This document shows positions 1 through 31,384 of a DNA stretch of 31,384 nt, piece after piece; the stretch's first letter is position 1; every line of letters starts with the position of its first letter. The translations under genes were made by a program, and so were the position numbers. Source of the stretch: Patescibacteria group bacterium. GTDB taxonomy: Bacteria; Patescibacteriota; Minisyncoccia; JAHISW01; Tagabacteraceae. The DNA lies in assembly GCA_018817995.1 (NCBI GenBank), contig JAHISW010000046.1, positions 1-31,384 on the forward strand. Reading direction: 5' to 3'. The notes under the pieces were generated by a model, which was not told the origin of the DNA, did not search any database, and was given only the letters and a program-made list of their open reading frames with translations.

Positions 1-75
1 GAGCGTGTCGGAAAATATTTATTTCAGAAAACAAAACGCCGCCCGATGGTATTACCTGTGGTTATAGAGATTTAG
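1..75 (+). CDS. rnj: 3' end of ribonuclease J (partial, runs off window start)
   Basis: Frame 1 reads ERVGKYLFQKTKRRPMVLPVVIEI-stop (TAG 73-75), matching the characteristic RNase J C-terminus (T.RRP(M/I).LPV...). Only 24 codons are visible. Not in the ORF track. Confidence 0.75.
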   Translation, partial: ERVGKYLFQKTKRRPMVLPVVIEI

Positions 76-962
76 GAATTTTCTTTTTCTCTTTTAATTT
101 GTTCCTCTCGTAGCTCTCGTAGCTCTCGTAGCCTCTTCTCCATTCTCCAAATAACTGAATCCGGATAATAATGCCTTAAATAAGAACTGCTCCATAACTG
201 ACCTCTTTTTTCTATATCCTTGTCATAATAAAATTTTGGATCAACACCTTCTTTGAAGCGCTGATAATTCTGTAAATCCAACAATGCTCTTTTTAGCTTA
301 TCCGGATTATTTGAGACACTAACCCAAAAAAACGCATGGGCAAATTCATGCACTATCGTTGTCTCTAGGTCAATAGCCAGTATTTCTTTAGTTTCTTCAA
401 GGTGTTTTTTTATGTTCTCTTTATCTTTGCTCCCATAAATAAACGCGGACATTTCACGCTCTTTCTTCAAACCGTCAACAGCAATCTCCAAATTAAGTCT
501 CACAACTATTTCTTGTAATTTCATATCTTCTATGTCCTTAAGTTTTTCTGGCGAGAAACCTACGGCATTTATCTTTTCTCCGTCTTTATAAAAATGAGGC
601 GTGCAGGTTCCGGTTCCTTTCCCAAAATCTATACCAATCAGCATAAGATCAATAACATTAACGTCCCTTCGTTTTTTTATAGGCCAGTGTTTGTTTATAT
701 AATTTTTTACAAAATCGCCACGAAGAATAATTTCCGCCAAAGCGGGAATATCTTCCTCATCCACGGTTTCTTTTTCTCGAAGCTCTTGCTCCATCTCTTT
801 TCTTTCGGAATCTACATATTCACCCTTTTCTTTTAAAAACTTTTCTTTTTCTGGCCAAAATATTTTCTCTTTGTCTCTCTCAATAATTCCTTCTTCATTT
901 TCCTTTTCTTTTAACTCATCTTGCTTTTCTTTTAAAAACATTTTATTTAAAAATTCCATCAC
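72..962 (-). CDS. Hypothetical protein with HExxH (HEFAH) motif, possible zinc metallopeptidase
   Basis: 296-aa ORF with a charged Lys/Glu-rich N-terminus and TTIVHEFAHAF. Start is GTG 962 or ATG 959, and TATACT lies 6 nt upstream of the GTG. Stop overlaps the rnj stop. Confidence 0.6.
   Translation of the reverse strand: MMEFLNKMFLKEKQDELKEKENEEGIIERDKEKIFWPEKEKFLKEKGEYVDSERKEMEQELREKETVDEEDIPALAEIILRGDFVKNYINKHWPIKKRRDVNVIDLMLIGIDFGKGTGTCTPHFYKDGEKINAVGFSPEKLKDIEDMKLQEIVVRLNLEIAVDGLKKEREMSAFIYGSKDKENIKKHLEETKEILAIDLETTIVHEFAHAFFWVSVSNNPDKLKRALLDLQNYQRFKEGVDPKFYYDKDIEKRGQLWSSSYLRHYYPDSVIWRMEKRLRELRELREEQIKREKENS
105..131. repeat. Perfect 9-bp tandem repeat (CTCTCGTAG)x3 encoding (LRE)x3
   Basis: Units at 105-113, 114-122 and 123-131, in-frame in the C-terminus of ORF 72..962. 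Confidence 0.9.
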
Positions 963-1015
963 ACATACAGTATATAGCTGTCCTCAAAAATAAACAATAT
1001 TATTCAGAATACATT

Positions 1016-1054
1016 TTTACCATCCATTCGCGATCGTGGCTATTTGGCAAAAAT
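1016..1054. repeat. 39-bp direct repeat, copy downstream of the PaaX/Cas2-like gene
   Basis: TTTACCATCCATTCGCGATCGTGGCTATTTGGCAAAAAT, 37/39 identical to 1642-1680. Imperfect palindrome centred on CGATCG, 3 nt from the stop codon. Confidence 0.92.
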
Positions 1055-1057
1055 CAA

Positions 1058-1609
1058 TTACAAACCAAAGTGCTTTTTTAGATGCAACTCGTTATCCAAC
1101 GAATCGGCAATAACAAATCTAACGAACTTTCTAATATTATGGAATTCTATAATATAATCAATTTCCTTTTTACAATCATAGGGATGAATAAAGACACTTT
1201 TTTGAAATTCAAAAAAATCAAGTTTTTTAAGACGGAAACGTAATGCGTCTCTTTCTTTTTTATTAAGCTCAGGAATATCAAACAAAACAATCCTCCATTT
1301 TTTATCCCACTGTTGAGGTTTTTGAATCTCCATTTTATCAAAATCGTAAGATAATGCTCTCTTTTTCCCTCGTTTTGTAAGAGTCATATTGAAAGTTCCA
1401 TCCTTATTCTTTGTTTCTTTAATCATTCCCGCGCCATACAAACTAAAAACAGAACGCTTCAGAGCCCGCCTCTCTATCTCCTCCCAATCTTCCGCCAACC
1501 CTCGTAAAATTTTAAAATAAGTTTTCGGGGACCCGGAAAGACCTAGGACTAAACCTCCAAACAATAGCAATAAAACCTTTTGTTGTATTTCCCCATAACC
1601 TCTCGGCAT
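1058..1609 (-). CDS. PaaX-family-like protein: putative winged-helix N-terminus plus Cas2-like (ferredoxin-fold) domain
   Basis: 183 aa. WDKKWRIVLFDIPE...RDALRFRLKKLDFFEFQKSVFIHPYDC resembles the PaaX central/Cas2-like domain, and ...LTKRGKK fits a wHTH wing. No cas1 or array is in the window. Confidence 0.75.
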   Translation of the reverse strand: MPRGYGEIQQKVLLLLFGGLVLGLSGSPKTYFKILRGLAEDWEEIERRALKRSVFSLYGAGMIKETKNKDGTFNMTLTKRGKKRALSYDFDKMEIQKPQQWDKKWRIVLFDIPELNKKERDALRFRLKKLDFFEFQKSVFIHPYDCKKEIDYIIEFHNIRKFVRFVIADSLDNELHLKKHFGL

Positions 1610-1641
1610 GTTTTAATTTAATCTTATCATAAATTCTCAAA

Positions 1642-1680
1642 TTTACCATCCATTCGCGATCGTGGCTGTATGGCAAAAAT
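1642..1680. repeat. 39-bp direct repeat, copy upstream of the PaaX/Cas2-like gene
   Basis: TTTACCATCCATTCGCGATCGTGGCTGTATGGCAAAAAT, lying between the phosphomannomutase stop (1691) and the ATG at 1609. Confidence 0.92.
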
Positions 1681-1690
1681 GTTTATTTTG

Positions 1691-3022
1691 TTATTTCGTG
1701 TTGTTTTGACCATCGCCAAAAACATCGTCTAGAAATTCCAAAATTTCCTCTTTCTTCTCTTCCATTAGCGTCTCCGTTTCAGCTTCAATAACCAAACGCA
1801 TCAATGGCTCCGTGTTTGACGGACGCAAATTGAACCACCAGCTTGCCCCGCCACTGGCGGGGCTTGTCCCGTTCGTGACGGGGTTTGGATATTCTACCAA
1901 AATACCATCCTCAAAATTCTGGTTACCATCTCCATATTTTTCTTTTACTTTTTCCAAAATTTTATCCCATTCTCCCTTAGAAGAAAGTGGTAAATTAATT
2001 TCTCCTGAATGAAAATATCCGGAAAAACGATCTGCTAATTCTGATATTTTTAAACCAGAATTTTTGTCCAATGCTTCCAAAAGCATTCTTAAAGCAAAGA
2101 GTGCGGATTCAACATAATTAAGTTGCCCAAAATAGTAATGACTGGAAATCTCTAAGCCAAAAACAGCGTTTTTTTCTTTCATCGCTTTTTTAATATAAAA
2201 ATGCCCAACCCTGCTAATTTCTGTCCTAATTCCTTTTTCCTGAAAATGTTTTTTCAATTTTCTGGTTGAAACAACATCTTGAATTATCAAGTCTCCCTTT
2301 TCTAAAAAAGCATCAGCAATAATTCCACCGACAATATCCCCCCTTATCTCATTTTTGTTTTCGTCAAATACTTTTAACCTGTCCCCGTCGGCATCAAAAG
2401 AGACGCTAAAATCCGCATCAGAACTTGCGCAAACTTCTATCCCCATTTTTTCCAAAAAAGAGGGCAAAAATAAACCAACCACACTTTCCCTTGTATCTAT
2501 ATTTATTTTAATTTTACGATTTATTTTGAAATTTTTTGTAATCAAATCTAAATAGTCACCAGAAACATTAATGCTTTTTTCCGCGCCTTTTTTGTTGAAA
2601 TCCTTTAACTTTGCTTCTCTTAAAAATCTTTCTATATCCACTCCCCCTATCGGCTGGGCATTTTTATCCGTAAATTTTATACCATTGTATGTTTGAGGGT
2701 TGTGTGAAGCTGTTATCATCGCTCCGCCATCGCAACCCAAATGGTCAACAGCAAAATAAAGCATTGGTGTGGTCGCCTCGCCAATATTCAAAACATCTAT
2801 ACCGGAGTCTTTCAGGCCGTTCACAAACGAATCCGACAACGACAGTGAGCTGGGGCGAATGTCGCGCCCAACGGCAATCTTTCCTTTTCTTGCCCCGTTT
2901 TGTGCAGGGTCAATATAACTCGCGAAACCCCCGCCAAGAGTATAAAAAATATCCTCGCTTATATCCTCGCCATAAACACCCCTGACATCATACGCCCTAA
3001 AAATTTTCGGGTTGATATTCAT
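1691..3022 (-). CDS. Phosphomannomutase/phosphoglucomutase (alpha-D-phosphohexomutase family)
   Basis: IFRAYDVRG, MITASHNP (phosphoserine loop), FDADGDR (metal loop), LEISSHYYF and WFNLRPSNTEP. Start moved from 3046 to ATG 3022 (MNINPKIF), which has TATACT 8 nt upstream. Confidence 0.92.
   Translation of the reverse strand: MNINPKIFRAYDVRGVYGEDISEDIFYTLGGGFASYIDPAQNGARKGKIAVGRDIRPSSLSLSDSFVNGLKDSGIDVLNIGEATTPMLYFAVDHLGCDGGAMITASHNPQTYNGIKFTDKNAQPIGGVDIERFLREAKLKDFNKKGAEKSINVSGDYLDLITKNFKINRKIKINIDTRESVVGLFLPSFLEKMGIEVCASSDADFSVSFDADGDRLKVFDENKNEIRGDIVGGIIADAFLEKGDLIIQDVVSTRKLKKHFQEKGIRTEISRVGHFYIKKAMKEKNAVFGLEISSHYYFGQLNYVESALFALRMLLEALDKNSGLKISELADRFSGYFHSGEINLPLSSKGEWDKILEKVKEKYGDGNQNFEDGILVEYPNPVTNGTSPASGGASWWFNLRPSNTEPLMRLVIEAETETLMEEKKEEILEFLDDVFGDGQNNTK
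1845..1882. repeat. Two adjacent GC-rich hairpins in-frame in phosphomannomutase
   Basis: GCCCCGCCA-C-TGGCGGGGC (1845-1863, perfect 9+1+9) and CCCGT-TCGTG-ACGGG (1868-1882). Together they encode most of NPVTNGTSPASGGAS. Confidence 0.85.
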
Positions 3023-3030
3023 TATTACTA

Positions 3031-3038
3031 AGTATAAC
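3031..3038. promoter_or_regulatory. Overlapping divergent -10 hexamers in a 24-bp intergenic gap
   Basis: TATAAC (+, 3033-3038) is 8 nt before the ychF ATG at 3047. TATACT (-, 3031-3036) is 8 nt before the phosphomannomutase ATG at 3022. Confidence 0.6.
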
Positions 3039-3046
3039 ATCAACAT

Positions 3047-4111
3047 ATGAAGATAGGTATCGTGGGCCTGCCAAATGTGGGGAAATCAACGCTTTTCAAA
3101 GCCCTAACAAGAATACCGGTAGATATAAACAACTACCCTTTTTGCACCATTGAGCCGAACATTGGCATTGTTGAAATACCGGACAAAAGAGTTGACCGGC
3201 TCGCGGAAATTTTTTCATCGCGAAAAAAAATTTACGCAGTAATAGAATTTGTTGACATAGCGGGGTTGATTGAAGGAGCAGCGGAAGGACAAGGTCTTGG
3301 AAATAAATTTCTGCACCATATCAGAGAAGTTGATGCCATTATCCAAGTTGTCAGGATGTTTGAAAATGAAAAAATCATCCACGTCCGAGGGAAAATACAC
3401 CCAAAAGAAGACATCGGTATTATTAACACCGAACTGATATTAGCCGACATTGAAACCGTCCAAAAAAGAATTTCTAAGCTGGAAAAACAATCTCACTCGG
3501 GTGATAAAGACGCCATAAAACAACTAAGGATCACAAAAGAATTAGAGGAAGTTTTGAATGGAAACGACGTGTTTGAAATTAAAAAGTTTGCGGATTCGCT
3601 GGGAAAAAACGTAGATTTAATAAAAGATTTGCACTTGCTCTCGCTAAAGCCGAGTCTTTATGTTCTTAATGTTGATTCTTACGAAAAACTGGAAGAACAA
3701 TTTTCGAAATTCTCAATAGACATAGCTGACCCTAAGAATATCGCTATTGACACAAAAACAGAGGAAGAAATTTTGGAGTTGTCAGAAGAGGAAAAGAAAG
3801 AATTAAAACTGAAATCTCAATTGGAAAAACTGACAAAAGGAAGCTACGATCTTTTGGGACTAATGACGTTTCTCACTTCCGGAGAGGACGAAACTCGCGC
3901 GTGGACGATTCCCAAGAACTCAACGGCGCCCCGCGCCGGACGCGCCATACATAGCGATTTCGAAAACAAATTTATACGCGCCGATGTTATTCCGTACGCC
4001 AAACTAATAGAAGCTAGGACAATGGAAGAATCCAAAAAAAGGAATTTTGTCCAAACAGTCGGCAAAAACTACATCGTCCAAGACGGCGACATAATAGAAT
4101 TTAGGATATAA
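3047..4111 (+). CDS. ychF: Redox-regulated ATPase YchF (Obg family)
   Basis: GIVGLPNVGKSTLF, NYPFCTIEPN, FVDIAGL, GQGLGNKFL and a C-terminal TGS domain (YIVQDGDII). Confidence 0.97.
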   Translation: MKIGIVGLPNVGKSTLFKALTRIPVDINNYPFCTIEPNIGIVEIPDKRVDRLAEIFSSRKKIYAVIEFVDIAGLIEGAAEGQGLGNKFLHHIREVDAIIQVVRMFENEKIIHVRGKIHPKEDIGIINTELILADIETVQKRISKLEKQSHSGDKDAIKQLRITKELEEVLNGNDVFEIKKFADSLGKNVDLIKDLHLLSLKPSLYVLNVDSYEKLEEQFSKFSIDIADPKNIAIDTKTEEEILELSEEEKKELKLKSQLEKLTKGSYDLLGLMTFLTSGEDETRAWTIPKNSTAPRAGRAIHSDFENKFIRADVIPYAKLIEARTMEESKKRNFVQTVGKNYIVQDGDIIEFRI

Positions 4112-4131
4112 AACAAAAAACCCCGCAACCC

Positions 4132-4164
4132 TATCTGTGGGACATCGGATATCCCACAAATACA
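4132..4164. repeat. REP-like palindrome A, downstream copy
   Basis: TATCTGTGGGACATCGGATATCCCACAAATACA. Positions 4136-4164 are identical (29 bp) to 4630-4658. Confidence 0.92.
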
Positions 4165-4174
4165 AATACCGGCA

Positions 4175-4837
4175 CTAATCTATCGTAAATTCTCTGATTT
4201 GTTCAAAAGTATTTTTTGCTTTATTTTTGTTCGCACTACAGTCCTTCAAGAATTCATCATATTCATCGTAATCTTTACAATTTGACCACCGGTATGACTG
4301 AAGAAATTTTTTTGCTTTGTGCCAATTTTTAATCCCCTCTTCCTTCCATCTTGTCTCAAAAAGATCTAACGGATTCATATAAATATATTGAACAAGATAA
4401 TTTAAGTACTCGTCTCTATCAATTAAAACCGCCTTGAACTTACCTTGAAATAAAACACCGTCTCTTTCGTATTTTTCATTAAAATATTTCGTATAACCAA
4501 TTCCTAATTTTTGCATAAACTTAGAAATACCACAATCTTCCAGCTGTTCCAGTATTAAATGGAAATGATTCGGCATCAAACAACTACAATGAATCTTAAC
4601 AACTGGCTTCCTATCTTTCTCGTCAATTTTGTGGGACATCGGATATCCCACAAATACAGTGCCCTCTTCCACAATCACACGACGGAAAAGATTTATTGAA
4701 GAATTCCTGTCGTTGAAGTCTCTCAAGCCAAAAAGGAATCTACTATAATCCTTGTCTTCCATAAAAACCTTGCGCTTATCAGTTCCACGATTAAAAATAT
4801 GGTAAAAATGATTATTTGCAAATTTTGGTCTTTTCAT
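4175..4837 (-). CDS. REP-associated tyrosine transposase (RAYT; Y1_Tnp/IS200-like HUH endonuclease)
   Basis: FYHIFNRG, CLMPNHFHLIL (HUH), LFQGKFKA, YIYMNP (catalytic Tyr) and YRWS. Start moved from 4963 to ATG 4837 (MKRPKF), which has TATAAT 7 nt upstream. No tnpB is adjacent. Confidence 0.88.
   Translation of the reverse strand: MKRPKFANNHFYHIFNRGTDKRKVFMEDKDYSRFLFGLRDFNDRNSSINLFRRVIVEEGTVFVGYPMSHKIDEKDRKPVVKIHCSCLMPNHFHLILEQLEDCGISKFMQKLGIGYTKYFNEKYERDGVLFQGKFKAVLIDRDEYLNYLVQYIYMNPLDLFETRWKEEGIKNWHKAKKFLQSYRWSNCKDYDEYDEFLKDCSANKNKAKNTFEQIREFTID
4630..4658. repeat. REP-like palindrome A, in-frame copy inside the RAYT gene
   Basis: TGTGGGACATCGGATATCCCACAAATACA, whose minus strand encodes VFVGYPMSH(K). 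Confidence 0.92.
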
Positions 4838-4860
4838 TGGATTTATTATATACCCTTTTT

Positions 4861-4891
4861 TATCTGTGGGACATCCGATTTCCCACAGATA
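4861..4891. repeat. REP-like palindrome A, upstream copy
   Basis: TATCTGTGGGA-CATCCGATT-TCCCACAGATA, a perfect 11-bp outer stem starting 10 nt upstream of the RAYT -10 box. Confidence 0.92.
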
Positions 4892-4942
4892 CCAGAAGGG
4901 GTTGCGTAATTGGGAAAAGGCTGATACTATATTCTCTATAAT

Positions 4943-5383
4943 ATGGACAAGGCAAAAGAGCAATACGAAATCGGATATCTATTAAAACCGACCCTCAAAG
5001 AGGAAGATATTTCTAGTTTTCTTTTAAAATTAAGTGATGATATTACCAAAAGAAATGGTATGGTAATTTCTGAGGGAAAAACAAAAAAACAAACTTTAGC
5101 CTACCCAATCAAAAAAGAAACTTCCGCAATGTTTAATTGGATAAAATTCTCTTTGGACCCAATCTTTATAAGAGAGATCAAAGACATAATGGATGCGAAT
5201 CCTGTTGTGTTAAGATTTTTAATTATAAAAACAAAAGAAGAGAAACGAAAAGAACCGTCATCGATAAAGGTATTTTCCATCGCTAAAAAAACCGCTCAAA
5301 CCGAACAACAAATAATTGAAAAAGAGAGCGTCCAAGAAGAAGAAATTGATAAAAAAATAGAGGAGCTTCTTGGAGAAAATTAA
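4943..5383 (+). CDS. rpsF: 30S ribosomal protein S6
   Basis: YEIGYLL, LAYPIKK and VLRFLIIK. First gene of the canonical rpsF-ssb-rpsR order. Confidence 0.93.
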   Translation: MDKAKEQYEIGYLLKPTLKEEDISSFLLKLSDDITKRNGMVISEGKTKKQTLAYPIKKETSAMFNWIKFSLDPIFIREIKDIMDANPVVLRFLIIKTKEEKRKEPSSIKVFSIAKKTAQTEQQIIEKESVQEEEIDKKIEELLGEN

Positions 5384-5413
5384 AAAGATAATTATCATTC
5401 ATACAATTTTTAC

Positions 5414-5878
5414 ATGAATTTAAATAAAGCTTTTATTATCGGGAATTTGACAAGAGATCCAGAAATGAAGACTTTGCCTTCCGGAACTCCTGTTGTTTCT
5501 TTTGGAGTCGCGACAAATAGAGTTTGGAAAAACCAAAGTGGCGAGAAACAGCAAGAAGTTCAATTCCACAACATTGTTGTTTTTGGCAGACAAGCTGAAG
5601 TCGCAAACCAATACTTAAAAAAGGGCAGTAGCGCTCTAATAGAAGGAAGGATTCAGACTAGTCACTGGGAAGCCCAAGATGGAACAAAAAGATCCAAAAC
5701 GGAAATTGTGGCAGAAAGAATTCAACTGGGTCCAAGAAGAAACGGCCAAAACAGTTCCTCTCCAACAGATTTTAGCAAAAATGCAAACAACAGTAATCCG
5801 TCCAGCCAAAAGACAGAGTCGTTAGATACAATTGAATATCCAGAAGAAAATAACGACCCCGACAACATACCATTCTAA
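5414..5878 (+). CDS. ssb: Single-stranded DNA-binding protein
   Basis: MNLNKAFIIGNLTRDPE, IEGRIQT and the acidic C-terminal tail DNIPF. Confidence 0.97.
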   Translation: MNLNKAFIIGNLTRDPEMKTLPSGTPVVSFGVATNRVWKNQSGEKQQEVQFHNIVVFGRQAEVANQYLKKGSSALIEGRIQTSHWEAQDGTKRSKTEIVAERIQLGPRRNGQNSSSPTDFSKNANNSNPSSQKTESLDTIEYPEENNDPDNIPF

Positions 5879-5890
5879 TAAATAAAATTT

Positions 5891-6094
5891 ATGGCAAAAA
5901 ACTGCTACTTCTGCGCAAATAATATGAGGAGGATAGATTACAAAGAAACCAAAAACTTTGAGCAGTTTTTGGACGAGCAAGCAAAAATTATTCGCAGAAA
6001 AGAAACTCATTTTTGTGTCAAACACCAAAAAAAACTAACCCAGGCAATTAAGAGAGCCCGTTTTTTGGCTCTTATTCCTTTCGTCAGGCAATAA
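5891..6094 (+). CDS. rpsR: 30S ribosomal protein S18 (zinc-binding type)
   Basis: CYFC...IDYKE...CVKHQKKLTQAIKRARFLALIPF. Confidence 0.95.
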   Translation: MAKNCYFCANNMRRIDYKETKNFEQFLDEQAKIIRRKETHFCVKHQKKLTQAIKRARFLALIPFVRQ

Positions 6095-6108
6095 AAATAG
6101 GTTTTATT

Positions 6109-7116
6109 TTAAATTAAAATCTCTTTAATTTTCTTTTTTAGTTCTTGTTTTATCGCGAGGTTTTCTTTCAGAAACGTTCTTGCTTTTTCATATCCCGCGC
6201 CTAACTTTATGTTTCCATAAGAATAGGATACCCCCGATTTTTTTATAATCCCGTGTTTTTCTCCCAACATCAGAATTTCGCCCGTTGAAGATATACCCTC
6301 ATTGTAAATCAAATCAAATTCAGCCACCCGAAAAGGCGCCGCCGTTTTATTTTTGACAACCTTCGCTCTAGTCCTGCTGCCAATCACTTCATCTCCCTTT
6401 TTTATTTGAGCTATCCTTCTCACATCTATTCTAACAGAAGAGTAGAATTTCAAAGCTCTGCCACCCGGTGTTGTTTCGGGATTGCCAAACATAATACCTA
6501 TCTTCATCCTAAGTTGGTTTATAAATATAACAACTGTTTTGGATTTTGCGATTATGGCAGTAAGCTTTCTAAGTGCTTGCGACATCAACCTTGCCTGCAA
6601 TCCGATATGTTTATCCCCCATCTCCCCTTCAATTTCGGCCCGAGGAGTAAGAGCGGCAACCGAATCAATCACAATAACATCTATTTTGTTTGAACGCACC
6701 AAGCTTTCTGTAATCTCAAGCGCTTGTTCTCCATTGTCTGGCTGAGAAATTAAAAGATTTTCAATTTCAACACCTAATTTCTTGGCATACTCGGGATCAA
6801 GCGCGTGTTCAGCATCTATAAATGCGCACAAACCGCCCTTCTTCTGAGCTTCGGCAACGACATGCAATGCCAATGTTGTTTTTCCGGAAGACTCCGGGCC
6901 ATAAATCTCTATTATTCTTCCCCTGGGCACCCCCCCCACGCCAAGCGCGGCATCAAGAGATATTGAGCCCGTCGGGATAGCATCAACATCCACCCTGCGC
7001 GCATCGCCAAGTTTCATTATCGCTCCCTCTCCATATTTAGACTTAATCCCCTCCAGTACAACATTTATCTCTTCCCCATCAATTTTTGCTTTGTTTGTTT
7101 TTTTAGATTTTATCAT
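6109..7116 (-). CDS. recA: Recombinase RecA
   Basis: [27 protein letters not shown] and [19 protein letters not shown]. Confidence 0.98.
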
Positions 7117-7122
7117 ACCTTG

Positions 7123-7482
7123 TTATTTATTAACAATTTCTATCTTTTTATTTACTTTCCTTCCAAATTTATCTTTGGCCGTCAATTCAATGATATTATA
7201 TCCCTTCGTCAAAATCAACTGCTCTTCAAAATTACCAAAACTATCAGTAATAATGGGCCTATCATTTAACAACAAGCTGTCCGTATTCACAGCGCTTCCG
7301 TTTACAAAAACAATCGACTTACTTAGTGTTTCCCCATTTTCAGGAGATCTTACGGCAATCTGTGGACCTAATAAAAAAGCCCTTGACTGGTGAAAAAAAT
7401 AAAAAAACAGACAAACAGAAACGCACAGGCCAATAAATAACTTAATAAAAAAACTATTTCTGCCCATCATAATTTTCTTCAC
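7123..7482 (-). CDS. Membrane-anchored protein with a bacterial Ig-like domain
   Basis: Hydrophobic N-terminal helix followed by GPQIAV.SPENG...VNG...GNF...LTKGYNIIELTAKDKFG, an Ig-like beta-sandwich pattern. Lies between ftsK and recA. True start may be ATG 7470 or 7467. Confidence 0.65.
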   Translation of the reverse strand: MKKIMMGRNSFFIKLFIGLCVSVCLFFYFFHQSRAFLLGPQIAVRSPENGETLSKSIVFVNGSAVNTDSLLLNDRPIITDSFGNFEEQLILTKGYNIIELTAKDKFGRKVNKKIEIVNK

Positions 7483-9604
7483 TCATTGGTCTAACCAAAA
7501 CATCTCTGGGACGTGAACCGTCTTGAGGACCCACGATATTTCTTTCCTCCAACATGTCCAATAAGCGCGCAGCGCGCGCATACCCCACGCGAAGACGTCT
7601 CTGTAAATAGGAGGAAGACGCTTTTTGCGCTTCAATAACTAAACTACGCGCCTTTTCATAAAGCTCATCATCTTCTTCGTCGTCCTCAAAAGAACTCGAC
7701 TCGCTATCAAAAATGGACGACTGTTTTTGCTCTCCCACTCCCAAATCTATTTCGTCCAAGCTAAAATCTTCACATTGATTAACTAAATAGTCAACAACTT
7801 TTTTAACCTCATTTTCTGACACAAAGGACCCCTGGATACGCCTTGGTTTTGTCGTATCGCCGGACAAATAAAGCATGTCTCCATTGCCCAAAAGTTTTTC
7901 CGCCCCAGCCATATCCAATATTGTTCTAGAATCCACCTGAGATGCAACTTGAAAAGCGATACGAGCCGTAATATTCGCCTTTATTAATCCCGTAATAACT
8001 TCCACCGAAGGACGCTGTGTGGAAACAACCAGGTGAATACCAACAGCGCGAGACATCTGCGCCAATCTAACTATAGCGGCTTCAAATTCACGCGGATAAG
8101 TTGCCATAATATCCGCAAGCTCATCAATAATAATAACAATAAATGGCATATCGCAGTTTTTGTTCTTTTTGTGGTAGGAGGTTATGTCGCGCGCCCCGGC
8201 CTGCAAAAGAATCTCATAACGCCTTTCCATCTCTTTGGTTGCCCATTTCAGCGCCATTATTGCTTTTTTGGCTTCCGTGATAACGGGCGACAAAAGATAT
8301 GGGAGATTATTATAAATATTCAATTCAACTCTCTTGGGGTCAATCAATAAAAGCTGTAAATCCAAGGGTGAATGACGATAAAGCAAACTCATCATCAAAG
8401 AATGAATGGCAACCGATTTGCCGGAGCCCGTAGCGCCGGCAATCAAAAGATGTGGCATCTTCGCCATAGAAGAATAAACAGGTCTGCCAGCAACATTGCG
8501 TCCCAAAGCAATAAGCAAAGGATTATCAGTATCTCGAAACGCAGATTCACCCAAAAGATGTCTTAGCCCCACCATGGAAGAAGTTCTATTGGGAACCTCA
8601 ACTCCAACAAGAGACTTTCCGGGAATAGGAGCCTCAATTCTAATAGGGTGACTCGCCAAAGCCAGCGCCAAATCATTGTTCAATGCTGTTATTCGTGAAA
8701 GTTTTACACCCTCCGCCGGCTTGAAAGAATACTGAGTTACCGAAGGACCGATGCACACTTCATTCATCTCAATATTTATTCCGAAATTTTGAAATGTCCT
8801 TTTTATAACATTAGCATTAGCTTTTATGTCACCTGCCGACGGCTTACCCTTGTCCGCCTCCAGTAAATCAAAGGGAGGTGGCTGAAACTTCTTGCCATTT
8901 TGAAACACATTATTCATATATTTTTTTGCTTTTTTATCTTTTATTTGTTCGACGGACTCCTCATCAGCCACGACAGATACAGCGCTTTGGTTTTCATCGC
9001 TGTCTTTTCCTTCTGTCTCCTCAACAACATTCTTGTCAACATCATCAAAATCCGAAAGTTTATCTTTTTTCCTGTTTAAAACTATTTCTTTGCCCAAAAC
9101 TTTTTTAAGCGCAACAAACGAAATAGGAACATTAAACATTATTAAAAAACCAATCAAAAAAGCCACTGCGAATAATATTAAGCTGGCCCAAAAATCAACG
9201 AACTTTAAAAACGGAAGAGCCGCCAAAAAACCCACATAACCCCCACTCTTGTCATCAAAAACAATATCCGTAAGCGCCAAACCGCTGAAAAGCGTTAACA
9301 AACCGCCTATTAAATTGGTAACCAGCAAATTGGGCCTAAAAGAAGAAAACAACGATATAGCGACGAAAAAGAAAAGAACGGGCGCGAGAAAGAACGCTTC
9401 TCCGAAAAGAAATCCAAGGCCCATGTGAACGTACTCTCCAACCAAGCCGGCTTTTCCAAAAACGGCCAAAACCAAAAAAAGAGAAACGCCAAGGCAAATA
9501 ACAGCCCACACAGAATATTTAGTTTCATCCCTCAGCCCACAGTACCACTTGCCATTCTCCTCTGATATGATTTTTTTTCTTTTTTTATTTTTTTCAGCCA
9601 CCAT
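7454..9604 (-). CDS. ftsK: DNA translocase FtsK/SpoIIIE
   Basis: N-terminal transmembrane helices, PHLLIAGATGSGKS, IIIDELAD, TQRPSV and a gamma domain LQRRLRVGYARAARLLD. Confidence 0.96.
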   Translation of the reverse strand: MVAEKNKKRKKIISEENGKWYCGLRDETKYSVWAVICLGVSLFLVLAVFGKAGLVGEYVHMGLGFLFGEAFFLAPVLFFFVAISLFSSFRPNLLVTNLIGGLLTLFSGLALTDIVFDDKSGGYVGFLAALPFLKFVDFWASLILFAVAFLIGFLIMFNVPISFVALKKVLGKEIVLNRKKDKLSDFDDVDKNVVEETEGKDSDENQSAVSVVADEESVEQIKDKKAKKYMNNVFQNGKKFQPPPFDLLEADKGKPSAGDIKANANVIKRTFQNFGINIEMNEVCIGPSVTQYSFKPAEGVKLSRITALNNDLALALASHPIRIEAPIPGKSLVGVEVPNRTSSMVGLRHLLGESAFRDTDNPLLIALGRNVAGRPVYSSMAKMPHLLIAGATGSGKSVAIHSLMMSLLYRHSPLDLQLLLIDPKRVELNIYNNLPYLLSPVITEAKKAIMALKWATKEMERRYEILLQAGARDITSYHKKNKNCDMPFIVIIIDELADIMATYPREFEAAIVRLAQMSRAVGIHLVVSTQRPSVEVITGLIKANITARIAFQVASQVDSRTILDMAGAEKLLGNGDMLYLSGDTTKPRRIQGSFVSENEVKKVVDYLVNQCEDFSLDEIDLGVGEQKQSSIFDSESSSFEDDEEDDELYEKARSLVIEAQKASSSYLQRRLRVGYARAARLLDMLEERNIVGPQDGSRPRDVLVRPMSEENYDGQK

Positions 9605-9645
9605 TTTACTGTTATATTACACCATAAACAAAAATAAATCCAATT

Positions 9646-9678
9646 AAAAAATGCGGGGCTTAATACACTCCGCATTTT
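9646..9678 (-). terminator. Intrinsic terminator after the lipoprotein gene
   Basis: AAAATGCGGGG / CTCCGCATTTT stem (9648-9678). The A-run at 9646-9651 gives a U-tail on the minus strand. Confidence 0.7.
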
Positions 9679-9692
9679 ATTTTTTTTACCTG

Positions 9693-11300
9693 TTACGGAC
9701 CTTCAAAAGATCCATTTCTACTAATTTGAGACTCTACGTCGTGCCTCAAACTTACATCAACAGGCTTAGCCTGTGTTTTTTTATCTGTGTAAACCCCATC
9801 GCCATTGGTGTCTACAATACTTGACCTTTGGTCGCCAGAGTCATAATCAATCCTATAGGGACCGTCCTTCACCAAGGTGCTTACTAGCATTTGAATCGCC
9901 ACCTTGTTTTCTGGAAATAAAGTCACCTCTTTCCCTTTTATATTAATCTTTGTCATTCGAACACCGTCAAAATCCTTCTTAACTCGATAAAACTCAACCA
10001 CCCTACCTTCAATTTCCATATATTCACTGATTGGCGAGTGGTATTTAAAAGCGACCCATTCTATGTCACGAGCAAAATTTGACTCGTTCTTTTTTGTGTC
10101 TTTGTCATTCTTGTATTTAATGAAGACCTTGAAATTATTGACTTTCCCTGTTTTGTCAACAACTTTATATTTGCCGGATACACTCCATCCCTCTTTGTTA
10201 ATTTCTGCACCAACAACTTCAATCTGCCCCGGTTGAGACAAAAACACATCCATTTTCTTTTTGGCAAATTTGAAACCCTGGCCATTTTCCTTTAAATTAG
10301 AAACCAAAATCATTTCTATTAATTCCGGGTGCTTGGACATCAAGTCACTTCCTTTTTTAACATCGTTAACATTTGTAAAGTGATCGGGTACACCAAAAGA
10401 AGTACCATTGCTATCGTCAACATCAACAACAACCACCGTCATGTCGTTACCGTTTATGGAATGAAAAACCGATATGGCCGGATACTTTTCCTGATTACCT
10501 TGTTTGTCAAAGCGAAACACCATAATATAATCCGCTTTTCTATCGGGAGGATTATCTATATCCACAGTCTGAAAAAACAACTTAGCAGTTTTATTTTTCC
10601 AAATTTTTGTTTTCGTGGGATCTTTTTCTGGATAATCCGGATTATCTTCCTCTACAAGATAATCCCAATCAACGGCGAATTTCTCCATTGTATTCATCCT
10701 ATTTTCTTTTTCAGCCAAAATCACATATTCCGGCTTAAAAACAATGTCTTTCTCCAAATCAACCAAAGGACAAGTGACATAGGCGCTATCCCTCAATTTT
10801 TTGTCTTTGTCTATTTTTTCACCCGGCAAGCCAAGAATGGAGAGAAACTCGCGACGCGCCTTAACTCGAGCGTATCGTTTCAGCTGCCATTCCAAACCAA
10901 ATCTCTGCCTCTCAAGTCTCTTCATCGCTTGAGGAAAATATTCTAAGAACTGTCTATCGCTCGCATCCAATTTTCTTTCATCTTTCAAACTTCTAATTAT
11001 TTCTGTAATTTCTTTCAGTTTCTCTATTTTTTCTTCAGTCGATACACTGGTAAAATCTATCGGGTAATATTTGTTTCCGTCCCTATCCGTTTCAATTAGA
11101 AGTTTGCCTTCTGAGTCTTTTTTGGCTCGATAAAGCCTAAGCCCATGAGCGGCCCCCGTACTGGCTGCTTCCTCAGTCAGATTATTCTTCTCTTTTAAAA
11201 TCCGTTTCATTTCCCCTTCAATGGTAGGGCCACATGAGTAAAGAACAAAAGAAACAAAAACAAGAAAAAAGAAAGAGAAAAGATGTTTACAATAATTCAT
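9693..11300 (-). CDS. Hypothetical lipoprotein
   Basis: 535 aa with an N-terminal hydrophobic stretch ending in a lipobox-like LYS-C. Preceded by SD GGGAGG and overlaps the upstream gene by 14 nt. DxDxxxG/DTNGDG acidic loops are present. No family recognised. Confidence 0.65.
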   Translation of the reverse strand: MNYCKHLFSFFFLVFVSFVLYSCGPTIEGEMKRILKEKNNLTEEAASTGAAHGLRLYRAKKDSEGKLLIETDRDGNKYYPIDFTSVSTEEKIEKLKEITEIIRSLKDERKLDASDRQFLEYFPQAMKRLERQRFGLEWQLKRYARVKARREFLSILGLPGEKIDKDKKLRDSAYVTCPLVDLEKDIVFKPEYVILAEKENRMNTMEKFAVDWDYLVEEDNPDYPEKDPTKTKIWKNKTAKLFFQTVDIDNPPDRKADYIMVFRFDKQGNQEKYPAISVFHSINGNDMTVVVVDVDDSNGTSFGVPDHFTNVNDVKKGSDLMSKHPELIEMILVSNLKENGQGFKFAKKKMDVFLSQPGQIEVVGAEINKEGWSVSGKYKVVDKTGKVNNFKVFIKYKNDKDTKKNESNFARDIEWVAFKYHSPISEYMEIEGRVVEFYRVKKDFDGVRMTKINIKGKEVTLFPENKVAIQMLVSTLVKDGPYRIDYDSGDQRSSIVDTNGDGVYTDKKTQAKPVDVSLRHDVESQISRNGSFEGP

Positions 11301-12849
11301 CGCCGATCCTCCCTGTTTCGCGATACATCATCTGTGGCATGGTTATTACCCCCGTCTTTATCAATAAATAAATCTTCTCAATTTTTACGCTGTTAGGCAT
11401 AGATTCCGGCAGACCCAACATATTGGAATATACTTGCACCAATTGTCTGTTTTCCAGAAAGTATTTTTTAATCATCTCTGGAATTATTTCAGAATTTTTC
11501 TCCTTTGCTTTCTGTTCAGCTTTGTGCTTGTCAACAATTTTTTTAGCTTCTTCATAAGCTAACCGAATAATTTCTTCATGGTCGGCAAGCCATTTCTGCG
11601 TTTTTTGGGGACCGTTCAACAAAGTAAAGGCATACCTGGTATAAAAAAAGGTCTTGAATGAACCATTCTGGTCATACAAAGCATCGTTCACACATGCCCA
11701 ATAGAGTGGGTCCATGTAAAACTTCGGCATAAATTTTTCGAACATTGTTTTCCGAAAACTGGAGAAGATTTTTTCCGCCTTAGCGCTGTAGTCCTCAAAT
11801 ACGGACTCTTCTAAATCTAAAGACGGTCCCAGTCTAAACTTAATCATTTCTCTGCGAGCGCGCTCAGCATCGAAAGAAGTTATAACTTTACCGATATTCC
11901 TAGCTGTTTCCTGATACGAGTGAAATAAATAAGTAAAGGATCCGTTATTTCTTTCAACAAACGATGCCCACGTTTCAACATCTGTTTCTTGGCCAACTAA
12001 TATACCTTGATACGCGCTACGGTGAAGTAACTCATGAGTAAAAACATCTTCGAATTTCAAATAGTCTAGAACAAGAGCTACGGGACTGTACGCAACCGTT
12101 CCCGAATCGGGATACGAGAGCCCTAGAATCATCCCCCCTTTGTCCACCGGCATTGGAACGATAACAGCTTTTACGGGGCAAAAATCGCGAAAAGTAAACT
12201 TTGGAGGGATAAACATCAACTCATCAGCAGAAATTTTAAATTCTGAATTAAAATCAAAAGTCCCAAGTTCGGTCAATTTCTGTTCCAAGTCGTCACTTTT
12301 TGAAATAACACCATACTCTACTAATCTTTCCTTGAGCAGGTCAATTATCTCTCCTCTTTTGTTCCCAACAAAACCAACGAGATAATTGGCGCTTTCGCAA
12401 ATTTTTTGCGCGTAAACATATTTTATCTTTTCAAACTCTTCTGGCGCCACTTCCGTGACTTCACCGCCACAATAATAACCGACCTTAGAATTCTGCCATC
12501 TATACTCACTGAAGACGAGGGTAAACTCGTAATTTTTAGAAGGAATTTTTACAACGCAGGAAATCGCGTTGTTAAGAAAAGAACTTTCCCCTCTGTATTT
12601 AGTTGTCGCCCACCCAAAAATGTCCAATTGCTGAATAAATTGTTTGGCAAATGTTGCCCTTGGCATAACTTCCCACATTTTTAATATTTGCGGAAGTTCT
12701 TCTTTGCTTAACTGATCAAGCTCTTTTGTAACATCGGTTACAATAACAGGTGCAAAGGGCGAATAAAATTCCTCGGCCATTGCCCCGTTAGCAAAAACGA
12801 CCAGTAGTAGCGCAAAAGACAATAAAGTGAATACAATTTTTTTTGCCAT
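11287..12849 (-). CDS. Exported hypothetical protein with HExxH motif (FTHELLHR)
   Basis: Start moved from 12954 to ATG 12849 (MAKKIVFTLLSFALL...GAMA, signal-peptide-like), preceded by AAGGAGGT 5 nt upstream. No family recognised. Confidence 0.65.
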   Translation of the reverse strand: MAKKIVFTLLSFALLLVVFANGAMAEEFYSPFAPVIVTDVTKELDQLSKEELPQILKMWEVMPRATFAKQFIQQLDIFGWATTKYRGESSFLNNAISCVVKIPSKNYEFTLVFSEYRWQNSKVGYYCGGEVTEVAPEEFEKIKYVYAQKICESANYLVGFVGNKRGEIIDLLKERLVEYGVISKSDDLEQKLTELGTFDFNSEFKISADELMFIPPKFTFRDFCPVKAVIVPMPVDKGGMILGLSYPDSGTVAYSPVALVLDYLKFEDVFTHELLHRSAYQGILVGQETDVETWASFVERNNGSFTYLFHSYQETARNIGKVITSFDAERARREMIKFRLGPSLDLEESVFEDYSAKAEKIFSSFRKTMFEKFMPKFYMDPLYWACVNDALYDQNGSFKTFFYTRYAFTLLNGPQKTQKWLADHEEIIRLAYEEAKKIVDKHKAEQKAKEKNSEIIPEMIKKYFLENRQLVQVYSNMLGLPESMPNSVKIEKIYLLIKTGVITMPQMMYRETGRIGDELL

Positions 12850-13069
12850 CAGAACACCTCCTTGTCCTTTCGTTTTTTTTGTCAAAGAGCAGAAAAAACA
12901 GAAATAAAAAAACCGCAACCCAAAAACTATCGCCAGGGATAGAGTCGGGGCCACGGTATATCATTTCTCTGCCCTTTCCTTTCTACGGTTCCTAAGTTCA
13001 AAATAACATAAACCCCTAAGTAGTCAATTTAGAAAAAATTAGAAAATATAAAGAAAGATTAGTCAACCT

Positions 13070-14311
13070 TCAAATTTCTAGAATATTTGTTTTACAAATC
13101 TTGGCATATTCAAAAGCGCTCGAGCGAATTTTTCTTTCCATATCCCCATAATCAACTTCCACCAAGCCAAACCTGGGCCAAAAACCCTTATCCCATTCAA
13201 AATTATCCAACAATGACCAATAAAAATACCCGCAGACATCTACCCCTTCCTGAATTGCCTTATGAACATAGAACAAGTGCTCTTTTATAAATTTCTCTCT
13301 TTTTTCGTCCTTCGCATCAGCCAATCCATTTTCCATTATATAAATCGGCTTGTTATATTTCTTTAAACCTCTCAAAACATAATAAATTCCTTTCGCATGA
13401 ATTTCCGTATCAGTATCTGTTACTGCTTTATTTTCATTTTGATTATATTTGAAACCCTTGAGAATATTGCGGTAATAATAATTACAACCAATAAAGTCAT
13501 TGAACATTAATGTCCTTTTTAAAAACCAAAAATTCCAAAAACGATTCGCAAAAATTTTTATAATTTTGGCTATTGATCCTTTTGACTCAAAACAGATAGT
13601 GTTATTCGCAAATCCGACTTTTGCCTGAGGATTATTTTTATGAATTATTTTGTACGCATTTTTGTGCGCCTTAACTAAGTTTTTTAAGACTTTCCATGTT
13701 TCCAAAGCACTTTTATGCTGAGGCGGAAATCTATGCGCAAAATATGCATCAAACGCATAAATATCATCCGGCTCATTTAGCGTTATCCAAAAATCAACAT
13801 TACTGCAAGACGTTGTTATTTTTTTTACATATCTTTCAAAATACTTTGGCGCGTCTTTGCAAAGCCACCCACCTTTGTCGCGAAACCAAGTCGGAACCGT
13901 CCAATGCCAAAGCGTAACAAATGGCTCAATCTCCCTCTCTCTCAAGGCGCTTATAACTTTTCTGTAATGCTCAATTTCTTTTTCATCAAACTTCCCTTCT
14001 TCCGGTTCAATCCTTGACCATTCAATTGAAAACCTATGCGCATTGTGCCCAAGTTGTTTTGCAATATCAAAATCTTCGCGAAACCTATTATAATGGTCAC
14101 ACGCTTTCCCCGAAATATAATTTTCTGTCTTTGACATCTCGGGAAATCTTATGAAATCGGGACTCGTAAATTTATTTTTAGATTCTTTCGCCAACCTTTC
14201 GGCGTTTTTCCTTTCCCACTCTGTCCAATCATTAAAATTACCCCCCTCAACTTGATGAGCGGAAGTCGCGCTTCCCCACAAAAACCCTTTTGGAAATTCT
14301 AATTTTATCAT
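13070..14311 (-). CDS. Glycoside hydrolase family 1 (beta-glucosidase/beta-galactosidase)
   Basis: FPKGFLWGSATSAHQVEG, ACDHYNRF, RFSIEWSRIEP, TLNEP (acid/base), IMENG (nucleophile) and WSLLDNFEW. Confidence 0.95.
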   Translation of the reverse strand: MIKLEFPKGFLWGSATSAHQVEGGNFNDWTEWERKNAERLAKESKNKFTSPDFIRFPEMSKTENYISGKACDHYNRFREDFDIAKQLGHNAHRFSIEWSRIEPEEGKFDEKEIEHYRKVISALREREIEPFVTLWHWTVPTWFRDKGGWLCKDAPKYFERYVKKITTSCSNVDFWITLNEPDDIYAFDAYFAHRFPPQHKSALETWKVLKNLVKAHKNAYKIIHKNNPQAKVGFANNTICFESKGSIAKIIKIFANRFWNFWFLKRTLMFNDFIGCNYYYRNILKGFKYNQNENKAVTDTDTEIHAKGIYYVLRGLKKYNKPIYIMENGLADAKDEKREKFIKEHLFYVHKAIQEGVDVCGYFYWSLLDNFEWDKGFWPRFGLVEVDYGDMERKIRSSAFEYAKICKTNILEI

Positions 14312-14326
14312 ATAATTTTATTTTTT

Positions 14327-14353
14327 AACTATGGAAGTTCAACTCCCATAGTT
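14327..14353. repeat. REP-like palindrome B, downstream copy
   Basis: AACTATGGAAGTT-C-AACTCCCATAGTT, 13+1+13 with one mismatch. Confidence 0.92.
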
Positions 14354-14360
14354 GATAGAA

Positions 14361-15068
14361 TCATTCTAAAATGATGTCTTTCATATTCTCTAAATTTCTT
14401 TGAGAATCTTTTAGCCAATCCTTAGTTTCCTTTTTATATTTTTCCTCTCCACCAAAAAAATCCAAAAGAAATTCTCGCTGTGTTACAGACGGAAAATTCT
14501 TTTTTTTAACATAATCAGGAAAACTACTCCATCTATAATTCTCCAAAAACTTCATTTGCCTAACTATGGAAGTTGAACTTCCATAGTTGATTAATTTCAG
14601 TGGGTTTAAGTGAATATAATACGGCAAATGCAAAATATGAGCATGCTCCTCTATTTTAACTGCTTTAAATCTACCCTGAAACAAACTCCCGACTCTCTCA
14701 TATTTCTTATTAAAATAATTTGTATATCCGGTTCCTAGCTTTTGCATAAATTTCACGATCCCTCCCTCTTTTTTCTGCATCAAAAGCAAATGAAAATGAT
14801 TCGGCATTAATGTAAAAATTAATATTTCCACGAGCAATTTTCTTGGTTTCTTTTTTTCTTTCAACTGGTCTAGGTATTGGCTTTCAACTTTCATGGTTTC
14901 GGGATTAAAATAAAAATTCATATTTGATGACAACGCCTCATCATTAAATTCAAATAAATCATGGATAAAACGAAAATAATCCTTATCGTTCATAAATATC
15001 TTTCTTTTCTCCACACCACGATTGTATATATGGTATATTTTGTTGTTTACAAATATTGGCTTCTTCAT
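14361..15068 (-). CDS. REP-associated tyrosine transposase (RAYT; Y1_Tnp/IS200-like HUH endonuclease)
   Basis: IYHIYNRG, TLMPNHFHLLL (HUH), LFQGRFKA, YIHLNP (catalytic Tyr) and YRWSS. TATAAT lies 8 nt upstream of the ATG. Confidence 0.9.
   Translation of the reverse strand: MKKPIFVNNKIYHIYNRGVEKRKIFMNDKDYFRFIHDLFEFNDEALSSNMNFYFNPETMKVESQYLDQLKEKKKPRKLLVEILIFTLMPNHFHLLLMQKKEGGIVKFMQKLGTGYTNYFNKKYERVGSLFQGRFKAVKIEEHAHILHLPYYIHLNPLKLINYGSSTSIVRQMKFLENYRWSSFPDYVKKKNFPSVTQREFLLDFFGGEEKYKKETKDWLKDSQRNLENMKDIILE
14562..14588. repeat. REP-like palindrome B, in-frame copy inside the RAYT gene
   Basis: AACTATGGAAGTT-G-AACTTCCATAGTT, perfect. The minus strand encodes NYGSSTSIV just after YIHLNP. Confidence 0.93.
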
Positions 15069-15083
15069 GCACTATAATTATAC

Positions 15084-15110
15084 AACTATGGAAGTTCAAC
15101 TTCCATAGTT
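15084..15110. repeat. REP-like palindrome B, upstream copy
   Basis: AACTATGGAAGTT-C-AACTTCCATAGTT, perfect. It is 1 nt from the -10 box (15077-15082) and 3 nt from the upstream gene's stop codon. Confidence 0.93.
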
Positions 15111-15113
15111 GAT

Positions 15114-16106
15114 TTATTTGTTAATTGTTGATTTAACTAACTCCCACATTTCTGGATGGCCATTTTCTTTCAGCCAATACCACCATTCAACGCCCCATAA
15201 ATAGAAAGTATCAAAACCAGTGCCTTCAATATATTCCATCAATTCCTTAAATTTTTCAGGATTCATAGATACAAACTGTTCGTTTATATCCAAATCTTGA
15301 ATAAGCATCGGCCCCCACGGTTCTGCTTGTAGCTCAATTACAACGGAAGGTTTTTTGCCATATATAAAATCAATTATTCCGAGTTTCAGACGAAAAAAAG
15401 AAGGGGGAATGGGATATTTAAAATAACCAATCGTATCATTCCAGATGGTTCTATACATTGTTGTTCCAAAAATATCCGCCCGCTTATATGCTCTTGCCCA
15501 ATCGCCAAACTCCCCGCCATCCGTGATAATAATTGGTTTAGACGACAAAGATTTCACAAGTTTAATCTCCCCGTCCAAAAATTCTTTGTCTAATTCCGGA
15601 CATTCTCCAAAATTCAAAAACGGCTCGTTCTCCACCTGCCACGCCCAAACCGCAAAACTATCATCGTATCGTTTAACCGTCGTTTTAATATAATCCAGCA
15701 ATTTTTGAGATTTGATTTTTGAGATTTGAGATTGAACCCAAGTGGGTTCATGGCATTCCGGCCACCTCGGAACTTTTCTTCCCACAACCAAGACAACGTT
15801 TGCATTATGCGCTTCGGCAACTTCCATCATCCAGTCGGTGGACGAAAAATCAAACACGCCCTCTTCCCTTTCAACCTCGCTCCAATAAATAGGTATTCTG
15901 ATTAAATCAAAGCCCAAATCTTCAAAAATAGCTTCATAGGCTTTTTGCCAATCCAACCCCAAATCTTCTGCTTGAATTTTTGAATATGTCACCCCAAAAA
16001 TTTTTACTTCGGTTTGCGGTATCCTACAAACAAAAAAACAAATAACGCAAACAAGAAACGCAACGGCAATTATTAAAAAAATTAAAATTTTTTTTCTAAG
16101 TTTCAT
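15114..16106 (-). CDS. Membrane-anchored clan GH-A glycoside hydrolase (beta-galactosidase/GH42-GH5-like)
   Basis: N-terminal anchor, RIPIYWSEVE..EGVFDFS..DW, AWQVENEP (acid/base-like) and ELQAEPW (nucleophile-like). Exact family uncertain. Confidence 0.65.
   Translation of the reverse strand: MKLRKKILIFLIIAVAFLVCVICFFVCRIPQTEVKIFGVTYSKIQAEDLGLDWQKAYEAIFEDLGFDLIRIPIYWSEVEREEGVFDFSSTDWMMEVAEAHNANVVLVVGRKVPRWPECHEPTWVQSQISKIKSQKLLDYIKTTVKRYDDSFAVWAWQVENEPFLNFGECPELDKEFLDGEIKLVKSLSSKPIIITDGGEFGDWARAYKRADIFGTTMYRTIWNDTIGYFKYPIPPSFFRLKLGIIDFIYGKKPSVVIELQAEPWGPMLIQDLDINEQFVSMNPEKFKELMEYIEGTGFDTFYLWGVEWWYWLKENGHPEMWELVKSTINK
15703..15730. repeat. Degenerate 7-bp tandem tract, in-frame
   Basis: TTTTGAG ATTTGAT TTTTGAG ATTTGAG, encoding SQISKIKSQK. 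Confidence 0.75.
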
Positions 16107-17005
16107 AAAACAAGAAAAACAACCCCCAAAGAGATTAAAACTATGCCAATAATTTTTTGAAAGACCGATTTACGGGAAAAAGATTCTTTAATAAAATACG
16201 GATGCCAAAGATAAATAATAAAGGTCAAAATAAAAAGAAAAACATACTGAACCCCTTGTAACGCATTAATCATAGCAACGGGTCCCAGCAGAATAGCATA
16301 ATTCAAAACCAAAAAAGCTACGGCGCTCAAAGTTTTGTTGGAAGCAACCAACAAAAACAGACTATTTGGAAGTTTGAGAGGACTCTTGTTTAACAAAATC
16401 CTGAAAGAAGGAGACAAAAACACTATTAAAATAGTAAACAAAACGCCTGCCTGAACCCATATAAAACCATTCAAAAAAGAGCTGTCCAAAAACACAACTT
16501 TTCTGGTAAAAAAAGTGATGGCGAAAAAAACAGCGGCGCAAATTGAGTACACAGGAAATTTTGATTTATTTTCTTTTGTTTGAGTAAAAGCAAGTAATAC
16601 TCCACCCGCTATCAAAAACAAAAAACTAAGTACCCAAAAAACCGGCATTTCTTCTTTCAGAAAAAAATAAGATAAAGATAAAAGTAGAACGGGAGAAAGA
16701 CCGCCAATAATTGAAGTAGCCCTAACAACCCCGCCCCTATCCAACGCCGAGTAAAAGAAAAATATCGCAAGAAAAAAACTTGCGCCACCGGCAAAAGCAG
16801 TCAAGGTCGTCCCAAACGACAAAAAAGAAAAACAAAAGGGCCACAAAACAAAAACAATTGAACTCATCACCCCAACATAAAAAGCGTAGACCAAGGGATT
16901 TTTCACTCTTCTGGTTAAAAGAAACTTGTCCGCAATCGCGACTACTGAATTCAAAAAATAAGAAAAGACTGCTAAAAATACCCACATCATATTATTTTGC
17001 GCCAC
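16103..17005 (-). CDS. EamA/DMT-superfamily membrane transporter
   Basis: About 10 hydrophobic helices with a two-repeat pattern, ending ...KIIGIVLISLGVVFL. Confidence 0.7.
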   Translation of the reverse strand: MAQNNMMWVFLAVFSYFLNSVVAIADKFLLTRRVKNPLVYAFYVGVMSSIVFVLWPFCFSFLSFGTTLTAFAGGASFFLAIFFFYSALDRGGVVRATSIIGGLSPVLLLSLSYFFLKEEMPVFWVLSFLFLIAGGVLLAFTQTKENKSKFPVYSICAAVFFAITFFTRKVVFLDSSFLNGFIWVQAGVLFTILIVFLSPSFRILLNKSPLKLPNSLFLLVASNKTLSAVAFLVLNYAILLGPVAMINALQGVQYVFLFILTFIIYLWHPYFIKESFSRKSVFQKIIGIVLISLGVVFLVL

Positions 17006-17658
17006 TCTTTTATTTTTTTGTGATCCCCAGAAAGAAGGACCCTCGGAACTCGATATTTTTTATCTTTATATTTGATAACTTCTGGTCTTGTATACACAGA
17101 ATAAGACCCTTTTATTTCTTCAAGAGAATCCTTACTGCCCAAAACGCCAGGAATGTGTCTAGCCACAGCGTCCGCAATCGTCATTGCGGGCAACTCTCCG
17201 CCAGTTAAAATATACGGGCCGATCGATAACTCTTGAACCATGAATCCTAAATTACGAATTATGGATTTTAAACGTTCATCTATGCCTTCGTATCGTCCGC
17301 ATATTAATAAAATATCATTGCAATTTTTTGCCAAATTGCGAGCTGTGGCTTGTGTGAACTGTTTCCCGCTTGCAGAGAGTAAAATTATTTTTGTCTTCTT
17401 AATTCTTAATTCATTATTCTTAATTCTTTTCAGGGCCAATTGCACTGCCCTTATAATCGGCTCCGCTTTCATCACCATACCCGCCCCACCACCAAAAGGA
17501 CGGTCATCCACTGTCTTGTGTTTGTTTTTTGAAAAATCGCGTATGTTATGAATTTTTATTCTAATTAAATTCTCTTTTTGGGCACGCTTCAAAACAGACA
17601 CGCCAAAATAACTCTCAAGCACCTCTGGAAAAATTGTAAAAATATGAAAAACCATCAT
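16987..17658 (-). CDS. trmD: tRNA (guanine-N1)-methyltransferase
   Basis: TIFPE, VDDRPFGGGAGMVMK, CGRYEGIDER, SIGPYILTGGELPA, YTRP and VP.VLLSGDH. Confidence 0.96.
   Translation of the reverse strand: MMVFHIFTIFPEVLESYFGVSVLKRAQKENLIRIKIHNIRDFSKNKHKTVDDRPFGGGAGMVMKAEPIIRAVQLALKRIKNNELRIKKTKIILLSASGKQFTQATARNLAKNCNDILLICGRYEGIDERLKSIIRNLGFMVQELSIGPYILTGGELPAMTIADAVARHIPGVLGSKDSLEEIKGSYSVYTRPEVIKYKDKKYRVPRVLLSGDHKKIKEWRKII
17236..17263. repeat. Degenerate 7-bp tandem tract in trmD
   Basis: AACCATG AATCCTA AATTACG AATTATG, encoding IIRNLGFMV. Confidence 0.55.
17401..17428. repeat. 7-bp tandem tract in trmD
   Basis: AATTCTT AATTCAT TATTCTT AATTCTT, encoding RIKNNELRI. Confidence 0.8.
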
Positions 17659-17675
17659 GTCCCTAATTATAACAC

Positions 17676-17711
17676 AAAAAATCGCCCCGTTGTACGTCGG
17701 GACGACTTTTT
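17676..17711 (-). terminator. Intrinsic terminator after khpA
   Basis: Minus-strand hairpin AAAAAGTCGTCCCG...CGGGGCGATTTTTT, with G-U pairs and a U-tail. Confidence 0.7.
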
Positions 17712-17732
17712 GTCATAAATTCTTAAATGAAA

Positions 17733-18071
17733 TTAGAGTTTAAGGTCTTCGACAACATCATCTACACTTTCACTCACACTACCTGTGCTAACTCTAGGCG
17801 CAGATACCCTACTACTCCCAGCTGGCTCCTCAATCTTCAAATTAACACGAGCTTGATTCTTCAAACCAACAACTCTAAGAAGGTTTCGGATAGCTTTAGC
17901 CGTGTTGCCATTTCGGCCGATGATTTTACCCATGTCCACTTGGTCAAGCTTTAAACTTAGCAAGACACCCATTTCATCAACCTTGCGTTCTACCTTAACA
18001 GCTTCGGGAACATCAACTAATGCCTTAACGACATATTCAAGAAATTCCTCGTCTTTAAACTTTCCTGCCAT
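17733..18071 (-). CDS. khpA: KH-domain RNA-binding protein
   Basis: DMGKIIGRNGNTAKAIR (GxxG loop) in the conserved rpsP-khpA-trmD order. Confidence 0.88.
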   Translation of the reverse strand: MAGKFKDEEFLEYVVKALVDVPEAVKVERKVDEMGVLLSLKLDQVDMGKIIGRNGNTAKAIRNLLRVVGLKNQARVNLKIEEPAGSSRVSAPRVSTGSVSESVDDVVEDLKL

Positions 18072-18153
18072 GTTGTATTATCTGTTAAACTGGTAATTCC
18101 CACTTTATTCGACCTTCTACTATACGTACACTATGCCTAGATTAAAGAAAAAG

Positions 18154-18459
18154 TCAAGGCTTCTTCTCTTCGGGTCGTTCTTCTTTTTTCTTGACGCTAG
18201 AAACATTTATCTTCTTTCCTTTTGTTATACCCTCGCTAACAAACAAGTTGTGAACAACATCAGAAACTTGCGCGCCTTTTGAAATCCAAAACTTTATACG
18301 ATCATCCTTCAGCGCCAAACTTGTTTTGATGCGCGGGTTATAAAAACCAAGATTTTCCAAATAAACCCCGCTTCTGGGAGCTCTCCTCGAATCAGTTACT
18401 ACAACCCTAAAACTTGGGTCATGTTTCCTGCCAATGCGGGTTAATCTTATCTTTAACAT
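18154..18459 (-). CDS. rpsP: 30S ribosomal protein S16
   Basis: MLKIRLTRIGRKHDPSFRVVV...LGFYNP...WISKGAQVS. Start moved from 18501 to ATG 18459. Confidence 0.96.
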   Translation of the reverse strand: MLKIRLTRIGRKHDPSFRVVVTDSRRAPRSGVYLENLGFYNPRIKTSLALKDDRIKFWISKGAQVSDVVHNLFVSEGITKGKKINVSSVKKKEERPEEKKP

Positions 18460-18503
18460 ATTGTGCTCTATTATATCAATAAAACAAAAACGGTCAACCA
18501 TTT

Positions 18504-20489
18504 TTACACATCCAAATTTTGCACCGACTTAGCATGGGTCTGGATGAATTGTTTCCGAGGAGCGACTTCTTTGCCCATCAAAATATCAAATGTCCGATCG
18601 GCGTCTTCGGCATCTTCAATGGCTACCTTTTTCAAAACACGTTTAGCCGGATCCATGGTTGTTTCCCACAATTGCATTGGGTTCATTTCGCCAAGACCTT
18701 TGTACCTTTGTATCCTAACCCCGCTCCCCGCAAATTGCGCAACAATTTTATCTTTTGCCTCTTCATCATATGCATAAAGAATCGTTTTCCCAGATTGAAC
18801 TTTGTAAAGAGGAGGTTGAGCTATATAGAGATACCCGCCCTCAATAATTTGTTTGAAATACCTATAAAACAAAGTGAGCAGGAGCGTGCGGATATGTGAA
18901 CCATCAACATCCGCGTCTGTCGCTATAATAATGCGATGATATCTTAATTTAGAAATATCAAAATCATCGGCAATGGCAGTCCCCATAGCAATAATAAGCG
19001 CTTTTACTTCTTTTGAAGAAAGCATTTTGTCAAAACGAGCCCTCTCAACATTCATAATCTTGCCTTTTAATGGAAGTATAGCCTGAAACCTTCTGTCCCT
19101 TCCTTGTTTACAACTACCGCCAGCGCTATCTCCCTCGACAATAAACAGCTCCGATTCTTCAGCATTTTTTGTCTGGCAATCGGCCAATTTACCCGGCAAT
19201 GTTAAGCCATCCAAAACGCCCTTTCGTAAAACGCTCTCTTTAGCCGCCTTAGCCGCCTTCCTTGCCCTAAGAGCCAAGAAAACCTTTTCAATAATATCCT
19301 TAGCATCACGAGGGTTTTCTTCAAGAAAGTATGAAAAAGCTTCTGAAAATACGCTTTCCGTAACAGTACGGGCCTCGGGATTTCCCAGTTTTGCCTTTGT
19401 TTGTCCCTCAAACTGAGGTTCTTTTAACTTGATAGAAATGATTGCTGTCAAACCCTCGCGGACATCATCTCCCGTAAAATTATCATTGGCATCTTTTATA
19501 ATTCCCCCTTTTTTGGCATATTCATTAAGAGTTCTGGTGAGAGCTGTTCTAAAACCGGTCACATGCATCCCGCCTTCAGGTGTGTAAATATTGTTGGCAA
19601 AACTCATTTCTCTTGCCTGAAGGTCGTCAACATATTGAAGACCAACCTCAACAAGCATATTGTGTCCTTCCACCTCTTTTGCAATATAAAAAATCTTTGA
19701 ATGCACAACATTCATATCCCTATTCAAATAAGAAACATATGAATGAACACCTCCTTCAAAGTAAAAAGAATATGATTTGTGCAAAACGACATCCTCTCCC
19801 CTCTCGTCGCGAATACTAATTCTTATCCCCCTAACCAAATACGCTTGCTGTCTAAGGTGTTTCAAAATATGATTCCAATCAAAAGATGGAAGAATTTTAG
19901 ATTTGACACCTTCGTCGGAAACAGATCCAAATATTTCGTCGTCCGGCTCAAACATAACAGAAGTTCCGGTTTTTTCACATTTGCCAACTTTTTTTGTTTT
20001 ATAAACGGGCTTACCCCTCTTATATTCCTGCGCCCACAGCGCTCCGTCCCTACAAACTTCAACCTTAAGATTCTTTGACAAAGCGTTCACCACAGAAACG
20101 CCAACACCATGGAGTCCTCCCGAAATTTTATATGAATCACCCCCAAACTTCCCGCCAGCGTGAAGTGTCGTCATAACCGTTTCAAGAGCAGACTTTTTCG
20201 TTTGCTTGTGGATATCAACGGGTATGCCTCTCCCGTTGTCGGTAACTTTTACATTATGATTCGGCAAAAAAACGATATCTATCTTGTCGGCATAACCCGC
20301 CATTGCCTCGTCAATGGAATTGTCAACAACTTCCCAAACCAAATGATGAAGACCATCTACTCCGGTTGACCCAACATACATACCCGGCCTTTTTCTAACA
20401 GGTTCAAGCCCTTCTAGGACATAAATATCCTTAGCGTCGTAATTGCTGCTCTGCTTGCTTGTTTTATTTATTTTTTTCTCACTTCCCAT
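18504..20489 (-). CDS. gyrB: DNA gyrase subunit B
   Basis: LEGLEPVRKRPGMYVG, EVVDNSIDE, DNGRGIP, GGLHGVGVSVVNALS, VEGDSAGG, TDADVDG and QRYKGLGEMN. Confidence 0.96.
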   Translation of the reverse strand: MGSEKKINKTSKQSSNYDAKDIYVLEGLEPVRKRPGMYVGSTGVDGLHHLVWEVVDNSIDEAMAGYADKIDIVFLPNHNVKVTDNGRGIPVDIHKQTKKSALETVMTTLHAGGKFGGDSYKISGGLHGVGVSVVNALSKNLKVEVCRDGALWAQEYKRGKPVYKTKKVGKCEKTGTSVMFEPDDEIFGSVSDEGVKSKILPSFDWNHILKHLRQQAYLVRGIRISIRDERGEDVVLHKSYSFYFEGGVHSYVSYLNRDMNVVHSKIFYIAKEVEGHNMLVEVGLQYVDDLQAREMSFANNIYTPEGGMHVTGFRTALTRTLNEYAKKGGIIKDANDNFTGDDVREGLTAIISIKLKEPQFEGQTKAKLGNPEARTVTESVFSEAFSYFLEENPRDAKDIIEKVFLALRARKAAKAAKESVLRKGVLDGLTLPGKLADCQTKNAEESELFIVEGDSAGGSCKQGRDRRFQAILPLKGKIMNVERARFDKMLSSKEVKALIIAMGTAIADDFDISKLRYHRIIIATDADVDGSHIRTLLLTLFYRYFKQIIEGGYLYIAQPPLYKVQSGKTILYAYDEEAKDKIVAQFAGSGVRIQRYKGLGEMNPMQLWETTMDPAKRVLKKVAIEDAEDADRTFDILMGKEVAPRKQFIQTHAKSVQNLDV

Positions 20490-22393
20490 TGTATATTTTC
20501 GTCTAACGCCTTAATAATTTTATCCATAATATCTCCGACCTCTTTGTCTGTTAAAGTTTTATCAAAACTTTGGAATATCAAGCGAAAGGCCAAGCTTTTT
20601 CTGCCCCCGTCCGGTGGCGCGTACTCATCAAATAAATCAGTGTCAACAAGAAGTTCCCCTCCTGTATTTTCTATTATATCCACCACATCAACAATTTGCG
20701 TACCCTCCGGAACAAAAAGAGAAACATCTCTTATTATGGCAGGATACTTGGAAAACGGTTTATATTCAATATCCCCCTCGCCAAAACCCACCACTTCCGG
20801 CATCTCAATGTTTTCCTTTGTAAGTTCTACGATTCTTTCCAAATCAACTTCAAAAACATTCCTGCGTACGCACCCATCAAACTCCCCTATTTCCGCTATG
20901 CCCAATTTATTCAAAAATTCTTCGATTGCGCCTTTTATTTCTTGCAAAATTTCTTCTCCTGTTCTTTTTCTATTAGCAATAATAATTGCGACATGAGTTT
21001 TCTCGCCCAAATTGTTATCAAAAACTTTTCCTATCTCAAAAAACTTTATTTCATCAAGCTTGGGATTTTTTAATAAATTCTCCGCAACTTTATCTACTAA
21101 CCCAGTTTTTAAATTCATTCTCAAAAATTCTTTGTCTCTAGATATCGGATTTTCCAATTCAACCTTCCCTATTTTTGAAAAAGAATAATTGTAAACCTCC
21201 GAAAAACCCATGTCTACTAAAATACCCTTCATAAAATTCGAAAAGAAATATTCCTCATTTCTCTCGGAAGTGGTTAGCGATTCTTCCGGCATCTTGGATT
21301 TTATATTTTCATATCCGTAAATTCTGGCCACTTCCTCTATAACATCCTCTTTTATTTTGATATCCGTTCTCTCCCTTGGCGCAAACACGGAGAATCTTTC
21401 TTTTTCCCGGTCAACCTTAAAGCCAAGATTTATCAAAATCTTTTTTATGTCAGAGCTTTTTATTTTTTCTCCCAGCAATTTTAAAACATCATCTTCCGTA
21501 AAAAAAATCCGAGAGAAGATAGGTTTGTTAGGGCAAAAATCAACATTCGTCGCCGCCACATCCCCTTTCGCAATCTCGCTCAACAGTTGCGCCGTTCTCT
21601 CAATCGCAATTTCCGGCAGGATAAGAGAAATTCCGTGTTCAAACCGGAAAGAAGCATCCGTCTGAATACCGATTTCGCGCGAAGTTTGGCGTATATCGGC
21701 AGGATTAAATATGGCAGCCTCAATGACAAGAGCTTCGGTCCCCTCGTTTATTCCGGATTTTTTGCCTCCTTTTATTCCGGCAACCGCCATGGGTTCTTTC
21801 TCGTCGGCGATGACAAGCATGTTTGGAGACAGAGCAACATGCTGCCCGCTCAATGTCTCCATCTTTTCTCCGCTTTCGGCTTTTCTCACAACAATTTTTC
21901 CTCCGCTTATTTTTTTCAGGTCAAAAGCATGCAGAGGCTGTCCGGTTTCAAGCATAACGTAATTGGTTATATCCACAACATTGTTTATTGATTTTTGTCC
22001 GACAGAGACCAGCCTTTCTTTAAGCCAGTCGGGAGAGGGACCTATTTTCGGATTTTTTACAAGCAAGGCGATGTAACGAAAACAACTATCCGGATTTTCC
22101 ACCTCAACACTCACATAATCTTCCGTGCGCAATTTTGGGTTTTTTTCAAATTTTGGAATTTCAAAACTTAAATTTTCTCCGAAGAAAACAGCGCATTCTT
22201 TTGCCATACCAAAATGAGACGAGCAGTCGGAAACTCTATTGGGAAGAACATCAATACTTAAAAGATAGTCATCCCCAACTTTTTCAGGCTTGTCTGTTTC
22301 AAAACTGCGCGTCGTCAAAAGATCAGCCAGTTCATCTGGCTTGGGAAGGGGTTCTTTAAAATAGGATTGTAACCAATTATATGAAAACTTCAT
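20468..22393 (-). CDS. pheT: Phenylalanine-tRNA ligase beta subunit (short form, no B2 OB-fold)
   Basis: MKFSYNWL, PNR.D, NNVVDITNYVMLETGQPLHAFD, RFEHG, DVIEEVARIYGY and a C-terminal anticodon-binding domain (RDVSL...KSLAF...TLTD). 641 aa. Confidence 0.94.
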   Translation of the reverse strand: MKFSYNWLQSYFKEPLPKPDELADLLTTRSFETDKPEKVGDDYLLSIDVLPNRVSDCSSHFGMAKECAVFFGENLSFEIPKFEKNPKLRTEDYVSVEVENPDSCFRYIALLVKNPKIGPSPDWLKERLVSVGQKSINNVVDITNYVMLETGQPLHAFDLKKISGGKIVVRKAESGEKMETLSGQHVALSPNMLVIADEKEPMAVAGIKGGKKSGINEGTEALVIEAAIFNPADIRQTSREIGIQTDASFRFEHGISLILPEIAIERTAQLLSEIAKGDVAATNVDFCPNKPIFSRIFFTEDDVLKLLGEKIKSSDIKKILINLGFKVDREKERFSVFAPRERTDIKIKEDVIEEVARIYGYENIKSKMPEESLTTSERNEEYFFSNFMKGILVDMGFSEVYNYSFSKIGKVELENPISRDKEFLRMNLKTGLVDKVAENLLKNPKLDEIKFFEIGKVFDNNLGEKTHVAIIIANRKRTGEEILQEIKGAIEEFLNKLGIAEIGEFDGCVRRNVFEVDLERIVELTKENIEMPEVVGFGEGDIEYKPFSKYPAIIRDVSLFVPEGTQIVDVVDIIENTGGELLVDTDLFDEYAPPDGGRKSLAFRLIFQSFDKTLTDKEVGDIMDKIIKALDENIQWEVRKK

Positions 22394-22394
22394 C

Positions 22395-23075
22395 TTAAAA
22401 TTGCCTTAAAAACCTCATATCACTTCCATAAAATAATCTTATGTCGTCAATTTTGTACTTAAGCATCGCCACCCTGTCTATCCCCACACCAAAAGCAAAC
22501 CCCTGCCATTCATTTGGGTCAATTTTTACATTTTTCAGAACTTGAGGATGAACCATGCCCGCCCCCGCTATCTCCAGCCATTTGCCTTTCAATTTCATAT
22601 CAACCTCAATCCCCGGTTCAACAAAAGGAAAGTAACTTGGACGAAATCTGATTTCAATTTTGTCATCGGAGAAAAGTTTTTTTAAAAACATTTCTAAAAC
22701 ACCCTTTAAGTTGGACATATTAATGTCCTTGCCAATCATCAAGCACTCCATCTGATTAAACTGAATTTCATGCGTGCTGTCCGTTGCTTCATAGCGATAG
22801 CATCTTCCCGGGACAACAATTTGAAAGGGCGGATTGTTTTTCTCCATATACCTAATCTGCATCGGGCTTGTGTGTGTCCGAAGAAGATTTCCATTTTTAA
22901 GCCAGAATGTGTCCCACATATCTCTTGCCGGATGGTTTTTGGGAATATTTAAGGCATCAAAATTATAATATTCCGTTTCGACATCGAGCCCCAAAACAAC
23001 CTCAAAACCCATTGACTGGAAGATGTCAGTCATCTGTTTGGTAACCCGAGTTAAGGGATGTAAATGCCCCTTCAT
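22395..23075 (-). CDS. pheS: Phenylalanine-tRNA ligase alpha subunit (N-terminally short)
   Basis: [40 protein letters not shown] and [10 protein letters not shown]. Start placed at ATG 23075 (TATAAT 9 nt upstream); the ORF-track extension to 23171 looks non-coding. Confidence 0.93.
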
Positions 23076-23198
23076 AATACACAAATTATAGCTCAAAACA
23101 CTGCAGAAAACAAGTGGATTTTTGACAAAAAAAGACAAAATGATAACATCTAAACAAGGACGGAAACGCACATTAAAAACAAAAAAGGGGGCGCCACA

Positions 23199-23786
23199 AT
23201 GATAAAAAAAACACTAAAAAGAGGCGCGGCGCTCTTTCTGGCCGGCGCTATTGATGGCTCTTTGGGAGTGTTGCTCGTTTTTGCTTTTTCCAAAATATTT
23301 CACCACCCTGTTTCGTTTTGGATTTATTTGGCAGGAATAATTCTTGCGCTAATTCCAGATATAGATTTATTCATACAAAAAATATTTGAAAAAAGATGTG
23401 ATGGAAATCATAGAAAATATCTCCATTATCCTCTCTTTATTTTTCCTCTATTTTTTTTCTTGTCTTTTTTTTCTCTTTTTTGGGCATACCTCGTATGTTT
23501 ATGCCTAATAACGCATTTTATTCATGACAGTGGAGGAAATGAAGAAAATAGATGGGGAATAAAATGGCTTTGGCCTTTTTCTGATAATTATTATCAATTT
23601 TTTGGTAAAAAAAGAAGGAAATTTTCTGTTATACTTGAATGGACTCCAAGAGAAATAGAAAAAAGAGTATCAGAAAACTGGGACTCCTGGTTAAGTAAAA
23701 ATTATTTAAAATTTCCAGCAGAATCATTTGTTGGTATTCTGTTGGGCATTTTCGCTTTAATTATTGTTTTCTGGCGGGGGGGCTAA
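23199..23786 (+). CDS. Inner-membrane metal-dependent hydrolase (YdjM-like)
   Basis: ALIPDID, HRKYLH, THFIHD and GIKWLWPF motif pattern with hydrophobic helices. Confidence 0.72.
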
Positions 23787-23813
23787 ATAAAAGTTGAGGG
23801 AATAAAAAAAAAT

Positions 23814-23852
23814 AAAAACGCATCGTTGTTTCGTCACAGCAATGCGTTTTTT
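23814..23852. terminator. Bidirectional intrinsic terminator between the hydrolase gene and the tRNA
   Basis: AAAAACGCATCGTTG / CAGCAATGCGTTTTT stem with A/T runs on both sides. Confidence 0.7.
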
Positions 23853-23858
23853 ATACCG

Positions 23859-23897
23859 CCCACTCCACCAAAATCAAGGGGGTTTTGATGGAGTGGG
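23859..23897. repeat. Long intergenic hairpin (17-bp stem)
   Basis: CCCACTCCACCAAAATC-AAGGG-GGTTTTGATGGAGTGGG, with one mismatch and one wobble. No U-tail in the tRNA direction. Confidence 0.65.
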
Positions 23898-23949
23898 GCA
23901 AAAAATGGCTTAACGAGCAATAGACAAAAAAGGGCAAAATTCCGTAATG

Positions 23950-24020
23950 TGCGAGTAGGGGTAATCGAAACCCCGTCTGTTGCTTGGGAAGCAACTGTTC
24001 TGCCACTAAACTATACTCGC
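23950..24020 (-). tRNA. tRNA-Gly (anticodon CCC)
   Basis: GCGAGTA/TACTCGC acceptor stem, GTTT/GAAC D-stem, GTTGC-TTCCCAA-GCAAC anticodon arm and GGGGT-TTCGATT-ACCCC T-arm. CCA is not encoded. Confidence 0.93.
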
Positions 24021-24024
24021 TTAT

Positions 24025-24408
24025 TTAAAACTTTATTAAATCCCAGATTTTTTGGAAAAAACCTTCTTCTTGTTTTTTGCTTTCCTCTTCTGAAATTTCT
24101 TCTTCTTTGTCAACAAAAATAATAAATTTTTCCCCGGGTTTTTTTATCTGAAATTTTTTTTTCAGCTCCGCCTCAATTCCGACATCTGTCTTTAATCTGT
24201 TTATATTCGCCCCCATTATGTCTCCTCTTTTTTGTAAATCTTGCAATTCGTTTTCTGTCGCTTCATTTTTCAAAAGAGCTTCCCTGCTTTTTTTATAAAT
24301 ATCAAAAACAGAAAAACTGACAAATACAAGCGCGCATAAAAACAAAACAAAAACGGAACGAGAAAAAAATATTTTTCTAAAAAGACGCCTTTGCTCAAAC
24401 TCTTTCAT
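24025..24408 (-). CDS. Septum formation initiator-like protein (FtsB/DivIC family)
   Basis: Single transmembrane helix, then a coiled coil, then LKTDVGIEAELKKKFQIKKPGEKFIIFV. Confidence 0.7.
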   Translation of the reverse strand: MKEFEQRRLFRKIFFSRSVFVLFLCALVFVSFSVFDIYKKSREALLKNEATENELQDLQKRGDIMGANINRLKTDVGIEAELKKKFQIKKPGEKFIIFVDKEEEISEEESKKQEEGFFQKIWDLIKF

Positions 24409-24412
24409 GGAC

Positions 24413-24421
24413 TATAATATA
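24413..24421. promoter_or_regulatory. Overlapping divergent -10-like hexamers in a 16-bp intergenic gap
   Basis: TATAAT (+, 24413-24418) is 6 nt before ATG 24425. TATATT (-, 24416-24421) is 7 nt before ATG 24408. Confidence 0.5.
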
Positions 24422-24424
24422 ATT

Positions 24425-24532
24425 ATGCTTTTGTCTAAAAAAGGAAAGAAACTTAACCGATTTATTTGGATTACTATTAGTATCGTGGCGGTCATCAGTA
24501 TGGTAGGGTACCTCGTCATACCGCTGTTTTAA
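24425..24532 (+). CDS. Small single-pass membrane protein (35 aa, not in the ORF track)
   Basis: MLLSKKGKKLNRFIWITISIVAVISMVGYLVIPLF: a basic N-terminus plus one transmembrane helix. It fills the gap exactly between two annotated genes. Confidence 0.65.
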   Translation: MLLSKKGKKLNRFIWITISIVAVISMVGYLVIPLF

Positions 24533-24534
24533 AT

Positions 24535-25500
24535 TTAAACCAAATTCGGCGGTGTGCCCCCCTCCAAAGCAACTATTATATTGTCGGCAGTCATTTCCGA
24601 CATCTTAGATCTTGTTTCTTCTGTGGCGGAAGCAATATGCGGAGTTAAGATCACATTATCTAAACCAACCAAACCTTCGGCAAGTTCAGGTTCTTCTTCA
24701 AAGACATCCAAGGCAGCCCCTTTTATAACACCATCCCTCAGGGCGGAAACCAGGAACTTTTCGTCGACAACAGGACCCCTTGAAGTGTTCACCAAATAAG
24801 CAGATTTTTTCATCATTTTTAATCTGTCCGCATTCATCAAATGCTTGGTTGAATCAATAAGAGGAACGTGCAGAGAAACTATGTCGGACTCTTTTAAAAC
24901 ATCTTCCATATTTTCTTTGTAGGTAGCGCCTATTTCTTTCTCAAAATCCTCATTCCTTTTTACATCGTAATACAACACATTCATATTAAATCCGTTTTTT
25001 GCGTGATGCGCCACTTGCGAACCAATCCTACCCAATCCGATAATTCCCAATGTTTTTCCGGAAATGTTGGAACCTAACAAAAGTTTGGGAGCCCACCCTT
25101 TATATTTTCCTTCTCTTGTAAACTTATCCGCCTCCGCAATTCTGTGGGCTATGGCTAAAATCAAAGCAAACGCATATTCTGCCACAGTTTCGGTCAAAAC
25201 GCCCGGTGTGTTGGTAATCATTATTCCTTTCTCCTTAGCTGTGTCCACGTCAATATTATTATAACCAACAGCATAATTGGCAAAAATTTTTGCTTGTGGC
25301 GCCGCTTCAAAAACTTCTTTGTCAATTTGGTCTGTTAAAAGACACAAAACAGCATCGTAGGGTTTTGCGCTAAGAGCAGAAATTAATTCTTCTTTTGTTA
25401 AAACTTTATCGTCAGGGTTTATGTCAACTTCATACCCTTTTTCTTTTAATTTATTGATTCCTGCATCGGGAATATTTCTCGTAATATATATCTTTGACAT
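24535..25500 (-). CDS. D-isomer-specific 2-hydroxyacid dehydrogenase (D-glycerate dehydrogenase/glyoxylate reductase type)
   Basis: YAVGYNNID, TNTPGVL, GIIGLGRIG, VNTSRGPVVDE, GAALDVFEEEP and TPHIASA. Confidence 0.93.
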   Translation of the reverse strand: MSKIYITRNIPDAGINKLKEKGYEVDINPDDKVLTKEELISALSAKPYDAVLCLLTDQIDKEVFEAAPQAKIFANYAVGYNNIDVDTAKEKGIMITNTPGVLTETVAEYAFALILAIAHRIAEADKFTREGKYKGWAPKLLLGSNISGKTLGIIGLGRIGSQVAHHAKNGFNMNVLYYDVKRNEDFEKEIGATYKENMEDVLKESDIVSLHVPLIDSTKHLMNADRLKMMKKSAYLVNTSRGPVVDEKFLVSALRDGVIKGAALDVFEEEPELAEGLVGLDNVILTPHIASATEETRSKMSEMTADNIIVALEGGTPPNLV

Positions 25501-25506
25501 ATAATT

Positions 25507-26370
25507 TTATATTTTATTAACACTTCCAAATAGTCTTAGTTTCTCTAAAACAACCTTTTGTACCGCCTCAATGACTGGCGGAAAAATTTTATAAGGCGTT
25601 TTTTGTTCCGGATTATCTTCAAGCGACCTGCGAAGAGCATCGGTGTAAGCGACTCTTATATCCGTATTCACATGAATATTGGCAATACCCGCCCCTATGG
25701 CTTTTTTCATGTCCTCTTCGGAAATGCCAGAACCACCGTGCAAAACAAGCGACACATTCCCCGGCAAAATTTTTCTTATCTCTTTAATTCTTTCAATATC
25801 TATCTTGGGCTCGTTTACAGCAATCCCGTGTATATTGCCATAAGCGCCAGAGAATCTATCTATTCCTGTTTTTTCAACAAATTCAGCCGCCTCTTCCGGC
25901 TTTGTTAAATCCTCCTCCTTAATTTCAATGACTTCTTTTTGCACCTCGGACTTTCCGCGAAGATAGCCCAGCTCTCCTTCCACGGAAACATCGGAATTTT
26001 TTGACTTAACATAATCAACAACTTCTTTTGTTCCTTTTATGTTTTCCTCCAGGGATAGTTTAGAAAGGTCTATGTGAACAGAATTAAAACCGGCATCAAA
26101 AGCTTCTTTTGCCGATTCAACCGAATAGGAATGATCGGGGTTCAAAAAAATAGGGGTGCTATATTCCTCCTCAAAAACTTTCACCATTTCCACCGCCTGC
26201 TTCAGACCGAAAAAATTTCTTTCTCCCTCGGAAAGGCCAATCATAATAGGTGTCTTTAATTCTTCTGCGGCAGAAACAATGGCTCTCAATTGTTCCATGT
26301 TTGAGACATTAAAATGCCCCGTAGACCAATAATTTTGTGTAGCGTCTTGAAGAATGGTATTTAAATTCAT
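25507..26370 (-). CDS. fba: Class II fructose-bisphosphate aldolase
   Basis: HFNVSNME, LNPDH, VEGELG, YGNIHG and LVLHGGSG. Confidence 0.88.
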   Translation of the reverse strand: MNLNTILQDATQNYWSTGHFNVSNMEQLRAIVSAAEELKTPIMIGLSEGERNFFGLKQAVEMVKVFEEEYSTPIFLNPDHSYSVESAKEAFDAGFNSVHIDLSKLSLEENIKGTKEVVDYVKSKNSDVSVEGELGYLRGKSEVQKEVIEIKEEDLTKPEEAAEFVEKTGIDRFSGAYGNIHGIAVNEPKIDIERIKEIRKILPGNVSLVLHGGSGISEEDMKKAIGAGIANIHVNTDIRVAYTDALRRSLEDNPEQKTPYKIFPPVIEAVQKVVLEKLRLFGSVNKI

Positions 26371-26395
26371 ATTATTTTAGTTTAAATCAACTAGC

Positions 26396-26426
26396 GAGAT
26401 CCGATCTCTGGAGGAGATCGGATCTC
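26396..26426. repeat. Orphan nested palindrome (perfect 13-bp stem; each arm itself palindromic)
   Basis: GAGATCCGATCTC-TGGAG-GAGATCGGATCTC. Confidence 0.85.
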
Positions 26427-26436
26427 CAAACATTAA

Positions 26437-26464
26437 TAATTCATAACTCCAAATTCATAATTCA
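26437..26464. repeat. Degenerate 7-bp tandem tract spanning a stop codon
   Basis: TAATTCA TAACTCC AAATTCA TAATTCA. The TGA of ORF 26455..27693 is inside the third unit. Confidence 0.65.
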
Positions 26465-27693
26465 ATATATCCTTTCTCAAAATTATCTATAATCATTTCC
26501 TCCATTTTTTCCTCGCTACCGACAATCTCAGAGAATATCTCATTCCAAAGCGCTTCCTGGTGATGATAAAGATATTTAATCATCTCCTTTCTTCTAACCA
26601 AAGACATAACGGTGTCAACCAAATTAAAACTCACCAAAACATCCGCCCCCGCGCCGGTTGGATAAAAATCGCCCACAAAACCAACATCCCTCCAAAAACT
26701 CAAATCAACACTGTCAACAATACCACCTATTTTACTTATGCCATCCTCCGTTTTTTTCCAATGGACCGCTTCTGGATTTACATGTGGCTCGAAAAGACGC
26801 CAATCGTTCTCGTCATCTTTGGCCAAGTATCTTTGAACTATCATCCATTTTTTGCCCAAATCCGCCTCTGGAACTTTTTCATCAGGAACATCTCCTCTCA
26901 AAAAACCCACCAAACGTTCCGCAAAATTGTCTTTGTCGGAATGTTTTCTGAACAATTTTGAGTAAAAATCTATTTCATACCTGTAGTGCAAGACCAAGGC
27001 GGCCGTCCGTAAAGTCTCTCCTTTTATTCCAAGGACTGCCGGTAAAACAAAGATCACTCCCAGTTCCTTCAAGTGGCTTATGTTATGGTACTTTTTCTTG
27101 AGAAATTTTTCAGCCACATCTTTCCACCTATCGCCCAGAACAATCATTTTAATTTCCCTCTCCTCAAAATCTTCAGGAATCAGTTTCTCATATTGCTTGA
27201 AAAAAATATTATTAAGCCATTCTCCGTCTTCCATAAAACGTAAAGCGCTGAAAATTTCAAAAACATTTTCATTTTCCAGCAAATCGCCCATATTCCCATA
27301 GCCCAGTCCCCTTAAAATATTTTTCGGAGGAACGTCAAAAAGAAGTTCCTTGGCTTTCTCTTCTTTAATAAAAAAACCTTTGCCGACACCGGCCGCTCTT
27401 TCAACAGCATCAAGCAAACCGCGACAGCCCTTTTCCGTATCGCAAACAGGCCGGTTTAACGCTTCCGATAATTTTTTGTCGTCCTCCTCAACCTTGTTTA
27501 ACAAAAACCTGTAAATGTCAGAAGCGCCACGCGTTTTGGGAGATAAAACAGATAATTTTGCCTCTATTATTCTTTCATTTTCTTCAACAATTTTTCTTAC
27601 AACATCTTCTCTCACGGTGGCAACCGTATCTTTATCCGCCCTTAAAATACGAGCTATTTTTTTGTAATAATTTATGCTTGTGTCATTCGCCAT
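26455..27693 (-). CDS. Hypothetical protein (412 aa)
   Basis: Long open frame with globular-looking composition (SHLKELGV, FEPHVNPEA.HW, YLYHHQEALWN). No family recognised. Confidence 0.65.
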   Translation of the reverse strand: MANDTSINYYKKIARILRADKDTVATVREDVVRKIVEENERIIEAKLSVLSPKTRGASDIYRFLLNKVEEDDKKLSEALNRPVCDTEKGCRGLLDAVERAAGVGKGFFIKEEKAKELLFDVPPKNILRGLGYGNMGDLLENENVFEIFSALRFMEDGEWLNNIFFKQYEKLIPEDFEEREIKMIVLGDRWKDVAEKFLKKKYHNISHLKELGVIFVLPAVLGIKGETLRTAALVLHYRYEIDFYSKLFRKHSDKDNFAERLVGFLRGDVPDEKVPEADLGKKWMIVQRYLAKDDENDWRLFEPHVNPEAVHWKKTEDGISKIGGIVDSVDLSFWRDVGFVGDFYPTGAGADVLVSFNLVDTVMSLVRRKEMIKYLYHHQEALWNEIFSEIVGSEEKMEEMIIDNFEKGYIEL

Positions 27694-27754
27694 ACTAAAC
27701 TATTTTAACAAAAACATTAAGATTACGCCAATGGCCCCAAGTATATTTATATTT

Positions 27755-30205
27755 TTATTTATTCCCGCAACATTTCTTATATTTCTTTCCGCTTCCGCAC
27801 GGACAGGGGTCGTTTCTCCCCGCCTCTCTCTTGAATATAACATTCTGTGGAACATTGCCCTGAACGGCCGGCCTAATATTCAAAATCAATTTAACAAAAG
27901 TATTTTTTATAGACAATTCCAAATCCCTAAACAATCTTATCCCTTCATTTTTGTACTCTACTAAAGGATCACGATTGCCATAAGCTCGCAATCCGACAGA
28001 AGAACGCATATAGTCCATAACCTCTAGATGGTCTATCCAGTGCGTGTCAATTACTCTTAAAAATAAATTTTTTTGCGCCTGAAAAAACTGCCCGCCTGCT
28101 GGCGAGGCAGGTCCCTCAGTAAACTCCCCTTTCTTCTTTTCCAGAATGCTCACATCTTCTCCGGCCTCCTCCAACAATTCCCTTGTTTTGTTTTCCAAAA
28201 AATCTTTATCGGCAAAAAGAATTTCTCGTCTCATATTATAAATCTTGGTGCGCTGTTTATTCATCACGTCATCATATTCAAGAATGTGTTTTCTTGCGTC
28301 AAAATTTAATCCTTCTATTTTTGATTGCGCGGACTCTATCGCCCTTGAGACCATTCTGTTTTCAAGTGGAACATCCTCAGGAACGCCTAAACTTTTCATC
28401 ATGTTTTTAATTTTTTCGGAGCCAAAAATTCTCATCAAACTATCTTCCAAAGACACAAAAAATCTGCTTTCCCCGGGATCACCCTGCCTGCCAGAACGAC
28501 CGCGCAGTTGATTGTCTATGCGACGCGCTTCATGCCTCTCTGTGCCCAAAACAAAAAGCCCCCCAAGATTCCTAACATCCTCCGCCTCCTTTTCGTTAAA
28601 AGGATTACCCCCCAAGACAATGTCAACACCACGACCTGCCATATTGGTTGCCACGGTAACCAATCCTTTCTTGCCTGCCTGAGCAATAATCTCGCCCTCT
28701 TCCTCATGATGTTTCGCATTCAGCAAACGATGAGGCACCCCTTCTTTTTTCAGCAAGGCGGAAAGATATTCGTTTTTATCAATAGAAACTGTTCCAATAA
28801 GAACGGGTTGTCCTTTTTTATGTCTTTCTTTTATTTCTTCTACTACTGCCTTGAACTTTCCTTGTTCTGTTGAATAAACTAAATCTGGTTTGTCTTTTCT
28901 TACAAGAGGTTTATTGGGGGGGACATTGACAACCTCAAGTTTATAAACCTTGTCAAACTCTTCCGCAGAAGTTAAAGCCGTTCCCGTCATCCCGGACAGC
29001 TTTTCATACATTCTAAAATAATTTTGAAAAGTAATACTGGCAAGTGTCCGCGATTCTTTTTGCACAAAAACACCCTCCTTCGCTTCAATAGCCTGATGTA
29101 AACCCTCGGACCACCTTCGCCCCGGCATTAATCTTCCGGTAAACTCATCAACGATAATAATTTCTCCATTTTTCACAACATAGTCTTTGTCTTTCTTGAA
29201 AAGAGCGGATGCTCGTAAGGCTTGATTTAAATGGTGGACATATTTAATTCCCTTTTCCGTATAAATATCCCCCACGCCCAATATTTTTTCCACTTTTTCA
29301 ATACCGTCTTCATTGACGGAAACCGCTCTTTGTTTTTCATCAACAGTAAAATGTTTATTTTCTTTAAGTTGGGGAGCAATTTTCGCAAAAGTTTTGTAAA
29401 GTTCGGCAGACTCTTCATCGGGTGCGGAAATAATCAAGGGAGTCCTGGCCTCATCAATCAAAATTGAGTCAATCTCGTCAACAATCGCAAAGTAATGATT
29501 TTTTTGAGCAATTTGCGGATTTTGGTCCGCCCCGCCAACGGCGGGGTAAGCCATACTGTCGCGTAAATAATCAAAACCGAATTCATTGTTTGTCCCATAT
29601 GTAATATCCGCCTCGTATGCTTCCTTTCTTTCACATGGCCTCAAAAATTCATGCACAACCTTAAAAGATCCAAGCGCATCACGCTCTTCATCAATATTAT
29701 TTTCAAAACTAGAGTCGTAAAGAAAACTTGAATCATGATTGATACACCCCACAGACAATCCCAAAGCATCATATATCTGCCCCATCCAGACAGTATCACG
29801 CCTTGAAAGATAATCATTGACCGTAACAACATGAACTCCTTTTCCAACTAAAGCATTCAAATAGATGGGGAGTGTCGCGGCAAGTGTTTTACCCTCTCCT
29901 GTTTTCATTTCGGTAATTCTTCCTTGATGGAGGGCTATGCCACCCAAAATCTGCGAATCAAAATGACGCTGTCCAAGCGTCCGTTTGGCAGATTCTCGAA
30001 CAACGGCAAAAGCTTCCGGTAAAATATCATCCAAAGAAACCCCTCCCTGGAGACGTTTTTTGAATTCTTTTGTTTTGTTTCTTAAATTGTCTTCGGATAA
30101 AGATTCAAAATCCTTTTCAATGTTATTTATTTTAACCACTTCTAATTTAAACTTCTTCAAAAGACGGTCATTTGAATCTCCCATGATTTTGCTTAATATT
30201 CCCAT
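27755..30205 (-). CDS. secA: Preprotein translocase subunit SecA
   Basis: EMKTGEGKT, GTNNEFGFDYLRD, IVDEIDSILIDEARTPLIIS, ATNMAGRG, RGRSGRQGDPG and C-terminal SEC-C GRNDPCPCGSGKKYKKCC. Confidence 0.98.
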   Translation of the reverse strand: MGILSKIMGDSNDRLLKKFKLEVVKINNIEKDFESLSEDNLRNKTKEFKKRLQGGVSLDDILPEAFAVVRESAKRTLGQRHFDSQILGGIALHQGRITEMKTGEGKTLAATLPIYLNALVGKGVHVVTVNDYLSRRDTVWMGQIYDALGLSVGCINHDSSFLYDSSFENNIDEERDALGSFKVVHEFLRPCERKEAYEADITYGTNNEFGFDYLRDSMAYPAVGGADQNPQIAQKNHYFAIVDEIDSILIDEARTPLIISAPDEESAELYKTFAKIAPQLKENKHFTVDEKQRAVSVNEDGIEKVEKILGVGDIYTEKGIKYVHHLNQALRASALFKKDKDYVVKNGEIIIVDEFTGRLMPGRRWSEGLHQAIEAKEGVFVQKESRTLASITFQNYFRMYEKLSGMTGTALTSAEEFDKVYKLEVVNVPPNKPLVRKDKPDLVYSTEQGKFKAVVEEIKERHKKGQPVLIGTVSIDKNEYLSALLKKEGVPHRLLNAKHHEEEGEIIAQAGKKGLVTVATNMAGRGVDIVLGGNPFNEKEAEDVRNLGGLFVLGTERHEARRIDNQLRGRSGRQGDPGESRFFVSLEDSLMRIFGSEKIKNMMKSLGVPEDVPLENRMVSRAIESAQSKIEGLNFDARKHILEYDDVMNKQRTKIYNMRREILFADKDFLENKTRELLEEAGEDVSILEKKKGEFTEGPASPAGGQFFQAQKNLFLRVIDTHWIDHLEVMDYMRSSVGLRAYGNRDPLVEYKNEGIRLFRDLELSIKNTFVKLILNIRPAVQGNVPQNVIFKREAGRNDPCPCGSGKKYKKCCGNK
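28088..28110. repeat. GC-rich hairpin in-frame in secA
   Basis: CTGCCCGCC-TGCT-GGCGAGGCAG with one bulge, encoding (G)PASPAGGQ. Confidence 0.78.
29530..29546. repeat. GC-rich hairpin in-frame in secA
   Basis: CCCCGCC-AAC-GGCGGGG, a perfect 7-bp stem encoding PAVGG. Same arms as the 1846-1862 element. Confidence 0.82.
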
Positions 30206-30212
30206 CCCGCTC

Positions 30213-30221
30213 AGTATAACA
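30213..30221 (-). promoter_or_regulatory. Extended -10 promoter of secA
   Basis: TGTTATACT lies 7 nt before the ATG. The same TGn-TATAAT layout occurs at trmD (17666-17674) and rpsP (18470-18478). Confidence 0.55.
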
Positions 30222-30222
30222 A

Positions 30223-30254
30223 AAAAATCAGCCTCTTATAAGGGGCTGATTTTT
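30223..30254 (-). terminator. Intrinsic terminator after the histone-like gene
   Basis: AAAAATCAGCCTC-TTATAA-GGGGCTGATTTTT, with an A-run giving a U-tail on the minus strand. Confidence 0.72.
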
Positions 30255-30268
30255 AAACAAAAAGAAAA

Positions 30269-30475
30269 CTATTTTTTCTTTCGGCGAACAGTCTTTCTCT
30301 TCGCAGGTTTCTTGGTTGCCTTCTTTACCGCTTTTCTCTTCGCGGGTTTTCTCTTCGCTACTTTTCTCTTCGTGGTCTTTTTCACTACCTTCTTCTTTGC
30401 TGTCTTTTTTGCCGCTTTTCTCTTTGCGGGTTTTCTCTTAGCTACTTTTTTTGCTGCTTTTTTACGTTTAACCAT
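30269..30475 (-). CDS. Lys/Arg/Ala-rich histone-H1-like basic protein
   Basis: 68 aa with no acidic residues and repeated AKRKP/AKRKA/VKK units. Has its own terminator. Confidence 0.7.
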   Translation of the reverse strand: MVKRKKAAKKVAKRKPAKRKAAKKTAKKKVVKKTTKRKVAKRKPAKRKAVKKATKKPAKRKTVRRKKK

Positions 30476-30597
30476 TTCTTATTTTTAAACTTTAGTTCTT
30501 ATTAAAACAAATATGTCGACCGCAAAATATTTGTTAACAACTCTACTTATATTTTATATTATTTTTTTAAAAAAAAGAATAAAAAAAAATAAAAAAC

Positions 30598-30606
30598 TGT
30601 GGATAA
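30598..30606 (-). promoter_or_regulatory. Single consensus DnaA box (TTATCCACA)
   Basis: The + strand reads TGTGGATAA, in an AT-rich intergenic region upstream of the histone-like gene. Confidence 0.5.
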
Positions 30607-30639
30607 CTCTTTCCATAAAATTTTTATTTACAAAAATTT

Positions 30640-31384
30640 TTAAAATCCTATTAGTCGCGTTTCTTCTTCTAAACTAAAACCATACTTGTTATAAACCCTC
30701 TGCTTGATCATGCTTACAAGCATCATAACATGTTCGGCTTTGGCGTTTCCCAGATTTAAAATAAAACCAGCGTGGTCGTTGGAAACAACAGCGTCGCCGA
30801 TTCTTTTATTCTTCAAGCCCATATGGTCAATCAAAAAACCCACTGAAATTTTCGGCTTGTCGGCAAATTGTTTAAGTTCCGGAAACTTTTTTAGAAGACG
30901 GTCTTTGTCTACCCCTTTTCTTTTCCATTCAATATTTTTAAAAAAACATCCGGCGCAATTATAATTGGGTTTAAATGATTCCATCCTTTGTTTGGCATTC
31001 TCTTTTATTTTTTTACGAATAGTCTCGCCATCTCCTTCTTTAAAAATAAATTCCGCTCCAAGTATAATTAAATTCGAATTGTCATGGAAAATAGAACCGC
31101 GATAATAAAAATCACACTGATCCTTATTAAAATTAGAAACGGAAGCATCTGCGCAATTTAAAACTTCTACACTCCTAACACAACCGGAAATATCTTCTCC
31201 GAAAGCTCCCGTGTTCCCACATATCGCACCCCCAATAGTACCGGGGATGCCTATTGCCCACTCCAACCCTGTCAATCCAAGTTTCACCGCTTCGACCAGT
31301 AAATTAGCCAAAAGCAGACCCGCGTCAGCATAAATTTCAGAATTATGAACTAAGAATTCAGAATTAAGAATTTTTACGACAAGA
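30640..31384 (-). CDS. murB: UDP-N-acetylmuramate dehydrogenase (partial; frame open to the window end)
   Basis: GLEWAIGIPGTIGGAI.GN.GAFG, FYYRGS, AGCFFKN, HAGFILNLGNA and LEEE. Manual translation of 31312-31383 has no stop (LVVKILNSEFLVHNSEIYADAGLL). Confidence 0.92.
   Translation of the reverse strand, partial: LVVKILNSEFLVHNSEIYADAGLLLANLLVEAVKLGLTGLEWAIGIPGTIGGAICGNTGAFGEDISGCVRSVEVLNCADASVSNFNKDQCDFYYRGSIFHDNSNLIILGAEFIFKEGDGETIRKKIKENAKQRMESFKPNYNCAGCFFKNIEWKRKGVDKDRLLKKFPELKQFADKPKISVGFLIDHMGLKNKRIGDAVVSNDHAGFILNLGNAKAEHVMMLVSMIKQRVYNKYGFSLEEETRLIGF
31334..31368. repeat. 7-bp tandem tract in murB (5 units)
   Basis: ATTTCAG AATTATG AACTAAG AATTCAG AATTAAG, encoding LNSEFLVHNSE. Confidence 0.75.

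Follow-up and report, generated by a model that had tools for sequence, protein, structure and literature searches.

The GC-rich mini-palindromes that interrupt the phosphomannomutase (PMM) and secA genes of a Patescibacteria group bacterium are probably copies of dispersed, non-autonomous, REP-like elements, an explanation that takes in the enzyme and selection steps proposed below. The copies have been pasted as DNA into new sites, and their landing places are intergenic DNA, a tRNA-like pseudogene, other hairpins and genes. The window analysed here, a stretch of 31,384 nucleotides (GCA_018817995.1 JAHISW010000046.1:1-31384) from a genome of 38% GC (G000), holds five GC-rich palindromic units. 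Each is an exact 21-nt insertion that is missing either in the closest relatives or in every relative at family level, and two stand in tandem at one PMM site.

1691-3046, minus strand: host gene of the phosphomannomutase/phosphoglucomutase family, 451 aa; homologues carry Pfam PGM_PMM I-IV
1842-1862, plus strand: PMM site a, unit A, 21 nt, CTTG + CCCCGCC-ACT-GGCGGGG; minus-strand peptide ..S-P-A-S-G-G-A..
1863-1883, plus strand: PMM site a, unit B, 21 nt, tandem, CTTG + TCCCGT-TCGTG-ACGGGG; encodes N-P-V-T-N-G-T
2889-2909, plus strand: PMM site b, decayed 21-nt unit, CTTG + CCCCG-TTTTGTG-CAGGG, one stem mismatch; encodes D-P-A-Q-N-G-A
27755-30205, minus strand: host gene secA, 816 aa; homologues carry Pfam SecA_DEAD, SecA_PP_bind, SecA_SW and SEC-C
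28091-28111, plus strand: SecA-2, family 2, 21 nt, CCCG + CCTGC(T)-GGCGA-GGCAGG; encodes P-A-S-P-A-G-G
29526-29546, plus strand: SecA-1, 21 nt, TCCG + CCCCGCC-AAC-GGCGGGG; encodes P-A-V-G-G-A-D

A preliminary description of this DNA had placed GCCCCGCCACTGGCGGGGC at 1845-1863 and CCCGTTCGTGACGGG at 1868-1882 in the PMM gene, and CCCCGCCAACGGCGGGG at 29530-29546 and an imperfect palindrome at 28088-28110 in secA; all four lie where it put them. Its weaker PMM candidate near 2892-2911 is indeed a weak palindrome, with unit bounds at 2889-2909. The reading frame is kept in both host genes, as it had claimed, giving the peptides SPASGGA, YPAVGGA and PASPAGG. It had also proposed weighing the motif count against a null, and an excess is found both in the window and in coding sequence genome-wide: the window has two CCGCC-N3-5-GGCGG motifs where dinucleotide shuffles predict 0.01, and ORFs of at least 150 aa contain 25 GC-rich perfect hairpins, against 8.4 ± 2.5 expected from synonymous-codon shuffles (maximum 16 in 100 shuffles). 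Two further GC palindromes, at 3924-3938 in YchF and 7565-7579 in an FtsK-like gene, fall in conserved motifs with no insertion and were assigned to the chance background. Conserved PAxGG motifs elsewhere are written with non-palindromic codons.

Alignment of both proteins with relatives bears out the earlier suggestion that homologues are shorter at these places, and the units prove to be exactly 21 nt long. At PMM site a, removal of units A and B (42 nt) leaves CCA AAC TGG (P-N-W), in agreement with the YP-[D/N/S]-WWFN of the relatives. The insertion is missing from the closest PMM relative, L155 (74% identity), and genome G004 carries CCCCGCC-GAT-GGCGGGG followed by CAAG at the same position; the stems are perfect in both G000 and G004 and the loops differ. 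At site b, L155 reads FATYISKGKIVVGRD and is exactly 7 aa shorter, and the attribution of this site to a repeat unit is less firm than for the other window sites. SecA-2 has a precise empty site in a relative at 80% identity, where GAG GGT runs directly into CAG TTT, against GAG GGA, the 21 nt and then CAG TTT here. Its 21-mer recurs exactly at C10:394 and C65:1070 and with one mismatch at C45:5575, and the copies are read in three reading frames. SecA-1 is missing from 29 of 29 family- and class-level relatives, in which MAY is followed directly by QKEQ. The preliminary description had reasoned that the same peptide in relatives without DNA palindromy would speak against an element; the relatives seen lack the peptide or have the palindrome.

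SecA-1 is also present in L061, a relative at 80%, inside a run of 28 identical nucleotides whose flanking synonymous sites differ. Only one identical run in the gene is longer, in a comparison with a relative at 76.5% nucleotide identity, and synonymous codons match at only 55% between the two secA genes, which hints at constraint or recent homogenisation of the hairpin. Both SecA sites are occupied in near-identical strains from four other metagenomes, and no empty-site allele was found among the assembled contigs of these strains. In AlphaFold models, PMM residues 390-399 (site a, between two strands), SecA residues 699-703 (SecA-2, between helices) and SecA residues 219-231 (SecA-1) have pLDDT below 50, and PMM site b falls within the coil that links helix 31-45 to strand 56-61. 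All four window sites map to low-confidence, predicted flexible loops, in line with the proposal that such insertions are tolerated in loops.

The units share an architecture of a 4-nt unpaired tag and a GC hairpin of 15-17 nt, 18-21 nt overall, which narrows the 17-24 nt first guessed. The tags seen are YTTR (TTTA or CTTG), CCCG and TCCG; neither GTAG nor CGTC is present as a tag on these units. Family 1 has the form YTTR + CCCCGC(C)-NNN-(G)GCGGGG, or on the other strand a hairpin followed by YAAR, and its master sequence is CCCCGCCGAGCGGGGCAAG. The strict pattern (hairpin and YAAR) occurs 15 times in this genome and 28 and 12 times in its sister genera G007 and G005, with 1-3 copies in five other genera of the same bacterial family, 0-2 in 33 genomes of other families and 0 in controls. 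Family 1 is essentially restricted to this bacterial family, with about 0 copies outside. Family 2 (CCCG + CCTGCC-N4-5-GGCAGG) is spread class-wide at 0-23 copies per genome, reaching 7-23 in several genomes and approximately 0 in controls. Of 162 flanks, 22 have the YTTR tag beside the hairpin, where some 4-6 would be expected on an estimate made by hand from base composition, without a shuffle; the tag is kept in three genera. In G007 the similarity among 22 copies ends exactly at a 19-mer; an A precedes the hairpin in 15 of the 22, and no consensus target appears.

Genes hold about half of the strict copies, and the same sequences stand at unrelated loci, in differing reading frames and on both strands. 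In-frame insertions affect housekeeping genes encoding SecA, PMM, IscU, MiaA and RluA in this genome, YchF in G007 and RluA in G005, and all three frames are represented. The MiaA and RluA insertions add 18 nt each and, like that in IscU, are missing from family relatives. A 19-22-mer, CTTGCCCCGCTCGGCGGGG(TTG), is common to IscU (sense), MiaA (antisense) and C7, and the peptide PAERGK is inserted both in MiaA here and in YchF of the sister genus G007. The G005 RluA unit (21 nt, GCCTACC-GGACA-GGTAGGC) occupies a different site from that of G000 RluA, and IscU of G005 and G007 has units at the same site as in G000. Decaying copies were seen at PMM site b, in L156 and L157, and in G007 IscU. Outside genes, a tRNA-Lys pseudo-copy holds a 21-nt and a 19-nt unit and, without them, is exactly the neighbouring tRNA-Lys sequence with no duplication; at C21 one copy is nested in another hairpin, and at C65 a copy lies inside a REP arm.

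Taking the unit out of SecA-2, or out of either of the two tRNA-like junctions, restores an uninterrupted sequence with no target duplication; elsewhere the junctions are ambiguous by 0-2 nt. In-gene copies with a comparable empty site have net lengths of 18 or 21 nt, multiples of three, and since 19-nt units in genes give a net gain of 18 nt, not every junction is exact. The added peptides are 6-7 residues long and rich in Pro, Ala and Gly because the stems consist of CCN, GCN and GGN codons. Purifying selection would remove disruptive insertions, the copies in genes being the survivors, and the inserted loops are presumably near-neutral passengers that add no function.

The copying enzyme may be one of nine HUH Y1 (RAYT/IS200-like) single-strand DNA transposases acting in trans. 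The genome has nine PF01797 (Y1_Tnp) matches above cut-off, two of them in the window, and the score against the NCBIfam RAYT model REP_Tyr_transpos is under its cut-off. The window genes and their own palindromes are given for context.

4175-4963, minus strand: Y1/RAYT-like gene 1, candidate mobiliser (Pfam Y1_Tnp, E = 4e-8)
4132-4163, 4626-4657 (inside the gene) and 4861-4892: three copies of gene 1's own palindrome, TGTGGGACATCGGATATCCCACA
14361-15068, minus strand: Y1/RAYT-like gene 2
15083-15111 (upstream), 14562-14588 (inside) and about 14325-14355 (downstream): gene 2's own palindrome, CAACTATGGAAGTT..AACTTCCATAGTTG

GC mini-hairpins border none of the nine RAYT-like genes, which each come with a palindrome of their own, AT-richer and 23-39 nt long. 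As these genes are flanked by other palindromes, no REPtron link is seen, and RAYT/HUH mobilisation of the mini-hairpins is put forward only as a plausible proposal. What points to an HUH step is the nine Y1 genes, the REP-like layout of tag and hairpin (PMC3733652, PMC3479197) and the three junctions without target duplication. RAYT copy number does not track the number of CCCGC hairpins across 41 genomes; within the family, in a comparison of 8 genomes only, strict copies are fewest in the two genomes that lack RAYT genes.

Single sites hold differing variants across genera at PMM site a, in IscU and at two positions in the tRNA-Lys-like copy. Such swaps are not expected from simple random transposition, so that site preference, ancient insertion with turnover, or gene conversion is needed. 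It is possible, if on balance doubtful, that the tag and a single perfect 18-21-nt hairpin form a complete substrate for HUH Y1 single-strand transposition and home to preferred sites. Were this so, the unit would be the smallest mobile DNA unit known, the preferred homing sites would be the same PMM codon, the same IscU loop and the same two tRNA-Lys-like positions across genera, the hairpins would stay intact through continual re-copying or selection, and Patescibacteria would have a standing source of small loop insertions in essential proteins.

An unlikely alternative, though the best of those considered, is that patches were inserted from a template with no transposase dedicated to the task. 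Here ectopic donors, either terminator hairpins or other copies, would be copied at stalled forks by template switching, microhomology-mediated repair or gene conversion, and the families would reflect preferred donors. The CCCCGC-NNN-GCGGGG core also forms the stem in what are evidently intrinsic terminators (e.g. C24:5788, C11:5345), 8-9 nt of flank are common to pairs of family-2 copies (CWGTTTTTT follows both SecA-2 and C45, CGACCTCC the C10 and C65 copies), variant swapping at one site is what gene conversion would give, and the hairpins flank no RAYT gene. However, the conserved and asymmetric YTTR tag, in excess of the hand estimate and common to three genera, and the exact end of similarity at the 19-mer in the 22 G007 copies both speak against it, and microhomology on the 5' side was not seen.

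Still less probable is that the hairpins or the Pro/Ala/Gly loops are kept by selection for mRNA stability, translation pausing for folding, or binding. The 28-nt identity at SecA-1, the perfect stems with different loops at PMM site a, the persistence of GC-rich stems in so AT-rich a genome and the fixation of both SecA sites in strains of four other samples would be consistent with such a function. The same sequence nevertheless recurs in unrelated proteins, where it is read in all three frames and in either orientation, and it also turns up between genes and in a tRNA pseudogene; the majority of relatives do without the insertions, other copies are decaying, and the insertion sites are disordered loops. 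Accidental palindromy of Pro-Ala-x-Gly-Gly peptides in GC-rich codons is favoured by codon usage (CCC, GCC, GGC and GGG are each 19-24% of their amino acid's codons), would give about 8 GC hairpins in coding sequence and describes the YchF and FtsK-like palindromes exactly, but is very improbable as an account of the named sites, given the excess over both nulls, the finding that every one of these sites is an insertion and the recurrence of identical 19-21-mers.

Bacteria of the candidate phyla radiation carry odd insertions in otherwise conserved genes, and REP-like, ultra-short palindromic repeats of 7 codons represent a concrete DNA-level source of such small insertions. The secA, iscU and tRNA-modification genes of a groundwater bacterium with a 0.7-Mb genome tolerate them, and lineage-specific indels of 6-7 residues could be a source of error in alignments, in phylogenies and in the calling of frameshifts or pseudogenes. 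The nine Y1 genes, two hairpin families and genus-varying copy numbers also offer a tractable system for the targets of RAYT-like paralogues.

Among known systems, IS200/IS605 'peel and paste' single-strand transposition relies on a pair of unlike subterminal hairpins and on cleavage at defined tetra- or pentanucleotides (PMC6006769). Y1 HUH enzymes are encoded here too, hairpin recognition is plausible and the best-resolved insertions are seamless without target duplication; in contrast, these elements are single hairpins with no clear target consensus. The GC clusters of yeast mitochondria, usually of 30-40 bp or more (PMC8811140, PMC4464245), and the RHE of sponges (PMC2800124) are likewise short GC-rich palindromes scattered through AT-rich compact genomes. 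In-frame insertion polymorphism (var1 in yeast; SecA-2 and both PMM insertions here), nested or merged elements and copies in RNA genes are shared. Those clusters are mitochondrial, however, end in AG or TAG repeats that are interpreted as target duplications and are unseen here, and have no HUH enzyme implicated. Rickettsia palindromic elements (about 100-150 bp with a conserved 30-50 aa peptide; reviewed in PMC10969869), the precedent invoked in the preliminary description, are apt in effect, being in-frame palindromic insertions at permissive protein places in unrelated housekeeping genes of a reduced genome. The likeness does not extend to scale: against elements of approximately 150 bp, those here are 18-21 nt, add 6-7 aa and are read in any frame.

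A further likeness is to REPs, dispersed tagged stem-loops of about 20-40 bp in GTAG and CGTC super-families (Di Nocera et al. 2013, PMC3733652), which go with RAYT/TnpA-REP nucleases (PMC3479197, PMC8266576) and include intragenic copies within ORFs of known proteins that add short peptides (PMC3733652). Dispersed stem-loops, an unpaired end tetranucleotide, lineage-specific families, copies in ORFs and RAYT-like Y1 HUH genes are common to both. The present units differ in lying at or under the lower REP size limit, in their YTTR, CCCG or TCCG tags, in perfect stems of almost pure G+C in a 38% GC genome, in having about half of the strict copies in genes, in RAYT genes flanked by other palindromes, with no REPtron link seen, and in their host, a Patescibacteria genome of approximately 0.7 Mb. 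Intragenic REPs and Rickettsia palindromic elements are already known; what is new is an ultra-short variant in a new lineage, which puts a lower bound on the size of REP-like repeats.

The mini-hairpins of this genome (assembly of 706,581 bp, 95 contigs, 38% G+C; the window is contig C89), units of a 4-nt tag and a 15-17-nt hairpin, are probably copied repeat elements tolerated in loops. Two core genes of the window carry them, and the palindromes named in the preliminary description are each found at their positions there. As it had also proposed, the frame is kept: the coding strand at both main sites reads CCC GCC NNN GGC GGG, encoding P-A-x-G-G. The host genes and their sites are as follows.

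1691-3046, minus strand, PGM/PMM-family gene (PMM), host ORF
1842-1862 and 1863-1883, PMM site a, two tandem units forming a 42-nt insert
2889-2909, PMM site b, decayed unit with one stem mismatch
27755-30205, minus strand, secA, host ORF
28091-28111, SecA-2, peptide PASPAGG
29526-29546, SecA-1, peptide PAVGGAD

On alignment with relatives the sites read as insertions of exactly 21 nt per unit, and homologues are shorter at all four, as the preliminary description had stated. The SecA homologues bear Patescibacteria- or Paceibacteria-type names. SecA-1 is missing in 29 of 29 family- and class-level relatives, which read MAY/QKEQ. A SecA relative of 80% identity (L061) carries the SecA-1 unit inside 28 identical nt, with gene-wide synonymous codons matching at just 55%, and has a clean empty site at SecA-2 (GAG GGT/CAG TTT, against GAG GGA/21 nt/CAG TTT). 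Removal of the 42 nt from PMM site a, where CAAG closes each unit on the coding strand, yields P-N-WWFN, matching relatives; the closest PMM (L155, 74% identity) is without this insert. It likewise lacks the seven residues of PMM site b, and the earlier weaker candidate reads as a decayed unit. Other relatives also have 7-aa units at the position of PMM site a, with the palindrome intact in two other genera of the family (G004 and G006) and decayed in two further sequences (L156 and L157). Different unit variants thus hold one site in different genera, and in L061 the SecA-1 hairpin is perfectly conserved; random transposition alone would not predict the former.

The suggested placement in surface loops agrees with the predicted structures onto which the sites were mapped. 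In the PMM model (mean pLDDT 89.5) site a, residues 390-399, is the sole internal segment with pLDDT below 50 and lies between two predicted strands, and site b is predicted coil leading from helix 31-45 to strand 56-61. In the SecA model (mean pLDDT 68.5) residues 219-231 and 699-703 are predicted coil with pLDDT below 50.

Both SecA units are retained by near-identical strains of four other metagenomes, whose assembled contigs therefore show no current polymorphism and no strain-level empty-site allele; assembly drops rare variants. A 39-nt stretch at 30294-30332, inside a degenerate short tandem-repeat tract upstream of secA, is skipped by contigs of near-identical strains in metagenome runs X3 and X4 and is thus a strain-level indel. 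An assembly artefact is ruled out by the presence of the inserts in relatives' independent assemblies and in contigs of the four metagenomes.

Chance or codon composition is ruled out by shuffles, by a peptide census and by the insertion status of the sites. The excess implied by the preliminary description is evident in the motif count, with two occurrences of CCGCC-N3-5-GGCGG across the window where dinucleotide shuffles predict 0.01. ORFs of at least 150 aa contain 25 GC hairpins, against 8.4 ± 2.5 in synonymous shuffles and 7.7 ± 2.8 in codon-order shuffles. Pro/Ala/Gly codon usage is without strong bias (CCC 0.215, GCC 0.243, GGC 0.221, GGG 0.187), and the remaining real PAxGG peptides of the proteome use non-palindromic codons. 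A chance background does exist, since palindromes in GatA, ClpP, YchF and an FtsK-like gene sit in conserved motifs without insertion, including the following two.

3924-3938, CGGCGCCCCGCGCCG, GC palindrome in the conserved motif TAPRAGRAIH of YchF, not an insertion
7565-7579, GCGCGCAGCGCGCGC, GC palindrome in the conserved motif GYARAARLL of the FtsK-like protein, not an insertion

Not all genome-wide CCGCC..GGCGG matches are family members: those on contigs C74, C85 and C63 are 23S rRNA, 16S rRNA and RNase P RNA, and some others are terminators. With rRNA, RNase P RNA and terminator hairpins excluded before flank analysis, family 1 (CCCCGC type) is flanked asymmetrically, carrying on one side only a YTTR tag (TTTA or CTTG), which is equivalent to hairpin + YAAR on the opposite strand. 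The family 1 search (CCCGC-N3-7-GCGGG) finds 38 hairpins genome-wide against 1 for the reversed control, and the master 19-mer CCCCGCCGAGCGGGGCAAG occurs in IscU, MiaA and contig C7. The strict pattern of hairpin + YAAR is found 15 times here, 28 and 12 times in two other genera of the family (G007 and G005), 1-3 times in five others and 0-2 times in 33 genomes of other families, with controls at 0. Similarity stops at the 19-mer in the 22 G007 copies examined, several of which fall within long open frames and between them cover all three phases. Family 2 (CCTGCC-N4-5-GGCAGG) numbers 0-23 per genome in 41 genomes across the class, with controls at about 0. Its SecA-2 21-mer recurs exactly at C10:394 and C65:1070, with one mismatch at C45:5575 and with three at two more loci, in reading frames that differ between loci. 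Long intergenic GC palindromes GCGCCTGCCTGCC..GGCAGGCAGGCGC, each preceded by GTGATATAG, at C31:10094-10125 and C80:11018-11038 possibly represent family 2 relatives of full length.

Further in-frame copies, missing in family relatives, are present in MiaA (+6 aa, PAERGK), RluA (+6 aa, FTPPGG) and IscU (LAPLGGV). G005 and G007 have units at the same IscU site, G005 RluA has a hairpin of its own, 21 nt long, at a different site, and G007 YchF encodes PAERGK from the same 18 nt as MiaA. Inside genes, 19-nt units leave a net length of +18 nt, so that not every junction is exact. The idea that a 2-nt target duplication (AA or AC) common to all copies accounts for the 18 and 21 nt lengths was dropped because it fits MiaA and SecA-1 and not the tRNA-like, SecA-2 or PMM junctions. 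The MiaA domain (IPPT) is fused to MiaB (UPF0004 and radical SAM) in one 630-aa ORF (C95:3080-4969, L070); most of the family's other genera have open frames of 621-720 aa, which suggests that this fusion is common to them, and in several other families MiaA is separate, at about 300 aa.

Units also lie outside genes. On C87 (L089, minus strand, about 660-774) a tRNA-Lys-like copy beside tRNA-Lys(TTT) is split twice, in the D-loop by a 21-nt unit and after position 26 by one of 19 nt, and deletion of both restores the neighbouring tRNA-Lys sequence without duplication. In a tRNA-Lys-like fragment of G007 (C6:22950-23040, L176), other variants interrupt both of these positions. ARAGORN called no tRNA for either copy, even with the inserts removed, which rules them out as functional tRNAs, and they are therefore treated as pseudo-copies. 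Elsewhere, one unit sits within another hairpin (C21) and one within a REP arm (C65).

Mobilisation by a Y1/RAYT enzyme is possible, although we regard it as less likely than not. In its favour, the units are REP-like in their tag and hairpin architecture, insertion was seamless at three junctions, and Y1 genes are abundant, a profile search giving nine Y1_Tnp matches in the genome. The two in the window score above the Pfam Y1_Tnp cut-off and below that of the NCBIfam RAYT model. However, GC mini-hairpins flank none of the RAYT genes; every RAYT-like gene instead has, both upstream and downstream as well as internally, an AT-richer palindrome of its own, as in the window.

4132-4163, 4626-4657 (the copy in frame within the gene) and 4861-4892, gene 1 palindrome TGTGGGACATCGGATATCCCACA, three copies
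14325-14355 (downstream), 14562-14588 (the copy in frame within the gene) and 15083-15111 (upstream), gene 2 palindrome CAACTATGGAAGTT..AACTTCCATAGTTG, three copies

Also counting against this mechanism, RAYT number shows no clear relation to hairpin number across 41 genomes; with the strict pattern there is only a weak trend, in 8 genomes. Among the seven further RAYT-like matches elsewhere in the genome, several stems have co-varied (CAACTAT with a variable inner stem). Longer AT-richer RAYT-associated palindromes (CAACTAT.., ACTTGGAAGC.., TGTGGGACATC..) also occur inside long ORFs (C39:716, C45:8918, C85:13591, C94:12191, C10:634, C84:6197 and C66:1702-1875). The G007 YchF ortholog (C1:175458-176549, L179) has, besides PAERGK, an 11-aa C-terminal insertion, SSVGSSTSHRD, whose likeness to NYGSSTSIV, a peptide encoded by a RAYT-type palindrome, suggests that longer REP-like hairpins likewise insert in frame into housekeeping genes.

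We found no literature account of such elements in Patescibacteria. As copied repeats within genes, the mini-hairpins have described counterparts in intragenic REPs (PMC3733652), RPEs (PMC10969869) and the GC clusters of mitochondria, which are inserted in frame in var1 (PMC8811140). They differ from REPs in their tags, which are not the GTAG or CGTC of that class (PMC3733652), and this too counts against mobilisation by a RAYT enzyme.

Follow-up and report, generated by a model that had tools for sequence, protein, structure and literature searches.

Background

Why does a gene for a transposase-like enzyme carry the palindrome on which its own product presumably acts, at both of its flanks and also, in frame, inside its coding sequence? 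The question is raised by a locus in a stretch of DNA of 31,384 nucleotides (hereafter, the window, whose numbering is used throughout), which corresponds to C89 among the 95 contigs of a metagenome bin (706 kb). The host organism is an ultra-small groundwater bacterium. A first-pass annotation, made from the letters of the window alone, described here a RAYT gene with three copies of its palindrome, namely 10 nt after the stop codon, in the promoter region, and in frame in the variable loop before the HUH motif. It took a 29-bp identity between the internal and downstream copies to imply copying or homogenisation, and considered self-insertion, an internal operator and a rewriting of the protein's own loop as explanations. 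It also held that canonical REPs are extragenic, proposed a survey of relatives for internal copies, and named an absence of internal copies from most related RAYTs, or an assembly artefact behind the 29-bp identity, as findings that would undo the reading.

Results and discussion

Three copies of one hairpin at gene 1

A 23-nt near-perfect palindrome was located by pattern search at exactly three sites in the 31-kb window (4136-4158, 4630-4652, and 4865-4887), the second of them in frame inside the coding sequence, and 100 dinucleotide-preserving shuffles gave zero palindrome matches. The three sites are thus those first described. The locus is arranged as follows.

4136 to 4164, no strand assigned: gene 1 downstream hairpin copy, made up of the palindrome (4136-4158) and about 6-7 extra bases in common with the internal copy; folds as a DNA hairpin
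4175 to 4837, minus strand: gene 1, ORF for a RAYT-like HUH-Y1 transposase of 220 aa, with HUH at NHFHLIL and the catalytic Tyr in YIYMNP
4630 to 4658, no strand assigned: gene 1 internal hairpin copy, in frame, with 29/29 identity to 4136-4164; folds as a DNA hairpin
4845 to 4850, minus strand: putative -10 box TATAAT, read from the sequence, between the upstream palindrome and the ATG and 7 nt before the ATG
4861 to 4891, no strand assigned: gene 1 upstream hairpin copy, with its core at 4865-4887 and arms that reach 31 nt; folds as a DNA hairpin

Gene 1 ends with the stop codon at 4175-4177 and probably starts with an ATG at 4837; note that the ORF listing gave the gene as 4175..4963, with an upstream TTG start. 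The end of the downstream 29-bp unit lies 10 nt from the stop codon, as had been reported. The internal palindrome encodes VGYPMSH, residues 63-69 of the 220 aa (context, ...VFVGYPMSHK...), about 20 residues ahead of the HUH motif and in the variable loop to which it had been assigned, and the 29-bp tract continues into the codons after this peptide. About 6-7 bases of the tract are outside the palindrome, on one side, where they depart from the family consensus foot; among the aligned family members, this non-consensus foot was found only in the internal and downstream copies of gene 1. Since both copies have it, it indicates direct copying between these two, and the earlier interpretation of the 29-bp identity is borne out.

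Identity of the enzyme

The Pfam model Y1_Tnp (PF01797) matched gene 1 with 34.4 bits and gene 2 of the window (see below) with 34.3 bits (cut-off, 23); the whole genome had nine such matches. In an 82-sequence alignment of relatives, H91 and H93 of the HUH motif and Y151 were invariant. In the AlphaFold (AF2) model of gene 1 (model pLDDT, 86), Y151 sits in the helix 142-154, and the sole stretch with pLDDT <50 is residues 64-69, the palindrome-coded peptide. A search of the family profile against PDB sequences gave no chain at E <=0.01, and the relation was found by fold search instead: Foldseek with the gene 1 model gave 4ER8_A as the best PDB match (E, 3.9e-6; TM by target, 0.63), with the ISDra2 and IS608 TnpA structures next. 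The entry 4ER8 is E. coli TnpA_REP (YafM) with a bound REP hairpin (PMC3479197). By sequence and predicted fold, gene 1 encodes a RAYT-like enzyme of the HUH-Y1 superfamily, in agreement with the first assignment. The NCBIfam RAYT equivalog (NF047646) gave 39.7 and 35.7 bits for the two genes, under the curated cut-off of 80, which places them outside RAYT membership in the strict sense. The near-identical whole-element copies expected of an active IS200-type element were not seen in the genome either, where the closest paralogue pair has about 78% protein identity.

Paralogues and hairpin families in the genome

The 706-kb genome has nine Y1 genes, which have 40-78% amino acid identity, none of them near-identical. 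Two are interrupted by contig ends and were left out of the following count. All seven complete paralogues (7/7) have their own distinct palindrome at a flank and inside the coding sequence, and the one on contig C63 has two internal copies. One of the paralogues is gene 2 of the window, whose architecture is like that of gene 1 with a different palindrome.

14327 to 14353, no strand assigned: gene 2 downstream hairpin
14361 to 15068, minus strand: RAYT-like gene 2, 235 aa, 49% identity to gene 1
14562 to 14588, no strand assigned: gene 2 internal hairpin, in frame (NYGSSTSIV), directly after the helix of the catalytic Tyr (site 2, see below)
15083 to 15111, no strand assigned: gene 2 upstream hairpin, which adjoins a TATAAT box directly

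The hairpin families are small and dispersed, with 5-26 sites each; the genome-wide search found 16 sites for the gene-1 family, so that the palindrome is indeed a cognate, dispersed REP-type hairpin. The canonical 5' tag of studied REPs, GTAG or CGTC, was absent in the aligned family members, and the feet are palindromic instead (TATCT...AGATA; CAAC...GTTG). About 40% of the dispersed copies are inside long ORFs. Ten of these host ORFs were checked, and among them were strong Pfam domains for GatA-type amidase, TsaD, GlmS, RecG, TatD, RsmA, a class-V aminotransferase, and a glycosyltransferase. The statement that canonical REPs are extragenic therefore calls for a qualification, as REPs within genes have been published (PMC3733652) and are common in this genome. 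In alignments, the repeats in GatA and TsaD fall in variable loops. The gene-1 family copy in GatA occupies the same loop in three genera, each with the variant of its own genome; the GatA copy of genome G002, for example, has a CCAAT apex, which was found at six sites of G002 including its RAYT locus and was missing from four sister genomes. A single loop of TsaD has different hairpin families in three genera. Positions are thus retained or used again as the sequence at them is updated.

The arrangement can be compared with REPtrons (RAYT/TnpA_REP with cognate REPs; PMC2817692, PMC3479197, PMC8266576), which have the same HUH-Y1 fold, likewise a palindrome on both sides of the gene and at dispersed sites elsewhere, and a separate hairpin family for each paralogue. 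It differs from them in that hairpin copies are in frame in the enzyme's own coding sequence at conserved sites, that nine paralogues are present in 0.7 Mb (REPtrons have about one gene per genome), that the families are small and the GTAG/CGTC tag is absent, and that the protein is about 60 aa longer and is under the NCBIfam RAYT cut-off.

Internal copies in relatives

In the survey of relatives that had been proposed beforehand, an internal cognate copy was present in most, namely 89 of 145 related genes (about 60%; about 40% were without one). These were 43 of 67 full-length genes of 24 related genomes, where an internal copy was called at 17/21 or better, and 46 of 78 genes in a second sample, drawn from other species representatives. 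The latter sample was mostly Patescibacteria by record title (Azam-, Nealson-, Nomura-, Yanofsky-, Uhr-, Kaiserbacteria, and others); non-Patescibacteria taxon labels among the matches may stem from mis-binned short contigs. A flank palindrome was found in 133 of the 145 relatives. When each palindrome was compared with coding sequences at a threshold of at least 18/21, 42 of 60 genes matched their own cognate palindrome, as against 1 of 480 non-cognate pairs. The density of cognate copies was 1.26 per kb in the coding sequence versus 0.04-0.08 per kb in the 1.3 kb on each side (about 20-fold), and the copies are restricted to the gene unit. Local hopping with decay over distance had been considered as a source of the copies; it was ruled out by this drop in density just outside the gene unit.

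All but one of the internal copies (104/105) are in three permissive windows of the protein, the remaining one being a weak match in the catalytic core: 74 are at site 1, the variable disordered loop before the HUH strand, 22 at site 2, the loop after the helix of the catalytic Tyr, and 8 in the C-terminal tail. The median length of the site 1 loop is 32 aa with the palindrome versus 31 aa without it, and that of the site 2 loop is 22 aa versus 26 aa; at site 2, the palindrome stands in place of a WKExGI motif that is conserved in palindrome-free relatives. Because the loops are of nearly equal length with or without a palindrome, they have probably been overwritten rather than simply inserted into.

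Orthologous RAYT-like clades extend over several genera. In the gene-1 clade (six genes from different genera; 66-78% amino acid identity), every gene has a hairpin at the internal site; the outer stem does not vary, the inner stem is genome-specific, and the internal copy matches its own flanks. As judged from these alignments, the clade shows concerted evolution at a fixed site. With about 60% of the 145 related genes having an internal copy and all copies changing together, the layout is an inherited feature. The internal stems have on average 11.5 paired positions versus 12.3-13.3 for the flank stems, and this slightly lower perfection argues against extra selection on the internal hairpin. 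Longer internal stems had been a candidate sign of selection, which these averages ruled out; where internal arms are long, they correspond to the full repeat unit that is present elsewhere. The absence of an internal copy in about 40% of relatives implies that it is not essential.

In-frame short palindromes in conserved genes, with their peptides in tolerant regions, are also known as intragenic REPs and Rickettsia palindromic elements (PMC3733652). The present case differs in that the host gene is that of the enzyme presumed to act on the repeat, that occupancy is family-wide and far denser than in the adjacent DNA, and that the fixed-site copies track the current variant of the genome. The TIRtrons/TIRYTs of the same study are RAYT-like genes likewise with untagged inverted or self-complementary flanking repeats, which in some cases reach into the gene ends ('5'ov/3'ov'); mid-gene copies were not described there, the TIRYT grouping being compared here by description only. 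Cognate hairpins inside the coding sequence of a RAYT were not described in Nunvar 2010, Bertels 2017, Corneloup 2021, Di Nocera 2013, Quentin 2018, or the full-text literature searched. That RAYT/REP literature does contain REPs within genes, as well as repeats that extend over the ends of RAYT-like genes (PMC3733652); cognate hairpins at conserved in-frame sites in the enzyme's own gene were not found in it.

A target of an HUH nuclease within the nuclease's own coding sequence has examples in the origin in gene A of phiX174 and the origin in repC of pT181. These replication origins are single and essential; here, the copies are multiple and optional, occur at the flanks of the gene as well, and give no indication of a role in replication.

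Proposed in-place copying of resident hairpins

The reading to which we lean, with somewhat more confidence than doubt, is that these are resident REP-type hairpins, cognate to the RAYT-like enzyme, that are kept alike by repeated in-place copying. The internal hairpin would then be a resident family member and not a fresh insertion. In this gene family the hairpins hold fixed places: they lie over the promoter of a putative leaderless transcript, in as many as three permissive regions of the protein and just beyond the stop codon. Every copy at the locus would repeatedly be overwritten in place by the current version of the hairpin, so that the sites would stay constant while the sequences change in step. 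Family copies in housekeeping genes are apparently overwritten as well, as the GatA copies of three genomes suggest. The copying would probably be a replacement of hairpin for hairpin by the RAYT, which would cut at the foot and rejoin to another hairpin, possibly with the assistance of hairpin-driven template switching. In the least supported step, the enzyme would act on its own gene through the promoter and internal copies (autoregulation). The missing GTAG or CGTC tag and the score under the NCBIfam RAYT cut-off count against the reading.

As for the agent, the cut-and-rejoin chemistry of HUH-Y1 enzymes (PMC3479197) suggests, by analogy, the RAYT itself as the most economical one. Repeated re-insertion into the same permissive loops cannot be told apart from overwriting by the enzyme, nor can template switching that does not involve the enzyme, or gene conversion in which flank copies under selection are the donors.

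The loop peptide would be a passenger of the DNA element. Of the earlier proposal that the enzyme rewrites its own loop, a passive form stands: a disordered loop (pLDDT <50) takes its peptide from the hairpin, and Pro and Arg are exchanged when the hairpin flips (see below). An active form finds no counterpart, the peptide itself giving no sign of mattering.

A broader form of the in-place copying reading, which we regard as tentative, is a genome-wide exchange of hairpin cassettes by the enzyme, at fixed positions in its own promoter, its own loops and the loops of housekeeping proteins such as GatA and TsaD, in either orientation. If this were true, a mobile DNA hairpin would determine short segments in many proteins, flips could swap Pro and Arg or give a reversible in-frame stop at gene 2, and the updating by which the targets are kept recognisable would include the RAYT gene as well.

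The RAYT-like family described here is a natural record of how RAYTs spread and maintain REP hairpins, of which no in vivo movement is known to have been reconstructed. A lineage has dozens of hairpin families, small and distinct, and every family goes with a single paralogue. The intragenic positions are fixed and alignable, so that overwriting, flips and deletions can be counted against a protein alignment, and the genomes are tiny, so that every copy can be listed. The family also shows that in reduced genomes, palindromes termed 'extragenic' can belong stably to coding sequences, which matters for annotation and for the reading of loop variation in Patescibacteria proteins.

Promoter position and possible autoregulation

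In 76 of 122 relatives, the interval from the upstream hairpin to the ATG contains a -10-like box, which most often ends 6-7 nt before the ATG (37 genes). Together with the TATAAT at 4845-4850, this makes it plausible that the gene 1 transcript is leaderless and that the upstream hairpin overlies the spacer and the -35 region. A generic promoter scan did not call the gene 1 site, and its total was no higher than in shuffles. The earlier placement of the upstream copy in the promoter region is thus plausible from the box and gained no call from the scan.

Many transposases repress promoters that are embedded in their ends, and internal operators assist repression. The hairpins might be operators of this kind: the RAYT would bind the promoter and internal hairpins, as an extruded or exposed strand, and block initiation or elongation, by which a dangerous nuclease would be held at a low level. 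The position of the upstream hairpin, which adjoins or overlaps the -10-like box of a putative leaderless promoter in most relatives, fits this, as do the restriction of copies to the gene unit and the keeping of internal sites over deep divergence with a sequence that is always of the enzyme's own family; in E. coli, TnpA_REP is strongly down-regulated and auto-inhibited (PMC3479197). However, the internal copies occur at three alternative sites with no single fixed position, about 40% of relatives do without them, and their stems are not better than those at the flanks. The RAYTs that have been studied bind single-stranded hairpins and not duplex DNA, and the same hairpins are in unrelated housekeeping genes, where an operator role of this kind is inapplicable. 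Autoregulation through the promoter and internal copies is plausible in itself, but we consider selected operator sites doubtful as the explanation of the layout. Should the enzyme bind the promoter and internal copies, they would form a compact self-limiting circuit for a hairpin nuclease.

Flipping of hairpins in natural populations

Two contigs assembled independently of the window cover the locus. A 6.6-kb contig of run X2 spans 3600-4871 and a 2.6-kb contig of run X3, from a different study, spans 3600-5365, both with the internal and downstream copies without differences. In the upstream copy of gene 1, three variants were found (4872 C>A, 4876 C>G, and 4880 T>G), which together are the exact reverse complement of the form in the window. 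This flipped form is fixed in X3 and X4, and X2 holds both forms. The upstream hairpin is polymorphic in natural populations by a flip of the whole hairpin, and the hairpins are processed in nature. The orientations of the upstream and downstream copies, as given by the centre base, are unlinked across loci. At site 1, a flip exchanges Pro (CCG) and Arg (CGG), and such swaps were seen between relatives. Of 17 copies at site 2, 14 have C as the centre base and none has G, the C orientation being the one that avoids an in-frame TGA; in the internal hairpin of gene 2, a flip would turn TCA into an in-frame TGA.

Flip-flop by small hairpin-flanked inversions is known from non-coding hairpins of plastids and from the terminal repeats of parvoviruses. 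These systems likewise have an imperfect palindrome in two exact reverse-complement forms, and differ in that the palindrome here is at the promoter of the gene for a predicted hairpin-specific nuclease.

The internal hairpins might in this connection be rearrangement or switch sites, that is, end points for the deletion or exchange of protein modules, or flip switches. The natural flips of the upstream hairpin and the stop-avoiding orientation at site 2 are in line with a switch, and the related gene L032 ends exactly after its site 2 hairpin, with unrelated DNA following. However, L032 is a single truncated case, and purifying selection explains the bias of the centre base equally well. The flipped, stop-carrying allele of gene 2 was found in none of 77 matches in 41 genomes, and the identities by segment were without clear mosaicism beyond noise, all of which leaves switch sites improbable. 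A shuffling of modules at the hairpins in general was rejected by the same comparison, which gave no clear mosaic pairs except for the one truncated gene.

DNA-level versus RNA-level action

The internal and 3' hairpins could alternatively act in the mRNA, in translation pausing, RNase processing or stabilisation, and the match with the flank would then reflect a shared RNA function. At the gene 1 locus, the sense strand does fold the full stem by means of a G-T pair and the other strand only the outer stem, and REPs are reported to be 3' RNA elements in other bacteria. This bias toward the mRNA strand is however absent from 56 internal hairpins taken together, which have 10 G-T versus 18 A-C mismatches. 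Terminator-like T tracts were not found, and a generic terminator scan did not exceed the level of shuffles. If the mRNA is leaderless, the upstream copy is probably untranscribed, and an RNA function gives no reason why the copies match the enzyme's own family. The absence of wobble bias and of terminator tails, with the putative leaderless promoter, favours a role at the level of DNA over one in the mRNA, and we judge an RNA element to be very improbable.

Single insertion and assembly artefact

Self-insertion was among the initial proposals. It can be taken as a recent one-off event, in which the enzyme moved a REP into its own gene in cis and the insertion was in frame and tolerated by chance. 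It would account for the 29-bp identity with the downstream copy, and in-frame insertions of REPs into genes are known (PMC3733652). It did not withstand the comparison with relatives, in which the site is occupied in 6/6 genes of the gene-1 clade from different genera, with homologous sites across the class and sites conserved across families; the loops have not gained length (32 versus 31 aa; 22 versus 26 aa), and the neighbouring DNA within 1.3 kb was not hit. It is hardly credible as the origin of the internal copy.

The window comes from a fragmented bin of 95 contigs, as might suggest an assembly artefact or a chance similarity; the 0 matches in 100 shuffles and the contigs of independent studies that span the copies reduce this to a negligible possibility. 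Since independent contigs span the copies, the three-copy layout is not an artefact of assembly, and the 29-bp identity itself is unchanged in the X2 and X3 contigs.

Orientation of the hairpin upstream of gene 1

The hairpin upstream of gene 1, the RAYT-like transposase gene (window 4865-4887), was observed in two natural forms, each the exact reverse complement of the other. The two forms differed at 4872, 4876 and 4880, and the three changes were linked. One groundwater sample contained both orientations; in two other studies the flipped hairpin was fixed.

Hairpins in housekeeping genes

RAYT-family hairpins were also observed in frame in housekeeping genes, in the same variable loop across several genera. 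The genes with an in-frame hairpin were as follows.

Housekeeping genes with an in-frame RAYT-family hairpin
L171: GatA gene, genome G000 (the genome of the window)
L172: GatA gene, genome G004
L173: GatA gene, genome G002
L185: TsaD gene
L187: TsaD gene
L189: TsaD gene

In the three GatA genes, the hairpin copy followed the hairpin variant of each genome; in the TsaD loop, the hairpin family differed between genera (L185, L187 and L189). In one related genome, the GatA orthologue (L179; G014:C36:707-2134) contained a single in-frame TGA.

Truncated RAYT relative

A RAYT relative in G014 (contig C21, L032:540-760) was cut off exactly past the hairpin at site 2, the loop after the helix of the catalytic tyrosine. 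A convergent gene of 357 aa lay on the opposite strand, and its final codons overlapped this hairpin. The truncation looks like a deletion ending at the internal hairpin.

Other hairpin arrangements and repeats

In G000, a pair of paralogous genes, each coding for about 140 aa, stood in tandem (L161; G000:C24:2800-4900). Each gene was followed by a composite cluster of hairpins of three different RAYT families, with the clusters about 700 bp apart, an arrangement that resembles a BIME. The gene-1 hairpin also had a sub-family of the GTTGGATATC type, with about seven copies in the same genome (contigs C84, C87, C90, C92 and C77). A RAYT with the foot of this sub-family was not found in G000; a matching RAYT was present in the sister genome G005.

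Within the window, a 39-bp direct repeat (1016-1054 and 1642-1680; 95% identical) lay on both sides of a 183-aa ORF (1058-1609). At 30309-30449, a 57-nt unit occurred four times in overlapping copies with 15-nt spacing, between two minus-strand ORFs (27755-30205 and 30640-31311) and within a putative plus-strand ORF of 167 aa (29985-30488).

Follow-up and report, generated by a model that had tools for sequence, protein, structure and literature searches.

A REP/RAYT-type module in a Patescibacteria genome with its palindrome in frame inside the enzyme gene

Why should a small gene for a Y1/HUH enzyme carry the same palindrome three times, once at its promoter, once in frame within its coding sequence and once just past its stop codon? 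The locus that raises this question lies in a 31,384-nt stretch of DNA (hereafter the window; contig JAHISW010000046.1 of assembly GCA_018817995.1) from a Patescibacteria group bacterium, the assembly of which is 0.7 Mb at 38% GC. A preliminary description, made from the letters of the window, had claimed this three-copy layout at the gene that we call gene 2. We could confirm all of its coordinates as well as the reading frame, and the features are as follows.

14361..15068, minus strand: RAYT-like Y1/HUH gene 2 (P0001, 235 aa), with the HUH motif at H91/H93 and the catalytic Tyr151
14361-14363, minus strand: TGA stop codon of gene 2
15077..15082, minus strand: predicted TATAAT -10 box of gene 2, 8 nt before the ATG
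15083..15111, no strand: palindrome B, upstream copy, 29 nt including an outer C-G pair (27-nt core at 15084-15110)
14562..14588, no strand: palindrome B, internal in-frame copy, codons 161-169 (NYGSSTSIV), site 2
14327..14353, no strand: palindrome B, downstream copy, with one arm mismatch, 7 nt past the gene 2 stop

Palindrome B is a 27-mer with arms AACTATGGAAGTT around a central C or G, and it occurs three times in the window. In 100 dinucleotide-preserving shuffles the number of matches was 0. Chance had been called unlikely on the strength of two such loci; the shuffles agree with this, and the layout proved to be family-wide, well beyond two occurrences. We conclude that the feature at gene 2 is real and non-random. 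No long ORF other than gene 2 lies between the outer copies. The preceding gene (15114..16106) stops 2 nt before the upstream copy, which directly adjoins the TATAAT and occupies the -35/spacer position of the predicted promoter, and the downstream copy is followed after 15 nt by the ATG of the next gene (13070..14311). There was no Shine-Dalgarno motif near the ATG of gene 2. The internal copy directly follows the YYIHLNP helix bearing the invariant Tyr151, and encodes the linker to the C-terminal region. In another genus, the slot between the same two neighbours (13070-14311 and 15114-16106) was filled by a very divergent RAYT-like gene (L046), 34% identical to gene 2; this slot is either old and fast-evolving, or it was refilled.

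The gene 2 protein scored 34.3 bits against Pfam Y1_Tnp (cutoff 23), and the protein of gene 1, the second RAYT-like gene of the window, was also above this cutoff. Against the NCBIfam equivalog for REP-associated tyrosine transposases (NF047646), scores were 35.7 and 39.7 bits, below the cutoff of 80, and a search of the PDB by sequence profile gave no match at E 0.01. These low scores and the blank profile search indicate that the family is a distant branch. Homologues are annotated, for example, as "transposase [Patescibacteria group bacterium]". In an alignment of 76 family sequences, the HFH at residues 91-93 (H91, H93) and Y151 were invariant. An AlphaFold (AF2) model built from this 76-member alignment had a mean pLDDT of 88.8, and its top Foldseek match was 4ER8, the E. 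coli TnpA-REP bound to a REP hairpin (E 4.6e-6). The VIA alignment of the model with 4ER8_A gave a Z of 15.8 and an rmsd of 2.6 over 157/165 residues; the next best was the IS608 TnpA, with a Z of 9.6. Going by the modelled fold, the gene 2 protein is a distant but structurally clear RAYT-type enzyme, and the gene would encode a single-strand DNA nuclease/transferase of the TnpA-REP Y1/HUH type.

The model also placed the two positions at which internal palindromes are found. Site 1 is a low-confidence stretch (residues 45-78) before the HUH strand, and site 2 is a coil (160-167) between the Tyr helix and the C-terminal helices. Both fall in poorly conserved, lower-confidence parts of the protein by alignment and by AF2 model, in keeping with the earlier claim that the sites lie in permissive loops. 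The site 2 palindrome adds no length to the protein and takes the place of a conserved EPxWKExGI segment, so simple insertion is not the whole story. We also considered an origin of the C-terminal domain by read-through of a former 3' REP. This was rejected, since relatives lacking the site 2 palindrome have the same C-terminal region, including the conserved EPxWKExGI.

Gene 1 is 49% identical to gene 2, and shows the same architecture with a different palindrome, palindrome A, whose arms are TGTGGGAYATC.

4175..4837, minus strand: RAYT-like gene 1 (220 aa from the ATG at 4837, a start chosen to match homologues)
4861..4891, no strand: palindrome A, upstream copy
4628..4654, no strand: palindrome A, internal in-frame copy, codons 62-70 (FVGYPMSHK), in the variable region before the HUH strand (site 1)
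4134..4160, no strand: palindrome A, downstream copy, 14-16 nt past the gene 1 stop

A TATAAT is present at 4845-4850, 7 nt before the gene 1 ATG. The internal copy is at a different position in the two proteins (residues 62-70 in gene 1, 161-169 in gene 2), and neither palindrome was present at the other locus, exactly as had been described. That the palindromes are of odd length with a central C/G was correct for genes 1 and 2, but does not extend to the whole family, some relatives having a central A or T. The 235-nt spacing common to genes 1 and 2 is explained by how the protein is laid out, and we take it to be coincidental. The window has other repeats as well: at 26405-26436, in the gap before gene 26455..27693, a degenerate sequence related to palindrome A (69% relative to its reference copy); a 39-nt direct repeat (95% identical) at 1016-1054 and 1642-1680 around gene 1058..1609, which is unrelated to RAYT, yet is bracketed with the same geometry as the RAYT genes; and, at 30309-30449, four overlapping copies of a 57-nt direct repeat, offset by 15 nt within a pair and 54 nt between pairs, in a C/T-rich region overlapped by ORFs on both strands.

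When we examined the whole genome, we found at least nine RAYT-like paralogs, the closest to gene 2 at 74-78% identity. Near-identical gene copies were absent (<=78% identity), and each enzyme gene is therefore single-copy. One-base-loop palindromes with arms of at least 11 numbered 99, compared to 5 in a shuffled genome. About 75 of the 99 fell in families each matching one paralog, with approximately 10 copies per family, which is low for REPs. Exact or near-exact copies of palindrome B were present on 8 other contigs, and copies of palindrome A on at least 6. The outer arm was clade-typical (CAACTAT, TCTGTGGGA or ACTTGG), and the inner arm differed by family, with changes matched on both sides. 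Each paralog was bracketed by one palindrome family, and the three-copy layout was repeated, with the gene's own palindrome variant, in the paralogs on C79, C15, C94 and C63. RAYT ORFs account for only about 0.8% of the genome but contained seven of the approximately 75 family palindromes, almost all seven being of the gene's own family.

Paralogs bracketed by cognate palindromes, together with dispersed matching families, make this a REP/RAYT system by definition. The suggestion that the locus is an undescribed system did not hold up in this respect: the fold, the flanking copies and the dispersed families identify it as a REP/RAYT (REPtron-type) module. Elsewhere in the same genome (C24:3100-4540), six palindromes of three families (B1, B3+A1, B1, B3+A1) had a BIME-like arrangement and bracketed two tandem small paralogous genes of 154 and 143 aa.

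We surveyed 41 genomes of the same class. The gene was found in 23 of them with 1-9 matches each (matches, not copy numbers), and 73 loci from these 23 gene-bearing genomes were examined. Most of the 73 loci were flanked on both sides by one palindrome. Cognate internal copies were confined to site 1 in 14 loci and to site 2 in 10, and a further 4 loci had one at each site, giving three- and four-copy loci; the total of at least 28 is a lower bound, since a few more fell outside the loop-length rule. Internal copies matched the flanks of their own locus at 9 or more of the 10 loop-adjacent bases in 91% of cases, as against 2.2% with the flanks of other loci. The centre was the second codon base in 27 of 33 internal copies, so that the 27-mer starts on a codon boundary. 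Among relatives the loop was 1 to 5 nt long, and sequence beyond the palindromes was not conserved. The centre base was random, and an orientation rule for the flank copies was rejected on this ground. Two loci (L002 and L030) had a downstream copy of another type.

At the protein level, 65 of the 120 closest homologues in the large database had a reverse-complement-symmetric 9-mer peptide at residues 150-170, one whose codons can pair as reverse complements, and almost none had one elsewhere in the protein. The peptides themselves varied (NYGSSTSIV, NYRGSTSIV, NYQHR-LIV, IYGSSTSID, HYRGSTSIM) with the DNA symmetry kept, the reverse of a peptide conserved without DNA palindromy. In a tree with the palindrome-coded residues masked, one or more internal copies were retained by 22 of the 23 members of three clades, and the 10 loci of one deep clade had flank copies only. 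Stop codons in the palindrome type were considered as a general cause of a missing internal copy and rejected, since most types are open in some phase. The outer arms followed the protein clades of this tree and each paralog had its own palindrome family, which supports the proposal of paired enzyme/site modules. The enzymes may have orthogonal binding specificities.

Compensatory changes in the two arms fit a duplex dimer site as well as a hairpin. The palindrome could accordingly be a duplex DNA site bound by a dimer, whether of the RAYT-like protein through its C-terminal helical part or of another factor, rather than a single-strand hairpin; the perfect symmetry, the lack of an asymmetric tag and the freely varying centre base would all suit such a site. 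We consider this quite improbable, because the closest structure (4ER8) is a monomer on a hairpin, the loop differs in length from 1 to 5 nt between relatives, and about ten dispersed copies per family, some within coding genes, are typical of REPs and not of operators.

How the internal copy relates to the flanks could be followed at the orthologous loci of gene 1, whose neighbours are retained in a second genus and, in one case, in a third. The upstream, internal and downstream copies were all GGGAYATC, GGGAAGTT or TTGGAYATC, depending on the genome, and across genera the internal copy was always at residues 62-70. At two loci (L005 and L006) the flank type is now CTAGTGAGG, which in the site 2 frame would read TAG and TGA. 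Here the site 2 copy was half-updated, with the new 3' arm and the old 5' arm, and a full cognate copy was present at site 1, in another phase. We also observed internal copies with TATCGA where the flank type is TATTGA, which would put a TGA in frame. As read from these sequences, the internal copy changes together with the flanks, and fails to match them only where the flank type would introduce a stop. Such concerted change points to an active renewal process.

Members of the same palindrome families were also found within the open frames of genes that appear to encode IscS/NifS, UvrD/PcrA, TatD, GatA, ComF and prepilin peptidase.

C25:8320-9489 (L068), C78:5396-7357 (L067), C66:1324-2316 (L069), C29:1844-2581 (L070), C39:528-1724 (L071) and C4:10393-11844: in-frame palindromes in IscS-, UvrD-, TatD-, ComF- and GatA-like genes

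The IscS and UvrD genes were compared in eight genomes of the family (G000 and seven sister genera). The IscS loop had an A-type palindrome with different inner arms in three of the eight, a different palindrome in one and none in four, and the UvrD loop had a B-type palindrome in three of the eight. The sister-genus orthologues of both thus had, at the same loop, a palindrome with other inner arms or none. These copies persist across genera with no plausible self-regulatory role, and persistence alone is therefore no proof of function; it follows as well that a cis bias is not needed for the survival of in-frame copies. In-frame life is general for these palindromes, and the enzyme's own gene is a special, enriched case.

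To place the upstream copy relative to the promoter, we looked at 70 loci. A TATAAT-like hexamer (at least 5/6 positions) ending 6-9 nt before the ATG was present in 41 of them, compared to 1/70 in a control window further upstream, and SD-like motifs were seen in 0/70. With the -10 box so close to the ATG and no SD, a leaderless mRNA is predicted, with the palindrome as the -35/spacer region, by geometry only. The upstream palindrome ended 0-13 nt before the -10 box in most loci. The overlap of this copy with the promoter, part of the original claim, is hence confirmed against the predicted core promoter in most relatives. Autorepression via the promoter copy is plausible on this arrangement: binding there would repress the gene, and the internal copy might serve as a second operator.

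It may be asked if the palindromes are, more than this, a functional set of operators, by which the enzyme represses its own gene, the promoter copy blocking RNA polymerase and the internal copy, kept by selection, acting as a roadblock or second operator. The promoter geometry speaks for this, as does the retention of an internal copy by 22 of 23 members of three clades, which could mean functional selection and not a by-product. Internal copies are as perfect as the flank copies, and in L005 and L006 the lost or decayed site 2 copy is accompanied by a new site 1 copy. The E. coli TnpA-REP is, moreover, tightly self-inhibited, strong down-regulation being a theme of the family (PMC3479197). 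However, a whole deep clade (10 loci) does with flanks only, and the same palindromes persist in frame in the IscS and UvrD loops, where autoregulation is inapplicable. We regard a functional operator set as possible, though doubtful.

In E. coli, REPs have an established role in stabilising the 3' ends of mRNAs. An element acting at the RNA level, with the internal and 3' copies folding in the mRNA to control its stability or translation, would be a further explanation, and these two hairpins are indeed predicted to be the strongest local structures in the gene 2 mRNA (approximately -15 kcal/mol each). Against this, a leaderless start would leave the upstream copy untranscribed from the gene's own promoter (predicted), and there was no U tract after either hairpin. 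Arm mismatches on the sense strand were G-T in 4 and A-C in 8 cases for the internal copies, and similarly for the downstream ones, with no sign of selection on an RNA fold; as a means of telling the strand under selection, these mismatch counts (4 vs 8) proved uninformative and were abandoned. An RNA-level role for the palindromes thus seems very unlikely. One identical 148-nt contig from an RNA library, at 14384-14531, is at most a weak hint that gene 2 is transcribed.

Yet another possibility is a programmed switch. Flipping the palindrome would replace a central TCA by TGA, and the enzyme would then be truncated and de-repressed; alternatively, the copies could mark swaps of segments between paralogs in a cassette exchange. 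In 13 of 33 internal copies, flipping would place a stop codon at the centre, two loci (L002 and L030) carry a downstream copy of another type, and C-terminal truncation makes the E. coli TnpA-REP hyperactive (PMC3479197). Yet most families would gain no stop upon flipping, there was no flipped copy and no internal stop in 77 matches from 41 genomes, and the Logan contigs of four runs contained no centre variant or credible junction (one joint, whose shorter side is only 24 nt, was set aside). We would give a switch or cassette exchange hardly any weight. An apparent stop inside the palindrome of P0203, a truncated representative, was discarded because the contig ends in Illumina adapter. The end of a public metagenome contig at L088:1632-1665 is Illumina adapter and creates a false stop in a RAYT-like gene, which has upstream and site 1 internal copies of its own palindrome. 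In two independent metagenomes, Logan contigs end and restart exactly at the three palindromes (14564-14592 and 15085-15112 among the break points), as repeats do, so that assemblies of such genomes tend to fragment at RAYT modules.

Together, these observations have led us to favour, as the probable explanation, a REP/RAYT module in which the enzyme's own site is copied and homogenised with a cis bias, the outcome being filtered by what the protein tolerates. By analogy with its homologue TnpA-REP, the enzyme would recognise the hairpin form of its own 27-31 nt palindrome, with an outer stem that is conserved within the protein clade and an inner stem specific to the paralog. It would spread and renew this palindrome as a small dispersed REP family. 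Nascent enzyme, being next to its own transcribed and transiently single-stranded gene, would most likely act in cis, and an enzyme acting mostly near its own gene would strike that gene far more often than others. Internal copies would then survive only in the two poorly conserved regions and only in stop-free phases, and ongoing copying and homogenising would keep them identical to the flanks.

A more far-reaching reading, which we think unlikely, gives the internal copy a function as a site. During transcription or replication, the hairpin formed by the gene's coding DNA would be bound by the enzyme, which would thereby throttle its own synthesis. The enzyme would also catalyse exchange of the inner hairpin, with the conserved outer arms left as they are, and in this way renew REPs everywhere in place, those in essential genes included. 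If true, this exchange would keep both length and frame, would amount to a kind of DNA mobility that has not been described for Y1 transposases, and would explain the long-term life of a mobile element within coding sequence.

For the question of what RAYTs do, the module is conveniently compact: 0.8 kb hold the enzyme together with its site and a probable regulatory layout, the hosts have minimal genomes, and there are many naturally diverged enzyme/site pairs. The nine codons of the internal copy are under a dual constraint, DNA pairing and a tolerated peptide, and provide a clean readout of the maintenance of a DNA structure. The renewal process that the concerted change implies could be reconstituted in vitro, and sets of HUH enzymes with distinct hairpin specificities would be useful as orthogonal covalent protein-DNA tags. 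The in-frame REPs in IscS, UvrD and other core genes suggest that mobile palindromes shape protein loops in these bacteria.

REPtrons with flanking REPs, several enzyme/REP pairs per genome, compensatory stem changes and vertical inheritance have been described (PMC2817692, PMC3333891, PMC8266576), and the E. coli TnpA-REP is inhibited by its own C-terminus (PMC3479197). The locus studied here resembles the REPtrons of E. coli (yafM, PDB 4ER8), Stenotrophomonas and Pseudomonas in the Y1/HUH fold, for which they give the best structural match (Z 15.8), in a single-copy enzyme gene bracketed by a genome-dispersed palindrome family with several pairs per genome, in compensatory stem changes, and in vertical inheritance at a syntenic locus (gene 1, in two other genera). 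What sets it apart from them is that the enzyme's own reading frame takes in the palindrome, which is thus translated, at one or two fixed loops. In addition, the palindromes are symmetric to the last base and lack the 5' GTAG/CGTC head that E. coli-type REPs need; recognition may therefore differ from that of E. coli-type REPs, although such a tag may be hidden within the outer stem. Families have about 10 copies instead of hundreds, many of them intragenic, so that the term 'extragenic' is inapplicable; the protein scores below the NCBIfam equivalog cutoff; and the host is a member of the Patescibacteria with a genome of 0.5-1 Mb. In the literature that we searched, the coverage of which was partial, we came across no REP placed within the reading frame of a RAYT, no REP/RAYT system from Patescibacteria and no symmetric untagged palindromes of this kind.

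With the IS200/IS605 elements (the TnpA of IS608 and ISDra2, with subterminal hairpins at LE and RE), the module shares a Y1/HUH gene bordered by hairpins, recognition on single-stranded DNA being a property of the IS enzymes. It lacks multiple near-identical element copies, as the paralogs are at most 78% identical, and the structural similarity is lower (Z 9.6 for the IS608 TnpA). The hairpins are identical perfect palindromes and not distinct left and right ends, and the IS200/IS605 elements do not have an internal copy.

Rickettsia palindromic elements (RPEs), of approximately 100-150 bp, lie in frame within protein-coding genes and are tolerated at surface loops of housekeeping proteins. 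We know of no cognate enzyme for them. They are the nearest parallel for in-frame palindromes, though unrelated in sequence, and are mentioned in PMC1779305. The element described here is only 27-31 nt long, and is paired with a RAYT whose own gene carries it. With respect to these known systems, the novelty lies in the host group and in the internal copy, which is in frame and changes in concert with the flanks.
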